Translations under genes and position numbers: made by a program
From: a virus
Lineage: Duplodnaviria > Heunggongvirae > Uroviricota > Caudoviricetes
Length of the DNA stretch: 64,000 nucleotides
Virus record (IMG/VR): IMGVR_UViG_3300043436_001089
Direction: 5' to 3' (one strand)
Shown: piece by piece, positions 1 to 64,000 of the stretch
Layout of the letters: every line of letters begins with the position of its first letter
Position numbering within the stretch: the stretch's first letter is position 1
Notes under the pieces: generated by a model
Database searches by the model: none
Told to the model about the DNA's origin: nothing
Seen by the model: only the letters and a program-made list of their open reading frames with translations

Positions 1-124
1 TAAATGAGATTTCATTGCCTGATCCGGGTGCAAAGCCTACTAATACTTTGACCGGTTTTGTTGGTTGCCATGCAAATGCTGACAATGTGAATAAAGTAAG
101 TGCTGTTGCTAATATTTTTTTCAT
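1..124 (-). CDS. Bug/TctC-family tripartite tricarboxylate transporter substrate-binding protein (5' part; runs off window)
   Basis: Hand translation MKKILATALTLFTLSAFA-WQPTKPVKVLVGFAPGSGNEISF: signal peptide plus the typical Bug N-terminal motif; AGGAGG RBS upstream. Confidence 0.75.
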   Translation of the reverse strand, partial: MKKILATALTLFTLSAFAWQPTKPVKVLVGFAPGSGNEISF

Positions 125-204
125 CGTTCCTCCTAATATAAATATGATGATACAATATTTATTCCATTTCGAATAAAAATTTATCTTTTTAAGAAAAATT
201 TAAT

Positions 205-933
205 ATGAACACAAAAATTTTTAAGTTAGTCAAAGAAAATTTAGAACTTGCGTTTAATTTACCCAAGTATTCTAAAATTTCTATTGATAAAAATACTATC
301 GTACAAGACTTACCTTGGACCCCTGCACGTTACCGCAAATTCAAAGATGCAGTAGAAGCTGAGTTGAGTTTACCATGTGACTACGTAGGCACATTGAAAG
401 ATATTGTTAATGATTTGAGTGAACGTTATATTCTACGATTCTTTAGTGAGATTTGGAAACCGCGCACTGGTGACTATGAACATACAGGTTGGGAACTTGC
501 TGATGAGGTCAACAAACTCAATCCTGAGAAAGTACTTGATGTTGGTTGTGGGTATCACCCATTCAAAGGTCGCATTCAAAACATCATTGGTATTGATCCA
601 TACAACAATCAAGCTGATTATGAAGTTGATATATTAGAGTACAAAGTAAAACCAGAATCACATGATGTAATTCTAGCATTAGGATCTATCAACTTTAATA
701 GCAAAGATGAGATTGAAGCACGATTTGAACACTGTATCAATCTATTGAAGAAGGGTGGAAAGTTTTATCTACGTGCTAATCCAGGTATTACTCATAAGAC
801 AGGACCGTATGTCGATATCTTTCCCTGGAGTTTTGAAGTTGTAAATGAGTTTGCTGAAAAGTACAATCTGAATCTAGACACCTTTAAGAAAGATGCTAAC
901 GATAGATTGTACTTTGTGTATACTAAAAATTAA
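205..933 (+). CDS. Class I SAM-dependent methyltransferase with N-terminal ACP-like extension
   Basis: VLDVGCG motif I, GIDP acidic motif II, LKKGG late motif. Confidence 0.8.
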   Translation: MNTKIFKLVKENLELAFNLPKYSKISIDKNTIVQDLPWTPARYRKFKDAVEAELSLPCDYVGTLKDIVNDLSERYILRFFSEIWKPRTGDYEHTGWELADEVNKLNPEKVLDVGCGYHPFKGRIQNIIGIDPYNNQADYEVDILEYKVKPESHDVILALGSINFNSKDEIEARFEHCINLLKKGGKFYLRANPGITHKTGPYVDIFPWSFEVVNEFAEKYNLNLDTFKKDANDRLYFVYTKN

Positions 934-1367
934 TTACACCAAGACTGCTTGGCTTCACCAAAGTATTCACGTGCAAAGCCATTCGCAATTAACTGTTGGC
1001 GCAGACTCTTATCATCTAAGATCATGTCACCCAAGACTCTGCCGCCAAACTTATCCCAAGCATAAAGAGTCACTTGACGCTTTTTACTTGCATTCACTAG
1101 TTTCTTAGTAAACTCGCTTGCTGCCAAGCCACGTTGATTTTCAGATTCACACTTAGCTCTGAATCCTTTTTCAGGAGTGTCTACTCCAAATATTCTAACT
1201 GCAAGCTGCGGCTTTAATGGTGCAGGCAAGAATGGTGCTGCGATAACGATAGTGTCTCCGTCACTTACTTTTAAAATATTTGCATCATATGTAACACCTT
1301 GGGGTGTTTTTTGTGCATACGCAAATGCAGTAAATGTTAATAGTATTGTTGTTATAATTTTTTTCAT
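930..1367 (-). CDS. Thermonuclease (SNase family) with signal peptide
   Basis: KVSDGDT, VRIFGVDTPE, DKFGGRVLG, NGFAREY motifs; N-terminal signal peptide. Confidence 0.92.
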   Translation of the reverse strand: MKKIITTILLTFTAFAYAQKTPQGVTYDANILKVSDGDTIVIAAPFLPAPLKPQLAVRIFGVDTPEKGFRAKCESENQRGLAASEFTKKLVNASKKRQVTLYAWDKFGGRVLGDMILDDKSLRQQLIANGFAREYFGEAKQSWCN

Positions 1368-1398
1368 GTTTCTTTGGTTACTCTAAAATAAGTGCATG

Positions 1399-2796
1399 TT
1401 ATCTTGAATAGTACTGGTTCAATACATTACTATTAAATCCAACATCAATGATGACTGGTTTACCTTGATATAATCCCCAATTAGCTGGTCTGTGAAAATC
1501 AGCTAGTTCAACGTCAAACGAGCTTTTCAATTCTGATAGTCTGTTGACGTATTCTAAGAATGTATCGGCATCCTGCTCATTAGATCCAAAATGTTCATTC
1601 TTGTCAATAATATCATTTAATATATCTCTAGACCTAGTACCATATTCATTAAGTTGCGCTTGTGCCGCTCTGATTAAATCATCAAGTGATTGGCACTTCA
1701 TTAGACTACACAATTGCTTTTCATTTGCCTTCTGTGCTAACTCAGTGTGGACCCAACTTGGTTCACGATTCTGTTCATCATAATCAATGATAGGGATTAG
1801 TATACCCATTTGACTAGCGTAGCCATCACTAAGAATATCAGCTTCTACACTGTTCTGTGCTAGACCTTTGGCATTCTTAGCAATTTTCAATACTGTAGGA
1901 CGACCTTCATATTCAATAGTTGTAGCAACACGACTAGACCCGACGCCTAGCTTCTTTGCACGTTCAAGCGCATAAGCAAGTCTTGACTTGAATGATGTAC
2001 CTTGCTGACGCATTTGTTGAGGATCCCAATCAGCCGGAAGAGGCATCTCGTCAATAATTTCTTCATTCACACTTGGATCCCAGAACATACTCTTAGAACC
2101 CTTTTGGGTTGGCTTAAAACCTTGTCCCTTATAGAACTTAGTTAATTTACTTTGACTAACTTGTCCTTTATCCCAAGGGAATAACGTAAGTATAATGCCA
2201 TCTTCTTTAGCTAATAACTGAAGTTCTTTCATAGCACGACTGCCCACGCCTTGACGTAACGGATATGCTTGGAACCATTTAACTTCTACTGCACCACGTT
2301 TACTGAAACTTGGAGTTAGTTCAAACACTGCGAACTGTTGTTCATCACCTTCACCCCAAACCATAACGTGATTGTTCTGCATAGTATGTGGATACTTAGC
2401 ATAGACTTTTTCAATCCATGCTTTAGCAGGTTGATTACCTGAAAGTGTAATCTTTTGTTCTTCCCACACATACTCATCTTCACCGCGATGCTTATCCCAG
2501 AAGCCTGAACCAGCTTTGGTTTGATCGTGACTTCTATTGATGATATAATCTTCACTCTTTAGGTAGTCATACATTGACTTGGCAATGCCACGATTACGAA
2601 AATCGTCATGCACCCAAAGATCCTGTGGATATAGGTCTTTGTTTTCTTTAACAAACTTTACATATGCTAATGGGCTTCTAGTAGTAGGCTCAAATGCCTT
2701 CATAACTAATGCACTGTCGTTGAATGCATACTTTAAAATCAAGCCATTGACCTTAGCAGACTTAGATTCTTCAGTGATAAATTCAGTTGCTCTCAT
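1399..2796 (-). CDS. GNAT-GNAT-protein-kinase-like tri-domain protein with capsid-targeting-like leader
   Basis: VHDDFRNRGIA and PLRQGVGS acetyl-CoA motifs; LGVGSSRVA/VLKIAK/NSVE/DFHRPAN/IIDVG kinase motifs; starts MRATEFITE. Confidence 0.75.
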   Translation of the reverse strand: MRATEFITEESKSAKVNGLILKYAFNDSALVMKAFEPTTRSPLAYVKFVKENKDLYPQDLWVHDDFRNRGIAKSMYDYLKSEDYIINRSHDQTKAGSGFWDKHRGEDEYVWEEQKITLSGNQPAKAWIEKVYAKYPHTMQNNHVMVWGEGDEQQFAVFELTPSFSKRGAVEVKWFQAYPLRQGVGSRAMKELQLLAKEDGIILTLFPWDKGQVSQSKLTKFYKGQGFKPTQKGSKSMFWDPSVNEEIIDEMPLPADWDPQQMRQQGTSFKSRLAYALERAKKLGVGSSRVATTIEYEGRPTVLKIAKNAKGLAQNSVEADILSDGYASQMGILIPIIDYDEQNREPSWVHTELAQKANEKQLCSLMKCQSLDDLIRAAQAQLNEYGTRSRDILNDIIDKNEHFGSNEQDADTFLEYVNRLSELKSSFDVELADFHRPANWGLYQGKPVIIDVGFNSNVLNQYYSR

Positions 2797-3656
2797 TATT
2801 GCCCCGTCCAGACAGCGTATAAGCCTGTATCCGAATTGTAGCCACCGTATACTTTACTTAATTTTGTATCAACGTAAGCCTTCAACTCTTGTTTAGTAGT
2901 ATCAGGTTTTACATCAAACGCAAAGTATTCATCATCGTGGCGTCCTTTGCCCATGTACTGCCCACCCAGTTGTCCCATGATGATGTCAATATTCTTGTTG
3001 ACTTGTGCCGGGGTAGTATCACTAAATCTGCTTCGCTCTGCATTAGGGTTTAGATCGTCATCGTCCATAGAAAAGTAACCCTTCATCTCTACGCCGGGTA
3101 TACTAGCAAGACTGAGCCAGTTTCTACGACCACCGGGTGTTTGACTACTTCCGGCAAGTAATGGACGCTTCATAATAGTTAGTACGATACCATACAACGC
3201 CTTAGCAAGACCTACGCCACGATAATCTTCATCTACTGTGATAGTGTCAACTTGTACTGCACCTTTTAGTGGGAAATATTTAGCGTCACTGACTGACAAT
3301 TTGCCTATCAATTGTCCCGGAGTATTTAAGTCACGTTGGCTACGTTCCCAAGAATAAAGTCTAGTACGATAATCATAGATAGACTCTCTTCGGTTACGAA
3401 CTGGTTTAGGTTCAATGCCTCTTTCTTTTTGCGCAATAAAGTCTTTACCGTTTGGATCCCAAAGTTTGATATCAATGCCTCCGTATCTACCTTCGCTAGT
3501 AGAATACAGCAATCCACTACCGCCGGGTAGTTTCTTTACTTGCTTACCAACTTGTTTGTCATAGAGGCTGTCTTTACCGCCGCTGTAAGCACTAGGAGTT
3601 AATCTTTCGATCTCGTCAAGTTCTTGTGTTTCGTTTATAAATTCTGTTGCTCTCAT
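2796..3656 (-). CDS. GNAT-family acetyltransferase domain protein
   Basis: VDEDYRGVGLAKALY motif A; starts MRATEFINE. Confidence 0.7.
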   Translation of the reverse strand: MRATEFINETQELDEIERLTPSAYSGGKDSLYDKQVGKQVKKLPGGSGLLYSTSEGRYGGIDIKLWDPNGKDFIAQKERGIEPKPVRNRRESIYDYRTRLYSWERSQRDLNTPGQLIGKLSVSDAKYFPLKGAVQVDTITVDEDYRGVGLAKALYGIVLTIMKRPLLAGSSQTPGGRRNWLSLASIPGVEMKGYFSMDDDDLNPNAERSRFSDTTPAQVNKNIDIIMGQLGGQYMGKGRHDDEYFAFDVKPDTTKQELKAYVDTKLSKVYGGYNSDTGLYAVWTGQ

Positions 3657-3730
3657 ACTGGACTATACGGATTTTTAAAGGTGTCGTATCCGTCATCTTC
3701 AGGATACACTGGATATTCATTTTCTCTCAT
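3653..3730 (-). CDS. 25-aa micro-ORF (MRENEYPVYPEDDGYDTFKNPYSPV)
   Basis: Fills the gap exactly, with ATGA start/stop overlaps to both neighbours. Confidence 0.7.
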   Translation of the reverse strand: MRENEYPVYPEDDGYDTFKNPYSPV

Positions 3731-4281
3731 AAACTTTTCCCCCATCTTGTATTTATAACATTCCAGTTTATGATCTTCCATTGTTCTTTCAAGTATTTTT
3801 TCTTATCAGAGCCATAGTCTAATATCCAAGCATGTTCCCACCAGTCAATCAGTAACAATATATCATTACGTACTTCATGATTCTTGATAGTTTTAATATC
3901 ACCTTTATCAGATAGATATATCCAGCCACTTCCTTGAATCTTCATTGCTTCTTCTTCAAACTTACTTTTCATACTATTATATGATCCGTAGTGTTTATCA
4001 ACAAATCCTAACATAGGACCGTTTGGTTTATTGTCGTTTCGTACTTCTCTGAATTGAGTGAACAGCATGTTGTGCAAGAATACACCTGCATAATTAAAGT
4101 CACTGTCTCCCTCTTTGTGATTATACCTATCAGCATAACCATGAGCTAACTTACCGTAATGTAATGCTATAGTTTCCTTGCTTAATACAGGAGAAACCTC
4201 ACGCTCAGTGAAGTTTAACGGGATAATTTCAATGTCTCTTGGCTTTGACTTATCCTCAAGCAACTCTATTAAGTCTCTCAC
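3727..4281 (-). CDS. sod: Fe/Mn superoxide dismutase
   Basis: LHYGKLAHGY, FLHN, GSGWIYL and IDWWEHAW supply the H/H/D/H metal ligands. Confidence 0.92.
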   Translation of the reverse strand: MRDLIELLEDKSKPRDIEIIPLNFTEREVSPVLSKETIALHYGKLAHGYADRYNHKEGDSDFNYAGVFLHNMLFTQFREVRNDNKPNGPMLGFVDKHYGSYNSMKSKFEEEAMKIQGSGWIYLSDKGDIKTIKNHEVRNDILLLIDWWEHAWILDYGSDKKKYLKEQWKIINWNVINTRWGKSL

Positions 4282-4718
4282 TCACGCTCTTTCTTTAGTA
4301 CCGAACGAATGAACCAAGCTTTCTTGCCATACAAGTCTTGTAGTTCAGCCATAAAGTTAGAAATACCTTGCTGATTTTCATTAGCGGCTTCATGAAACAT
4401 TTGAACAGCTAAGTTACACATTGTTTCACAATCTTGTAGTGATTCAACAAACATTAATTCAGCACGTGGAATCTTAGTTTGATCTTGAATAATTGATAGT
4501 TCACCATAACGTGTTAAGCTACCTGGAGTATAGTGACCTAAGATTCTGATATACTCAGCAATACGGTCAATAGTACCACTTACATCACCGTACAGTGTAT
4601 CAAAGAATTCGTGATACTGTGGAAAGTTACTACCTTCAACATTCCAGTGAAAGTTTTGACTTTTGATTGCAAACGCTTGTGTGCTTGCTAATAGTACTTT
4701 TAAGTTATCTGATAACAT
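4278..4718 (-). CDS. dps: Dps / ferritin-like DNA-protection protein
   Basis: QNFHWNVEG..F..YHEFF..LY and IDRIAEYIR..G ferroxidase motifs. Confidence 0.93.
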   Translation of the reverse strand: MLSDNLKVLLASTQAFAIKSQNFHWNVEGSNFPQYHEFFDTLYGDVSGTIDRIAEYIRILGHYTPGSLTRYGELSIIQDQTKIPRAELMFVESLQDCETMCNLAVQMFHEAANENQQGISNFMAELQDLYGKKAWFIRSVLKKERE

Positions 4719-6180
4719 TCTTTTTCTTTCTTAATCTGTTTTCTTCTAGATTGGCTGCATACTGAGGCTTGCCTGCTTTACGTGCAGCCAATCGTTTTTG
4801 TAATTCTGGATTCACCCCTTGTTGGCCTGGCTTGTATTGTGCAATGCCTTGACCAATAGCTGAGTTTGGTGTCGGCACGGGTGTTGTAGGTGTTGTTGGT
4901 TGGGCTGTAGTAGGTTGAGTTGGTGTTACCGCAGGTTTAGCTACTGGTGCCGCCGCAAACGGATCTGGTAATTTCAATTGTGCAAAAGCTGATGTGACCG
5001 CAGTATTTTCTATGCCTTGTGTTGTTAAGAATTTTGCCAATGCAACACTGTCAGTAGGACTGCCTGCCTTTGTCCATGCGCTTTTTAATTTGGCTGCATC
5101 AACTTTATTACCAGTCATACCAAACAATTCATTGAGTTGACTCTCTGTTACTTTTGCAGGAGCTTTAGCCCCGCCGGCTGCTTGACCTGCAACTGCTGAC
5201 AATGCGGGGCCTACTGAACTTAACAATGATGCTACTGCATTAGCCGCGTCACCAACTACTCCGGGCGGGATTTCTTTTACGGTACCCATAGCTTGTATGG
5301 CTGCATTCTGATACGCTTCAGAACCAATCTTTGCTAATGTCTTAGCCCAATTTGCGGCATCTGCGGCACTTGATGCATCCATTGCCGCACTAAGATCACC
5401 TATTTTAGCATTTCTCATTATTTCATTAGCGACTTTTTGTCCTTCACGATACGCTGCCATATCTTCTGGTTTTAGATAGAATTGAGCGCCATTGTAATTT
5501 ATACTGCCTACGCCACTAGACAAGAACTTAGTTGCACCTAATGCACTCAATGCTTCTCTAGCCTTAGATAATCCGCCTGCTGTTAGGCCTGCAACTGCGC
5601 CTGCTGTTGCGCCACGTCCGATAGCAGTAGATGCTTTTTGTCCTTGTAACAATCTGTCAGCAATATTAATAATTCCAGTTGCAATACCAGCACCTGATCC
5701 TACTGCTAACGCACTTGCTCCAATTCCGCCTGCTAATGCTACACCTAATGAGGCAGCAATAGAACCTGCGATTGCTAATAAGAACTTGTGCATCTTAGGA
5801 TTGTTCTTAGCATACTCTCCATACTTTGCTAACTTGGCAGCAATTTCAGGATGCTTAGTAGCAACGCTACTCTTAATAGATTCCCACTTCTCATCAAAGC
5901 CTTGAACTGGTGCACTATTCTGTAACATGCCACCAAACTTATTGAACCATGCATCACTTATTTTATCTTTGGCTGCTCCGACTACATCAGTAGCTCTACC
6001 CAACATACTACGACCTGCGTTTTGTTGTACTGTTGAAAATATTTGGTCAATCTGTGCAGGGTTTAGAGCCATCTCACATAATGTAGGATGAATCTCACGT
6101 TCCCATGTACTGAAGTACGTGTCACCTCTACCTATGCTTTCAAAGATAGATTGTTTTCTAGTTAAATCTAATGCTCTCAT
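4705..6180 (-). CDS. Ala/Gly-rich putative virion internal/ejection protein
   Basis: Long Gly/Ala hydrophobic segment, Pro/Thr linker and repeated x-x-E sites; no catalytic motif. Confidence 0.4.
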   Translation of the reverse strand: MRALDLTRKQSIFESIGRGDTYFSTWEREIHPTLCEMALNPAQIDQIFSTVQQNAGRSMLGRATDVVGAAKDKISDAWFNKFGGMLQNSAPVQGFDEKWESIKSSVATKHPEIAAKLAKYGEYAKNNPKMHKFLLAIAGSIAASLGVALAGGIGASALAVGSGAGIATGIINIADRLLQGQKASTAIGRGATAGAVAGLTAGGLSKAREALSALGATKFLSSGVGSINYNGAQFYLKPEDMAAYREGQKVANEIMRNAKIGDLSAAMDASSAADAANWAKTLAKIGSEAYQNAAIQAMGTVKEIPPGVVGDAANAVASLLSSVGPALSAVAGQAAGGAKAPAKVTESQLNELFGMTGNKVDAAKLKSAWTKAGSPTDSVALAKFLTTQGIENTAVTSAFAQLKLPDPFAAAPVAKPAVTPTQPTTAQPTTPTTPVPTPNSAIGQGIAQYKPGQQGVNPELQKRLAARKAGKPQYAANLEENRLRKKKNVIR

Positions 6181-6181
6181 T

Positions 6182-8419
6182 TTATTGTCTCAACTTTAAA
6201 CCTCTGTGCATAGCAGTTCCTTGTGCTGAAATTGGGCCTCCGTGTAGCCCATCACGTTCTTCACCATTACTATTGTACCACTTACCATCAGCGCCTTTCT
6301 TCAAAGGTTCTTTTGTTTGATAATCAACAGGTGTAAATGGTTTGTTACTACCGGAGTCACTTTGGGGAGAAACTTTTTGTTGCTTACCATTCATTCGTGC
6401 TTGTAATTCAGCTTTGGCGGCATCAATACTTACCATTGGTCTTTGATGTTCCCCAGAAACCACTTGTTGCAAGTATACATCGCTTAAACCACTAGGATTA
6501 AATTGTGCCTGTGCTTGCCCTGCACCGCCTAATGCTCCTAGTGCCATTGCACCTGCAGCCGCGGCATGCTTCCAATTGATTTCATCTACTTGTTGTAGAC
6601 CTTCTAAGATAGAACTTTCTTTTACTTTAACACAGTCATCTTTACCGTTTTCTGTTCCATTGTAGCGGTAGCCGGGCCAGCAAGCCTTACCATCAGCGCC
6701 TTTGATTTTTTCTTCTGCTACATCAGACTTCACAAAACCAATACCACTGCACTTGCCACATTTGTATTTCTTGGCATCTGGACGATTCATAGGATGAACT
6801 TCACCGTCATCTGTTTTGTAAACATAGCCCTTGCCATGGCATCTCTTGCAACCAGTCTGTGTTCTTTTTATAGTAGGACCTGGCATATGGTCTACTTCAG
6901 GATATCCACCTTCCGCCACACCTTGACCTAATACTTGTTTTACTAACAGTTGAGGAGCAAACTCCATATCACCGGCTAACTCTCTTGCGGCCGCTAATAC
7001 TGCTTGTGGAGTAGGTTGTAATCTTTTTTCTTCTACATCTCGGCGTAGTTTCATAATAAGAGATTGTGCATCATATCCTAAATCTCTAACGCCTTCCGCC
7101 ACACCTTGCTGTCTCTGTAGTTTGGCAATTCTTGCTTGATACATTGCTACATCTTTTGGACGCTTATATGGACCAGCAGCAATCTTCTTTAATTCATCTT
7201 GATATTTTTGGATCAAATATTCTGGAGTCATATATGAATCGTTGCCAGGATGACGGCGTAGTGGATCACTATAAGGGCGTCCATCCTTCATACCAGGTCT
7301 GTCACCTTCCGCCACACCTTGCTCTTTTTGAGAATCTCGGTAAAGTCTTTTCAAGTGTTTCAATGCTTCTTCTCTAGTATCCGGGCCAGCAACAAAAGAA
7401 TTACCCACTTGTGCAGTATAAAAGATCATACCGCTTTGTGTGGTAGTTGTTGTTATGCTACCAACTTTTTTACCTTTAATAAAAATATCTTCTACAGTTC
7501 TTTTTGTTTTTGCTTCATCAAGTTCAGCCTCCGCCACACCTTGCTCTTTGACTTTTTTACGCAAAGGATTAGTGGGATCATCTTGGAATCCTTGTTTGGC
7601 CCCTTGCTTGATATATTCATCATAACCAGATGGTCGCTTGATTGGTTTCTTGTCGTTCTTGGCCAATTTGGTAGGAACTCCCATCCAATCTGTTGGTGTT
7701 TTAGAGCCTTCCGCCACACCTTTGATAGTATAGTCTGGACGACTACGAACTGTTTCTTGATGTAGGTCTCTGAGTCCTTCGATTGCGTCTTCTCTGGAAT
7801 CAATAAAATCATTGCCGCTGTCCATACGATAATGGAAAAATCCCCAACCATTTTCGTCTTGATAAATCTCACCAATTGGTCTACCGTTGCGTAATTTAAT
7901 TACTTCGGCATTAGGGTAGATAGTATCGTTCGAGCCTTCCGTCACACCTTGCTCTTTAGGTGGGTTAACTGGAACAGTCTTATATACACGCTTGACAGGA
8001 TCCCACACAGTTTTGCGCTCACCTTGTTTAGCCATCTGACCTAGACGCTGAACTTTATCTTGATACTCAGGACCGTAATCTTGTTCTGCTTCAGATACAT
8101 TCTTTGATGCTATCTCATGAAATTGAGGACGACCAAATTGAAAGTTTGCTCTTTGAATTGGTATACGACTGACCCAATGGCCTCTATGATGTTGCAGGCC
8201 CAATTCTTTTGCTATACTTTCTTGACCAGTAGGTACATCGTATTCATATACACCGTTACGAGTTTCAGCAGAACTAGTTGGTAATTCATCTGGTTCATTA
8301 AGACCAGCATTTCGTTCGCCACTTAAATCGCTTCTACGGCGTGTATCCATGGCATTCTGTTGGTCTTGTTCATCACGATTAAAATAACCTTCATTCAAAC
8401 CTTTTAGAATATTGCTCAT
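6182..8419 (-). CDS. Modular polyprotein of QGVAEG-delimited cassettes (includes CxxCxGxG zinc finger, CWPGY module, internal signal-peptide-like segment)
   Basis: Six (Q/K)GV(A/T)E(G/A) linkers separate unrelated 60-76 aa modules. Confidence 0.8.
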   Translation of the reverse strand: MSNILKGLNEGYFNRDEQDQQNAMDTRRRSDLSGERNAGLNEPDELPTSSAETRNGVYEYDVPTGQESIAKELGLQHHRGHWVSRIPIQRANFQFGRPQFHEIASKNVSEAEQDYGPEYQDKVQRLGQMAKQGERKTVWDPVKRVYKTVPVNPPKEQGVTEGSNDTIYPNAEVIKLRNGRPIGEIYQDENGWGFFHYRMDSGNDFIDSREDAIEGLRDLHQETVRSRPDYTIKGVAEGSKTPTDWMGVPTKLAKNDKKPIKRPSGYDEYIKQGAKQGFQDDPTNPLRKKVKEQGVAEAELDEAKTKRTVEDIFIKGKKVGSITTTTTQSGMIFYTAQVGNSFVAGPDTREEALKHLKRLYRDSQKEQGVAEGDRPGMKDGRPYSDPLRRHPGNDSYMTPEYLIQKYQDELKKIAAGPYKRPKDVAMYQARIAKLQRQQGVAEGVRDLGYDAQSLIMKLRRDVEEKRLQPTPQAVLAAARELAGDMEFAPQLLVKQVLGQGVAEGGYPEVDHMPGPTIKRTQTGCKRCHGKGYVYKTDDGEVHPMNRPDAKKYKCGKCSGIGFVKSDVAEEKIKGADGKACWPGYRYNGTENGKDDCVKVKESSILEGLQQVDEINWKHAAAAGAMALGALGGAGQAQAQFNPSGLSDVYLQQVVSGEHQRPMVSIDAAKAELQARMNGKQQKVSPQSDSGSNKPFTPVDYQTKEPLKKGADGKWYNSNGEERDGLHGGPISAQGTAMHRGLKLRQ
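6909..7951 (-). repeat. Dispersed 17-nt in-frame repeat CAAGGTGTGGCGGAAGG, array 1
   Basis: Exact copies at 6909-6925, 7092-7108, 7305-7321; near-exact at 7527-7543, 7707-7723, 7935-7951; periods 183/213/222/180/228 nt, all multiples of 3. Confidence 0.95.
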
Positions 8420-9189
8420 TTTGATTTTCCTTCTGCCGCGCCCTGCTTGTAACCATTGAGATAAGTTGTTTTCATCAATGCGCTAGCCATATGCTGTTTG
8501 TTTTTCTCTGCGCCGGCTTTACCATCTTTGACGCCGGCTGAAAACACTTTCTTTGAAGCAGCTTTATGTGCGTCTGTTACTGGTCCGTATGCGGCTTTGC
8601 CTTCCGCCACGCCCTGAACTTGCTTACCTTCTAAGTATTCACGCACACTGTTTAGATAGTCATTGGCTTTGATAATCTTTTCTTGAACCCAGCCCTGTAG
8701 ACCTTCATCTTCACTAGTAGATTCTATCATCCTATAAATTGATTCTGCGTTCTTTGCGGCACTGATTAAATCACTGCGAGCCATCTCAACTTCATGGTCA
8801 ACACGACTCTTACCGTGTGGTACAAATCCAGTTTTCATTTTACGGCCTTGGCCGGGAACTAATACAATGTCTTCTTCTTCTAGTCTAGCTTCGCTGACTG
8901 GTTCAGGTTTAGCAGATAAGTTCTTACGAGCTTCCTGCTTAGTCATCTTGTATTTCTTTTTGAATTCTTCGTCTTTTAATTCTTTAAGATCCATTGATAG
9001 TTGCTTCATAGCACCTTCAGTTAAGCTATTAGCATAAGGACCTTTTTTCTTTGTTGAACCCTTCATGACTTTTTCTGCGGGCTGTAAGCCTGCGACTTGA
9101 GGTCGTGTCTGTACCTCACCTAAGGGTTTTGAAACTGTAGCTACTGATCCTGCAGTAGTAGTTTCATTGATAATTTGATTGATTTTCAT
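8416..9189 (-). CDS. Putative internal head protein, modular
   Basis: Starts MKINQIINE; QGVAEG linker at 8600-8616 and QGAAEG at 8429-8445. Confidence 0.5.
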   Translation of the reverse strand: MKINQIINETTTAGSVATVSKPLGEVQTRPQVAGLQPAEKVMKGSTKKKGPYANSLTEGAMKQLSMDLKELKDEEFKKKYKMTKQEARKNLSAKPEPVSEARLEEEDIVLVPGQGRKMKTGFVPHGKSRVDHEVEMARSDLISAAKNAESIYRMIESTSEDEGLQGWVQEKIIKANDYLNSVREYLEGKQVQGVAEGKAAYGPVTDAHKAASKKVFSAGVKDGKAGAEKNKQHMASALMKTTYLNGYKQGAAEGKSK

Positions 9190-9232
9190 AGCAATTCCGA
9201 AGTAATATAGTATTTATCAAAATACTATCTAA

Positions 9233-10249
9233 TCAGAATTTGCCGTTAGGATTCGCAGTTGGGGGTATGCCTGCTCTGTCAGTCAACCAAGAAAATGCTT
9301 TTGCATTCTTTTTGATACTGTCAGGTTTAATATCTACTGTTAATGCTGTCTTGAAACGAGGATCATTTTTCTCTTTTTCGCTTGGAATGTAACCACTAGC
9401 TTCACTTATTGATCCACGATATTGCCTATCTCGTTGACCACCGTATGGGTTTATGTCAGATGTTTTTTCTGAAGCATATTGCATTGTGTCTTCTTTTGCT
9501 ACAGGTAGTTCTTGAACCTTAACAGGGTCTTGATACATTGTTTCAAAACTTAAAAATTTGCTATGTAGCTTATCTCTTAGTACATACAATTTAGTAATAT
9601 ATCCCTGACTACGCAGTGCTTTGAATGCTAGATTCTCTGGACCAAACTCACCACCTTTATCTAGTCCTGCTTGACGATAACGTTTAATCGTCTTCAATAC
9701 TTTTTCAACTTTGTGCAGGTCTTTAGATAATAACGCTACTTCAACTACTTTTAGTAGTTTTTCATACTTTGCTTGTGTTGCAGTATGGTCAAAATTTGCT
9801 CTACGCTTAGTAGGTAATCTTAACCATTCATTGTGTAATATGCTGTATTCCCCTAAGCTAACTACAGGTTCATTAGCGTCTTGTACATATAACTCTACAG
9901 GCACCTTGTTTACAGTTATGTCGTGAGAATCATTGTATAACGTTTTCTTCGCATTAAACAATTCTTTATAGACTTCATCGTTGTTTAGTCCATTAGTATC
10001 TACTAAGATATGCAGGTCTAAGTCACTATGATTTGTATAGCTATAGGCTGCGTTTGATCCTGAAACTGTTATGTCTTTTACATCTAAGTCATCTACACCT
10101 AATTCTTCTAAGAAATCTTTCGCTATCAATATTAGTTGATCCTTGACCGCAGGCTTAAGACGGTGTCCTGTCCATAATGCAGGATTTAAATGATCGTGGA
10201 AAGTAACTGCGTCTGACAGTTTGAAGGAATCAAGCTCTTTTAAGTTCAT
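9233..10249 (-). CDS. Pol-beta-superfamily nucleotidyltransferase
   Basis: VSGSNAAYSYTNHSDLDLHILVD (GS..DxD) plus a downstream VELYV-D strand. Confidence 0.75.
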   Translation of the reverse strand: MNLKELDSFKLSDAVTFHDHLNPALWTGHRLKPAVKDQLILIAKDFLEELGVDDLDVKDITVSGSNAAYSYTNHSDLDLHILVDTNGLNNDEVYKELFNAKKTLYNDSHDITVNKVPVELYVQDANEPVVSLGEYSILHNEWLRLPTKRRANFDHTATQAKYEKLLKVVEVALLSKDLHKVEKVLKTIKRYRQAGLDKGGEFGPENLAFKALRSQGYITKLYVLRDKLHSKFLSFETMYQDPVKVQELPVAKEDTMQYASEKTSDINPYGGQRDRQYRGSISEASGYIPSEKEKNDPRFKTALTVDIKPDSIKKNAKAFSWLTDRAGIPPTANPNGKF

Positions 10250-10253
10250 TAAG

Positions 10254-10261
10254 TATTTATC
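10254..10261 (-). promoter_or_regulatory. T4-like late promoter GATAAATA, 4 nt upstream of ATG
   Basis: Resembles the T4 late -10 box TATAAATA; motif recurs upstream of many genes here. Confidence 0.65.
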
Positions 10262-10266
10262 AATAC

Positions 10267-10347
10267 TTACTTAGTTGGATGATTGTTTTCGGGGACAGGG
10301 TCTCTGCGTGGAGGGTACTTTGGGGGTTTGTGCTTATACCAAGACAT
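10267..10347 (-). CDS. 26-aa Pro-rich micro-ORF (MSWYKHKPPKYPPRRDPVPENNHPTK)
   Basis: Own TAAATA box (10368-10373) and AAAGGGAG RBS. Confidence 0.65.
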   Translation of the reverse strand: MSWYKHKPPKYPPRRDPVPENNHPTK

Positions 10348-10384
10348 AGTTGTATCTCCCTTTCTTTTATTTATGATAGTCATT

Positions 10385-10404
10385 AAAAAAGAGCCTTTCG
10401 GCCC
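10385..10404 (-). terminator. Rho-independent terminator downstream of pstS
   Basis: GGGCC-GAAA-GGCTC followed by T6 on minus strand. Confidence 0.75.
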
Positions 10405-10450
10405 TTAGTGCTAGTTACGAATTCTAGCCGTACTCTATTTTGTACGCGGT

Positions 10451-11458
10451 TTACTTAATTTGTGTCCAAACACGTTCACGGATCTGTTTAGTTAAACTAT
10501 CAGGTAATGCCACATAGTCTAAGTCGGCTGCATCTTTCTTACCATTCTTGAATGCCCAATCAAAGAACTTTAGTACTTCATCACTGTTGGCTTTGTTTGC
10601 AGGGTTCTTATACATGATGATAAAGCTTGCTGAACTTACAGGCCAAGCATTGGGATTCTTTTGATCTACAATACTCAATCCCATACCTGGGACTGAGAAC
10701 CAATCAGCACCGTCAGCGGCTGCGGCAAATGTTAAGTCATCTGGACTAACATACTTGCCTGACTTGTTTTGTAGTTGTAGGAATGTCATATTGTTCTTCT
10801 TAACATAAGCATACTCTACATAGCCAATTGAGCCTTTGATTCTGTTCACGTTGGCAGCAACACCTTCGTTGCCCTTGCCACCTACTGAACTAGCAGCCGG
10901 CCATTTCACTGCGGCACCACGACCCACACGCTGTAGCCACTCAGGGCTAACAGTAGCAAGATAGTCTGTCCAGTTGAATGTTGTACCACTTCCATCTGCA
11001 CGATGTACCACAGTAATTTCTGTATTAGGTAATGTCTTACCTGGATTGAGTGCTATTAGTTTAGGATCATTCCAACGATTGATGTTGCCCATGAACACTT
11101 CTGCCATAACCGGTCCAGTGATCTTTAGTTCACCGGGCTTAAATCCATCTAAGTTAACGACAGGAACTGTTCCGCCAATGATAGCAGGGAATTGAACCTG
11201 AGCCATCTTGTCTAAGTTCTCTCCAGTTACTGGAGCATCAGTTGCTCCAAAGTCTACTGTCTTTGCGTTAATTTGTCTAATGCCGCCGGATGATCCGATA
11301 CTTTGATAGTTCATACCAGTGCCCGTGGCTTTTTTATATCCTTCTGCCCACTTGGCATAGATTGGGAATGGGAAAGTCGCACCAGCGCCTGTTATGTCTG
11401 CGCTAAATGCGACCGTTGATATTAGTAATGCACCTACTAATGCTGTCAGTTTTTTCAT
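10451..11458 (-). CDS. pstS: Phosphate ABC transporter substrate-binding protein
   Basis: ITGAGATFP, YQSIGSSGG, DFGATD, HRADGSGTT, IGYVE motifs; start refined to MKKLTAL with AAGGAG RBS. Confidence 0.97.
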   Translation of the reverse strand: MKKLTALVGALLISTVAFSADITGAGATFPFPIYAKWAEGYKKATGTGMNYQSIGSSGGIRQINAKTVDFGATDAPVTGENLDKMAQVQFPAIIGGTVPVVNLDGFKPGELKITGPVMAEVFMGNINRWNDPKLIALNPGKTLPNTEITVVHRADGSGTTFNWTDYLATVSPEWLQRVGRGAAVKWPAASSVGGKGNEGVAANVNRIKGSIGYVEYAYVKKNNMTFLQLQNKSGKYVSPDDLTFAAAADGADWFSVPGMGLSIVDQKNPNAWPVSSASFIIMYKNPANKANSDEVLKFFDWAFKNGKKDAADLDYVALPDSLTKQIRERVWTQIK

Positions 11459-11509
11459 GTAATAGTCTCCTTGTGTGTTAGTATTACACAAGTATTTACT
11501 TCAGGAATT

Positions 11510-11538
11510 GTGACAATACGATGACAAACATGTGACTA
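11510..11538 (-). promoter_or_regulatory. Triple Pho box (PhoB site) upstream of pstS
   Basis: TAGTCAC-atgt-TTGTCAT-cgta-TTGTCAC with 11-bp period; matches the CTGTCA(T/C) half-site consensus. Confidence 0.85.
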
Positions 11539-11548
11539 TTTGCCCATT

Positions 11549-11570
11549 AAAAAAGCCCCTTTCGGGGCTA
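11549..11570 (-). terminator. Rho-independent terminator insulating pstS
   Basis: AGCCCC-GAAA-GGGGCT followed by a T-run. Confidence 0.85.
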
Positions 11571-11572
11571 AT

Positions 11573-12472
11573 TTATGTTGTCTTAATAGTAACGTTGCCG
11601 TTGCTATCAGGCTGGGGTTGCTGACTTGCTTGTGCAGCCTTTTGAGCTTGCTGTTCAACATACATAGGACCAACTGTACTCAATAGATGTTCTTGATTCT
11701 CCATACAGAATACATAAGATCCTGAATGACGCAATAGAATACGCTTGTCCATCCAAATCTTACCACCTAGATCACGCCAGTTTTCACAGAATGTCCAGTC
11801 TTCACTGTAGTAACGATTCTGACGAACTGCTGTGTCAAAGTAAGTCTTTAAGTGTTGGTCATACTTAGGATCTAAACCAATGTCATTCTTGTATGGCTTA
11901 ACTGCAGGGTGCTTGTTAAGCTTTTCAAATACATGCTTCTTCATTAATAAGAAACCTGTACCTGCTTTAGATACTTCTTGGAAGCCATCGGGGCCTTCTT
12001 CTGCGCCTTCAAATCCGTTGACAACCCATTTAATTGGCATTGTCTTCATTGGATACAATCCTGCACAAACATCTACGTCACGGTTCAATAGAACTAATAG
12101 ATGCCATGGCTCCCAACCAATGTCAGCGTCAACAAAGAACAAGTGAGTAGCATCAGGCATGTCCAAGAACTTTGCAGTTAGTGTATTACGTGCTCGGCTA
12201 ATCAATGATTCGTTGACCATTGTTTCTAATGTCCAATCAATACCAAGTTGACGGGCTGTGTTAGCCCACTTGATGAAAGACATGAATGTTGATTCTGTTA
12301 GCATACCGCCATAACATGGCATTGCGATATGAACTTTGGTTGTGCGTAAAAAGTCTACGTTGACTTGTACTTGACCTTGTTGTGGTGCAGCTTGTTGTGC
12401 TGCCTGTTCAGCGATTTCTTGTACCTTTTCTACTGGTACTGTTTTCTCTGCTTTTGGTTTCTTAGTTGCCAT
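11573..12472 (-). CDS. GT-A fold glycosyltransferase-like protein
   Basis: VHIAMPCYGG, ESLISRARN, LFFVDADIGW (DxD), YSEDWTFC. Confidence 0.75.
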   Translation of the reverse strand: MATKKPKAEKTVPVEKVQEIAEQAAQQAAPQQGQVQVNVDFLRTTKVHIAMPCYGGMLTESTFMSFIKWANTARQLGIDWTLETMVNESLISRARNTLTAKFLDMPDATHLFFVDADIGWEPWHLLVLLNRDVDVCAGLYPMKTMPIKWVVNGFEGAEEGPDGFQEVSKAGTGFLLMKKHVFEKLNKHPAVKPYKNDIGLDPKYDQHLKTYFDTAVRQNRYYSEDWTFCENWRDLGGKIWMDKRILLRHSGSYVFCMENQEHLLSTVGPMYVEQQAQKAAQASQQPQPDSNGNVTIKTT

Positions 12473-12523
12473 AAATTCCTCTTGTTAAGATAGTAATATT
12501 TACATCAAAACAAGGGGGTCAAA

Positions 12524-14602
12524 TTATTTTTCGTCTAGATAATCAGCACTTTCGGACACATTAGTTTTGCCTAATGCGGCGAGCATCGCACGTGCTACAA
12601 CACGATCCTTCTCTTTTTCTTCTTCTGGAAGTTGACTGTATGATTGCATTGCTAACTTAGCACGTTTCAACTTCTTTTCTTCCGGAGTAGGGGTATCTAA
12701 TTGTAGTTGACCTTTATAGTCTGCTGCCGCAGTAATGTTCCAACCTTTGTGAATAGCATCACTGATAGCTTCGATATCAGTTTCACCAGCATCAATTAGT
12801 TTCTTTGCGGCTTTAGCTGATTGTAGATTTGCCATCCAACCAAAGTTTGCACCCGGGGTAGAGCGACCATAATGATATGCATCGTCTAATGCCTTGTCGC
12901 TGATATGTGCTAACTGTTCGATTGACAGTCCCGCGCTTTCATAAGTAGGCATTGGTCTTTGTCCTGGGCGACCTTTAACTCCACGCTTCTCTGTGCTTGG
13001 TGGTTTTGTTGGCGGAACAATGTCGCCTTGATTTCTATATGGCTGCGGAGTCTTTTTAGGATTGCGTATGTGGATAGGAGCCTGTGCTACTACAATTGGA
13101 GCACCTTCCGCCACACCTTGCAATGAACTCAAAAAAGCACTCAATTCTTCTGCTCCACTACCCATCTTACCACTTTGATGTTTCCAATTAGAACCAATAC
13201 GAGCAATCTTATCACCATTATCATTTACATAAACACTACCGTTGTCTGTGTAATAATCGAAATTATTCAGTGTCCATATTAGATCATCCTTTGACTGAGA
13301 TCCTTCCGCCACACTTTGCTTTTGTCCCATATAATATGGACTGTTTAATAATTCTTTGAACCACGGCGTATCTTTGAATTCTTCAATCTCTGCTGTGCGT
13401 TTAGGATTGAAATAGAAACCCTTCATTGTACCTTGAATAGGCATTGCACCTTTAGGAACAACTATAACTTCTTCAAACTCATCACCTACTGTTTGTGTAC
13501 CTTGACTTGTGCCAAACATTTTGTAATGATTGGCAACTGCACTACGATCAAATACTATTATGACTGAGTTGCCTTCCTTAGTTAAATTCAAGAAATTAAC
13601 AAAATCGTCAGATTCAGCATATTGTTTTGACCTAGTTGTGCTTACTGTAGGCGACTGTGTTCTGGCTTTAGTTGCTTCTTGTGGTCTATAACTTGCTTTG
13701 ATCGCGCCGCTACGCAATATACGCATCATCCCACTAGGTTGAGTAGCGTGATAAAGATAGTTATCACCCACTGCCTCATCTAAGCCTTCCGCCACACCTT
13801 GACCTTTTAGTTGACGAGTAGCTGAATTTAACTGGCTCAAATTCACACTTCTTTCGCCCTCGTTGCCCCAAATTAGATCAACACTTAGTGGTCTGCCGTT
13901 TTTATAAAAATGCAACTCATTGCTAGTAGTTTTGAAATGATCCGCACCATAGTGACGCAATACCTTTACAGCATCATCCATTGGCAAAGTTTCTGCTACG
14001 CCTTCCGACACTTGTTCTTGCCCGCCCATACCTATGTCTAACATCTTAACAACGTTAGCGGCAAGTTTAGGATTCTTTTGTGTCACTGGATACAAACTCA
14101 TGACCATTGCAGTCTTGCGACGGTCGTCTAAGTTAGGCCATGCGTTACGAATCTCTGTAGCACTTTTAATGCCAGGACCAAACTCTACTGTAGGCAAGTA
14201 AGCAATGTATGCATGTTTGCTAAACGGTTGTAGATTCTTTCCTGTCCAGGGTTGAAAATATGCTGGACTCCCGTCCTTCTTTGTTCCACCTGGTTTAGGT
14301 TGCTCAGTCTTGTCTTTTTCGCTACGAACAAAGATTAGTACATCTTCGTTAGGATTATAGTTACTAGTAATTTCTTCTGCTTTGAATGGACTCTTAACTT
14401 GTACAAAATGTTGGTCGGCAACACCTGCTAGTCTTGCTAGTTTCTCTTTAATAGCAAAAGGAAACGGGCGTGTTTTCGTGTCATTAGTAGCGGCTACATA
14501 CGTATCAGCATTATCAAATGCTTTTAATGCACTTTGATATAATGCGGCATGTCCTGCGTGAAATGGATGAAAGCCTCCCGGCATAATGACAATATTTCTC
14601 AT
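12524..14602 (-). CDS. HIGH-family nucleotidyltransferase fused to cassette modules (ART-like, RyR domain)
   Basis: PGGFHPFHAGH HIGH motif; QGVAEG linkers; YHAT/STT/EFE motifs; HKGW...YSQLPEEEKEKDR. Confidence 0.75.
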   Translation of the reverse strand: MRNIVIMPGGFHPFHAGHAALYQSALKAFDNADTYVAATNDTKTRPFPFAIKEKLARLAGVADQHFVQVKSPFKAEEITSNYNPNEDVLIFVRSEKDKTEQPKPGGTKKDGSPAYFQPWTGKNLQPFSKHAYIAYLPTVEFGPGIKSATEIRNAWPNLDDRRKTAMVMSLYPVTQKNPKLAANVVKMLDIGMGGQEQVSEGVAETLPMDDAVKVLRHYGADHFKTTSNELHFYKNGRPLSVDLIWGNEGERSVNLSQLNSATRQLKGQGVAEGLDEAVGDNYLYHATQPSGMMRILRSGAIKASYRPQEATKARTQSPTVSTTRSKQYAESDDFVNFLNLTKEGNSVIIVFDRSAVANHYKMFGTSQGTQTVGDEFEEVIVVPKGAMPIQGTMKGFYFNPKRTAEIEEFKDTPWFKELLNSPYYMGQKQSVAEGSQSKDDLIWTLNNFDYYTDNGSVYVNDNGDKIARIGSNWKHQSGKMGSGAEELSAFLSSLQGVAEGAPIVVAQAPIHIRNPKKTPQPYRNQGDIVPPTKPPSTEKRGVKGRPGQRPMPTYESAGLSIEQLAHISDKALDDAYHYGRSTPGANFGWMANLQSAKAAKKLIDAGETDIEAISDAIHKGWNITAAADYKGQLQLDTPTPEEKKLKRAKLAMQSYSQLPEEEKEKDRVVARAMLAALGKTNVSESADYLDEK
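13104..14011 (-). repeat. Dispersed 17-nt in-frame repeat, array 2
   Basis: Exact at 13104-13120 and 13785-13801; 1 mismatch at 13302-13318; core GTGTCGGAAGG at 14001-14011; periods 198/483/216 nt. Confidence 0.93.
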
Positions 14603-14603
14603 G

Positions 14604-14990
14604 TTAATAACTTAATTTCACAAAGTTAACTCCGCCACCTTGAAAGTCAACGATTTTTGCTCGTAAGAAAACAAAGTTACCTTCTACGTTAGTATATACT
14701 GACGCATTTGATGCCAATTGAGGGGCGCTGTTCGATGTAGCATTTGCATTAGCTACTAGCTCATGTACTTTAAACCAGCTGTTAGCTAACGGTGGATTTG
14801 CTAGTGTTGCTTCTATAACTACATTACCTGTCAACTGAGTTACATTAATGTTGACAGTTTGTAGGTCTTTATTACCTAGATAGTAAGCGGCAGCAGGTTG
14901 ACTATTACCAGTCACTGTATAAGGAGCTCCGTTACCTGGATTTTGATAAGTCGTTTGTGGCAACAGTATCAATGTTGTTGTTTGGCTCAT
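14604..14990 (-). CDS. Hypothetical, beta-rich (possible virion protein)
   Basis: Operonic ORF; no motif recognised. Confidence 0.55.
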   Translation of the reverse strand: MSQTTTLILLPQTTYQNPGNGAPYTVTGNSQPAAAYYLGNKDLQTVNINVTQLTGNVVIEATLANPPLANSWFKVHELVANANATSNSAPQLASNASVYTNVEGNFVFLRAKIVDFQGGGVNFVKLSY

Positions 14991-15160
14991 GTTTTGACAA
15001 CCTCAATAACCTCAACTACTACACTATCACCAATTAATTCTTGGGCTACTTGTTCCAATGCCGCTTGGATATCAGGGCTAGTGATACTAGTTCCCTCATC
15101 ATTGTCTTTTACTATCTTGCTAAAAGAGATTATGATTGATTCTGTTACAATCTTTGCCAT
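14987..15160 (-). CDS. 57-aa hypothetical protein (MAKIVTESIIISFSKIVKD...)
   Basis: Not in the ORF track; GGAG RBS, TAAATA box at 15185-15190, ATGA overlap with next gene. Confidence 0.75.
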   Translation of the reverse strand: MAKIVTESIIISFSKIVKDNDEGTSITSPDIQAALEQVAQELIGDSVVVEVIEVVKT

Positions 15161-15195
15161 GGTAAATACTCCATTTTATTAGAGTATTTATCATT

Positions 15196-15921
15196 TCAAA
15201 CAATATCGGGACGCTTTTCTAATTTGTACTTTTTACCCAAGACTTCACCGTGCATCAGTGCTAGATAACTTAATGTACTTTCATCATCGTAGTCGATAAA
15301 GTGTGCAGAACTTAGATATCTAAATGACCAAATACCCCAACGCTTTGGGTCACGTTTTAACCATTCTTTTAATGCATTACTCGGATAAAGTTCTTTTTGT
15401 CTAGCTAACATAGATGTTAACTCTACATGAAAGTTATCTTCTACACGCTTGGATCTAAGATATACACGATACTTGTGTTTAGGTTCTTCTACGAAATGCT
15501 TAACACCTGCATACTGACTAGTTTGTACTTGCGTGTAATCGTAACTGTATTGTGTTCCGATTAATGGTGCTAAGTCATGTAGTACACTCAAATCATTGCT
15601 GAAAATTGCGACAGTCCCACTCTCAATACGTACTCCTAAGTCGTTATGTTTCTTCCTAGTAGTCTGAATAATAATGATTGCCTTCAAGGCTGCAAGATTA
15701 TCTATTACAGTCTGTAAATCACTTTTGCGGATATTACCGTAACCTTTAAATCTGCCCTGAATTTTAGTGTCTAGGTCTTCTGGTTTCTTACAGTACCATG
15801 TATATCTCACACAAGGGATTGCAACCCTCATGCGAAATTCATACTTGTTATAGTAGTTATCGTCCCGGTAATCGTAGAAATTGATACCGGGTACGTTGTC
15901 AACTGATTTCAATAATCCCAT
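15196..15921 (-). CDS. Hypothetical protein
   Basis: ORF; start refined to MGLLKS. Confidence 0.55.
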   Translation of the reverse strand: MGLLKSVDNVPGINFYDYRDDNYYNKYEFRMRVAIPCVRYTWYCKKPEDLDTKIQGRFKGYGNIRKSDLQTVIDNLAALKAIIIIQTTRKKHNDLGVRIESGTVAIFSNDLSVLHDLAPLIGTQYSYDYTQVQTSQYAGVKHFVEEPKHKYRVYLRSKRVEDNFHVELTSMLARQKELYPSNALKEWLKRDPKRWGIWSFRYLSSAHFIDYDDESTLSYLALMHGEVLGKKYKLEKRPDIV

Positions 15922-18163
15922 CTTCACCAACTCTTGCTGTAGATTTTTGAACAACGTTAAAATCAATTTCACCGTTAACTAGTACTGCATTAACTGTTGC
16001 ATTTTTGATTCGTTGGAATAGAATCTTCTTACTCAGTGGTACACGCAGTAGAGAATCAATTTTTCTTCCTAGTGGTCTTGCACCCATCTTCTTATCATAA
16101 CCTTGTTCTGCCAAATATTCAATGACAGGCTCAGACAATGACATAGTAATGTTATGCTTTTCAAACAGGCTCTTTTTCAAGTCATCAGTGAACTTAATAA
16201 CAATTTTCTTAATTGCTAGCATGTCAAGTTTGTTGAATTTGCAAATCAAGTCAAGACGGTTTCTGAATTCAGGCTTGAAGAATTCCTTCAAGGCTTTATC
16301 ATCTTCACCTGTCTTTTCAGTAGATCCAAAACCAATATTAGATCGTTCGCTATCAGCACTACCCAAGTTACTAGTCATGATAATGATAGTGTTCTTGCAA
16401 CTAACTTGTTTACCATTGCTACCTGTAATCTTACCTTCGTCAAGCATTTGCAAGAAGATGTTAAAGATATCAGGGTGTGCTTTTTCAACTTCATCAAACA
16501 ACATGATAGCGTGAGGGTTCTTACTCAAGTCGCTAATTAGTCGTCCGCCGCCTACTTGACTGTCACCAAAGCCAACATAACCAGGAGGAGGTCCGATCAG
16601 TGAGCTAACACTGTGCTTCTCTCCGTACTCACTCATGTCATACTTGAGCAATGGCATGTCAAGGTTCTTACTTAGCAACTTAGCAAGTTCAGTCTTACCT
16701 GTACCTGTTGGGCCTAAGAACAAGAAACTTGCAGTTGGCTTAGTTTCGTTACCGATGCCAGCGAATGAAACATATACACGTTCTAATACTTGTTGAACAG
16801 TTTCATCTTGACCGTACAGTTTACCCTTGATGTTTACTTCCAAGTTGTTAATCTTGTCGTAGTTGTCACCCGAGAGTTTATCAGCAGGAACACCTGTAAA
16901 CTTTTCAACTTGCTCAAACACAAGATCCTTAGTGATGACTGCACCTTCGTTACCAGCAACACGTTGTTTAGCACAAGCCGCATCAAGCAAGTCAATACTC
17001 TTGTCAGGATTCTTACGGTCGTGAATATAACGGGCAGAACTTTCAACTGCGGCTTTAATAGCTTCGTCTGTGATGTTAACATTGTGGAAGTCATTCAATC
17101 GTGCAGACAGTCCGGATAGAATACGAACAGTGCTATCTTGACTAGGTTCGTCAATAGATACACGATAGAATCTACGCATCAAAGCACGATCCTTCTCAAA
17201 CGATTCATAGTACTCTTCCCATGTAGTACTAGCGATAACTTTCAATGTGCCTTTGGTAATCGCAGGCTTAATCATGTTTGCAAAGTCTGGTCCACCACTG
17301 TTGCTTGAACCTGCACCTTGCATAGTATGTGCTTCGTCAATGAACAAGATAGATTTCTTCTTAGTGTTCAATGCTTCTAATACTGCCTTAACTTTTTCTT
17401 CAAAGTCACCTCGATACTTAGATCCAGCAAGCAATGATCCTACTTCAAGACTGTAGACTTCGTGACCCTTCAGGAACTCGGGGGCAGTACCATCTTCAAT
17501 CATACTAGCAAGACCTTCAGCGATAGCAGTCTTACCCACGCCCGGGTCACCAACCATCAATACGTTAGCTTTGAATCGTTTAGCAAGAACGTTAACGATA
17601 TCATCAAGTTCTTTTGCACGACCGATTAGTGGTTCAAGCTTGTTATCTTTTGCTAGTTTAGTGAGGTTAGTTGTGTATTCTTCAAGGATCTCGTCTGCTT
17701 GGTTATCAGTCAAGTTAGTAGAATAGTCTGAACCTTTATATGTCTTTTGCCAGTGTTGGACAAACTCATTCTTGTTAACACCATACTTCAACAGGAAGTA
17801 ATGTGCGTGACTGTTACCTTCACTTGCAATAGAAAGGTACAAGTCAATAGTCAATACTTGTCTACGACCAGTAAACAATACTTGTGTGACAGAACGGTTC
17901 ATAACACGTTCTAAACTATTAGTCTTACGAGGAACAACCGGATCTTCTTTGGATACGATTGCATGAAGATTGTTGATGTATGATTCAATTTCATCAGTCA
18001 TTGAATCAACGTCTGCACCGAAACTAGTCAAGCATTTCTTGAAAGGTGCATGTGTTACTAATGCGTACAATAGATGTTCAATTGTACAATACTGGTGTTT
18101 CTTTACTTTTGCAAACTCAATTGCCTGTTCAATAATTGATTCAATCTCTGGAGAATTATTCAT
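15899..18163 (-). CDS. clpA: ATP-dependent Clp protease ATP-binding subunit
   Basis: Clp N-domain; two AAA+ modules (GDPGVGKT, LFIDEAH; GPTGTGKT, LFDEVEKAH); IGF loop; no ClpB middle domain; start MNNSPE with AAGGA RBS. Confidence 0.95.
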   Translation of the reverse strand: MNNSPEIESIIEQAIEFAKVKKHQYCTIEHLLYALVTHAPFKKCLTSFGADVDSMTDEIESYINNLHAIVSKEDPVVPRKTNSLERVMNRSVTQVLFTGRRQVLTIDLYLSIASEGNSHAHYFLLKYGVNKNEFVQHWQKTYKGSDYSTNLTDNQADEILEEYTTNLTKLAKDNKLEPLIGRAKELDDIVNVLAKRFKANVLMVGDPGVGKTAIAEGLASMIEDGTAPEFLKGHEVYSLEVGSLLAGSKYRGDFEEKVKAVLEALNTKKKSILFIDEAHTMQGAGSSNSGGPDFANMIKPAITKGTLKVIASTTWEEYYESFEKDRALMRRFYRVSIDEPSQDSTVRILSGLSARLNDFHNVNITDEAIKAAVESSARYIHDRKNPDKSIDLLDAACAKQRVAGNEGAVITKDLVFEQVEKFTGVPADKLSGDNYDKINNLEVNIKGKLYGQDETVQQVLERVYVSFAGIGNETKPTASFLFLGPTGTGKTELAKLLSKNLDMPLLKYDMSEYGEKHSVSSLIGPPPGYVGFGDSQVGGGRLISDLSKNPHAIMLFDEVEKAHPDIFNIFLQMLDEGKITGSNGKQVSCKNTIIIMTSNLGSADSERSNIGFGSTEKTGEDDKALKEFFKPEFRNRLDLICKFNKLDMLAIKKIVIKFTDDLKKSLFEKHNITMSLSEPVIEYLAEQGYDKKMGARPLGRKIDSLLRVPLSKKILFQRIKNATVNAVLVNGEIDFNVVQKSTARVGEDGIIEIS

Positions 18164-18170
18164 AGTTTCC

Positions 18171-18983
18171 TTAATTTTTGGCTTTAGCTTGCTTGATACT
18201 ATCAATGATAGATGTATCAATGTTATCAGGTAAAAACGGTTTCAGCAATAGTATTTGGTCACCGTATGTAGTGTAGCCCATAATAGGCATGCCTTGCCCT
18301 GCGATTTTCATATGCATATGTGGTTGAGTGCCGGGAGGGATAGTAACTTCTAGTGTGGTTCCCGAAATAGTAGTGAACTCAATAGTAGTTCCCACAATCA
18401 AATCTAGCACAGATATAGGTTGATTACAATAAAGGTCGTTACCATTTCTGTCAAAACGTAGATGCTTTTGAATTCTAAACTCTACGATAAGAGTAGCACC
18501 GTCAAGTACATCATTAATACGAACTTGGGAACCGTCTTGTACACCTTTGGGTATATCTACTTTTACCATATTGTATCCAGTTGGTGACTGAATTTTTAGT
18601 AACTGTTCACCACCGCTGTACACTTGTTCCAATGATACTACAACACTGGTACGGTAAATTTGCGTAGCCCTGCGCTGTTGATTAGTTGATTGTTTGAAAA
18701 ACTCTGCGAACATATCATTGAAACCTCCACTAGTTCCGAATGAGAATCCGCCGGGGAATCCACCTGCACCAAAATCTTGAAAGTTAAAATTCTGAGAAGG
18801 ATTGTCATATTGACTCTTTTTCTCAGCATTACTCAAAATGTCGTATGCAGTTTGAATTTTTTGAAATGTAGCAGTATCACCACCCTTGTCTGGATGGTGT
18901 TGACTTGCTAATTTGCGATATGCTTTTTTTATGTCTTCAGATGTAGCATTTTTAGCTATACCTAATGTATTATAATGGTCCAT
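18171..18983 (-). CDS. dnaJ: DnaJ/CbpA-like class B J-domain protein
   Basis: HHPDKGG J-domain, G/F region, C-terminal domain; no zinc finger. Confidence 0.92.
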   Translation of the reverse strand: MDHYNTLGIAKNATSEDIKKAYRKLASQHHPDKGGDTATFQKIQTAYDILSNAEKKSQYDNPSQNFNFQDFGAGGFPGGFSFGTSGGFNDMFAEFFKQSTNQQRRATQIYRTSVVVSLEQVYSGGEQLLKIQSPTGYNMVKVDIPKGVQDGSQVRINDVLDGATLIVEFRIQKHLRFDRNGNDLYCNQPISVLDLIVGTTIEFTTISGTTLEVTIPPGTQPHMHMKIAGQGMPIMGYTTYGDQILLLKPFLPDNIDTSIIDSIKQAKAKN

Positions 18984-18988
18984 TCTCA

Positions 18989-19017
18989 ATTATAACACTC
19001 CTTAGAGTTAAGGTCAA
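18989..19017 (-). promoter_or_regulatory. sigma70 promoter for dnaJ-clpA
   Basis: TTGACC-17nt-TATAAT; ATG only 5 nt after the -10 box. Confidence 0.85.
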
Positions 19018-19018
19018 T

Positions 19019-19627
19019 TTATGATTTGCCCTCAATCTTTTCTTTTGTACGACCGTATGCGGCAATACCAAGAACTGCACCCATCGCAATGTGGTAAAGA
19101 CCAGCACCTTGCAACGTTAATGGTTGCCATTGCATCGTGACGCTACCTTTACTTAATGCTTGTAACAGAGACCATAGTATAGGAAATACTACAAAGTCCA
19201 TTGTACAAGTTAGCATATAGATCCAACCCATAACCGGGCGCCATTTTTTGTTGATCCAATCTGTATTGTCGTTAGCTACTAGTACGTCCGCTCCGCTGGC
19301 AGCATTTGTTGGTGCAGCTCCTGTGAGTACTGGTTGATTGCTGTTTGATTGATTTGTGTTTTGTGTACTTCCAAATCCTGAACTTGATTGTTGATTAAAG
19401 TTTGGGCTTGAGAACGATCCTGATGAACCAAACGAACCGGATGAACCGAAGCCTCCTGACGAAGGTGCGCCAAATGCTGGAGCCCCGCTAAATGATGTGT
19501 TTGTGCCATAACTGCTGCCTTGAGGGAATTGTTGTATTGTTGGGTCTGATGCCAATGCGTCATGATGTTCGTCATCTAGTGCCATCGGCTGTTCAAACCC
19601 AGCCTTTTTAGGTAATATAGTTGCCAT
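19019..19627 (-). CDS. Holin-like membrane protein (GTA 3TM-holin type) with S/G/F/Q/N low-complexity N-terminus
   Basis: WINKKWRPVMGWIY...DFVVFP and GAVLGIAAYGRTKEK motifs with hydrophobic helices; start refined to MATILP. Confidence 0.65.
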   Translation of the reverse strand: MATILPKKAGFEQPMALDDEHHDALASDPTIQQFPQGSSYGTNTSFSGAPAFGAPSSGGFGSSGSFGSSGSFSSPNFNQQSSSGFGSTQNTNQSNSNQPVLTGAAPTNAASGADVLVANDNTDWINKKWRPVMGWIYMLTCTMDFVVFPILWSLLQALSKGSVTMQWQPLTLQGAGLYHIAMGAVLGIAAYGRTKEKIEGKS

Positions 19628-19628
19628 T

Positions 19629-20186
19629 TTATAGTCCTGCCATTGCTTTAAATGCTTTGATTTCTTTGTCTTGTTCTTTGAAGATGTTCTTAGGTTGAAT
19701 GCCTGCACGTTCACGCATCTCATTCATTTTTTCTTCTGCTTCTTCAGTTTCTTCTTCTTCACGATATGCGTGTGGTGATATCACGATAACCTGTTTAAGT
19801 ATATTTTCGTCAGGTTCATATTCTTCGTCATTAACTTGTACGGTCCAGTCTTTCACTGGAATACTAGTAAGAGTTTCTAAGTCTGCTAACAATTCTAAAA
19901 TTCTTGCAGGTACTGTACTTCTACGATTCATTTCTACGAATACTATGTACTTGCCGGGTGCAATTTCACCCTCACCTAAACTAGAATCCAATACCCAATC
20001 ATAACCACGTTCAAACCAATCTACGATATCATTTCCAGCGGCTTCGCTATTCAGAATAAAAGCTAGTGTTACTATATCACTATCTTTACCCATCTTAGCC
20101 GCATACTCATCGACTGTTACTAAAGGTTTGACTTGACCAACCAAGTCTTGATAGTCTAGTCCTTCATTAATAATTTTTCTAGTCAT
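19629..20186 (-). CDS. Hypothetical protein
   Basis: ORF starting MTRKIINE. Confidence 0.55.
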   Translation of the reverse strand: MTRKIINEGLDYQDLVGQVKPLVTVDEYAAKMGKDSDIVTLAFILNSEAAGNDIVDWFERGYDWVLDSSLGEGEIAPGKYIVFVEMNRRSTVPARILELLADLETLTSIPVKDWTVQVNDEEYEPDENILKQVIVISPHAYREEEETEEAEEKMNEMRERAGIQPKNIFKEQDKEIKAFKAMAGL

Positions 20187-20187
20187 A

Positions 20188-20802
20188 TTATACTGCCGGT
20201 GGTTGTGCTGGTTGTTGCATTAGTGCGGGACCGCCCAATCCTGAATCAGGACTTGCTCCGCCTTCTTCACTATCATCTTGTGTACCTTCTTGGTCTAGAT
20301 CATCTCCGTATGCATCATCAATCTCTTGCAAGTCGATATCTTGATCCGCTAAATCAATAGATCCATCTTTAATTTCATTCATTAATTCAGTAGGAATAAC
20401 GATGTTGACAAACCAAATAGGTCTTTCTGTCATTTTCGGATAACGTGTACCCGGAACATAGTCATCGTAATTCTCAATTTCGACAGGAACTTTAATCTTA
20501 GATTTTGCAAAACTAACTTTGCATCCAATAGAAACTAAACGCTTTGCGCCTCTTGGATCAGGCATAAGCTTATACGGCCACATAAAAGTGCAGCCTACAG
20601 TGTATCGTTTTACATCAGGACCCTGGACTAATTCTCCGCTGATCCAATTACGAAATGCATAAAGGTCAGCTTCATCTAGAACTCGCTCAAAGTCCAATAA
20701 TGTATTCATTGACCCGTCGCTAGTGTAGATTCCTTTAATAGTATCTACTACGCTAACAAAGTCAATATCGTCAAAAAATTGGTCCGCGGTTTTATTCTTC
20801 AT
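20188..20802 (-). CDS. Hypothetical protein with acidic tail
   Basis: Late box TAAATA (20807-20812) 4 nt before ATG. Confidence 0.6.
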   Translation of the reverse strand: MKNKTADQFFDDIDFVSVVDTIKGIYTSDGSMNTLLDFERVLDEADLYAFRNWISGELVQGPDVKRYTVGCTFMWPYKLMPDPRGAKRLVSIGCKVSFAKSKIKVPVEIENYDDYVPGTRYPKMTERPIWFVNIVIPTELMNEIKDGSIDLADQDIDLQEIDDAYGDDLDQEGTQDDSEEGGASPDSGLGGPALMQQPAQPPAV

Positions 20803-20970
20803 GTTGTATTTATCTTTTATCCTATAATAGGACTAATAACATTTCCTGTTTACCTTAGCCTAATATTTATGCTAGGGAATTGTGTTAAAACACTACTATT
20901 GTAACGTGGTTGACCCCACTTAAATAAGAATGAACGTTCACATCGTTCACGCTCTACAAAGGAGAATCAC

Positions 20971-21768
20971 TTGAGCAAAAGAAAAACTAGCGCAGTTCGC
21001 ACTAATAATCAGGATACACGATACAGCACAGAGACAAAAAAGCACAACTCTCAATCAAAAACATTCTATATCAATGAATCTAAAACCATAGACTTCAATC
21101 AAGCAATTCCAACTAAAGCTAAAGCTAGAAAGCCAGTTGAGTTAATCCCCAAATCCATAAACCAAGAAAAATACATATTGTCACTATTAGATGACAACAC
21201 AGATATTGTTGTGGTTTCTGGGCCTGCAGGAACGGGCAAGACCTACTTAGCTATGCAAGCGGCAATTAAAGCAATGAAGTCACAGGAATGTGACAGAATC
21301 ATTTTGACACGTCCTGCAGTGGGTGTAGACGATGAGAAGCACGGGTTCTTACCAGGAGACCTTAATCAAAAAATGGAACCATGGACTAGACCTTTGTTAG
21401 ATGTACTTAGAGAGCATTACACAGCCGCGGAAATCACCCACATGCTAGAAGAACAAATAGTGGAAATAGCACCTCTAGCATTTTGTCGAGGACGAAATTT
21501 CAAACATAGCTGGATAGTGTTAGATGAGGCGCAAAACTGTACCCCAAGTCAATTAAAGATGATTATGACTAGAATAGGGATAGGCAGTAAGATAGTTATC
21601 ACAGGGGATATTGAGCAAACCGACAGAAAGACAGCCGATAACGGATTAATGGATTTGTTAGTCAGGCTAGATAAGGGGGCAATACCAGGACTACAATCTT
21701 GTAAGTTTGATACACGTGACATTCAACGACACAAGATTATTGAGCACGTTCTTAAATTGTACTCATAA
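20971..21768 (+). CDS. phoH: PhoH-family ATPase
   Basis: GPAGTGKT, LTRPAV, GFLPGD, RGRNF, DEAQN, GDIEQTD; TTG start with AAGGAG RBS. Confidence 0.96.
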   Translation: MSKRKTSAVRTNNQDTRYSTETKKHNSQSKTFYINESKTIDFNQAIPTKAKARKPVELIPKSINQEKYILSLLDDNTDIVVVSGPAGTGKTYLAMQAAIKAMKSQECDRIILTRPAVGVDDEKHGFLPGDLNQKMEPWTRPLLDVLREHYTAAEITHMLEEQIVEIAPLAFCRGRNFKHSWIVLDEAQNCTPSQLKMIMTRIGIGSKIVITGDIEQTDRKTADNGLMDLLVRLDKGAIPGLQSCKFDTRDIQRHKIIEHVLKLYS

Positions 21769-21793
21769 AAAGAGGGGCAATTGCCCCTCTTTT
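21768..21793. terminator. Bidirectional terminator
   Basis: Perfect palindrome AAAAGAGGGGC-AATT-GCCCCTCTTTT between convergent genes. Confidence 0.9.
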
Positions 21794-22058
21794 ATTTTGT
21801 TTGTAGCGTAATCTGCGCTTCTTTTTCTAATTGAGCTATTACGTTTGGATACACCTTGCTGTAGTAAGTGTGCATTCTATCCCAGTCAGTATCAACTACT
21901 TTACCTTCAATAACGCATTTCTCAACTTTCCTCTTAGCGTAATCCATAATCACGTTGCATGTTTGAATGTCTGAGGTGCGGATCTTCTTGGCAACAGTCA
22001 TCTGTTCATCAATCTGACCACCAGGTTTACGCATAAATGTAATCATCAAGTATCTCAT
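21792..22058 (-). CDS. Hypothetical protein
   Basis: ATGA-coupled to clamp loader. Confidence 0.6.
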   Translation of the reverse strand: MRYLMITFMRKPGGQIDEQMTVAKKIRTSDIQTCNVIMDYAKRKVEKCVIEGKVVDTDWDRMHTYYSKVYPNVIAQLEKEAQITLQTK

Positions 22059-22978
22059 GATGTTAGCTCCACTAATGTTGCTGCCAAACTAATCTCAGGG
22101 ATACCCACTAGTGGCAGATTTGCTAGACCATTACGAATAACGATAATACTTGCATCACGTTGTTCGTTAGAACTGCCCCACAAGTCTAAGTTATCATACA
22201 TCCAACGGTATGTGTCTTCAATACGTGTAGGATACAATGCGATATACTGCATCAACTGCTGACGACCGTCTAATATTTTACCTGACTTAAACAATGATGT
22301 GGCAGCTAATAACAATTCGTGTTCGCTAGACCCTTGTGTCTGTGGTTCTAGTAGCTTACCTGAGTTGCTATTCACTTGCAACTGATTCAAACACTTGCGC
22401 AAGTCAGGATATGTCGCACGAACATAGCTATCTAGTGTGTCTAATTCAAACTCAACACTCTCAGTAACCAATACTGTTGCCGCACGTGCAGTAAATTCAG
22501 TCATATCTGTTTTAGCGATATGAAACTCATGGCATCTGCTCTTAAGTGCAGGGATGATCTTGTGCTGATAGTTACAAGTTAAAATGTATCTAACTGTTTG
22601 ATGATATGCTTCCATATCATTACGCAATGCCGCTTGTGAAGGCTGTGTTAGATAATCAGCTTCGTCAAGCAAAACAACTTTGAATTTACCGAAAGGCATT
22701 GTTTGCACAAACCCGTTAATCTTTTCACGCAAGAAGTCAATGCCGTTTTCACGACTAGCGTTGATTTCTAGTACGTCATAATCTTCTACACCGAGTTCCT
22801 GAATCAGCACCTTAGCAAGTGTTGTCTTACCAGTACCGGGGTCTCCGCTCAATAACAAGTGAGGTATAGAGCCATCTTTGACCCAGTTAGTGACTTGTGA
22901 TTTTTGTCGTTCGTCAACAAAAACATACTCACTGATTTTTGTAGGGCGATACTTCTCTACCCATAATTGATTCTTCAT
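22055..22978 (-). CDS. gp44: Sliding-clamp loader AAA+ subunit (T4 gp44/RFC-like)
   Basis: WVEKYRP, GDPGTGKT, INAS, LLDEAD, LKSRC. Confidence 0.93.
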   Translation of the reverse strand: MKNQLWVEKYRPTKISEYVFVDERQKSQVTNWVKDGSIPHLLLSGDPGTGKTTLAKVLIQELGVEDYDVLEINASRENGIDFLREKINGFVQTMPFGKFKVVLLDEADYLTQPSQAALRNDMEAYHQTVRYILTCNYQHKIIPALKSRCHEFHIAKTDMTEFTARAATVLVTESVEFELDTLDSYVRATYPDLRKCLNQLQVNSNSGKLLEPQTQGSSEHELLLAATSLFKSGKILDGRQQLMQYIALYPTRIEDTYRWMYDNLDLWGSSNEQRDASIIVIRNGLANLPLVGIPEISLAATLVELTS

Positions 22979-23304
22979 CGCTTTAATGCTTCCATAGTAA
23001 TAATTTGTGAAACGTGCTTACCGAGTTCTTGTTCATCGTTAACGACATATAGACTAGTATCTACTCTGTCATTTCTAGAGTCATATTGTCTAAATTCTAT
23101 TGCCCAACCACCGTTTGCTTTGAACATTTTGAATGTAATTGGTTCTGAACTTAAATCATCACTTTCTCTGACTTTAGAGATTCGGTTAGACTTGCTGATC
23201 GGTCTCCCAATTAAATTGACTCCTGCGGGTTCTGCTTCCATATCCTGTGAACCATTGACCGCAGAAATCTTATTCCCCAACCATCTATAAAACCATGTTA
23301 TCAT
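22975..23304 (-). CDS. Hypothetical protein
   Basis: Operonic ORF. Confidence 0.55.
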   Translation of the reverse strand: MITWFYRWLGNKISAVNGSQDMEAEPAGVNLIGRPISKSNRISKVRESDDLSSEPITFKMFKANGGWAIEFRQYDSRNDRVDTSLYVVNDEQELGKHVSQIITMEALKR

Positions 23305-23681
23305 TAATATACCTGTGTGCTCATTGTTTCGTCATACATCGGCTCATCCGATACTAATAGTATATCATTAGGATCGACCTTACGCAACGTCTGTTTACCC
23401 TCTGGTGTTTCTACTGTGATACCACGTGTCCACCTACCGTGACTGATAAGGATATACTTACCAATCTCATACTGTGGGTCATTTTGATCTGGACCTAGAC
23501 CATAAATCTTTGCCCAACGTGGGCGAATACCTGCACTTTTCTTATCATCATTCACTAAGATGATGCCACCATTAGTGATGCGATCCTCAAAACTCATTTC
23601 AGACACAATAACGTGGTCACGAAAGAATTTAAGACCATCTACCTTCGTAGGGCTAAACGCTGGTTTGCTGTATTCGCTCAT
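23304..23681 (-). CDS. groES: Co-chaperonin GroES-like
   Basis: RDHVIV...TNGGIILV mobile loop, GLGP, GKYILI, DILLV. Confidence 0.8.
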   Translation of the reverse strand: MSEYSKPAFSPTKVDGLKFFRDHVIVSEMSFEDRITNGGIILVNDDKKSAGIRPRWAKIYGLGPDQNDPQYEIGKYILISHGRWTRGITVETPEGKQTLRKVDPNDILLVSDEPMYDETMSTQVY

Positions 23682-24046
23682 TTCTTTCCTTTTTTGGTTT
23701 CTGCGGCTTTAATTTTCTCAACTTCAATGTCATCGTCTATACTTTCTTCAAGTTCACGTTCAATTTCGTTGAGTTCGCTAAAGTCTACTTTAGGTGCAGG
23801 TGCAGGGACTGTCTGAGACACTGGTTGTTGCGCAGGTTTTCTAGGTTGGGCTGACCTATTGCCTACTGTTTTTGAATATTTTTCATTTACTTTTTGAGTG
23901 ACAGGTTTGACTACGTTGCCAAATGCGTCAATAGTATCACCTCGGGCATTTACACTCATATTTCCCACTGCTCTAACTCGCTCATTGCGTGTCTGCAATG
24001 CAGCCATATCTACTGTCTTACCTAATGCTGTTCTGTATGTTGCCAT
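23678..24046 (-). CDS. Hypothetical protein
   Basis: Operonic ORF. Confidence 0.55.
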   Translation of the reverse strand: MATYRTALGKTVDMAALQTRNERVRAVGNMSVNARGDTIDAFGNVVKPVTQKVNEKYSKTVGNRSAQPRKPAQQPVSQTVPAPAPKVDFSELNEIERELEESIDDDIEVEKIKAAETKKGKK

Positions 24047-24056
24047 GATTTTTTCC

Positions 24057-24563
24057 TTATTTTAAAAACTCGTCAATAGACAAGTCGTAATACAAACTAT
24101 TTATTCTGTGGACACCTATTAAAAACAATACAAAACTAGCAACACTAGAACCACGACCTACACCCCAAACGATGTTATTGTCACGCATAGTATCAACTAG
24201 ATATTTTAAGTATTTTAACAAGATGAACATATCCCTATCTTGGAATAATAATAGTTCTTCTCCTGCACGTTGAAGTTCAGATTCACTAGTACATTGCTCT
24301 AGTATCCACTTAGCAATATCCATGTCTTTGTATTCTTTAGGGAAAAGCCATTGTGATTGTCGTTGTTCATCAAACTCATCTAACGCAATGCCCAAATCAG
24401 TGTATACCTTTAAGTCAGGTATATTTTCAATAGACAAGAACCCACTAAATTCAACAGGTTCTTCCACAAACGCATTTTTTACCGTCCTCGTAGGATCTTG
24501 TAAAAAAATATGACAAAGGTCAGTTTCGTTTAGAATAAGTTGACCGTATATATCTGTTCTCAT
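24057..24563 (-). CDS. Short DNA polymerase III alpha (DnaE)-like fragment
   Basis: YLVDTMR..NIVWGVGRGSSVASFVLFLIG...YDL..EFL matches the DnaE palm; ends before PDIDxD. Confidence 0.8.
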   Translation of the reverse strand: MRTDIYGQLILNETDLCHIFLQDPTRTVKNAFVEEPVEFSGFLSIENIPDLKVYTDLGIALDEFDEQRQSQWLFPKEYKDMDIAKWILEQCTSESELQRAGEELLLFQDRDMFILLKYLKYLVDTMRDNNIVWGVGRGSSVASFVLFLIGVHRINSLYYDLSIDEFLK

Positions 24564-24569
24564 CGTGCA

Positions 24570-24598
24570 ATGATAACACAAACAGATATGATGTGCAA
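24570..24598 (-). promoter_or_regulatory. sigma70 promoter for DnaE-like fragment
   Basis: TTGCAC-17nt-TATCAT, 6 nt before ATG. Confidence 0.6.
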
Positions 24599-24607
24599 CC
24601 TATTTGG

Positions 24608-25210
24608 TTACTTGTCCTCGGTCATAAAGACTATTTCGGAAGATTTAGTATGCTTTTCTTGCCACATCAATGAGCACTCATTCCAATCATTTGCTTTGTT
24701 GACCAATTTCACAATCTTATCTTTTTTGTTCTGTGCTTTGTGTAAGTCTGCTATCGTAGTACCAGATTCATGCCACCAACCCATTTGTTCAAATGGACCA
24801 TATGCATCTTCATTGTCATACAAGAAGCTTACGCCATCACTTAATTTAGTAGTGATTCTGATATCTGTCACTTCTAGTCTTTTTTCAGTGATTGCATTCA
24901 ACTTAATCAACAGCAACATTGAAACAATCTGATCGTATGGTTCTTCAGGTAGTGTAGATACTTTCAAGTCTGCCGCAACATATTTCTCAATGACCTTCTT
25001 CTCGGTACTTTTTACAAATATACAGCTTTCTAGTGACTCAGCAAGAAAATAACTGATGCGATCCATAGCGATGTTTTGTTCCGGGATTGATTCTGTCATG
25101 ACTAACATAGACAGACCAACTGCATATGTGTTCATCAACATCCTCCCATCAAAATATACGCCGGCTTGGAATTCAAATTCTCGTTCTATTCTAGTGTTCA
25201 TATCAATCAT
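24608..25210 (-). CDS. Hypothetical protein
   Basis: Operonic ORF. Confidence 0.55.
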   Translation of the reverse strand: MIDMNTRIEREFEFQAGVYFDGRMLMNTYAVGLSMLVMTESIPEQNIAMDRISYFLAESLESCIFVKSTEKKVIEKYVAADLKVSTLPEEPYDQIVSMLLLIKLNAITEKRLEVTDIRITTKLSDGVSFLYDNEDAYGPFEQMGWWHESGTTIADLHKAQNKKDKIVKLVNKANDWNECSLMWQEKHTKSSEIVFMTEDK

Positions 25211-25430
25211 TTTTCTGAATGTTAATTTGTGCAGTCTGCTTTTTCATCAGATCATCCATTTTTTTACTATATTCGACCCTATAGCTGTCTAGAGCCATAT
25301 GCAGTTGATGGATTAGTGGTTGATTACCCATGCGATAAGCAAAGGTAAGTTTCTTGTTAAGACCAGAAATAGTCTCTTGTAAGTCTTCTAAAGACTTGTC
25401 AGATAGGTCGTTTATAAAAGGATGTGTCAT
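25203..25430 (-). CDS. Small coiled-coil hypothetical protein
   Basis: TATAAATA box 6 nt before ATG. Confidence 0.6.
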   Translation of the reverse strand: MTHPFINDLSDKSLEDLQETISGLNKKLTFAYRMGNQPLIHQLHMALDSYRVEYSKKMDDLMKKQTAQINIQKND

Positions 25431-25459
25431 CCTTCGTATTTATATGTAACGACAGTTAC

Positions 25460-28129
25460 TTAAAATAAAGTAAACCATTGGCCACTAGCACCACCTGTAG
25501 AACAGAAGAATTCCATTGAAGTTGTAGCATTTAATGTGTATGCCGCATTAGCTAAAGCTGGTTCGATAGCGGCCCCTGTGTTTGGATACACATTTAATAC
25601 GGTAGATGTACTATTTCTAACAATAATTCGCATACCTGCTTCTGCTACCGGTAACTTAACACCGGATCCTGCGGCCACAGTAGTAACGACATTTATACTC
25701 TTAGTTAGTTGCGTTGCGTCAGATTGAACTGTTCCGGTTGCAGATATACTGTTTGCGGCACTAACTATCACATAGTTATTAGTTGCTACATTTCCACCGG
25801 TAATATTACCTGTTGCTATTATCAATCCACCTGTACCAATATTGCCAATATTAGCATTACCGGTGACACTGATAGTAGCAGTAAATACTCCGGCAGTGGC
25901 TCCAATATTACCCACGTTAGCATTACCGGTAACACTTATCGTTGATAAGGTGCCAACTGAAGTAATATTTGGTTGGGCCGCTGTTGTTAAGCTACCAGCA
26001 ACAGTAGTAAATACTCCTGCTGTACCACCAATATTACCGACGTTAGCATTACCAGTAACAGATAAAGCGCCACCTGTTACCAAATTGCCACCAGAGATGT
26101 TTCCTATAGCAGTGATGCCACCGGGTGCTGACATTAGACTAGACACTGAGTTGAATGTAAAGCCGGCTGCTGCTCCAAATGAGCCGGCATTATTATATTG
26201 AATTTGTGAGTTTGAACCAGCAACTACACCGGTGCCTGACCCACCACCGGATACCCATGACAAGTTTCCTGTTCCGTCTGTAACCAAATAATAACCATTA
26301 AGGCCGCCTCCTATTCTAATACCAGTGACAGTTGGAATATTAGCAGTACCTGAAACACTTAAATTATTAGCAATTACATTTCCTGTGAAACTAGATGCTG
26401 TAAAAGTTCCACTAGTAATAAAATTACCTGCAGTAACATTACCTACAACTGACAATGATGTTACTGAGCTAATATTTGAAGCCTCTAAGTTACCTACAAC
26501 AAAATTACCATACGAATTAACAGTTACTACTTCGGAGGCAATAGTTACATCAGCGGCTGCAATTAATTTACCCTGAGAACTATCCCATCCAATAAAGGCA
26601 GATTTTTCAGAACCTGAATAATACCATAACTGTTCACCTCTATCTTTACTATCATTACTTACTAGCGCCGTATTATTAGGACCTCGTCCTAAACTTATAA
26701 TAGGATCTTCAATAGACAAAGAAGATACATTTTCATAAGTATACGTACCATTAACAGTAAGATTACCATTAATAACAGCATTCCCACCAATGGTAGCATT
26801 ACCTGATACTGCAATATCAGTTAATGCGGCTGTTGCAGTAGATACTAACAACGGTATCTGTTTCCATATAGTAGTCCCATTATAACTAGTGGCTTGACAT
26901 GTTGAAGTTGTGGCAACAGTAGCGTTGCTTAAATTTACTACAGAACCTGCAACTCCATTAAAAATTGTAAGACTAACTGTAATACTAGAATTTCCAGAAA
27001 CTATACTTTTAATATAATATATTGAAGATGTGTTTAGACCACCGATCGCATTACCGGTAAATCGAATAGGTGCGTTGGTAATCAATGAAGTAATATTATT
27101 CAATACAATTTCATTATTTGAACTATATGTTGATATTACTGTTTTTGGCCCAACAGTTACGGCGTCATATGTATCTGTACAAACATACATATAACTTATA
27201 GGACTCCCGTACATTGTACCTGATACTGTACTTAATGGAACAGTAGTTCCTGCCGGAAGATATGCTATAGTAAACGTGGTTCCAGAATCAATAGTTTTAA
27301 TATAATATGTTGCACCATCAACTATACCACCAAATACTGAGCCATTAAATGATATTGGCATATCAATATAAAATTCAGAAGTACTGTTGCATGTAATTAA
27401 ATTAGTACCAACACTGGTGTTGGTGCAAGTGACTTGTGATAATCCGGTACCCACACACACCGTGCCCACAACATCACCTTGTGCCCCGATCGGAGAAGGA
27501 ATACGTTGTTGAATTTGTGTTGTTTGTTGCGGTCTATTGTATGGTTCAATTGTAATAGTGTCTCCGCAATCAACTGAACTTAGATTGTAATCTAATTGTG
27601 TAACACCATATGGCACAGTCACTGTTGCAACGTTTCCAACGTTTGCATAGTTTTCTAACAATGTAGTTCCGTAGTTACTGTTAGATTGAATTACCTGCTC
27701 GGGGAATGAAATCACTGCGTTAGCATTGCTAACTGATAATTGCAGTTGAACATTACTCTGTGTTCCAGTAGGTGCCCAGCTACCAAAAGTAAATGATACG
27801 TTACCTGATACCGTGCCAATCTGCACATCACCCAACGACACATCAACTAACACAGTACCTGATAATGAGTTACCCAAGTTATATGTAGTGTGTCTAAATG
27901 ATCTAATTGCGGCATTGCTAATAAGTGTGTTAGCCATGTCATTGTTTAGTACAGAATTCTGTAGTGCAGACTTCAATACTACATTGGTTTGCAAGTCTGT
28001 AATCTCATTACTTGCAATATCTAAGTTAGTTTTTATAGTAGCGAAATTATCTCTGAACCCTTGAGAGTTGTTATTGACTCCGGGTACAGGGTAATTTACG
28101 TTTAATCCGTTTGTGTTAATTGTGCTCAT
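25460..28129 (-). CDS. Tail fibre / baseplate-associated protein
   Basis: Thr/Asn/Gly-rich beta repeats, QGFRDNF N-terminus, AQPNITSVG repeat; located in structural cluster. Confidence 0.7.
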   Translation of the reverse strand: MSTINTNGLNVNYPVPGVNNNSQGFRDNFATIKTNLDIASNEITDLQTNVVLKSALQNSVLNNDMANTLISNAAIRSFRHTTYNLGNSLSGTVLVDVSLGDVQIGTVSGNVSFTFGSWAPTGTQSNVQLQLSVSNANAVISFPEQVIQSNSNYGTTLLENYANVGNVATVTVPYGVTQLDYNLSSVDCGDTITIEPYNRPQQTTQIQQRIPSPIGAQGDVVGTVCVGTGLSQVTCTNTSVGTNLITCNSTSEFYIDMPISFNGSVFGGIVDGATYYIKTIDSGTTFTIAYLPAGTTVPLSTVSGTMYGSPISYMYVCTDTYDAVTVGPKTVISTYSSNNEIVLNNITSLITNAPIRFTGNAIGGLNTSSIYYIKSIVSGNSSITVSLTIFNGVAGSVVNLSNATVATTSTCQATSYNGTTIWKQIPLLVSTATAALTDIAVSGNATIGGNAVINGNLTVNGTYTYENVSSLSIEDPIISLGRGPNNTALVSNDSKDRGEQLWYYSGSEKSAFIGWDSSQGKLIAAADVTIASEVVTVNSYGNFVVGNLEASNISSVTSLSVVGNVTAGNFITSGTFTASSFTGNVIANNLSVSGTANIPTVTGIRIGGGLNGYYLVTDGTGNLSWVSGGGSGTGVVAGSNSQIQYNNAGSFGAAAGFTFNSVSSLMSAPGGITAIGNISGGNLVTGGALSVTGNANVGNIGGTAGVFTTVAGSLTTAAQPNITSVGTLSTISVTGNANVGNIGATAGVFTATISVTGNANIGNIGTGGLIIATGNITGGNVATNNYVIVSAANSISATGTVQSDATQLTKSINVVTTVAAGSGVKLPVAEAGMRIIVRNSTSTVLNVYPNTGAAIEPALANAAYTLNATTSMEFFCSTGGASGQWFTLF

Positions 28130-28153
28130 TTGCGTTTATTCCATTATCTATAT

Positions 28154-30667
28154 TTAGTACTGTGTATTGTCGGGTAAAATTGTTTGTCTAGGGAACAGTA
28201 CATAAAAGTCTTTGCTATCCAATGGATTGGGTACTGGGCTAGCACTAGGTAACCCTGTCCAAGCAGGTGGTGTAGTTGACTTGTCGTAATTGTACGTGAT
28301 GCTCTTATCCACCGAGAATCTATCAATTCTAAAGTTAATTTGATTTAGTACGTAGTTTCTACCGATTGGATCTTTCCAATTATTTTGTATATTACTCTGT
28401 ATCGCCGCTGCCTTACCAGGTTTTGTATAGCATATTACCCAGGCTTGAGTGTATCCCAAGGTACTGCCATTAGGTTGCTGACTAGTCATCCATAATGGTA
28501 ACAAGGTACTATCATATTCTTGACCTAATACACTGGCTACTTGATTACGCATGTTAGGTAAACTATTTGGATATAATATTCTAGCATATCCCGGAGTCAG
28601 ACTGGTATAGTATTGTTGTCCTAAAATATCTACGTAACTTGTATAGATATCAGTAAGACTAGTATACCAAGGACCTAATCCTAAATCAATTGGTCTAGGC
28701 CAATAAATTTCTTTTTGTATACTAATGCCTTTTGAATTTACAAGATTATCAACTACTTCACTGTATACTACTTCATAGATTATCTCACCTACATCATTCT
28801 TAGCTACAGCCGTTTTAATTTCACCTAAAGTAATGTTTCTCCAATAATGATTCTTTGAAACAGATGCTATATATTCATCAATGTCACTTGCATATATTCC
28901 GTAAGCATGTTCATAAATTACACTAGACGCTTTACCAAAGTAAACATCACTTGGTCTGTACAAATCGGTAGTAGGAATTAGACTCTCATTTTCTAGTAGA
29001 GTATTGATAATGACTCTATCAGAGATACTGGGTGCTGCCTTAATATATAAAATATCAGTAGGCTGATTGTATTGCTGTAATACAGTTACTGTAAATGTTC
29101 TACTTGACAATACCACTGGGTATAATAATGAGTATGCTTCAATAGTAAAAGTAAATTCAGTAGTATCACCTTGATTCAACACGCTAGTAGTAGGTTGATT
29201 CGCTACATAACCAGTTATCTCACCGTTATCTAATAAAACTAAATTAGGAGGCAATATGCCGTTGGTTACTCTATAAGATAAATCTACATCAGATATTGCT
29301 GATACACTCAATGTACTAATTGTTCCGTTAAAAACAGTTCCTAAATTAGAAGGAGTTACCCAAGTTACCACACCATTAATGTCATTAGTAAGATTGTATG
29401 AGAAATTATAGTATGCGCTGATTAGCGAGGGGTTTGTTGCTTTATATGTTGCTACACTAAAAATAAATTGACTGATACCAGTTGAAGTGAGTGTAGGTGT
29501 TCCAGTAATCCATCCTGTACTACTATCTCCTGTTAATCCTATAGGTAAACCTGAGAATGAGTAGGTGAGATTACTGCCATCAAAATCGTATCCAATAATT
29601 TTAAAAGCAAAGTAATTACCACTTAATATCGTTCCAATGAACGCCGGAGATGCCGGTGGGGTTGTCAGATTGTCACTTTCTGGAGATGGTATTATGTAAT
29701 ATCCATAATATGCATTAGCAGGGTTAATTATAAACGTTTGTGGTCTAGTGTTTAAGATAGACGGAACTCTAGTATTAGGTAGGTTACCGGGTCCACTTTG
29801 ACTTACAGGTGTATTCTGATTTATTACTGTTATAGAGTATGCTGAAGTGTCACCGCCTAAAGGACTTATAAGCTCTAATACAAAAGCATATGTTCTAATC
29901 GTAGGTTGTCCCGCACTTACAGACGGCAATGTTACTAACATATAACCAGTATCGTTGTTCAAATTATAAACGGGGCCGTTTTGAGTAGTACTTACAGTAA
30001 ATGAGGTGGCGTTTATAACACCCTTAACATAATATGTCAATGTAGTAGTCAATCCACCAAAAGTTGTACCTGAAAATAATACAGGTCTACCTACAGTAAA
30101 TCCAACTGTACTAAGGCAAGCAATACTATTAGAAGTATCTGTAGTTGTAGCACTGGTAGTAACCGTCGGTAAAGTAACTCCGTTTATAGGTGGTTCAGGA
30201 TATCCTCGAATTATTCCACTTTCATTTATTTCTAAACCAGGTGGTAATAATCCTTCTTTTAATTCTACCCGTGTTACGTTGCTATTATCGGGATTGCTGT
30301 ATTGAATAGGGATTTCTATCCAAATACTGTCTTGTGTGCTAACTAATAGACCTTCTGGTGTAGTGAACTGCGGTATCGCTACCCCTGAAATTCTTATAGA
30401 AAATGTTCTGTCTCTTAGATTGTTTAAGTTATCAGTTGCTCGAACCGTAAAAATACTAGTAGTATCTACTACTACTAAGCTCGGTAGTCCAGTGATAATT
30501 CCATCACCATCCATAGACAACCCGGGTGGAAGATTACCGCTTATAAGAGTATACGTAATTGTTGTTCCCGGTAAGACCGCAGAGGCAGACAGATCATATA
30601 CCATTTCGACTAACGCAGGAAATGAGCCTATTGTCCCGGCTGCCGTATTCCAAACTGGTTGTGCCAT
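28154..30667 (-). CDS. Baseplate protein with putative Ig-like repeats
   Basis: Repeated LPPGL...G.I.G.P Ig-type motifs. Confidence 0.65.
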   Translation of the reverse strand: MAQPVWNTAAGTIGSFPALVEMVYDLSASAVLPGTTITYTLISGNLPPGLSMDGDGIITGLPSLVVVDTTSIFTVRATDNLNNLRDRTFSIRISGVAIPQFTTPEGLLVSTQDSIWIEIPIQYSNPDNSNVTRVELKEGLLPPGLEINESGIIRGYPEPPINGVTLPTVTTSATTTDTSNSIACLSTVGFTVGRPVLFSGTTFGGLTTTLTYYVKGVINATSFTVSTTQNGPVYNLNNDTGYMLVTLPSVSAGQPTIRTYAFVLELISPLGGDTSAYSITVINQNTPVSQSGPGNLPNTRVPSILNTRPQTFIINPANAYYGYYIIPSPESDNLTTPPASPAFIGTILSGNYFAFKIIGYDFDGSNLTYSFSGLPIGLTGDSSTGWITGTPTLTSTGISQFIFSVATYKATNPSLISAYYNFSYNLTNDINGVVTWVTPSNLGTVFNGTISTLSVSAISDVDLSYRVTNGILPPNLVLLDNGEITGYVANQPTTSVLNQGDTTEFTFTIEAYSLLYPVVLSSRTFTVTVLQQYNQPTDILYIKAAPSISDRVIINTLLENESLIPTTDLYRPSDVYFGKASSVIYEHAYGIYASDIDEYIASVSKNHYWRNITLGEIKTAVAKNDVGEIIYEVVYSEVVDNLVNSKGISIQKEIYWPRPIDLGLGPWYTSLTDIYTSYVDILGQQYYTSLTPGYARILYPNSLPNMRNQVASVLGQEYDSTLLPLWMTSQQPNGSTLGYTQAWVICYTKPGKAAAIQSNIQNNWKDPIGRNYVLNQINFRIDRFSVDKSITYNYDKSTTPPAWTGLPSASPVPNPLDSKDFYVLFPRQTILPDNTQY

Positions 30668-30668
30668 A

Positions 30669-31292
30669 TTAGTGTGCGCCCAAGTGTTCTAGTGCTAAAT
30701 GATAATGATGTTGTCTGTCGGCTAAACCAATTGTTCCACCATTAATGCGTTTTGTTAATGTGACGAAATCATCCTTATCACAAAATTGATTTAGTTTGTT
30801 GTTGTCCCAGAACCAACCAGCACTAGCAACAGCACCATTAGGTGTCTCTAGATAAGCAACAGTGTCTTCTATAGACATATCTAATGCCTCTGCAAAACGA
30901 GTATAATTATCTCGACCAGTCAATTGAATTAATCCACGACCTCTGAATCTAAAGCCATCACCTGAGTTTTCATCACCGTTCTTCATACGATTAGCGTAAA
31001 CACGATTGGCAATCTTTTGTGGTTGACGTTCATATTGTTTTGCTAATTCTTCTGAGGGGAAATACTTTTTAAAAGTACCCATCAATCCTTTAGCACTGTA
31101 GTTTAAATTTTCAACAACAGCATTGAATCCACCGCTTTCGTGTGCTATTTGTGCTAAGAAGCCTGCAACTCTGCGTGGGTTCTCAAACATCTCGTAGTAT
31201 TCTGCTACTGTGTTTAGTGGCTCAACAAAACTCTCTAATATAGAGCGTTTTGTCTTTGGACACATTGCTGTTAATAATTCTATAGTTACCAT
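30669..31292 (-). CDS. GH19 chitinase-like lysin
   Basis: FLAQIAHESGGF, ENLNYS, FRGRGLIQLTGRDNY, INGG..GL.DR. Confidence 0.92.
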   Translation of the reverse strand: MVTIELLTAMCPKTKRSILESFVEPLNTVAEYYEMFENPRRVAGFLAQIAHESGGFNAVVENLNYSAKGLMGTFKKYFPSEELAKQYERQPQKIANRVYANRMKNGDENSGDGFRFRGRGLIQLTGRDNYTRFAEALDMSIEDTVAYLETPNGAVASAGWFWDNNKLNQFCDKDDFVTLTKRINGGTIGLADRQHHYHLALEHLGAH

Positions 31293-31301
31293 GTTTTACC
31301 T

Positions 31302-34300
31302 TTATGCGTATGTGGCGCCCACTGTATACCACTGTGTTGATGACGGGGCTATAAATTGAATCGTTGTTGTACTTTGTGAGAAACTTAAGTTTGTACCTAA
31401 ACTGTTTATCTGTGCACCTGATGCCGGGAATACTAACATTGCATTTGCAGTAGTGTTAGTAACATTTACTACCATACCTGCTACTGCGGTTGGCAATACA
31501 ACAGCGTTTGCGCCTGATGCTACAGTAGATACGATGTTAATTTCTTTTGACAATACTGTACCTGCACCTTGTGTTGTGCCTGCTGCCGTAATACCTGTGC
31601 CAACTGAACGTATATGATATGCTGTTGCGATTACATTAGCACCTTGTACGTTGCCAGTAGAAGTCATACTTGTCAATGTACCTGTACTTGTAATATTTGG
31701 TTGAGCCGCAGTTGTTACTGTGCCTGCTGTAGTAGCACTCGTAGCCGCACCTGACAACGAACCAGTGAATGTTGTAGCACTTACATTACCTGCACTTATG
31801 TTACCTGTAACTGCTAAACTTGTTAGTGTACCTGTACTTGTAATGTTTGGTTGTGCATTTGTTGTTAATGTTCCTGTTATAGCAGTGAATACCCCGTTAT
31901 TAGCACCGATATTAGCCACATTAGCATTACCGGAAGCATTTAGTGTGCCTGTAATATTTGCACCATTAGACGTAACAACCATGACGTTACTTGTGCCATT
32001 GACTGACATAGTTACGTTTGCGTTACTAGAAGGAATACTTACATTACTTGTACCATTAAGAATTAAAGGATGTCCGTGACTCGCAACACCCGTTAAAGTA
32101 GTACCATTACCATAGAAGTAAGACCCGATAACATTTCCACTAGCATTAACTTGGCCACTTGCATTCAAGTTACCACTTGCAATGTTGGCTGTAACTCCCA
32201 ACGATGTTAATGTACCAACACTTGTAATATTAGGTTGTGCATTTGTTGTCACGGTACCGGCAGTGGTTGCGCTAGTTGAGGTACCTGCACTAGTTGCATA
32301 TGTCGCATTAGCTACAGTACCGGTGACATTACTTCCTGTCAACGTTGTTAAGTTAGCACCGTTACCTGCAAATACACCGGTTGCAGTAATATTACCTGCA
32401 TTGACGTTGCCGGCTCCACTAACAATTAAACCAGCAGAACTAACTGTTAAACCAGCAAGTGTACCTACACTTGTAATGTTTGGTTGTGCGGCTGTTGTTA
32501 ATGTTCCTGCAAAGTAATTTGAAGTCGTTAGATTACCTAAGTTAGCATTGTTAGTTTGAATGTTACCAGTGACTGTCATCAAGTTAGTAGCGTCATTAAA
32601 AGTTAGATTTGCGCTACCTTGATATGTAGACCCGTCTTTATATTGAATAGAAGTATTAGAGCCACCGGGTGGGGTAGTAACTACTGCACCCCATGTTAAA
32701 GTTCCTGTACCATCGGTGGTCAACACCGATAAGTTTGTTCCTCCAGTTATACTAACATTACTTACTGGACCTAATGAAGTGACACCGCTTACAGTCAGAC
32801 CTGTGAGCGTACCAACACTTGTGATGTTAGGTTGCGCGGCGATTAATACTGTGTTTGCTGTATTAGCTCTACCGTAGAAGTTACCAGTAAAATAGTTTGC
32901 AGTGACTGAGTTACCTAAATTGGCATTATTAGTTTGTATATTACCTGCAAGTGTTAGTTGATTAGTTACTTTATCAAAAGTATAGTTTGCGCTACCGTTC
33001 AATACATCACCGTCATTAAACTGTACATATGTATTTGTGCCGCCTGCAGCCGCAGTGTCTACACCCCATGACAAATTGCCGGCTCCATCAGTTTTAATAG
33101 TATAACCAGAAGAGCCACCTGTGATATGCAAGTTAGCTAAATTACCTAATGTTACATTACTTGCTGATGAGGTGTCGATTATACCTCCTGCAGTCAACCC
33201 TGTTAATGAGCCAACACTTGTAATGTTGGGTTGTGCATTAGTTGTTACTGTGGCTGCTGAACCAGTTACATTACCTGTTAATGCACCAGTGAATGTAGTT
33301 GCACTTACATTACCAGCACTTATGTTACCAGTAACTGCTAACGATGTTAATGTACCTGTACTTGTAATGTTGGGTTGTGCATTAGTTGTTACTGTGGCTG
33401 CTGAACCAGTTACATTACCTGTTAATGCACCAGTGAATGTAGTTGCACTTACATTACCAGCACTAATATTACCACTAACTGTTAATGAAATTAATGTACC
33501 AACACTTGTAATGTAAGGTTGTGTAGGGTTAGTCGCCTCGTTTGACGTGATGGCGTAGACCGCATAATATGCCGACTGAGCATCAGTTGCATATGTGGCG
33601 TTGGCCACTGCGCCAGAAACATTAGCCCCGGCTACGGCATTAGCAGTAGTTGCGAATGCAACTGCACCTGTTACGTTAGCACCAGTAATAGAAGTTAATG
33701 CTGAACCGTTACCTGAAACATTTGTAAATACACCATTCGTTGCGCCAATATTGCCCACGTTTGCGTTACCGGTGACGCTCAATGCTCCACCAGTTACTAG
33801 ATTTCCACCAGTAACATTTCCGGTTGCTACTATTAACCCACTAGTACCCAAATTACCAACATTGGCGTTACCAGTGACAGAGAATGTTCCAGTTGTTATT
33901 AAGTTTCCGCCTGTGATATTTCCGCTAGCAACGACTTGACCGGCAGTTGTGATATTACTACCCGATACATTACCCGTTGCAACTACTTGTCCACCTGTAA
34001 TTAAGTTGCCACCTGTAACATTACCCACAGCAGTTGCATATCCTGACAAGTTGATATTAGATACATTAGAGATATTCGCCGGCAAATCAAGCCACAATGT
34101 CTGTGAACTAGATGTAATACTCGTATCTTGTGCTCCGTTGCTATCACGACCGATACTTAATGTACTAGTGTGTACTTGCACACATGCGATGTTTGCAGTA
34201 ACAATAACGTTACCTGTCGGAGCACTTACTGTTATGCCAGCACCGGGTGTTCTGTTGACAGAAGCAACAGATGCACCTTCAACCCCAGCATACACTTCAG

Positions 34301-34394
34301 TAAAGTTCTCTTGAACTTTCTGGAAAGCTGTTCTTATTGCATCAGCACTTGGATCATCGGGGAACGTACCGAAATCTATATTTCTTTGAGCCAT
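31302..34394 (-). CDS. Long tail fibre-like protein with QPNITS repeats
   Basis: Eight (T/A)QP(N/Y)ITS(V/T)G repeats; Gly/Asn/Thr-rich. Confidence 0.7.
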   Translation of the reverse strand: MAQRNIDFGTFPDDPSADAIRTAFQKVQENFTEVYAGVEGASVASVNRTPGAGITVSAPTGNVIVTANIACVQVHTSTLSIGRDSNGAQDTSITSSSQTLWLDLPANISNVSNINLSGYATAVGNVTGGNLITGGQVVATGNVSGSNITTAGQVVASGNITGGNLITTGTFSVTGNANVGNLGTSGLIVATGNVTGGNLVTGGALSVTGNANVGNIGATNGVFTNVSGNGSALTSITGANVTGAVAFATTANAVAGANVSGAVANATYATDAQSAYYAVYAITSNEATNPTQPYITSVGTLISLTVSGNISAGNVSATTFTGALTGNVTGSAATVTTNAQPNITSTGTLTSLAVTGNISAGNVSATTFTGALTGNVTGSAATVTTNAQPNITSVGSLTGLTAGGIIDTSSASNVTLGNLANLHITGGSSGYTIKTDGAGNLSWGVDTAAAGGTNTYVQFNDGDVLNGSANYTFDKVTNQLTLAGNIQTNNANLGNSVTANYFTGNFYGRANTANTVLIAAQPNITSVGTLTGLTVSGVTSLGPVSNVSITGGTNLSVLTTDGTGTLTWGAVVTTPPGGSNTSIQYKDGSTYQGSANLTFNDATNLMTVTGNIQTNNANLGNLTTSNYFAGTLTTAAQPNITSVGTLAGLTVSSAGLIVSGAGNVNAGNITATGVFAGNGANLTTLTGSNVTGTVANATYATSAGTSTSATTAGTVTTNAQPNITSVGTLTSLGVTANIASGNLNASGQVNASGNVIGSYFYGNGTTLTGVASHGHPLILNGTSNVSIPSSNANVTMSVNGTSNVMVVTSNGANITGTLNASGNANVANIGANNGVFTAITGTLTTNAQPNITSTGTLTSLAVTGNISAGNVSATTFTGSLSGAATSATTAGTVTTAAQPNITSTGTLTSMTSTGNVQGANVIATAYHIRSVGTGITAAGTTQGAGTVLSKEINIVSTVASGANAVVLPTAVAGMVVNVTNTTANAMLVFPASGAQINSLGTNLSFSQSTTTIQFIAPSSTQWYTVGATYA
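33216..33464. repeat. 105-nt direct repeat, period 144 nt
   Basis: 33216-33320 appears identical to 33360-33464. Confidence 0.85.
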
Positions 34395-34445
34395 TTCTAT
34401 ATCACCTTATCAAGTATTTATCGTTTTCGGATAAACGAGAACCCA

Positions 34446-34476
34446 AAAAAATACCCGACTAGAGCCGGGTATTTTG
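34446..34476 (-). terminator. Rho-independent terminator
   Basis: AAAATACCCG / CGGGTATTTT stem with T-run on minus strand. Confidence 0.8.
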
Positions 34477-34489
34477 TGTGATTATACTA

Positions 34490-36841
34490 TCACTTGATTC
34501 CTGCTAATGATTTCCAATCATGTAACAAATTAGTAGATTCTTGCATAGGATTACCTAATCTACTTGCTTGGGTTGCTACTACAGGAACTGTAGTTTGACC
34601 TGTAGATTTCTGCTTGTTTAGACCACCAGAGATAACTTTAGTCATGAAGTTGATATCAGTTTCAAATTTGTCATCATCACCGTTAGCGTATGATTCTTGA
34701 ACTGCATCTTCTTCACCTTCTTCTTTGTCTTGACCTGCATCGACCGTAGCTAATGCTTGGTCTTCTGCGGCTTCTGCATTTTCATCTGCGGTGGTTTCGG
34801 CTGCACCTGAATCAGGAGCGTTATCTTCAGAAACTTCAAATTCTTGTTGATCTTCTGACTCAACTTCATCTACCATTTCTTTGTCGCCTTCAGGAGCACA
34901 GTTGCCCTCATGAACACCGCCGCATGATTCACATGTTGCTTCATCATCTTCATGATCGTGACCTTCACTGTCATGCTCGTCGGAACTTTGTTCATCTTCA
35001 TAATCACCGTTATCATCACTACCTTCTTCGCCGCCAATAGCAACTACATTAGGTTGACCTGCGCCGCCTGTGACTTTTCTGATTAGATCCATCATACCTT
35101 CATGGTCATCTACAACATCAATATCAGCTTCACCTTCTTGACCATCAACATCAACTGTCATTGGATCCGGTGCAGTTTGTTGACCGTTCATCCCACGAGC
35201 TTCATCACCACCAAATAGACCTAAGCCTGCTTGTTTGATAGCAGCCAATAATTGGTCAGCTTCACCGTCTTGTGCAGATACTGTAACTGAATCAGGTTGA
35301 TTCTGATTACCTTTACTGATAGAAACAGTCATACCTTCTTGAATTTCTGTATATTCATTCAATAAGTTACTTAACTCGTTGTCCCATGACTCAAACATGC
35401 TACCTGTTTCTTCAATTGAAGAACGGTCTGTGAATGTGCGGCCGCCGATACTAAACTTGCCACCGGTTGGTGTGCGATTTAGTGCGTTAGTAAATGCATT
35501 TCCTTCGTCCATCTCATGATCTGCTTGACTAGCCATACCAGGAACTGTTGCTGGCATTTCAGTCTCTAATACACTGCCCATGCCATAGCATTCGTCTAAG
35601 CCTTCTTTGTATCCTTCGTGATACATACGAGCTTCTTCCATATCTTCGTAGTTCTTACCACAATGTGAATGACCTTTTAGACCATGAGACTTACCTGCTA
35701 ATCTAGCAGACTGTAAGTTTTGTGACAAGCCTTCTTTGACTTTAGTTTTCTTTTTCTTTGCATCCTGAGCAGCCTGTGCCATAGATTCTTTTTTATTCTT
35801 ATCTTTATCTAAATCTAAGAAGTCAGGCTTTTTACCTTCAAATTGTTGACTGCGACCTGCACCTAAACCAGCACCCATGTCGCCGTCATGTGATGGCATG
35901 TCACCTTCTTTTAGACCACGTAACTTAGCAAGAATAGCTCCCGCAATACGCTTACCTTTTTCACCACCGCCAGAACTCTTAGCAATCTTAGCAAAGTTCT
36001 TACCTGGCTTACCAATATCTTGGCCAGCGGCTGCTTTCTTAGCAGAATAGCTTGCTTCTCCGGCCTCATCGACTGACTCACCATATCTACCTTTGTGACT
36101 GCTGATTCGGTCGTATTCTTGGCCTCGGTCGTATTCTTGAGGGTTCTTAAGTCCAGTCTTATCTCCGTTTGGTCTACTGAATCCAGACAGTTGTGATGCC
36201 AAACTTGGTGGTTCACGGCTAGCCAATCGTTTCTGGATTCTTGCGTCTTCGGCGTCACGAGCAGTTTTACCGGATACTCGATCTACCACCTTATTCACTG
36301 CGCCGCCAACTTTACGAGCCATATCGCCAAGACCTTCTTCCATTTCTTGACCGTCTGGGTTCAATGACATTTCACCTTTACCAATAGATTGTTTAATCTG
36401 TTGTGCAAGTTGTGGGTTGTTAACTGTACCTAGAGTCTTGTTGCCTTGTTGAATAACTTGAGTCTTTGTTTGTGACGCTGGTTTGATTTCAATCTGTTCA
36501 GCTTCAGCTAACATATTTTGGTCAATTGTTTCTATCCAATCTTTAAGACTATGCTTAGTAGTCTTCTTTTTATCATGTGCAGGTAACTTAACATCTTTGC
36601 CATGTTTTACACCAAATGCACTGAAGTCATACTTCTTAACTTCTCCTGAGGCGTCAGCATCTTTCTTTGGACGACCACGACCCTTTTTAGGGGCATCAGA
36701 TTTAACTTTCTTGCCTTCTTCGTCTTCGTCATCTTTACGACCATACCCACCTGGTTCAGCAGTGTGCTTGACACCAGTTTTAGTCTTTTCTGTAGCCTCG
36801 CTCAACTGGCTCATTTTTGCTAGCATGTCTTTTAAATTCAT
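34490..36841 (-). CDS. Acidic, low-complexity putative prohead core/internal protein
   Basis: Many x-x-E sites; D/E-rich; no enzyme motif. Confidence 0.45.
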   Translation of the reverse strand: MNLKDMLAKMSQLSEATEKTKTGVKHTAEPGGYGRKDDEDEEGKKVKSDAPKKGRGRPKKDADASGEVKKYDFSAFGVKHGKDVKLPAHDKKKTTKHSLKDWIETIDQNMLAEAEQIEIKPASQTKTQVIQQGNKTLGTVNNPQLAQQIKQSIGKGEMSLNPDGQEMEEGLGDMARKVGGAVNKVVDRVSGKTARDAEDARIQKRLASREPPSLASQLSGFSRPNGDKTGLKNPQEYDRGQEYDRISSHKGRYGESVDEAGEASYSAKKAAAGQDIGKPGKNFAKIAKSSGGGEKGKRIAGAILAKLRGLKEGDMPSHDGDMGAGLGAGRSQQFEGKKPDFLDLDKDKNKKESMAQAAQDAKKKKTKVKEGLSQNLQSARLAGKSHGLKGHSHCGKNYEDMEEARMYHEGYKEGLDECYGMGSVLETEMPATVPGMASQADHEMDEGNAFTNALNRTPTGGKFSIGGRTFTDRSSIEETGSMFESWDNELSNLLNEYTEIQEGMTVSISKGNQNQPDSVTVSAQDGEADQLLAAIKQAGLGLFGGDEARGMNGQQTAPDPMTVDVDGQEGEADIDVVDDHEGMMDLIRKVTGGAGQPNVVAIGGEEGSDDNGDYEDEQSSDEHDSEGHDHEDDEATCESCGGVHEGNCAPEGDKEMVDEVESEDQQEFEVSEDNAPDSGAAETTADENAEAAEDQALATVDAGQDKEEGEEDAVQESYANGDDDKFETDINFMTKVISGGLNKQKSTGQTTVPVVATQASRLGNPMQESTNLLHDWKSLAGIK

Positions 36842-36859
36842 TTCAATTGTTCCTTTGAA

Positions 36860-37483
36860 TTATTTTCTTGCGCCAGTTGCTGGCATCGGTGGTCGTGTGA
36901 TTTTACTCATAGGACTTTGTTGTCCTAACTTAGCATCATCCAAGTATGGCTTGAACGGATCAAACGAATCCTTTGTCTTATCACCTGCGTAAGGGATATC
37001 AATTTGTGAACCCTTAGCTTGAGTTTGTATACTAGGTAGATATGATTGACTGTAAGCTTTATTAGCTTCTTTGGCACCCGGTTGTTCTTCCATTTCTTCA
37101 TGTGTAAGAACAGGTGAATGTTGCATTTCATTTGCATATCCGTCAGCTTCATTGTTAATACTATCATTGAAATCACTAGTGATTACTCTGACCATATTAA
37201 CATTGTAACCTAATAATTGTGCAATCTGCTGAATCATTGGTTCTGTTGCTGGATATCTAAAGTCAGCTTTGATGATAGTGATAGGCTGGTTTGCTAAATT
37301 AGGAAATCCGTAAGGATCTTTTTGTATAGGTGTAGTGACTGGGTCGCTAATTTTAATTGGATCAAACTTATTAAGATTGTATTTAAACATATCTATAAAG
37401 TTCTTATCCACTTCACCTGCAATCTTGATAGTGTAATTGTATGATTTTACACTTTCGGTTATGTAATGTTTAAGGCTTTTCAT
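36860..37483 (-). CDS. Hypothetical virion protein
   Basis: Starts MKSLKHYITE (T4 CTS-like); late box upstream. Confidence 0.5.
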   Translation of the reverse strand: MKSLKHYITESVKSYNYTIKIAGEVDKNFIDMFKYNLNKFDPIKISDPVTTPIQKDPYGFPNLANQPITIIKADFRYPATEPMIQQIAQLLGYNVNMVRVITSDFNDSINNEADGYANEMQHSPVLTHEEMEEQPGAKEANKAYSQSYLPSIQTQAKGSQIDIPYAGDKTKDSFDPFKPYLDDAKLGQQSPMSKITRPPMPATGARK

Positions 37484-37508
37484 TTCTTATTCCTGTATTC
37501 AGTATTTA

Positions 37509-37991
37509 TCATTTCTCAACAGTTTTGGGGTTAAGCATCTTGAGCAGTTCATTTCTGTCTAATGCTTTACCTTCACCGATAGGAGTTGATTCTACTTCTT
37601 CACTCTTTTCAGCAGTCTTTTGATCCAACTGTGCTTTTTTAAGCTGTAAATCAATCATTTTGAGTTTTTTGTTTATCTTTGCTGTCTTAGCTGTAATAGC
37701 ATGTCCAAGCATACTGCTTGCCGCATTGAAAATTTCACTAGCAAAACGACTATCAACTTGCATACCAAGGTCTACTAAGTCTTTGTAACTACTTGTGGCC
37801 ATGGCAGCTAGTTCATCCATTTCACTATCAGCGGCATCTAATCCTCTGACTTGTGGTAGTGCGTTCTCTATCTTTTCTAAATTATTGAGTGCTTCAGTTG
37901 TTACTTCGTGAGCATGTTCAGGGATAGGTCTTGATAACTCGTCTATCGTATCCTGAGGTAATTCAAAAAGTTCTTGTAATTTTTTGGTCAT
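37509..37991 (-). CDS. Hypothetical, possibly terminase small subunit-like
   Basis: Helical DSRFASEIFNAASSML segment loosely like the gp16 PRxxEV motif; next to gp4. Confidence 0.3.
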   Translation of the reverse strand: MTKKLQELFELPQDTIDELSRPIPEHAHEVTTEALNNLEKIENALPQVRGLDAADSEMDELAAMATSSYKDLVDLGMQVDSRFASEIFNAASSMLGHAITAKTAKINKKLKMIDLQLKKAQLDQKTAEKSEEVESTPIGEGKALDRNELLKMLNPKTVEK

Positions 37992-38002
37992 ACAGTATTT
38001 AT

Positions 38003-38440
38003 TTACCTGTTTCTACCGTTGTAGAAAAGGTCATCTTCTGTAATGACTCTAAATGTATAGCCGTGCTGTTTGCAGTAACCCATTGCGGCTTGCCATTTAG
38101 CATGGTTAATTGCTACAATCATTCTATCCTTAGCATTAGCCACTTTGCTTTCAATAATGCTTTGTTTTTTTGGTTTTATCTCTACTACTTCTGCTATTTG
38201 CTTACCAAACTTATTTTGATAAACTACAAAGAAATCTGGAATGTAGTTTGTTGCTTTTCCTGTAAAAGGGTGACGATAAGGAACGATCAATGATTCACTA
38301 GCCCAATACAATACGTGATTGTTAGAATCACAGAACGTCATAAATGTCAACTCCCAACCACTACGATATCTAGGTTTGTTTTTACCTACATATTTTTGAG
38401 TGTTTTTGGGAGTGAATATACCTTGAGCAAATCGTGACAT
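38003..38440 (-). CDS. gp4: Head completion nuclease (T4 gp4, TnsA-like)
   Basis: YRSGWE, WASE, YIPDF, VEIKP, N.AKW.AA motifs. Confidence 0.9.
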   Translation of the reverse strand: MSRFAQGIFTPKNTQKYVGKNKPRYRSGWELTFMTFCDSNNHVLYWASESLIVPYRHPFTGKATNYIPDFFVVYQNKFGKQIAEVVEIKPKKQSIIESKVANAKDRMIVAINHAKWQAAMGYCKQHGYTFRVITEDDLFYNGRNR

Positions 38441-38441
38441 G

Positions 38442-38804
38442 TTACAGTACTACGTTACGTGCAACCGGGATATTAGGTTGTGGTACAATACTGATACCGT
38501 ACAATGATGTTTTAGATTTGAAACTATTCAAGTAATAAGCAATGACTTGATTCATTTCTAACTTGTTGTTACTACCTTTAATAGCACCTAATAAATCTAG
38601 TGTGGGAATACCGGTCTCTTGAGAAATTCTGAAAAGTATTGAAGTGAAGTTACCGGCAATATTCTTAGTGTCACACACTGATAAGAAATATCCTTGTACA
38701 ATATCATATTCACTTGCGTTTACTGTTAAGTCAAATGAATAAAAAGAATCAAAAATTCTAACTGTTTGATCTAATGATGAGTGCGTGTCTATTATAGTTG
38801 CCAT
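38442..38804 (-). CDS. Hypothetical protein
   Basis: Operonic ORF. Confidence 0.55.
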   Translation of the reverse strand: MATIIDTHSSLDQTVRIFDSFYSFDLTVNASEYDIVQGYFLSVCDTKNIAGNFTSILFRISQETGIPTLDLLGAIKGSNNKLEMNQVIAYYLNSFKSKTSLYGISIVPQPNIPVARNVVL

Positions 38805-38815
38805 AATTAATCCTA

Positions 38816-48829: not shown

Positions 48830-50551
48830 ATGCCAAGATTATCACTTTACCACCCAGTAAAATCAAACGATTACCGATTCTTTGATAAAACCATTTCGCA
48901 AATGTTTACTGCGGGTGCTACCGACCTGTATGTTCATAAATATATGGGCCCTACTAATCAGGGCCCTAGCAATGATTATACCCAACCTGAATACGCTGAA
49001 CTAAATCCCACTAACATACAAGATTTATTATTTCTAGAGAATAGAGACAGAACATATGATCCAAACATATTTAGATTACGTGGACATTATAATGTACAGA
49101 ATTTAGACTTTGATTTAAGTCAGTTTGGATTATTTTTAAATAATGATATCATTTTTATCACAGTTCACTATAATGATATGATTGATTTAGTAGGTCGTAA
49201 GTTAATGGTAGGGGATGTTATTGAATTACCACACTTGTTAGATTACAATCCATTAAAAGAAACTATACCAGTTGCATTAAAAAGATTCTATCAAGTAACT
49301 GACGGGAACTATGCAAGTGAAGGTTTTAGTCCAACTTGGTTTCCTCATTTATGGCGTATCAAATGTGAACCGTTAGTTGATAGTCAAGAGTTTAGTCAGA
49401 TTCTTAATGAACCTATTAATCAAGATAATTATTTAGGATTATGGGATAAAGATAAAGTATATCCCGCGGGATATACTATAGGATACGGTGATAAGAATTA
49501 TATCTCTAAAATAGAAGTCCCGGCCGGCATAAATCCTCCAAATGCAACTTATTGGCAATTAGATACTGCCCAAGATTTGAAAGATATATTATCTACTTAC
49601 AATAAAAATATCGCAATTAATGATGCTAACTTGGAAGAAGCAAAACGTAATCTACCTAAAGCAGGTTATGACCGCAGTAAATTATATATTGTTCCTACAT
49701 ACGGAGAGTTCTCGACTAACAATACATTGTCCGGTAAGAATAATCAACCTGCGCCTCCTGTAAATGTAAACACAAATTCAAGCGGTGCACCAATTACAGT
49801 TACTGGTACAGTTGCTATGATGCGCAACCCTAATTATAAAAATCCAAGTCCTGTCATTCGTATACCTAAAGAAGCTATAAAAAGCATTTGGGACATGACG
49901 GCTGATGCTGACTTTTCTGTAGACCCAATTGACGCATTTGTTCAAATGAGTTTAGAAAGCATGGAGCTTGCACCGGAAGCTATCGGCAACGGATCAGGTC
50001 CCTTGCAAGGTGATCGCATACTAGTTGCACAATCATTGGGTGTCATTACAGGACCGTACGGTACTGCTGACAACACTTATGCAACAGCAGACCAGAACCC
50101 TGAATTGCCGGGATTTACCGGTACCGTGTCTACCCAGATGGACTTTAGAGCAGACTGTGATCCTGCATATCAATACATTGCACGTTCAAGTCCAAGATCA
50201 TTTGGATACACGACAGGTTACTTATCCGGTGACGGTACAGCACCTAATGGATTCCCAACTGGTGCTGGCATTGCATTCCCGCAGAATCCACAAGTTGGTG
50301 ATTACTTCTTGCGCATTGATTACTTTCCGCAGTTATTATATCGTTGGGACGGTAAACTTTGGGTTCGTATTTCTGAGAACGTCAGAACAGACACAAGTTT
50401 CAACGCAACAAATACATCACAGTTGTCAGGCTTCATAAATAATGAACGAGAGACAGTATTGACCAGTGGAACAACTGTACCACAAGCTCAACCATTGTCA
50501 AGCATATTACAGTTAACGCCTGATGCTATACCACCGAGAACCAATCTATAA
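48830..50551 (+). CDS. gp14: Neck/head-closure protein (gp14-like) with insertions
   Basis: SQFGLFL.ND, GDVIELP, PHLWRIKCEP; adjacent to gp15-like gene. Confidence 0.7.
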   Translation: MPRLSLYHPVKSNDYRFFDKTISQMFTAGATDLYVHKYMGPTNQGPSNDYTQPEYAELNPTNIQDLLFLENRDRTYDPNIFRLRGHYNVQNLDFDLSQFGLFLNNDIIFITVHYNDMIDLVGRKLMVGDVIELPHLLDYNPLKETIPVALKRFYQVTDGNYASEGFSPTWFPHLWRIKCEPLVDSQEFSQILNEPINQDNYLGLWDKDKVYPAGYTIGYGDKNYISKIEVPAGINPPNATYWQLDTAQDLKDILSTYNKNIAINDANLEEAKRNLPKAGYDRSKLYIVPTYGEFSTNNTLSGKNNQPAPPVNVNTNSSGAPITVTGTVAMMRNPNYKNPSPVIRIPKEAIKSIWDMTADADFSVDPIDAFVQMSLESMELAPEAIGNGSGPLQGDRILVAQSLGVITGPYGTADNTYATADQNPELPGFTGTVSTQMDFRADCDPAYQYIARSSPRSFGYTTGYLSGDGTAPNGFPTGAGIAFPQNPQVGDYFLRIDYFPQLLYRWDGKLWVRISENVRTDTSFNATNTSQLSGFINNERETVLTSGTTVPQAQPLSSILQLTPDAIPPRTNL

Positions 50552-51921
50552 TGGCACAATTTTTCTACGACAATCAAATTCGCAGATTCTTACTACAGTT
50601 TGCAAGAATTTTTAGTAACTGGCAAGTTACTAAAGGTAAAGATCCTGCAGGCAATGATATTTTAGTTCGTGTGCCTGTTATGTACGGTGATAGTAGTCGC
50701 CAGGCTTCAACTATTTTAGCCAACAACAGTGCAAGTAATTTACCAAGCGCGCCGATGATAACGTATTATATCACTGCGTTAGAGTATGACCAGCGTAGAA
50801 CGCAAGATCCTACATTTGTGGACAGAATTAACGTGCGCCAACGTTCATACAATTCAGATACCCAACAGTACGAGCAAGTACAAGGACAAGCATTTACAAT
50901 TGAAAGATTGATGCCAGTACCCTACACATTGCGATTGACAGTTGACTTTTGGACTACTAACTATAATCAAAAACTAGAGTTGATTGAGCAACTAGGTACA
51001 TTGTTCAACCCTTCACTAGAGATTCAAAGCACGGACAACTTCATTGATTGGACATCATTGTCTGTCGTATACCAAGATGGTCTTACTTTTACTAGCCGTA
51101 CAATACCACAGGGTACAGGAAATCCAATTGATGTAATGTCTTGGAAATTTTACATACCTATCTGGTTAAGCACATCTAGTAAATTGAAGAAGATGGGTGT
51201 TATTGAAAAGATTATTGCTAGTATCTACAAAGGAAAAGCACTTGATGATATTCAAGATGATGATTTATTGTTAGGTACTCGTCAGAAGATTACACCATAC
51301 GGATACAAATTATTGTTGATTGGCAACAGTCTACAGTTATTACCTGCGAATGAAGCATTCAATCCACCAAATGAGGACTTAGAATTGCCCGCAGCACCTA
51401 ACACAAGTCTATATTGGACTAGTTTGTTAAACGTATACGGTACTATCAAACCAGGCATTAGTCAGATATGGTTGCAAAATCCATTTATGACTACTGAAAT
51501 CGTAGGTACTATTGTTCCTGATCCAGTAGATGATAGATTGTTAATTTTTAGCATTGACCCGGATACACTACCGCAGAATACATTAGACCCGGTAGATAGC
51601 GTTATCAATCCATTATTAGTTGGTCCCAATGCAGGATTGCCTGGACCAGTCAATGGTCGTAGATATTTGATAGTAGAGTCTATTGGATCAGAAGGCGATT
51701 CTACAGTAGCATGGGGTGACTTGGTTGCTAATGCTAATGATATAATTGAATATAGTACTGGATCTAATTCTTGGAGTGTTGTATTTGATAGTCAAGATGC
51801 AACCGATATAGAATACGTCACAAACTTGACGACAAACGTACAGTATAGATTCACTGACTCTATGTGGATGAAATCATACGAAGGATGGTATGACCAGGGA
51901 GATTATTCTATTGTTATCTAA
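50551..51921 (+). CDS. gp15: Tail terminator / sheath stabiliser (gp15-like)
   Basis: FFYDNQIRRFLLQF, VPV.YG, MPVPY.L, ELIEQL..LFNP. Confidence 0.82.
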   Translation: MAQFFYDNQIRRFLLQFARIFSNWQVTKGKDPAGNDILVRVPVMYGDSSRQASTILANNSASNLPSAPMITYYITALEYDQRRTQDPTFVDRINVRQRSYNSDTQQYEQVQGQAFTIERLMPVPYTLRLTVDFWTTNYNQKLELIEQLGTLFNPSLEIQSTDNFIDWTSLSVVYQDGLTFTSRTIPQGTGNPIDVMSWKFYIPIWLSTSSKLKKMGVIEKIIASIYKGKALDDIQDDDLLLGTRQKITPYGYKLLLIGNSLQLLPANEAFNPPNEDLELPAAPNTSLYWTSLLNVYGTIKPGISQIWLQNPFMTTEIVGTIVPDPVDDRLLIFSIDPDTLPQNTLDPVDSVINPLLVGPNAGLPGPVNGRRYLIVESIGSEGDSTVAWGDLVANANDIIEYSTGSNSWSVVFDSQDATDIEYVTNLTTNVQYRFTDSMWMKSYEGWYDQGDYSIVI

Positions 51922-51938
51922 AATAGATAAATGATAGT

Positions 51939-52355
51939 ATGAGTAACACATCTGCCGGCGTATTCTTCTACTGCGCTAATACTAACCGATATCTATATTT
52001 GTTGAGAACAGATACCAAGAATCCGGGTAATTGGGGAATTCCGGGTGGCAAAATAGAAGACAATGAAACGTTGCTTGAGGGGATTGAACGTGAGTGCTTA
52101 GAGGAACTTGGTCATTTTCCGATTGGCGCTAAGTTAGTGCCCATACAGAAATTTGTAAATCACACTTTTACATACCATACATTCTTTTGTGAAATACTAG
52201 AAGAATTCATTCCCAAATTAAATGATGAACATTGTGGTTATGCTTGGGTAGGTGAAGGACAGTATCCCAAACCATTACATCCGGGTTTGTTTAGTACGGT
52301 GAATTTTGATATCGTACAAGAAAAATTAAACACACTAACAAAAAAAGAGACCTAA
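51939..52355 (+). CDS. NUDIX hydrolase
   Basis: GGKIEDNETLLEGIERECLEELG Nudix box. Confidence 0.93.
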   Translation: MSNTSAGVFFYCANTNRYLYLLRTDTKNPGNWGIPGGKIEDNETLLEGIERECLEELGHFPIGAKLVPIQKFVNHTFTYHTFFCEILEEFIPKLNDEHCGYAWVGEGQYPKPLHPGLFSTVNFDIVQEKLNTLTKKET

Positions 52356-52367
52356 GTCTCTTTTTTT
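52340..52367. terminator. Bidirectional terminator
   Basis: A7-GAGAC-CTAA-GTCTC-T7 between convergent genes. Confidence 0.88.
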
Positions 52368-52677
52368 ATTTTAGCAAGTTTGCTACTGTATCAAATCCAA
52401 GTGATCCTATCACTATACCTGCGCCCATCATCATCCATCTCCACTTTTCTAAAGCAGAGATTTTTGATCCTAATTCTTTGTGTGCCTTAGTATCTTCCTC
52501 ACGCATTTCTTTCAACATATCTCTTGTTTCAGTTGCGTTACGGTCAAGGCATTCATGCATATCTTTCAGACTACTTTTGATCTCACTGACATCTTGTTCA
52601 ATATTTTTAACTTGAACTTGAAGTACAGCAATCTCAGTTTTAGTAGTCTGTGCCGGCATGTTGATAGTTCTAGACAT
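52366..52677 (-). CDS. Coiled-coil protein with C-terminal transmembrane helix
   Basis: Heptad pattern followed by WRWMMMGAGIVIGSLG. Confidence 0.6.
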   Translation of the reverse strand: MSRTINMPAQTTKTEIAVLQVQVKNIEQDVSEIKSSLKDMHECLDRNATETRDMLKEMREEDTKAHKELGSKISALEKWRWMMMGAGIVIGSLGFDTVANLLK

Positions 52678-53933
52678 TATGCGCTAGCGATTTGTACCAA
52701 TGAGTATGGTTGACCTGCATCAGCATTAGCGGCTGCGGCTGTATTGAACGTTACGTATGCTGGTGTAGCATTAGCAAGTACAATGTTACCTGTAGCAACT
52801 GGACCTGATGTAGCAGTAAACAACTCAGCAGTGTGGTCAGAAAGACTCTGAACTGTTTGAGTAGCACTATTAGCATATGTAGCTAGAACACGCATTGTAT
52901 TTGGTGTTAACGCTGTATTAGCAACGTTAGCCATATAGCACTGTGCCGTTAAACCGCTAGTGGCACCTGTTACAAGATACTTCTGCTTACCTTTTTGACG
53001 AACGATGAAACCTGCTTCGTCATTTGCGTAAACAAATGCGGCGCCAGTTGAGGCAACTGCGGCGTTTGCAACTAGTTCAACTACATCTTGTTGTGCATCA
53101 GGTGTGCCCGTAGCATCGGACAAATCAACTTCTGCTCCAGCTAATGTTGATGAAACAGTAAATGCAGTTGCGTTAGCAATTGCTTTAACAAAATAAACTT
53201 GACCAGATACTAGACCACCCAAGTTAGCAGTAAATCTTACTGTACCATTAGCAAACAATGTCTGAGCATTACCGGTAGTACGAATGATGTTACCAGTGTT
53301 GTTTGTGTTAGCAACAGCAATTGCTGTCAAGCCGCCAACGGTGTTAGCAAAACCTATCGTAGTGTAGTCTGTACTACCGTTGATGTTTGCACTTGCAACT
53401 TGAATAGCAGAACCTACACTTAGTGCGTTTGCCAAATCAGTACCAATACCTGTTACATATGCAGTGTTTGTAGCAGAGTACAACGTACCTGTACCATTAA
53501 CACCAATAGCAACTTGTGCCAATACTTGTTTACCAATAATAGCAGTGTTACCACCAACTACTGAGTATGTGTTAGCGTTTGTTGCTGGGAAGCCTGTTCC
53601 ACCATTAGGATTGTTGAAATAAGCATCAACTACACCAACAGAAGCTGATACTGAACCACCTGTTGTATCAGTTAGTGTAACTGCTGTACGAGATGTATTT
53701 GCGCTTAAATCAGTAGCAGATGCGGTAAAGTTATTAGCATCAATAACTGTTAAAACCCAGTAAGTTGTATTAGCTGTTAGACCACCAACAGTAGTAGCTA
53801 CTGCGAATGGCATACCTGCAATAACTCCATTAGTTGTAAGACTTTGAGATACAGTAACAGCACCTGTTGCCGCTGTTGTATCAGTGATTGTTAAGACTGC
53901 TTGAGCCTTTGCGATTTTTAGAGGACGTCCCAT
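52677..53933 (-). CDS. Putative virion structural protein
   Basis: MGRPLK N-terminus; Ala/Thr-rich; two GGL..TY(W/F)V modules; late promoter. Confidence 0.6.
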   Translation of the reverse strand: MGRPLKIAKAQAVLTITDTTAATGAVTVSQSLTTNGVIAGMPFAVATTVGGLTANTTYWVLTVIDANNFTASATDLSANTSRTAVTLTDTTGGSVSASVGVVDAYFNNPNGGTGFPATNANTYSVVGGNTAIIGKQVLAQVAIGVNGTGTLYSATNTAYVTGIGTDLANALSVGSAIQVASANINGSTDYTTIGFANTVGGLTAIAVANTNNTGNIIRTTGNAQTLFANGTVRFTANLGGLVSGQVYFVKAIANATAFTVSSTLAGAEVDLSDATGTPDAQQDVVELVANAAVASTGAAFVYANDEAGFIVRQKGKQKYLVTGATSGLTAQCYMANVANTALTPNTMRVLATYANSATQTVQSLSDHTAELFTATSGPVATGNIVLANATPAYVTFNTAAAANADAGQPYSLVQIASA

Positions 53934-54036
53934 TTGATTTTCCTTAATATAAATTGCGAGTTCTAGTCGCTACGCAGTGGGTAACTGCATAAACTCTCAG
54001 GATGAGAGTGTATGATGTATTTATCTTAAATGAGTA

Positions 54037-54324
54037 TTATTCTGTACCTGTATTAGCGTGATTCATGCCCAATGTACTAATGCTAAATGCCCCGGCTGTT
54101 CCTGCTACGTTGATGTAAGCAATATAATTACCTTGACCAACTAAGAAGTTATTGTCTACTGTGTTTGCAGGAATAACTTCACCCGTTGTTAGATTAGCCG
54201 TTACATTCGCATTCCCTACTGCTATTGCTATTGCTGATGTTGTTGTAGCAATACGTACTTTGTCAGTAGTAGCTACTGTTGTTAACTGACTTGTGCTGTT
54301 TGCTGTATAAATTGCTGATGCCAT
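54037..54324 (-). CDS. Small beta-rich putative structural protein
   Basis: Follows the fibre gene; Ala/Thr/Asn-rich. Confidence 0.55.
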   Translation of the reverse strand: MASAIYTANSTSQLTTVATTDKVRIATTTSAIAIAVGNANVTANLTTGEVIPANTVDNNFLVGQGNYIAYINVAGTAGAFSISTLGMNHANTGTE

Positions 54325-54339
54325 TTTCTTTTTCCTAAA

Positions 54340-56412
54340 TTATAATCTTCCGACGGCGACTTCAATGACGCCTTCGATACCGTCAAAGTCTTCTAGTGCT
54401 TTGCCGATAACTGTTCCCATTGCAGGGTTATTCCATGGTCTTGCAAATCCATTACCTGCAGATACCATCATATCACCTTTGCGTATTGTACCACGTACTT
54501 TAGTTGGCACACGACCTTGTAGAGCGATTGCTACAGCGACACCTTGACAATTAGCATTCATTGCATATGCAGGGTTAGTCGATACAACACCTGCTACCCG
54601 AGTAGTCCCATCTTCTGCAATTGTAACTTCTTTATCACCACCAAATGCCAACACAGTGCCGGGTTCATACTCAGCATCCGCCTCATAATATTCTGCTAAG
54701 TCAGCGTAAGTCGCTTGTAATTTAGAACCAGTACTCAACGACCAATTACCAGTTATAGTACCTGCATTTGTATTTGCACCCGTTGTTAGCGTCATGTTAT
54801 TGCCACTAATAGTTTGAGCATTAGCAAATGTCAAACTAGTAAATGATGTACTAACACTAGTGATGTTAGGTTGAGCCGCAGTTGTGACAGTACCTGCATT
54901 AACTGCATATGTTGCATTAGCTACAGTACCGGTAACATTAGCACCGGTTAGTGCAGTCAAGCCTGATCCATTGCCGGTAAATATACCAGTGTTAGCTGTA
55001 ACTGCAACTGCTGTTACGGTTCCATTCACCCCTAAACTCGTTAGTGTACCAACACTAGTAATGTTAGGTTGAGCCGCAGTTGTGACAGTGCCTGCTGTAG
55101 CTACATTTAAGTTAGCAACTTGAGTAGTTGATGAGACTACTAACGGGGCAGTACCGGTTGCTACATTTGATATTAGTCTGCTAGCTGTAACATTGCCGGA
55201 AGTAAGAATGTTAGAACCAGTGACGTTTCCGATGGCAACAATAGTTGTGCCGGCTGCTATTGATGTGTTTGAATTTAGGATGGTTGCAGACAAATTACCA
55301 GTTGCGGCATTAAAGCCTAAATTAGCGTTAGCAGCCAATGCTCTGTTTGCTGTTGAGCTACCATTGACAAATACAGGGAAGAATGTTCCTGTAGTTTGTG
55401 CAGTTGTGACACCAAAATCACTTACGTTAGAGTAAGCAACACTTAAGTTACCTACACGTGTTGTACTTGTGACTGTTAGTGGAGCAGTGCCAGTAGCAAT
55501 ATTAGATACAATGTTTGCCGCAGTAACAACTCCGGATGAATTTAAGTTAGCAACGTTTGCATTACCATTCAATGTTAATAAGTTTGTAGTGAAGTTGTAC
55601 GTAAAGTCAGCATCACCATCTAATATATTATTATTGTTGAACTGTATAGTTGTGTTTGATCCGCCGGCTGCGGCTGCACCTGAACTTCCTAAGGAAGTTA
55701 TTGCCAAGGCATTTGGAGAGTTAGTATATGATATGTTCGTGCTAGTAGCGGCAGTCGTCAACGATATGTCAGAGTATAGTCTTACGTTACCAGAAGTTGC
55801 AAAGTCGCTAGCGACTTTAACATAGAATGTATTGCCATTAACTACTGTGTTTGAAACGCCGTTTGCACCGCTGATAGTAATAGCAGTGCCGTTTGTATAA
55901 GGTGTAGTGTTTGCTACTGTTACTAAAATAATGTTTGCATTACCTGCATCACTAGTAATACCTAAAATGTTTGCTCTTAGTGTACCCTTGCTAGTCCAAG
56001 ATAGGTTACCCTGACCGTCAGTTTCTAGTACGTAACCGATAGCACCGCCACCGATCTTAACGTTAGCTACATTACCTAGATGAACCGGGGTGTTTGAGAA
56101 ATACGATGAGTTACCTGGATCTAATGCATTACCGCCTGTGTTGACCCAGACGTTAGATAACTTGTCATAAGCCATTATTTGGCCAGTGACTACGTTATTT
56201 GAAATATCTAAGTTACCGAATGAGCCGTCGATTTGACTGAAGCTGATGTTAGAATATGAAGTTAAAACCTCAACATTCTCATTCGGAGTTGTTTTACCAA
56301 TAAAGAGTCGTTTGGCATCACTAGCCCAACCTAATTCAGCTTCGTCAAGCTGAGGTAGGTCTACTAGATTACCTGATCTTTGTTGGATTTTCGAGATTTG
56401 TACTATAGCCAT
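54340..56412 (-). CDS. Tail fibre with C-terminal intramolecular chaperone (Peptidase G2/IMC-like)
   Basis: ELGWA.D..RLFIG N-terminus; YADLAEYY...GTV...GVVSTNPAY..GRVP.KV.G.I.KGD C-terminus. Confidence 0.8.
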   Translation of the reverse strand: MAIVQISKIQQRSGNLVDLPQLDEAELGWASDAKRLFIGKTTPNENVEVLTSYSNISFSQIDGSFGNLDISNNVVTGQIMAYDKLSNVWVNTGGNALDPGNSSYFSNTPVHLGNVANVKIGGGAIGYVLETDGQGNLSWTSKGTLRANILGITSDAGNANIILVTVANTTPYTNGTAITISGANGVSNTVVNGNTFYVKVASDFATSGNVRLYSDISLTTAATSTNISYTNSPNALAITSLGSSGAAAAGGSNTTIQFNNNNILDGDADFTYNFTTNLLTLNGNANVANLNSSGVVTAANIVSNIATGTAPLTVTSTTRVGNLSVAYSNVSDFGVTTAQTTGTFFPVFVNGSSTANRALAANANLGFNAATGNLSATILNSNTSIAAGTTIVAIGNVTGSNILTSGNVTASRLISNVATGTAPLVVSSTTQVANLNVATAGTVTTAAQPNITSVGTLTSLGVNGTVTAVAVTANTGIFTGNGSGLTALTGANVTGTVANATYAVNAGTVTTAAQPNITSVSTSFTSLTFANAQTISGNNMTLTTGANTNAGTITGNWSLSTGSKLQATYADLAEYYEADAEYEPGTVLAFGGDKEVTIAEDGTTRVAGVVSTNPAYAMNANCQGVAVAIALQGRVPTKVRGTIRKGDMMVSAGNGFARPWNNPAMGTVIGKALEDFDGIEGVIEVAVGRL

Positions 56413-56465
56413 AAGTGTATTCTTTAAAAGAGTTACACTTATTTATCATAATCCCGACCATTACG

Positions 56466-57152
56466 TTAGATGAACTGCATGTAATATTGTTCAACTCGTT
56501 TGAACCACATGTCAGTATATTTCGCAAATTCTTGACCCTCAATGATGAATTCTTGATAGATATTGTCTGCGGTACACATAAAAATCACACCCTTACTAAT
56601 ATTTGTACCGTGTACTTCATTATGTGCGTTAGCATAGGCTGCTAACTGAACAAAATAATCATCAATCCACTCACGCTTTTTTAACTTGTTAGATTGTTTG
56701 TGATCCATGATAGCGGGGCTACCATCATGAACGCCAACCAAGTCAGTTGTTCCGGCATATACTTTAGGAAAGTAAAGGGGAACTTCTGTACCCCAATATT
56801 CATTGCACTTGACAAGTCCTTGTTGAATGATTGAATGTGCCATCTGATGGCTTTGAATGCTATATGGATTGCTTCCGGGTTCACCTGTTTCTCCTGTTTT
56901 GATATAGTTCTCAAGCCACTTGTGCATTCGTGTTCCACGACCTGCGGCTTCTGTTGTAATTTGCTGTGCTTTTTGAACCCCAACACGTTTGCGCCATTCG
57001 GTGAGTGCTTTTTTTGATTCTTCACTTTTAGTTGCGTCTAGGATAGTAGTGACGCTAGGTAGTTTCTCACCATCGGGTGTAGCATAACGGCGTTTACCGT
57101 CAATCTCTACCCTACTCATTGGGATATAATTATATTTGTTGGGTATGTACAT
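56466..57152 (-). CDS. PD-(D/E)XK exonuclease
   Basis: LPSVTTIL, RGTRMH, AGTTDL, IMDHKQS, QLAAYA. Confidence 0.88.
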   Translation of the reverse strand: MYIPNKYNYIPMSRVEIDGKRRYATPDGEKLPSVTTILDATKSEESKKALTEWRKRVGVQKAQQITTEAAGRGTRMHKWLENYIKTGETGEPGSNPYSIQSHQMAHSIIQQGLVKCNEYWGTEVPLYFPKVYAGTTDLVGVHDGSPAIMDHKQSNKLKKREWIDDYFVQLAAYANAHNEVHGTNISKGVIFMCTADNIYQEFIIEGQEFAKYTDMWFKRVEQYYMQFI

Positions 57153-57158
57153 TTGCTA

Positions 57159-57188
57159 ATTTTAGCATTAATGTAGTGTAAAGGTCAA
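57159..57188 (-). promoter_or_regulatory. sigma70 promoter for exonuclease
   Basis: TTGACC-18nt-TAAAAT with extended TG; 6 nt before ATG. Confidence 0.6.
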
Positions 57189-57964
57189 TTAATTTGGCTA
57201 CCGCGCCAAACAGTTTCGTTGTCTCTAGTACGCGGCTTTTCAGTCAATCTAAAACTATTCAACGTTAAATACTCTCCTGAGATAACAGAGGGCGTTTGAT
57301 ACTGTCTAATTATTTCATTGTATGCGTAATCTGCTAATACAACTTGTGCTTCAGGCCCATCGTGCCCACAAGGCAATGCAGGATAATCTCTAGTGATTTC
57401 ATAAAACGGTGTAACTTGTCTAATATTATTGATACAAGTATCAACTATATTTGGAAATCTAGTGCGAACTTTCTCTATTATTTCATCACGATTGCTATCA
57501 CTTGCATAGTCACTCATTATATAAGGAATGTCATGTGCTTTGAATAAGTTCATTAATGATAGCTTATACAAATAGGTTTTTCTATAGAAATCTACATCGT
57601 TCCAGTTATCAAGTAACGCACGTTCTACATTTGTTTTTGGATTAGAATCTGGTAATGACACTATAGTGTAATCATTGTAATCCTTATGTCCTGCAAATTC
57701 GTTATACCAAGATTCTCTTCTCCAATATTGGCTCCATGCAATAACAAAGAAAGGCTTACTACCGGTTGGTAAGTTTTCATAAACATATTCATGTGTTCGG
57801 CGATGAATGCTATCATTGCCGCAACCACGAACTGCTAAGTTAACAACTTTTACTCCTAATTTTTTTGCAAGCAATGTTGGCCATCCCTGCTGTACAGGAT
57901 CTTTTAATCCCTGGCAATAGGTCCAGCTACAACCATTTACTACTAAATGAGTGATTTCTGGCAT
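57185..57964 (-). CDS. SGNH/GDSL hydrolase-like protein
   Basis: VNGCSWT, NLAVRGCGND, terminal GHDG. Confidence 0.65.
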   Translation of the reverse strand: MPEITHLVVNGCSWTYCQGLKDPVQQGWPTLLAKKLGVKVVNLAVRGCGNDSIHRRTHEYVYENLPTGSKPFFVIAWSQYWRRESWYNEFAGHKDYNDYTIVSLPDSNPKTNVERALLDNWNDVDFYRKTYLYKLSLMNLFKAHDIPYIMSDYASDSNRDEIIEKVRTRFPNIVDTCINNIRQVTPFYEITRDYPALPCGHDGPEAQVVLADYAYNEIIRQYQTPSVISGEYLTLNSFRLTEKPRTRDNETVWRGSQIN

Positions 57965-58335
57965 TAGTGTTTTTTTCTATAATCTTCTACTGCGGCTTTG
58001 ATGGCATCTTCTGCTAGAATACTGCAATGTATCTTAACCGGAGGTAGTGCTAATTCTTCTGCTAGTTGCGAATTTTTGATACTTGCAGCCTGGTCTAATG
58101 TTAGACCCTTAACTAACTCGGTTACTAAACTGCTAGAAGCAATAGCACTACCACAGCCGTATGTCTTAAAACGTGCATCTGTAATTATACCATCTACTAC
58201 TTTGATTTGTAACTTCATTACATCACCGCATGCAGGTGCGCCAACCATACCGGTACCTATAGTATCGTCTATGTCAAATTTACCCACATTGCGTGGATTT
58301 TCATAGTGGTCTACAACTTTATCTGAATAAGCCAT
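57964..58335 (-). CDS. iscU: Fe-S cluster scaffold
   Basis: YSDKVVDHYENPRNVG, APACGD, GCGSA, KIHCS. Confidence 0.97.
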   Translation of the reverse strand: MAYSDKVVDHYENPRNVGKFDIDDTIGTGMVGAPACGDVMKLQIKVVDGIITDARFKTYGCGSAIASSSLVTELVKGLTLDQAASIKNSQLAEELALPPVKIHCSILAEDAIKAAVEDYRKKH

Positions 58336-58655
58336 TATACTCTAAAACTTTCTCCGCATCCACAGCGGTCACGTTCATTTGGGTTACTAAATTCAAACCC
58401 TTCGTTCAATCCAGTACGTACATAGTCAATTGTCATATTCTGTATATATGCACAACTTTTGGGGTCTACGAATAAACTGCAACCTTCACAATCTATTTGT
58501 ATATCTTCGGGATTAGGGTTGTCAACATACTCAAGCACATAGGCTAAACCAGAACAGCCTGTCGTTTTGACGCCTATTCTGATTCCTATGCCTTTGCCAC
58601 GTTTGGCAATTGTTTGTTGTACTTTTTTGCTTGCTTTGTCAGTAAGAGAAATCAT
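58335..58655 (-). CDS. iscA: Fe-S cluster A-type carrier
   Basis: GVKTTGCSGLAY and CGCGESF. Confidence 0.97.
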   Translation of the reverse strand: MISLTDKASKKVQQTIAKRGKGIGIRIGVKTTGCSGLAYVLEYVDNPNPEDIQIDCEGCSLFVDPKSCAYIQNMTIDYVRTGLNEGFEFSNPNERDRCGCGESFRV

Positions 58656-58975
58656 TACTTCATTGCGTTATGAGCCATTTGATTGACTACTTTTTGATTG
58701 TCATCTGCATCCGGTGATGTTGGAGCTTCAGACCCTTTAAATATAACCTTGTCCCCTTGAATGTTAGAGATAACATTCTTTAGGGGAGCTTTCTTAATCA
58801 TATTATAAAGGTCTTCTTGATCTAATGACACATCATATTTTTGAAAATATGCTTTGAGTTGGTCTAAGGTCCAGTCTTTAGCAGAACCTTTATCTACTAA
58901 AGACTTTAGTTGATCGCTAACTGTTACAATTTTTGTAAGTAGTGGATCGGGACCATCAAGCTCAAAGAGAAACAT
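58655..58975 (-). CDS. Hypothetical protein
   Basis: Start refined to MFLFELD, just after the upstream stop. Confidence 0.6.
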   Translation of the reverse strand: MFLFELDGPDPLLTKIVTVSDQLKSLVDKGSAKDWTLDQLKAYFQKYDVSLDQEDLYNMIKKAPLKNVISNIQGDKVIFKGSEAPTSPDADDNQKVVNQMAHNAMK

Positions 58976-58976
58976 A

Positions 58977-59702
58977 TTATCTCTTTGCTCTACCTGCGCC
59001 TGCAACTGGCTCTGGTTCAGGCTCTTCTGCAGGAAGTTCTTCAGCTCCCATGTCATCCATCGGAGGCATTTCTGCACCAACTTCTCCACCTAATCCAGCG
59101 GCTGCATCACCCGCCATTGCATCTACGCCTGCTTCTTCAGGGGCGCCTACGCCAAAATCACCGCCTTGGCCAGTGATTGCATTCAATGCACCTTGTAGTG
59201 ATGTTTTAGCTTGTGTTAATGCGGCTGTAAGACCAGTCAATGCTTCAGTAGCTTGGCTAGTGAATTGCTCACCTTCGTTCACGCCAATTTCAGATTGTAC
59301 GCTGTCTGATAAAGCCGGCAATTCTTTGACTAGCATATCAGATACTTGTTCAACCATCTTCTGTACAGAGTCAACCATATCTTGTGCAGCCAAAACAACT
59401 TGTGACTTGTCAACTTCTTCGTTCTCAAAAACGATGCGTGGTTGAGGTCTATTGCGTAAGTCATTAAAGTGATGCACTAATGCTTGTTCCATAAATACCA
59501 TCTTCATGTAAGCAGGACTTGTCTGCTTTCTATAAAAGTCAGAAGCTTGTTTAGTTTCACTAATTAAGCCACGTACTTTTTGTAGCATGGATTTAGTAGA
59601 AGTCATAGACATGCCTTCTACCTTGAAGGGTACTTCGTATTGTTCTTTTAAAGCTCGTTGAGCATTTAAAACGGGGTTGTAATTGAGTTCGTTTAATTTC
59701 AT
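58977..59702 (-). CDS. Putative prohead core/internal protein
   Basis: MKLNEL start, helical body, acidic Pro-rich tail; late box. Confidence 0.4.
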   Translation of the reverse strand: MKLNELNYNPVLNAQRALKEQYEVPFKVEGMSMTSTKSMLQKVRGLISETKQASDFYRKQTSPAYMKMVFMEQALVHHFNDLRNRPQPRIVFENEEVDKSQVVLAAQDMVDSVQKMVEQVSDMLVKELPALSDSVQSEIGVNEGEQFTSQATEALTGLTAALTQAKTSLQGALNAITGQGGDFGVGAPEEAGVDAMAGDAAAGLGGEVGAEMPPMDDMGAEELPAEEPEPEPVAGAGRAKR

Positions 59703-59750
59703 AGTTTGGTTCCAGACTAATATCTAGTATTTATCTTTTTTGTATTATTG

Positions 59751-60224
59751 TTAGGGTTTTCTGTTAAATCTTTGAGTTTGCCAAAGTTTAGACTGATTCA
59801 CATATGAGTTAATCTCGTTAATCATTGTTTTTCTGCGCAGCTTTTCTTCAGTCAATTTGGCTAAGTAAATAAGCTTTGCCTCAGAACTATTTGCTTTTTT
59901 AGCTAGTCGTTGATGCTGTTCCATCATTGCATCAACTCTTACTATTCCTGAATCTAGATAGTGAATTCTATCAGAGTCTACTAATCTATTCCTTTTATCA
60001 TATGTACACCAAGCAACTGCATTTTTTAATGAATAAAATGATATATCATTTGTACCACCGGTATATACAGTATAGTCATCTGTCGCTGTTTTTACTATCG
60101 TGTACTTGCTGAATAGTTCATAAGATCCGTCTTCGTTTTGATAGACTATTACATCTTCTAAATCTTTTATGTAAGATTTGGGTATGAATTTTTCAATCTT
60201 TGCTAGCGTTTTATCATCAATCAT
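59751..60224 (-). CDS. Hypothetical protein
   Basis: Operonic ORF. Confidence 0.55.
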   Translation of the reverse strand: MIDDKTLAKIEKFIPKSYIKDLEDVIVYQNEDGSYELFSKYTIVKTATDDYTVYTGGTNDISFYSLKNAVAWCTYDKRNRLVDSDRIHYLDSGIVRVDAMMEQHQRLAKKANSSEAKLIYLAKLTEEKLRRKTMINEINSYVNQSKLWQTQRFNRKP

Positions 60225-60675
60225 TTGATAATACCTTAAAATATATGTTTCTTAGCTCGTCACTCGTGTCTAAAAAAGCAGGAAGTTTATCCCACTCTGT
60301 GCCACATTTAATCATAGGGACGCCTTCACAATCTGAATATAATGCACCCAATTCCGTGATACCGTTATAGAATACACTAGCATGGTGAATCTCAAATTCA
60401 AACGACCAACAAGGATAAGTCTCATCGACTTGTTGTTCAAATAAGAATCCAAAATCAGTAAACTCATTTAACTGTATTTCTGTACGTTTTACTGGGGTTG
60501 TTAAATCAGGTTGCGATCTCAACGATATAGCTTGTAAAACTGTATCAAAATTGCATTGAGTATTGCGCTTGTGTAGCCACAAGGGCATGTCTTCGTCATT
60601 GGTAGGTTTGTTGCGATTCATTACCCCGGTTGGTGTAATATCAAACAACGTATAACATGACAAAGTAAAACTCAT
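60217..60675 (-). CDS. Hypothetical protein
   Basis: CTAAATA box 4 nt before ATG. Confidence 0.6.
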   Translation of the reverse strand: MSFTLSCYTLFDITPTGVMNRNKPTNDEDMPLWLHKRNTQCNFDTVLQAISLRSQPDLTTPVKRTEIQLNEFTDFGFLFEQQVDETYPCWSFEFEIHHASVFYNGITELGALYSDCEGVPMIKCGTEWDKLPAFLDTSDELRNIYFKVLSND

Positions 60676-60692
60676 AGTGTATTTAGAGAGGT

Positions 60693-60720
60693 AAAAAAAC
60701 CCGAGAATAAATCTCGGGTT
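60693..60720 (-). terminator. Rho-independent terminator
   Basis: AACCCGAGA / TCTCGGGTT stem followed by T-run on minus strand. Confidence 0.85.
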
Positions 60721-60738
60721 GTTTTGATTAAGTTAAAA

Positions 60739-61104
60739 TTAACCAGTGAAAGTTGCAGAAGCAGCAACTGTAACAGCTTCAACAGCCGCTGTCAAAGCAG
60801 TGTCAAGAGTTGCAGTTGTCCAAGCGCCAACTGGATACACAGCAACTGCTAATGTGTCATCAGTATCGTCAGTGTACTCATACAAATAGATTGTAGCTAA
60901 TTGTTGAATTGTCTGGATCGCTGTGTTAAACTGAGTTGTAGTCACTGCACCTGTGAAAGTGATAGTGAAGAAGTCTAACTTAGGACCTTGAGGTTGTACA
61001 GTAACTGCGGAAGTAACTGCGTTAACGCCAGAGTTTGTGTATGAGTCTGCATCATAGTTAATCAACGGTAGATAGTCGCCGTTTACACGTGTAAATTGTG
61101 CCAT
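60739..61104 (-). CDS. Putative abundant virion protein
   Basis: Own late promoter, 5' hairpin, AAGGA RBS and terminator; Ala/Thr-rich. Confidence 0.55.
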   Translation of the reverse strand: MAQFTRVNGDYLPLINYDADSYTNSGVNAVTSAVTVQPQGPKLDFFTITFTGAVTTTQFNTAIQTIQQLATIYLYEYTDDTDDTLAVAVYPVGAWTTATLDTALTAAVEAVTVAASATFTG

Positions 61105-61193
61105 TTTGGTATTCCTTTAAATAAGTTGAAGCTTACTGCTTCATACATTTATTTATGCCTATATCAAAAAAATGCTGGTTTTGGGCGCTAAAA

Positions 61194-62393
61194 TTAACGT
61201 TGTCCGGCTAAGTTTTGACGACTAAAGCCCATTCTATCAACGAATTTTAACCCATTAGAGACAAAGCCTTCTTGAGTCTGTGTTCCATCTTGCAAGAAGC
61301 CCTTAACTGGGCTAGTTTCTGCTGCCTTGTTAAGTTGCTCTACTATGTTCATTTTTAAATTATATAGATTACTCCACACCGTGAACAATGCTGTCAATAC
61401 TGACTTGTTACCATCTAGATATCCCGGGACATGCACTTCTTTGTTGGTCTTAGGGTCAAGTGTGTTATATCCTAACAACTTACTACGTAATCCTTCGGAC
61501 ATTGTTTTTGTGCTGATATACTCAAGAAATCCGTCTACCAAATCGTTTAAATTACCTGAGACAATTTTCTTGTTGATATACGTTGTGAATAACATAGTGA
61601 ACGGACCTTTAGCTTGAGGTGCTTTACCAAAGAACTCATCAATTTGTTTACCGTATTCTCTTACGCTTTGTTTGGCGGCTCTAACTAAGTCTGCGTTCAT
61701 CTTAAGTTTAGGAGTGATTGGCATCTTTGCAGGAACAATAGCAACATCGCTGTTATTCTTCAATGAACCAATAGTACCCGGTAATGGTGAAGCTTCATCA
61801 GTGGTCGCCGCCGTAGGAGGAATAAATTGATGCACTACGATACCAGCAGTCTTGTTCGTTAAAAACTTACCAACATCACTGTTGACATCTACTGTATAGG
61901 TAATACCGTTAGGGTTCGCTCTAAAAGTATACACACCTCGTTGATCGTCTAAAGGCTTACTGAATAGCAAATCACCCCAGTAATAACCCTTACCCTTATC
62001 AGCTTTTTCTAAACCAGGCCATATCTCTTGTATGAGTTGATGTAAACCTTCACGATTCACCCCTCTAGCGATATCATATTGAACAAACATTTCAGGACTG
62101 TACACGTTACGACCCGTACCGTCTTTCTTGTTGAACATATGCTTGTCCATAATACTAAACTTACCATTGGTACCACGACCGAAGATCAATGCAGGATAAC
62201 CGTCCCATTTAATAGTGACAGTAGCCGGGTTCTTTACAGTATCAATTGATGCTTGTATTGCACGATTCGCACCCTGAGAACCGTCTAAAAATATTAGGTC
62301 TTCGGGATGGTCTAAGTGACCTTTAGCCTCAGTAATAACATCTATACTGTTAAGCTTGTTCTTTAATAACGATAATGATTCTGACAAGTTCAT
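61194..62393 (-). CDS. ATP-dependent ligase-like (KxDG) nucleotidyltransferase
   Basis: IKWDG motif I, YWGDLL motif III-like, EGFV motif IV, KFV motif V. Confidence 0.55.
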   Translation of the reverse strand: MNLSESLSLLKNKLNSIDVITEAKGHLDHPEDLIFLDGSQGANRAIQASIDTVKNPATVTIKWDGYPALIFGRGTNGKFSIMDKHMFNKKDGTGRNVYSPEMFVQYDIARGVNREGLHQLIQEIWPGLEKADKGKGYYWGDLLFSKPLDDQRGVYTFRANPNGITYTVDVNSDVGKFLTNKTAGIVVHQFIPPTAATTDEASPLPGTIGSLKNNSDVAIVPAKMPITPKLKMNADLVRAAKQSVREYGKQIDEFFGKAPQAKGPFTMLFTTYINKKIVSGNLNDLVDGFLEYISTKTMSEGLRSKLLGYNTLDPKTNKEVHVPGYLDGNKSVLTALFTVWSNLYNLKMNIVEQLNKAAETSPVKGFLQDGTQTQEGFVSNGLKFVDRMGFSRQNLAGQR

Positions 62394-62395
62394 AA

Positions 62396-63904
62396 TTACC
62401 ATTTCTTAAATGGTTTAGCTTTTCTGCTTTCTGCTGTTACAGTTGCGCCTGCGGGTGCAGGGGCGGGTGAAGTTGCAGGCTTAGGAGGCGGGTTGAATTC
62501 TGTTTTAGGTTTTTCAGAAGGAACTCCTGCCGGGGCTTTTTGACCAGTCAGTTCTTTAACAAACGCAGAATAGGCTGCTGGATCAACTTTTTGTAATTTT
62601 TGAAGTGCGTTCTTAGCTACAGTGATTAACTGATTAGCATTTTGATTAGCACCGTCTGCTTGTGCAGTAGACGGGAGGGCACTGGTAGCTCCTAAGCTAC
62701 CTGCCATTGTATTCGAAGGGGTCGCTTCACCTGAAGTAGGACTTGTCGTGGCACTAGTATTACCTGCCATTCTAGCTAATGGACCGCCACCTGAATCAGT
62801 TGAGGCTACGGGTGCTGGAGTAGAAGCTGCCGCACCCATTGCACCTGGTGTGCCTTTATTGCTATATGACAACGAGAATGCCGCATTAGCTAATTGATTT
62901 AGTGCAGCCTTGCCCTTGTCTTTATTATACGACTGTTGAATAGCATTGATATACTGGTCTACTTGCGCCGCAGTTTTAGGATCAGATAAATCTACACCTT
63001 TCATATACTGAGCTAACCAACGTTTAAACCAACTTTGAATGCTTTCGGCTTCAGCTTCATACATCATGCTTTCAAAGATTTTGTTTAGCTTGTAGTACTT
63101 GGTCTCAACAATCTTGAACTTAGAACCTTTTGATTCTTTAAGAACGGTAAGACCTAAATCACCCCATGTCAAATCAACAGCTTCTAATAGTTTGTTGATC
63201 CAATACATTTGCCATGACTCAGCCATTGTCTGACCTGATTTGAGTTTACCAAGTGCGGCATTTGCAAAATTAGGATCAGTACCACCCTTCTTGATTATTT
63301 GCTGAACAGTAGCAACAGCGTTGCCCCACTCAGGGTAATCTTTGCGGTCAGCCATGTAATTGACTAATTCTTTTGTCAATTGAATCTTTTGATTCTTGTC
63401 TGTTGCAGTGTTTAAAGCTTTGGCAGCACCTTGAACGTAATTGTTTAGATTCTGATTAGTTTCACGTTGACCACGTGCTTGGGATGCGGCTTGTTGTGCC
63501 GAAGTCATTCCGGGCTTAGTAGCTCCTGATGGCCCTGGTGCTGGGGTAGGTCCCGGAGTCGGTGCTGGACTTGGTGAAGGACTAGGAGTAGGTCCAGGAG
63601 TCGGTGTTGGTTCTGGAGTCGGTGTTGGTTCTTTTGGTTCTGGTGCTGCCGGAGCACCTCCTAAATTAGGATCAACAAGTCCGCTAGAAACCGCACTATC
63701 TAATGCAGTAGATGCACGGCCGATAAAGTCTTGTAGGAACTTGTCTTTTGCCATTTTATCTTTTACAGATAAATTGCCTTCGCCACGACCTAAAAGTCTG
63801 TTGCCTATTTGTTTGGCTGCGGCTGCGCCATAATCACCTATTACTTGATTTAGTGCAAGTTCATCCACACGTTTGTGTTGTAATTTGAATTCATTTAATT
63901 TCAC
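62396..63904 (-). CDS. Pro/Ala-rich modular putative internal protein
   Basis: MKLNEF start, VDE/MAE/MYE sites, PTPTP linker. Confidence 0.45.
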   Translation of the reverse strand: MKLNEFKLQHKRVDELALNQVIGDYGAAAAKQIGNRLLGRGEGNLSVKDKMAKDKFLQDFIGRASTALDSAVSSGLVDPNLGGAPAAPEPKEPTPTPEPTPTPGPTPSPSPSPAPTPGPTPAPGPSGATKPGMTSAQQAASQARGQRETNQNLNNYVQGAAKALNTATDKNQKIQLTKELVNYMADRKDYPEWGNAVATVQQIIKKGGTDPNFANAALGKLKSGQTMAESWQMYWINKLLEAVDLTWGDLGLTVLKESKGSKFKIVETKYYKLNKIFESMMYEAEAESIQSWFKRWLAQYMKGVDLSDPKTAAQVDQYINAIQQSYNKDKGKAALNQLANAAFSLSYSNKGTPGAMGAAASTPAPVASTDSGGGPLARMAGNTSATTSPTSGEATPSNTMAGSLGATSALPSTAQADGANQNANQLITVAKNALQKLQKVDPAAYSAFVKELTGQKAPAGVPSEKPKTEFNPPPKPATSPAPAPAGATVTAESRKAKPFKKW

Positions 63905-63999
63905 GGTTTTTTCCTTAATGACTTAGAAAAGCGAGCCTGATCTCTACTTTTGATAGCACTTAGCAGTTTTTTTTCTAAAATCATAGCTTGTTCAGGATC
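63901..63999 (-). CDS. 3' end of hypothetical protein (runs off window)
   Basis: ...DPEQAMILEKKLLSAIKSRDQARFSKSLRKKP-stop overlapping the next GTG start. Confidence 0.55.
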   Translation of the reverse strand, partial: DPEQAMILEKKLLSAIKSRDQARFSKSLRKKP

Positions 64000-64000
64000 A

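Follow-up and report, generated by a model that had tools for sequence, protein, structure and literature searches.

Short N-terminal leaders resembling the T4 capsid-targeting tag on late proteins and enzymes of an uncultured jumbo phage

In a 64-kb stretch of DNA from an uncultured jumbo phage (the window), some 12 mutually unrelated late proteins begin with leaders that end in Ile/Leu/Val-x-Glu. These N-terminal peptides are likely to be capsid-targeting and processing tags of the T4 type and, since the tag closely resembles the head-loading tag of T4, the packaged cargo of the phage can probably be read from its sequence. A literature search found no published description of the tag for this clade. 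An earlier sequence-only reading had reported leaders on about a dozen proteins, and an ORF check of the window confirmed that each of the 12 quoted N-termini is a true minus-strand ORF start at the position it gave. Three further candidates start at 6180, 10249 and 37991 (MRALDLTRKQSIFE, MNLKE and MTKKLQELFE, respectively); the individually weak cases on the original list are 59702, 62393 at its VITE site and 63904 at its residue-5 site. Leader length ranges from 5 to 22 residues, and only P3 and P1 are strictly common to all. The proteins that carry leaders are not paralogues of one another, and the products of 1399..2796 and 2796..3656 share the leader as their sole common part. The features are listed below, with a slash at each predicted cut and, for some, the counterpart in a relative, G002, that is 70-76% identical at the nucleotide level.

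1399..2796, minus strand: 465-aa GNAT-domain protein (Pfam GNAT, E 7e-8) with a phrog_4301 domain; leader MRATEFITE/E, nt 2770-2796
2796..3656, minus strand: 286-aa GNAT-like protein; leader MRATEFINE/T of the same MRA leader family, nt 3630-3656
3727..4281, minus strand: 184-aa Fe/Mn superoxide dismutase (SOD; Pfam Sod_Fe_C, 5e-22) with a 16-residue N-terminal extension; leader MRDLIELLE/D, nt 4255-4281
4705..6180, minus strand: 491-aa protein; candidate leader MRALDLTRKQSIFE/S, nt 6139-6180, held with medium to low confidence
6182..8419, minus strand: 745-aa cassette polyprotein with seven internal joints of the Q-G-V-A-E-G type; leader MSNILKGLNE/G, nt 8390-8419
8416..9189, minus strand: 257-aa cassette protein with GVAEG and GAAEG joints; leader MKINQIINE/T, nt 9163-9189
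9233..10249, minus strand: 338-aa protein (phrog_36119) with a nucleotidyltransferase-like GS...DLDL motif; candidate leader MNLKE/L, nt 10235-10249
12524..14602, minus strand: 692-aa cassette polyprotein with an NMNAT-like N-terminus, an ART-like module and five internal V-[AS]-E/G joints
14987..15160, minus strand: 57-aa protein; leader MAKIVTE/S, nt 15140-15160 (G002, MAKIISE/N)
19629..20186, minus strand: 185-aa protein of a virion structural protein family (phrog_13138); leader MTRKIINE/G, nt 20163-20186 (G002, MTKILNE/G)
34490..36841, minus strand: 783-aa fast-evolving protein; leader MNLKDMLAKMSQLSE/A, nt 36797-36841
36860..37483, minus strand: 207-aa protein; leader MKSLKHYITE/S, nt 37454-37483 (G002, MKSLKQYIAE/S)
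37509..37991, minus strand: 160-aa protein (phrog_16202); candidate leader MTKKLQELFE/L, nt 37962-37991, conserved in G002
58977..59702, minus strand: 241-aa protein of a virion-protein family (phrog_14154); weak leader MKLNE/L, nt 59688-59702
61194..62393, minus strand: 399-aa DUF6267 protein with a KWDG motif; 24-residue N-terminal add-on (MNLSE/S ... VITE/A), nt 62328-62393
62396..63904, minus strand: 502-aa protein with a GTG start; leader MKLNE/F ... VDE/L, nt 63860-63904

When the N-termini of all window ORFs were tested, the shared motif proved to be enriched over both the internal rate and composition shuffles. The form [ILV][NTS]E, ending at residue 5-15, was present in 12 of 66 window genes where the internal rate predicts 1.7 (Poisson P about 2e-7); shuffling residues 2-15 gave a mean of 2.1 such genes, and 0/2000 shuffles reached the observed 12. 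The [NTS] refinement at P2 was picked post hoc, and the safer figure is that for the a-priori T4 rule [ILV]xE, i.e., 18 window genes versus 8.3 expected (0/2000 shuffles). G002 yielded 21 genes versus 6.6 expected (0/2000), and the complete genome G004 yielded 72 genes with [ILV]xE versus 47.9 expected (0/1000), an excess of about 24 genes, with a weaker [NTS] preference at P2. As a positive control, T4 returned IPI-III, Alt, gp21, gp22, gp24 and gp68. Because about 15-18% of genes in T4 and PA5oct carry the broad [ILV]xE at the leader position by chance, single genes need supporting evidence and, the motif being short, some of the 12-15 leader calls are probably false.

The leaders are kept in G002, with Asp at P1 in two cases. 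The leader of 6182..8419 is identical there, though the protein is 606 aa long, and that of 8416..9189 reads MKITQIISE/T. The candidate leader of 9233..10249 is conserved in G002; its residue-5 site is short, which sets our confidence in it at medium. The G002 orthologue of 58977..59702 starts MKLND, with Asp at P1; this product is probably a virion protein, and its cleavage at residue 5 is doubtful. For 61194..62393, NLSE/S is kept and VITE is replaced by LVED, while the counterpart of 62396..63904 likewise starts with GTG and reads MKLNEF, with LNE and LSE sites between this and the conserved block. The product of 4705..6180 has no orthologue in G002, and family searches with it gave no match.

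Conservation was also evident across wider families. Among SOD relatives, L/I7 and E9 are present in 80/80, as are R2 and I5, i.e., conservation extends upstream of P3; the window SOD starts with GTG, overlapping the stop of an upstream Dps-like gene, and the relatives start with ATG (80/80). All 69 relatives of the 34490..36841 product (36-96% identical) have the site, 67 of them as [LI]-[SNTA]-E/[AG] at residues 13-15 and the other two as LTE/A at residue 20, and the family shares an M-[DN]-F-K...L-L pattern upstream of P3. In the MRAxEFIxE family, Glu9, which lay outside the pattern used to search for the family, is kept in 129/137, and position 8 is free (T, S, K, V, N, A, I or R). The MRA leader, conserved at the DNA level too (ATGAGAGCAAnnGAATTT), heads at least 24 mutually unrelated cargo clusters, the domains behind it including ART-PolyVal, GNAT+ART, Zeta-toxin kinase, amidoligase and GH19 lysozyme. 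Tagged genes are grouped in arrays, as at 1399-10249 of the window and in contig L133, which has four leaders in 3.2 kb.

The claim that enzymes are among the tagged proteins held for SOD and GNAT (both by Pfam), for a second GNAT-like protein and for the DUF6267 protein with its KWDG motif. A Pfam search with the second GNAT-like protein (2796..3656) gave no match, the lead here being Atlas features at 0.97 to viral GNAT clusters. On sequence evidence, the leaders of SOD and of the DUF6267 protein are extra N-terminal pieces, because the SOD fold begins at residue 18 of the 3727..4281 product (Pfam match) and, in cyanophages, the DUF6267 homologues lack an N-terminal extension and open directly with the conserved block; the Pfam DUF6267 match begins at residue 26 of the window protein. 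A tagged kinase, also claimed, was not confirmed in the window, where we found only a weak Walker-A-like string in 8416..9189; a Zeta-toxin-type kinase with an MRA tag is present in a related contig. As to a ligase-like enzyme, the DUF6267 protein does have a ligase-type KWDG motif, and this motif is the sole basis for the assignment.

The same type of site recurs within the cassette polyproteins. ART-like and Cys-rich modules stand behind an MRA leader in some contigs and, in the window or G002, behind a GVAE/G joint; cargo clusters c4 and c19, found behind MRA leaders, match residues 272-356 of the 12524..14602 product; and G002 shows EVNE/G at the position of the window's GVAE/G. We propose that leader and joint may be equivalent, as two uses of one protease code. 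Since the 12524..14602 polyprotein has no N-terminal leader despite its joints, the leader cannot be the only route into the head.

As the window does not extend to the phage's own protease and capsid genes, the machinery was deduced from relatives (~70-76% nucleotide identity). In G002, a PF03420 protease (8e-29) and a PF07068 capsid gene (6e-99) are separated by about 2 kb, and a gp21-type protease is also present in four of five large MRA-leader contigs, in 121Q and in PA5oct. The parallel previously drawn with gp21 is thereby upheld, in that the clade encodes a gp21-type protease adjoining a gp23-type capsid gene. The motif is also carried by the canonical gp21 substrates of the clade, i.e., scaffold, major capsid protein (MCP), protease and small head-core proteins by the portal; the G002 scaffold has 24 [ILV]xE sites, and the G002 MCP has ILE34/ and LSE43/ directly before the block aligning to mature T4 gp23*. 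A late-promoter-like box, GATAAATAC, with 11 copies on the coding strand and one on the opposite strand, precedes seven genes with candidate leaders and five genes of tail, neck or other virion modules. It lies 20 nt upstream of 8416..9189, 3 nt upstream of 9233..10249, and upstream of 14987..15160 and 36860..37483.

Virion data were available for the cultured phage PA5oct. Its SOD orthologue, which begins MNDSIKKYISIAE/A, has an ESI-MS/MS virion label, and the orthologue of 58977..59702 begins MFLKDVKITE/S and is ESI-MS/MS positive. The orthologue of 36860..37483 (EST35_0202) is also ESI-MS/MS positive, with an N-terminus that does not have the motif. Two of five orthologues were not MS-detected in PA5oct virions, namely those of 19629..20186 and of 37509..37991, the latter beginning MTKRLEE/. 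Small leader-bearing head-module proteins of PA5oct carry virion MS labels; the scaffold is unlabelled.

In the mechanism that we propose, the tagged proteins would be produced late and enter the core of the assembling prohead, where a gp21-type prohead protease would cut after the Glu of (Ile/Leu/Val)-x-Glu, removing the tag. The mature cargo, predicted to comprise SOD, GNAT acetyltransferases, the DUF6267 enzyme, the cassette polyproteins and several others, would remain in the capsid with the DNA, and the same cutting rule would fit the internal Gln-Gly-Val-Ala-Glu/Gly joints of the polyproteins. We infer from this analysis that the tag may be cleaved and act as a targeting element, and that the cargo may be delivered into the host and have a role there; injection in the service of host takeover or anti-defence, as suggested earlier, is conceivable.

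It is possible, though rather unlikely, that the peptides are propeptides only, serving as cleavage sites, that entry into the prohead is via other parts of the proteins or partners, and that many of these proteins are structural parts of the head and not ejected enzymes. The variable leader length and the restriction of strict identity to P3 and P1 would fit, as would the polyprotein with joints and no leader, the motif-free orthologue of 36860..37483 in PA5oct virions, and the several tagged proteins that fall in 'virion structural protein' families. Against this, residues upstream of P3 are conserved within the SOD and 34490..36841 families, two leaders copy the E-F-I-x-E core of T4, where targeting is governed by residues 4 and 7 of the tag (PMC9026906), and the tag is attached to SOD and GNAT, soluble enzymes for whose entry into a capsid there is no other reason. 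Clearly less probable is that the tag is read by another machine, e.g., phage Clp/AAA+ chaperones, and marks unfolding, translocation or timed degradation instead of prohead-protease cutting. A ClpB/ClpA-like ATPase (754-aa AAA+, phrog_4871) and DnaJ are encoded at 15899-18983, beside virion genes, the SOD orthologue adjoins ClpS in PA5oct, and such AAA+ proteins have been speculated to move proteins into heads (Iyer et al., 2021; PMC7824862). However, the motif matches the gp21 rule exactly and is present on the canonical gp21 substrates of the clade, and the leader appears equivalent to the internal joints. To our knowledge, no Clp tag has this form. That the pattern has no signal function and reflects chance together with the N-terminal composition or codon bias of strongly expressed late genes, whose A/T-rich early codons would yield Lys, Asn, Ile and Glu, is very improbable and largely refuted by shuffles and conservation: the N-termini of window genes are enriched in K, I and L, the motif has three residues only and its background is high in T4 and PA5oct, but composition-preserving shuffles never reach the observed count, Glu persists despite a variable P2 in 129/137, 80/80 and 67/69 relatives, and enzyme homologues outside the clade do not have the extension.

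As regards capsid-targeting and processing tags, the earlier comparison with T4 was accurate, the T4 record showing MKTYQEFIAE on IPII/IPIII, ...ITE on IPI and MELITE on Alt; the gp21 rule L/I-X-E and a 10-residue CTS have been described (PMC9026906). Like the leaders studied here, the T4 tag is N-terminal, has 6-19 residues, ends in L/I-x-E and is carried by cargo that is otherwise unrelated and in part enzymatic (Alt being an ART); MKTYQEFIAE/A and two window leaders (e.g., MRATEFITE/E) have the E-F-I-x-E core in common, and a protease of the gp21 family and a capsid protein of the gp23 family both occur in the window's clade. The present system differs from T4 in its far larger set of tagged proteins (~12-15 in 64 kb and ~24 excess genes in the complete relative), its acceptance of Val at P3, its several leader sequence classes, its predicted cargo, which includes SOD, GNATs and DUF6267, and its second use of the site as an in-frame joint within cassette polyproteins. 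In T-even phages, the polymorphic loci for internal proteins, where CTS-like leaders head variable basic proteins (PMC9026906, section 3.1), likewise combine a conserved leader with fast-changing cargo, and resemble the arrays of tagged genes found here, whereas our cargo is mostly larger and includes recognisable enzymes, and its carrier is a jumbo myovirus that is distant kin of T4.

In phiKZ, 201phi2-1 and SPN3US, head and inner-body/ejection proteins are processed by gp175/gp245 (PMC5694885, PMC7411985, PMC10052503). These, too, are giant phages in which a diverged gp21 homologue cleaves many internal head proteins behind Glu, some of them at multiple sites; their motif, however, has a small residue at P3 (S/A/G-x-E) in place of the I, L or V found here and in T4, and the present leaders are much shorter, with no paralogous inner-body families. 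The repertoire of cargo domains behind the MRA leader matches that of the polyvalent proteins encoded by phages and conjugative elements (Iyer, Burroughs, Anand, de Souza and Aravind, 2017; PMC5512222), and both groups are predicted to travel with DNA. For polyvalent proteins, autoprocessing by embedded metallopeptidase domains was proposed (PMC5512222), whereas prohead-protease cutting at tag or joint is predicted here; an HExxH motif was not found in the tagged proteins of the window. Finally, the cultured phages 121Q and phAPEC6, of the wider jumbo clade, have DNA-embedded internal 'bubblegram' head proteins of unassigned identity (PMC7247149). These densities have not been linked to tagged proteins, and the window is only distantly related (27-33% identity); in 121Q, the virion proteins gp50 and gp63, the latter an annotated virion structural protein compared through phrog_13138, start MKYNQLQE and MKKKLNE/Q, respectively.

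The N-terminal leaders of the window proteins are probably protease-processed tags on capsid-internal proteins, and are best read as T4-type capsid-targeting and processing tags. The principle of such a tag is textbook T4 biology, and our literature search turned up no account of tags of this kind in this jumbo clade. All 12 N-termini quoted as leaders in the sequence-only reading proved to be genuine, correctly placed ORF starts, and three further candidates (starts 6180, 10249 and 37991) were found beyond them. An N-terminal peptide ending in L/I-x-E, with Val also occurring at P3 (P3, P2 and P1 being the residues before the predicted cut, written here as a slash, and P1 being Glu), is carried by 12-15 window genes.

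The same reading had called for a motif enrichment check, and the motif was indeed enriched in the window when compared with shuffles in which residues 2-15 were permuted and each protein's N-terminal composition was preserved. Under the T4 rule, [ILV]xE ending at residue 5-15, 18 of 66 genes scored versus 8.3 expected, and none of 2000 shuffles reached 18. The refined motif [ILV][NTS]E was found in 12 genes versus 2.1 expected (0/2000 shuffles; Poisson P ~2e-7 against the internal rate). In G002, a collinear 249.6-kb IMG/VR contig, the refined motif occurred in 21 genes versus 6.6 expected (0/2000), and in G004, a complete 338-kb record, [ILV]xE occurred in 72 genes versus 47.9 (0/1000), an excess of about 24 genes. 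As the shuffles preserve N-terminal composition, codon or composition bias is not the explanation of the pattern. The T4 positive control, run through the same screen, gave 63 genes versus 46 expected and recovered IPI, IPII, IPIII, Alt, gp21, gp22, gp24 and gp68. It also put chance carriage of the broad motif at about 15-18% of genes, so that each individual call needs extra support. Genome-wide, the broad motif was found in 86 PA5oct genes versus 66.5 expected, a noisy count confounded by many tiny early ORFs, and the PA5oct comparison was therefore made on direct orthologues.

The genes of the window, nearly all on the minus strand at a GC content of about 40%, include the following:

Tail sheath, tail tube and neck genes
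Clamp loader, ClpB/ClpA-like ATPase and DnaJ
PstS, IscU/IscA, Dps-like protein and Fe/Mn SOD

Window proteins share 27-33% identity with those of the cultured jumbo myoviruses PA5oct, Atu_ph07, 121Q and XacN1, and nucleotide identity with G002 is 68-88%, mostly 70-76%. Each conserved gene tested was present in more than 590 IMG/VR contigs. No match was returned by megablast of the window structural region against cultured phages, by tblastn of 34490-36841 or by blastn of 36860-37991, and annotation attempts found no family for 4705-6180.

The predicted cleavage site is kept between window and G002 orthologues even where the remaining protein has diverged. MSNILKGLNE is the same in both, MKINQIINE of the window corresponds to MKITQIISE, MAKIVTE to MAKIISE, MTRKIINE to MTKILNE and MKSLKHYITE to MKSLKQYIAE; in a pair with an overall identity of 42%, a leader ending QLSE/A corresponds to one ending QLNE/A. 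The leader at 63904 has a GTG start in window and G002 alike. Among SOD relatives from 80 contigs, all of which start with ATG, Leu/Ile7 and Glu9 are invariant. Relatives of 34490-36841 (36-96% identical) carry [LI]-[SNTA]-E/[AG] at residues 13-15 in 67 of 69 cases, the remaining two having LTE/A at residue 20. The weak cases are 59702 (MKLNE in the window, MKLND in G002) and 62393 (VITE and LVED, respectively).

The leaders are also portable. By all-against-all BLAST, most tagged proteins showed no paralogy to one another, and the sole part shared by 1399-2796 and 2796-3656 is MRATEFIxE. We scanned IMG/VR with a DNA string common to four leaders of this MRA (MRAxEFIxE) family and obtained at least 120 loci with 137 ORF starts, of which only a handful are estimated to be chance matches. 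Among the matches listed, Glu occupies position 9, which lay outside the search pattern, in 129 of 137 starts, and position 8 varies freely (T, S, K, V, N, A, I or R). The proteins behind these leaders fall into at least 24 unrelated clusters. Their Pfam assignments in related contigs comprise ART-PolyVal, GNAT plus ART, Zeta-toxin-type kinase, Amidoligase_2, GH19 and DUF6321, and most of the cargo families are without a name in PHROGs. One such cargo, L218:2010-2663, weakly matches (E 2.4e-4) the PHROG of the T7 gp0.7-type protein kinase, an inhibitor of host transcription. At another locus (L133, IMGVR_UViG_3300025417_000665, 413-2419), an array of four MRAxEF leader genes is packed into 3.2 kb, which recalls the polymorphic loci for internal proteins in T-even phages.

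In the window, the SOD fold (3727-4281) begins at residue 18 and the DUF6267 match (61194-62393) at residue 26, whereas DUF6267 homologues of T4-like cyanophages begin right at the conserved block; the tags are add-ons to the enzymes. The packaged kit had been proposed to hold SOD, GNATs, a ligase-like enzyme and a kinase. SOD stands as solid tagged cargo, as does one GNAT, the second resting on language-model features. The ligase-like enzyme does contain a KWDG motif, which is the sole basis for that name, and the kinase was not confirmed, 8416-9189 having just a weak Walker-A-like GFVPHGKS.

Repeated joints of the Q-G-V-A-E-G type occur inside the cassette polyproteins 6182-8419, 8416-9189 and 12524-14602 (all minus strand); the G002 joints read GMAEG and GVAEE, with EVNEG at one homologous joint. 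The protein encoded by 12524-14602 has no N-terminal leader and consists of an NMNAT-like (CTP_transf_like) N-terminus, an ART-like module and five V-[AS]-E/G joints. In other contigs, this ART-like module (residues 272-356) lies directly behind an MRA leader, and the alignment places the leader I-x-E opposite the joint V-A-E. Similarly, a Cys-rich module sits behind a joint in G002 and behind an MRA leader in another contig. Leaders and internal joints thus appear to be one code. A G002 protein at 131403 (MRIKELTE/S...YHAT), considered as the ART-like cassette of 12524-14602, gave no significant BLAST match, and the link between leader and cassette came from the other contigs. Cassette orthologues differ widely in length, with 692 aa for 12524-14602 versus 374 aa in G002, and 745 versus 606, 257 versus 427 and 338 versus 576 aa for window 6182-10249 versus G002 228303-233182. 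The latter keep identical or near-identical leaders, a sign that modules are often gained and lost in frame.

A candidate protease for this code is found in the T4-like head module of G002, which contains:

Portal
77-aa protein starting MKLFE/
270-aa acidic protein starting ...LIELIINE/
gp21-family prohead protease (Peptidase_S77, PF03420, E 8e-29)
Scaffold with 24 [ILV]xE sites
gp23-type major capsid protein (MCP; PF07068, E 6e-99)

The protease gene (56966-57601) lies about 2 kb from that of the MCP, in the same module as portal and scaffold. A PF03420 protease is also present in 121Q, in PA5oct and in four of five large MRA-leader contigs, among them all three with a completeness of 90% or more; one of these protease-bearing contigs, G003, has a tagged SOD too. 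Neither protease nor MCP was found in the nearest record, a 35-kb fragment (G001). From the protease-bearing relatives we infer that this phage would likewise encode a gp21-family protease in a T4-like head module. The G002 MCP has the predicted sites ILE34/ and LSE43/ shortly before its first block of alignment to mature T4 gp23*, consistent with the gp23 maturation site, an exact alignment being absent. The RaK2 capsid protein has been found to run smaller than predicted. Between the G002 prohead protease and scaffold genes lies a GIY-YIG-type homing-endonuclease-like ORF (56343-56969, locus L090; MTIAYVYKWTN...YVGS), and in PA5oct a Hef-like homing endonuclease immediately follows the capsid gene.

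We then compared PA5oct proteins, in whose record "ESI-MS/MS" denotes detection in purified virions:

EST35_0261, counterpart of SOD 3727-4281: MNDSIKKYISIAE/A; beside ClpS, annotated as hypothetical; in virions
EST35_0237, counterpart of 58977-59702: MFLKDVKITE/S; in virions
EST35_0202, counterpart of 36860-37483: N-terminus without the motif; in virions
EST35_0201, counterpart of 37509-37991: MTKRLEE/; not detected in virions
EST35_0296, counterpart of 19629-20186: no obvious motif; not detected in virions
EST35_0150, small head-module protein: MKINDIITE/G; in virions
EST35_0151, small head-module protein: in virions
EST35_0153, scaffold: MTVKFEHILNE/Q; not detected in virions

Three of the five orthologues (those of SOD, 58977 and 36860) carry the label and two do not; by orthology, tagged proteins of the phage studied here may be in its virions as well. 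The lack of a label on the scaffold is as expected of a degraded core. The gp63 of 121Q carries a virion-protein annotation.

T4 gp21 cleaves after L/I-X-E, and the first 10 residues of IPIII are enough for targeting; residues 4 and 7 of the tag act in targeting, 8 and 10 in processing, and Asp at position 10 blocks processing while leaving targeting intact (PMC9026906). In the T4 record, IPII and IPIII start MKTYQEFIAE/A and IPI starts MKTFKEF...ITE/A. MRATEFITE/E and MRATEFINE of the window share E-F-I-x-E with MKTYQEFIAE, whereas the SOD leader and the remaining window leaders have in common with the T4 tag only a basic residue 2 and the P3/P1 pattern. In T4 itself, the uncharacterised 54-aa ORF 61.1 (NC_000866 18966-19130, locus L414), adjoining the primase gene, starts MKTFKEFIKE, which is almost an internal-protein targeting tag, and gp2 starts MAIFQIINE.

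Two other systems were weighed. Polyvalent proteins (Iyer et al., 2017, PMC5512222) combine several unlike effector domains in a single polypeptide, and their domain repertoire is matched by the related tagged cargo (ART-PolyVal, Zeta_toxin, Amidoligase_2, GNAT, GH19). Pfam assignments within the window are limited to GNAT, SOD and CTP_transf_like, the cassette proteins being multi-module and mostly unannotated. An embedded metallopeptidase has been proposed for autoprocessing of polyvalent proteins (Iyer et al., 2017, PMC5512222); HExxH occurs in no tagged window protein, and the tagged G002 protein 234283 has HELVH. Processed head proteins of the phiKZ/SPN3US type differ in having a small P3 (S/A/G-x-E), a residue class seen at P3 in no window leader; the leaders have I, L or V there and the joints V or M.

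With the T4-type tag as the preferred reading, it is less certain that the tag itself does the targeting, and injection and any role in the host are putative. It is possible, though we hold this only tentatively, that a very abundant uncultured jumbo clade uses one protease code both as N-terminal address tag and as in-frame joint, loading about two dozen swappable proteins per genome into the capsid, and that the packaged set, SOD included, is delivered with the DNA. If so, the whole injected protein set would be readable from sequence, and SOD would be an injected antioxidant of a kind not yet described, which might act against oxidative host responses at entry. Should the tag do here what it does in T4, a list of the packaged, and probably injected, proteins of a widespread group of uncultured jumbo phages could be drawn up from sequence; SOD, GNATs and ART modules would be among the unexpected enzymes on it. 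Such a list would account for the "7 virion-unrelated enzymes" left unexplained in the PA5oct paper, and would supply candidates for the internal head proteins of unassigned identity seen by bubblegram imaging of 121Q and phAPEC6 (PMC7247149). A further gain would be a natural set of tags with which foreign proteins might be loaded into large capsids. Direct testing is open in the cultured models PA5oct, 121Q and phAPEC6.

Several iron and oxidative-stress genes lie in the window, namely SOD, the Dps-like gene and IscU plus IscA (57964-58655). The stop codon of the Dps-like gene, whose product has no leader, overlaps the GTG start of SOD (GTGA; 3727-4718, minus strand). PstS (10451-11458, minus strand) lies among cargo genes and is 89% identical in protein sequence to its G002 counterpart (132821-133828), which is about 95 kb from the syntenic position, indicating that this auxiliary gene has moved.

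Finally, a conserved box, GATAAATAC(T), resembling the T4 late promoter TATAAATA, is present in the window in 11 copies on the coding strand and one on the opposite strand:

9217, 10260, 15191, 20813, 25443, 34421, 37509, 38002, 46271, 54024 and 59734, minus strand: box GATAAATAC

Six candidate leader genes have it 3-24 nt upstream of their start, and a seventh (2796-3656) has it 92 nt upstream; it also precedes five genes of the tail, neck or other virion modules (83 nt at 54024). The gap between box and ATG is just 3-5 nt in several of these, which would imply leaderless or near-leaderless late mRNAs.

Follow-up and report, generated by a model that had tools for sequence, protein, structure and literature searches.

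Three genes on the minus strand of the 64-kb window (the window being the whole stretch of DNA analyzed) carry copies of one short repeat in frame. The locus raises the question of whether such a repeat is a site at which DNA is exchanged, a linker at which the encoded protein is cut, or both, as had been proposed in a first-pass annotation. These three late genes, from an uncultured giant T4-like lake phage, are cassette chains that share one 17-base joint.

Gene architecture and the joint

The joint is 17-18 nt long and in frame, with the consensus CAA GGT GTG GCG GAA GG(C), which encodes Q-G-V-A-E-G. The genes, their parts and two neighboring genes are listed below, with a slash after Glu marking the putative cut in a peptide.

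6182..8419, minus: gene A, 745 aa, anchor A1 plus cassettes A2-A7
7937-8419, minus: anchor A1, with leader MSNILKGLNE/G at its start
7709-7936, minus: cassette A2
7529-7708, minus: cassette A3
7307-7528, minus: cassette A4
7094-7306, minus: cassette A5
6911-7093, minus: cassette A6
6185-6910, minus: cassette A7, zinc ribbon at its start; SDVAE/E at about 6713-6721 is probably a decayed joint
8416..9189, minus: gene B, 257 aa, anchor plus one cassette
8602-9189, minus: conserved anchor B1, with leader MKINQIINE/T at its start
8419-8601, minus: cassette B2, with a terminal decayed joint QGAAEG, then KSK and a stop codon
12524..14602, minus: gene C, 692 aa, anchor C1 plus cassettes C2-C5
14003-14602, minus: anchor C1, predicted NadD/NMNAT-like adenylyltransferase fold
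13787-14002, minus: cassette C2
13304-13786, minus: cassette C3, predicted ART-like fold
13106-13303, minus: cassette C4
12527-13105, minus: cassette C5, weak RyR-like match
12527..12562, minus: conserved C-terminal tail of the gene C family, NVSE/SADYLDEK, 12 codons (hydrophobic-x-E site plus 8-residue tag); lower boundary of the population variant
1399..3656, minus: two genes near the arrays, starting MRATEFITE and MRATEFINE

The joints are as follows.

6909..6925, minus: joint of A6 and A7, exact 17-mer
7092..7108, minus: joint of A5 and A6, exact 17-mer
7305..7321, minus: joint of A4 and A5, exact 17-mer
7527..7543, minus: joint of A3 and A4, 2 mismatches, QGVAE/A
7707..7723, minus: joint of A2 and A3, 1 mismatch, KGVAE/G
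7935..7951, minus: joint of A1 and A2, 1 mismatch, QGVTE/G
8600..8616, minus: joint of B1 and B2, 2 mismatches
13104..13120, minus: joint of C4 and C5, exact 17-mer; upper boundary of the variant from four lake runs
13302..13318, minus: joint of C3 and C4, 1 mismatch, QSVAE/G
13785..13801, minus: joint of C2 and C3, exact 17-mer
14001..14011, minus: decayed joint of C1 and C2, QVSE/G, then a non-joint GVAE encoded GTA GCA

A motif scan recovered every repeat position that had been claimed for the three genes, with CAAGGTGTGGCGGAAGG matched exactly on the minus strand at 6909, 7092, 7305, 13104 and 13785 and with one or two mismatches at 7527, 7707, 7935, 8600 and 13302. The core claimed at 14001 is real, and because its Q-V-S-E/G is followed by the non-joint G-V-A-E, the true joint lies four residues before the split that the simple motif gives. 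Both flank subfamilies that had been described, AAAGAG-CAAGG and GGT-CAAGG, are present. The window holds 10 matches to CAAGGTGTGGCGGAAGG (exact or with at most two mismatches) against 0.12 expected, and 10 or more were reached in 0/100 shuffles. Each of the 10 lies in frame within one of the three minus-strand ORFs and is translated as Q-G-V-A-E-G or a close variant of it, and the motif is absent from every other ORF of the window. At least 120 IMG/VR stretches contain the exact 17-mer; among the matches listed, 103 were found in 80 stretches, with 98 in frame and 102 distinct contexts. Over 107 contexts, conservation ends sharply on either side of positions -3 to +14; the reading frame is open in 105 of them, and a single match is on the opposite strand.

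The modules had been described as unrelated, which does not hold for all of them, A2 and A4 being weak paralogues (28% identity, 63 aa, E 7e-7). The description of small effector domains stands for the enzyme-like cassette C3, predicted to adopt an ADP-ribosyltransferase (ART)-superfamily fold, and for anchor C1, modeled as NadD/NMNAT-like. The ends of these modules at the joints are disordered in AlphaFold models, with pLDDT <50 at residues 1-7 and 157-161 of C3 and at residues 195-200 of C1.

Exchange of cassettes among relatives

Comparison with related genomes shows single cassettes deleted, replaced or carried from one gene or genome to another, with crossovers in the joint. Cassettes of the window recur at full length in IMG/VR relatives, in other orders and other genes; no relative was found in INPHARED. 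Across 13 pairwise comparisons, cassette bodies had 77-100% nucleotide identity and the flanks past the joint about 25%, which is the random level. Cassette A6 is identical at 162/162 nt in two relatives (L042 and L043) whose anchor A1 has only 59% protein identity, a single gene of L038 has the order A7n-A6-C4, C2 is located in an A1-anchored gene in L041, and C3 is in other genes in L010 and L026-L031. Clustering of 33 multi-joint genes gave 89 cassette families, 29 of them recurring, of which 21 had more than one left neighbor and 19 more than one right neighbor. The proposed exchange at a conserved DNA site is thus supported by nucleotide breakpoints that fall in the joint and by the variety of neighbors.

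A variant within the lake population was seen in four lake metagenome runs, where a contig joins 12562 to 13104 with sides of 30-45 nt; in it, the last cassette of gene C is deleted or replaced exactly at the joint. An assembly artefact behind the arrangement of the window itself is unlikely, because contigs of an independent 2020 lake run, X3, which carries no flag as a candidate source of the window, bridge the joints with 0 differences (7061-7748 and 7719-9596). Logan-run and IMG/VR contigs often stop at or near the joint, which fits mosaicism produced by metagenome assembly through the short repeat. Almost no credence is given to that explanation, since the k-mers used in assembly are longer than the joint (17-21 nt) and reads run across it, the window arrangement was recovered in X3, alternative architectures recur across metagenomes (one in L010, L011, L012 and L035, another in L027-L030), and 98/103 copies, among the matches listed, keep the frame.

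Silent positions of the joint

Codon usage in the window gives GTG as 10.6% of Val codons and GCG as 7.9% of Ala codons. V-A-E is encoded GTG GCG in 9/9 joints of the window and GTA GCA in 4/4 non-joint occurrences (6721, 13999, 25648 and 31208). When linker codons were counted in 76 distinct contexts, from the window and 48 loci, the Val codon was GTG in 64/76 and the codon at the Ala position GCG in 59/76 (59 of the 61 Ala codons), against the backgrounds given above. Invariant Val and Ala columns in the orthologous modules C1, B1 and C3 use 2-4 codons each, mostly GTA or GTT and GCA or GCT. The first-pass annotation had let the shuffling claim depend on silent-site conservation and on module order: the synonymous sites, fixed on uncommon GTG and GCG as it had stated, are far more conserved than background, and module content and order are unlike in nearly every relative. 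The silent positions of the joint are kept fixed well past the needs of the peptide, and recombination alone does not account for this.

It might be supposed that the nucleotide conservation serves translation or RNA (rare-codon pausing, internal initiation or RNA processing) and that shuffling is a by-product, GTG and GCG being rare here and the joints sitting between folding units. This is very improbable given that the equally rare synonyms GTC and GCC are nearly unused (1/76 and 0/76), that CAA, GGT and GAA of the joint are common codons, that no consistent start codon follows the joint, and that 17 nt cannot self-fold.

Route of recombination

The integron analogy, which had been offered as the mechanism, did not find support. 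An integron-type tyrosine recombinase (PF00589) was detected in none of four large relatives (G002-G005, one rated 100% complete), all control genomes giving a match; no attC-like structure was seen, conservation consisting of one non-palindromic 17-18-nt stretch with flanks that are not conserved; and no circular cassette junction was seen among reliable joints. A scan of ten ORFs near the arrays gave no match to any recombinase family. Because a RecA/UvsX-like gene was found in the four relatives and the integron-type recombinase was not, their gene content suggests general homologous recombination as the likelier route of exchange. For a UvsX-type system a patch of 17 nt is short; that of T4 is described as requiring small (<50 bp) stretches of homology (Singer 1982, as cited in PMC2839356).

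A dedicated site-specific nuclease or recombinase, for example one encoded by the homing-endonuclease-like genes that abound in these genomes, could instead recognize the 17-mer and bring about integron-like excision, circles and in-frame insertion. Such an enzyme would suit the sharply bounded conservation and the fixing of silent sites to one sequence and not just to rare codons (GTC and GCC being almost unused), and GIY-YIG-like and HNH-like ORFs adjoin head genes in relatives. It seems distinctly unlikely, however, as tyrosine recombinase, inverted repeat, attC-like structure and circular junctions were all missing from the relatives and joints described above and the window has no candidate gene linked to its arrays. 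An equally low probability is given to the fuller idea that the 17-mer is at once the recognition site of a dedicated phage enzyme and a head-protease site, so that the arrays form a protein-level integron; if this were true, cassettes would be excised, perhaps in the form of small circles, and put back in frame, and their products freed inside the capsid.

Predicted cutting and packaging

A Peptidase_S77 (gp21), a gp22-like scaffold and a gp23 capsid protein are encoded in 4/4 large relatives (PF03420 and PF07068 matches above cut-offs, with the scaffold gene between), the basis being these relatives rather than the window's own genome. The capsid protein of the relatives has the N-terminus ...KQLLAE/SS.GTTTAGNIATLNR, with a predicted L-A-E cut. 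Hydrophobic-x-E is kept at junctions with differing DNA (LAEG, LSEG, LDEG, VNEF and VKEF). The leaders of genes A and B end L-N-E and I-N-E, and the leader of the neighbors at 1399..3656 is the one found on stand-alone C3 copies elsewhere. Stand-alone C3 homologues start MRA(S/T)EFIVE/AVG.. or MRVYELFE/AVG..., and C3 of the window follows ..QGVAE/GLDEAVG..; the stand-alone ART-like gene appears to bear a T4-like capsid-targeting leader that ends where the joint ends. These features suggest that the joint is a head-protease cutting site and that the products of the cassette chains are packaged in the head. Cutting at the joint would require a gp21-type enzyme to take Val at P3, the leaders having I-(T/N)-E and the capsid protein L-A-E. 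Gene C has a conserved C-terminal tail instead of an N-terminal leader, so its packaging would rest on a putative C-terminal tag.

Late expression is suggested by the late-promoter-like motif GATAAATA, of which there are 12 copies against 3.95 expected, every one on the coding strand right before a gene start, at tail or virion genes and at these operons.

9211..9218, minus: GATAAATA, about 20 nt upstream of the gene B/gene A operon
15185..15192, minus: GATAAATA, heading the gene run that ends with gene C

Alternatively, the joint may be a recombination patch and flexible linker in chains that stay uncleaved, as multi-domain polyvalent proteins, packaged or otherwise. This agrees just as well with all the shuffling and codon evidence, phage polyvalent proteins with 2-15 domains per polypeptide have been described (PMC5512222), and gene C is without an N-terminal leader. 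It is nevertheless considered unlikely, since a pure linker does not need an invariant Glu, hydrophobic-x-Glu plus a small residue is kept where junction DNA has diverged, the same cassette follows a capsid-targeting-type leader ending I-V-E at the same boundary, and the relatives have both the capsid L-A-E site and the gp21-type protease.

The reading preferred here, regarded as moderately probable, is that the products of genes A, B and C are cargo polyproteins, expressed late by a T4-like jumbo phage, in each of which a conserved anchor precedes a variable series of small cassettes that fold independently. Cassettes would be exchanged by the general homologous recombination of the phage (UvsX-type) on the short identical patch, and those with a perfect joint would stay mobile, whereby the joint DNA would stay fixed. 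The gp21-type prohead protease would recognize Q-G-V-A-E/G as a hydrophobic-x-Glu site. Through the T4-like capsid-targeting leader (A and B) or C-terminal tag (C) of its anchor, the whole chain would be loaded into the prohead and there cut into single small proteins, which would be injected together with the DNA to modify the host or counter its defences, the set of proteins being changeable.

Comparison with known systems

The claim that such a repeat has no precedent was too strong, since T4-type phages shuffle modules at short conserved motifs (PMC2839356, PMC3157838); a published account of such an in-frame shuffling joint was not found in the literature.

The internal proteins of T4 and T-even phages (Ip1-3, Alt) are diverse, non-essential and injected, and share only a short N-terminal packaging signal, a capsid-targeting sequence that the gp21 prohead protease cuts off (PMC12373910, PMC3012670). 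The leaders MRATEFI(T/N)E, MKINQIINE and MSNILKGLNE resemble this signal, and head genes of the gp21, gp22 and gp23 types are present in the relatives. In T4, however, each cargo protein has a separate gene and one leader, whereas here up to seven cassettes lie in one reading frame, with the putative cut-site motif repeated internally and fixed in the DNA.

Polyvalent proteins (Iyer et al., 2017, PMC5512222) are likely packaged and delivered with DNA, and their domains are enzymatic and counter-defence; processing into pieces has been proposed and ascribed to embedded peptidase domains, and the word 'linker' is absent from the main text of that paper. The chains described here likewise place several unrelated domains on one polypeptide (5-7 cassettes per gene), among them the NadD/NMNAT-like fold, the ART-like fold, the zinc ribbon and the weak RyR-like match. 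They differ in that no embedded peptidase domain was found by Pfam in the three genes or their cassettes and the characteristic domain set was not matched there (MuF, zincin-like MPTase, ArdC-N, ParB-like and others).

In T4-type phages, PeSLs are short conserved motifs that flank accessory ORFs, and recombination at them inserts, deletes and replaces modules, probably by the phage's own system (Arbiol et al., 2010, PMC2839356; Comeau et al., 2014, PMC4122927). The likeness is a short conserved motif at the breakpoints between related phages, seen here in the 13 pairwise comparisons and the context statistics. PeSLs, however, are intergenic promoter and stem-loop terminator units that move whole genes, whereas the joint is coding, in frame (105/107 contexts), 17-18 nt long, and moves domains inside genes. 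The glycine-rich motifs of the gp38 adhesin and the tail-fibre motifs of T-even phages lie conserved between hypervariable segments, and exchanges that give rise to chimeric proteins take place in or close to them (Trojet et al., 2011, PMC3157838). They too are conserved in-frame motifs used as exchange points, but there the motifs make up the core structure of a single domain and their synteny is fixed, whereas the joint parts unrelated autonomous domains whose number and order are free.

As in an integron, exchangeable cassettes lie downstream of an anchor that is conserved and are delimited by a short conserved site. Here there is neither an IntI-type recombinase (in the four relatives) nor attC structure, and the cassettes are translated as one chain, whereas integron cassettes are separate genes. 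Polymorphic toxin tips (CdiA VENN, Rhs) are exchanged at a conserved pre-toxin motif that follows a conserved anchor; where those toxins have one such point, the chains described here have many internal joints.

In-frame repeat array

The minus-strand 17-mer CAAGGTGTGGCGGAAGG was present in the window in five exact copies and five copies with one or two mismatches, against 0.12 expected, which bore out the first-pass annotation of an array of 10 in-frame copies across three genes. Every copy of this repeat, termed the joint, lay in frame within three minus-strand ORFs, and the encoded peptide was Q-G-V-A-E-G or a near variant; the motif was absent from the remaining ORFs of the 64-kb window. 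The three genes and their cassettes were:

6182-8419, minus strand, gene A, 745 aa, cassettes A1-A7
8416-9189, minus strand, gene B, 257 aa, cassettes B1-B2
12524-14602, minus strand, gene C, 692 aa, cassettes C1-C5

Cut out at the joints, the cassettes (A1-A7, B1-B2, C1-C5) were 60-242 residues each. The modules had been described as unrelated, which held for most of them and failed for A2 and A4, which are weak paralogues. The 14001 site was a decayed joint, Q-V-S-E↓G (↓, putative cut point), and the adjoining G-V-A-E was part of cassette C2. Arrays often closed on a joint, either decayed or intact, with no more than a few codons left before the stop, as in gene B (8419-8460, QGAAEGKSK) and P0004 (KQGVAEDN), with like ends in the related IMG/VR loci L013, L033 and L044. 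Such short ends resemble remnants of arrays that lost cassettes downstream.

Conservation of the joint DNA

The silent positions of the joint had been noted as fixed on GTG and GCG, and this was upheld in 76 distinct linker contexts, drawn from 48 related loci as well as from the window. Val was encoded by GTG in 64/76, and GCG stood at the Ala position in 59/76 (59 of the 61 Ala codons), against a window background in which GTG made up 10.6% of Val codons and GCG 7.9% of Ala codons. GTC and GCC, as rare as GTG and GCG, were next to unused in the joint, and the effect is therefore that of a specific sequence, not of codon rarity. Within the window, V-A-E was written GTG GCG at 9/9 joints and GTA GCA at 4/4 non-joint positions, and in orthologous modules of the same phages, invariant Val and Ala columns varied over 2-4 codons, chiefly GTA/GTT and GCA/GCT. 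GC-biased gene conversion as the source of GTG and GCG was rejected because the joint also uses CAA, GGT and GAA, for which GC-richer synonyms exist.

By position count over 107 distinct contexts, the conserved stretch measured ~18 nt and the flanks carried no information; the joint frame was open in 105 of these contexts, with one opposite-strand match. The exact 17-mer was present in at least 120 IMG/VR stretches by exact-match scan, and among the matches listed (80 stretches), 98 of 103 copies were in open frame, in 102 different contexts. The DNA of the joint is conserved, besides its peptide.

Exchange of cassettes among relatives

Window cassettes had full-length, joint-to-joint matches in relatives at other places. 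A6 was identical at the nucleotide level (162/162, 100%) in L042 and L043, two related loci whose A1 anchor was 59% identical in protein sequence. One gene in L038 carried A7n-A6-C4, mixing gene A and gene C cassettes with the A6/A7 order reversed, an A1-anchored gene in L041 contained C2, and the ADP-ribosyltransferase (ART)-like C3 was found within other genes at a dozen loci. Nucleotide comparison of 13 pairs gave 77-100% identity within cassette bodies, with both joints kept and identity down to ~25% past them. Clustering of the cassettes of 33 distinct multi-joint genes yielded 89 families, 29 of them recurring; more than one left neighbour was found for 21 of the 29 and more than one right neighbour for 19.

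Order of cassette families in the A1-anchored gene, from the clustering
window: 1-5-28-88-27-7-20
L042: 1-7-23-79-80-24-5-25-26
L043: 1-7-23-21-6-24-5-25-26

On these sequence comparisons, the cassettes were shuffled at the DNA-fixed, in-frame joint, in agreement with the exchange at a conserved DNA site proposed at first pass: breakpoints lay at the joint in the 13 comparisons, neighbours differed among relatives, and cassette order was not constant. Members of the gene C family kept the enzyme head and a tail of 12 codons, and the part in the middle differed in nearly every relative. When full-length mosaic homologues were aligned with MAFFT, small cassettes were misplaced.

In four relatives (L002, L013, L015 and L022, ~10001-10400), the RyR-like core of C5 also stood alone, as an ORF directly ahead of the NMNAT-like gene; cassettes therefore exist as separate genes too.

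Lake populations

Window DNA was present in many lake-water metagenomes. Logan contigs from four lake runs were placed on 6000-14800; joins with sides of ~20 nt, which equal the joint itself, were left out, and the 12562-to-13104 join alone was used. A contig with this join was recovered in 4/4 lake runs with sides of 30-45 nt, and in this form C5 has been lost or exchanged, with the change bounded exactly by the joint and the conserved tail. The window arrangement across the joints was repeated without a difference in an independent 2020 run. The zinc-ribbon cassette was placed ahead of A5 in one contig, a single weak record.

Contig ends often fell on joints (7081, 7719/7748, 8605, 13104/13133, 13765/13791). 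Many public contigs, from Logan and from IMG/VR (L057, L059, L077, L091, L094, L103, L106), stopped no more than tens of bases away from a 17-mer copy. Metagenome assemblies are broken up by the joint, and cassette arrays are therefore probably under-represented in assembled viral genomes.

Cassette identities

Whole genes and single cassettes were searched against Pfam and PHROGs, and the only match over the cut-off was CTP_transf_like on C1, whose fold is of the NadD/NMNAT/PPAT nucleotidyltransferase type and which contains an HxGH motif. A PDB sequence search with C3 was empty. Among the 50 PDB fold matches listed for C3, every one was weak (E 2e-3 to 0.1, TM 0.3-0.5) and all but one belonged to the ART superfamily, including Tpt1/KptA, cholera toxin A1, DarT and PARP catalytic domains; AlphaFold DB fold matches included Tox-ART-HYD1 and DarT, and an ART-like fold also fits the invariant His, S-T-T-R and E-x-E-E positions. 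C5 gave a RyR-domain match below threshold, the N-terminal end of A7 was a CxxC zinc ribbon, A2 led to small alpha/beta domains only, and a recognisable family was not found for the remaining cassettes. The Atlas model of gene A (pTM 0.17) is a hint only.

Late-promoter-like motif

GATAAATA was matched 12 times in the window against 3.95 expected, in all 12 cases on the coding strand and 15-35 nt upstream of gene starts, those of tail and virion genes among them.

Matches to GATAAATA in the window
9211-9218, coding strand
10254-10261, coding strand
15185-15192, coding strand
20807-20814, coding strand
34415-34422, coding strand
37503-37510, coding strand
40696-40703, coding strand
46265-46272, coding strand
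48817-48824, coding strand
54018-54025, coding strand
56440-56447, coding strand
59728-59735, coding strand

Both the B-A operon and the gene run that closes with gene C have the motif upstream. The canonical T4 late promoter TATAAATA showed no enrichment (3 matches, 6.2 expected), and GATAAATA is probably the version of it used by this phage group. From the placement of GATAAATA before the cassette operons and the tail and virion genes, genes A-C are probably late. A minus-strand ORF at 15080-15160, which follows the motif at 15185-15192 and heads the run towards gene C, has the leader-like start MAKIVTE.

Joint as a putative protease site

In relatives, the N-terminus of the capsid protein read ...LLAE↓SS.GTTTAGNIATLNR, a hydrophobic-Ala-Glu site at the position expected from the T4 capsid protein gp23. 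Hydrophobic-x-Glu was retained where the junction DNA had diverged (LAE, LSE, LDE, VNE, VKE); to our knowledge, Val at P3 is not among the established preferences of the prohead protease gp21. Stand-alone C3 homologues carried a T4-like leader (an N-terminus of the capsid-targeting type) directly ahead of the module, MRA(S/T)EFIVE↓AVG.. or MRVYELFE↓AVG..., and in the window the C3 module comes after ..QGVAE↓GLDEAVG..; leader and joint therefore hold the same boundary. The leader of stand-alone C3 was also found on two window genes:

1399-2796, gene starting MRATEFI(T/N)E
2796-3656, gene starting MRATEFI(T/N)E

Gene A starts MSNILKGLNE and gene B MKINQIINE, and an N-terminal leader was absent from gene C. 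In AlphaFold models, the ends of C3 (pLDDT 82) and C1 (pLDDT 87.5) were disordered at the joints. The gene C family tail, hydrophobic-S/T-E↓S/N-x-DYL-E/D-EK, was found at ~30 loci whatever cassette came before it (12527-12562 in the window; near the end of the NMNAT-like gene at 10001 in L016, L017 and L018) and may, at a guess, mark where the array stops at its 3′ side or serve as a removable C-terminal tag. From the gp21-type protease and capsid-protein site of relatives, the boundary shared by leader and joint, the retained hydrophobic-x-Glu pattern, the disordered cassette ends and the probable late timing of genes A-C, we infer that the joint is plausibly a head-protease site and the chains plausibly capsid cargo; Val at P3 and the leaderless gene C count against this.

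If this model holds, a joint-flanked small domain would drop in frame into a capsid-targeted chain and be freed by the resident protease, a simple route for these phages to rebuild their injected protein arsenal that would explain the fast diversification of giant-phage host-takeover and counter-defence proteins. Hundreds of unknown small cassettes would become candidate injected effectors, the joint would offer a natural design rule for placing several foreign proteins into T4-type capsids, and the joint would be a clear case of a single short sequence selected at both DNA and peptide levels.

Phage context and exchange mechanism

The window encodes a tail sheath (40740-44306), tail tube, sheath stabiliser and fibres and is DNA of a jumbo myophage. 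Near or within the locus were also found a ClpB-like two-AAA ATPase, just upstream (15899-18220), and a signal-peptide-bearing PstS-type phosphate-binding protein, between cassette genes (10451-11491). Four large IMG/VR relatives share the joint, and one of them (524 kb) was rated 100% complete; the head genes of all four include a prohead protease of the T4 gp21 type, a scaffold resembling gp22 and a capsid protein of the gp23 type. GIY-YIG-like and HNH-like ORFs of homing-endonuclease type were inserted next to these head genes, or in among them, in relatives:

L054 2669-3646
L050 2094-2717, minus strand
L053 2652-3404, minus strand

In INPHARED, no match was returned for the locus by megablast or for gene A by tblastn, the sole match of gene C was to its enzyme head (30% identity), and a 33-nt stretch that included a joint was matched at chance level only; INPHARED contains no cultured relative of the locus. 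The nearest record, G001, does not cover the locus.

The integron mechanism proposed at first pass was not sustained: a tyrosine integrase was not found in the four large relatives, nor was an attC-like structure found, and a RecA/UvsX-like recombinase gene was present in all four. It is improbable that a dedicated enzyme specific for the joint sequence drives exchange. Homologous exchange inside the identical 17-18-nt patch is the simplest reading; a cassette that kept a perfect joint would stay mobile and become over-represented, by which the silent sites would be held.

A full-text literature search for the joint peptide returned nothing relevant, and the word 'linker' is absent from the main text of the polyvalent-protein paper (PMC5512222). 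Module shuffling by T4-type phages at short conserved motifs, via their own recombination system, is known; the PeSLs, which include mini-circles (PMC2839356), and the glycine-rich motifs of gp38 (PMC3157838) are examples.
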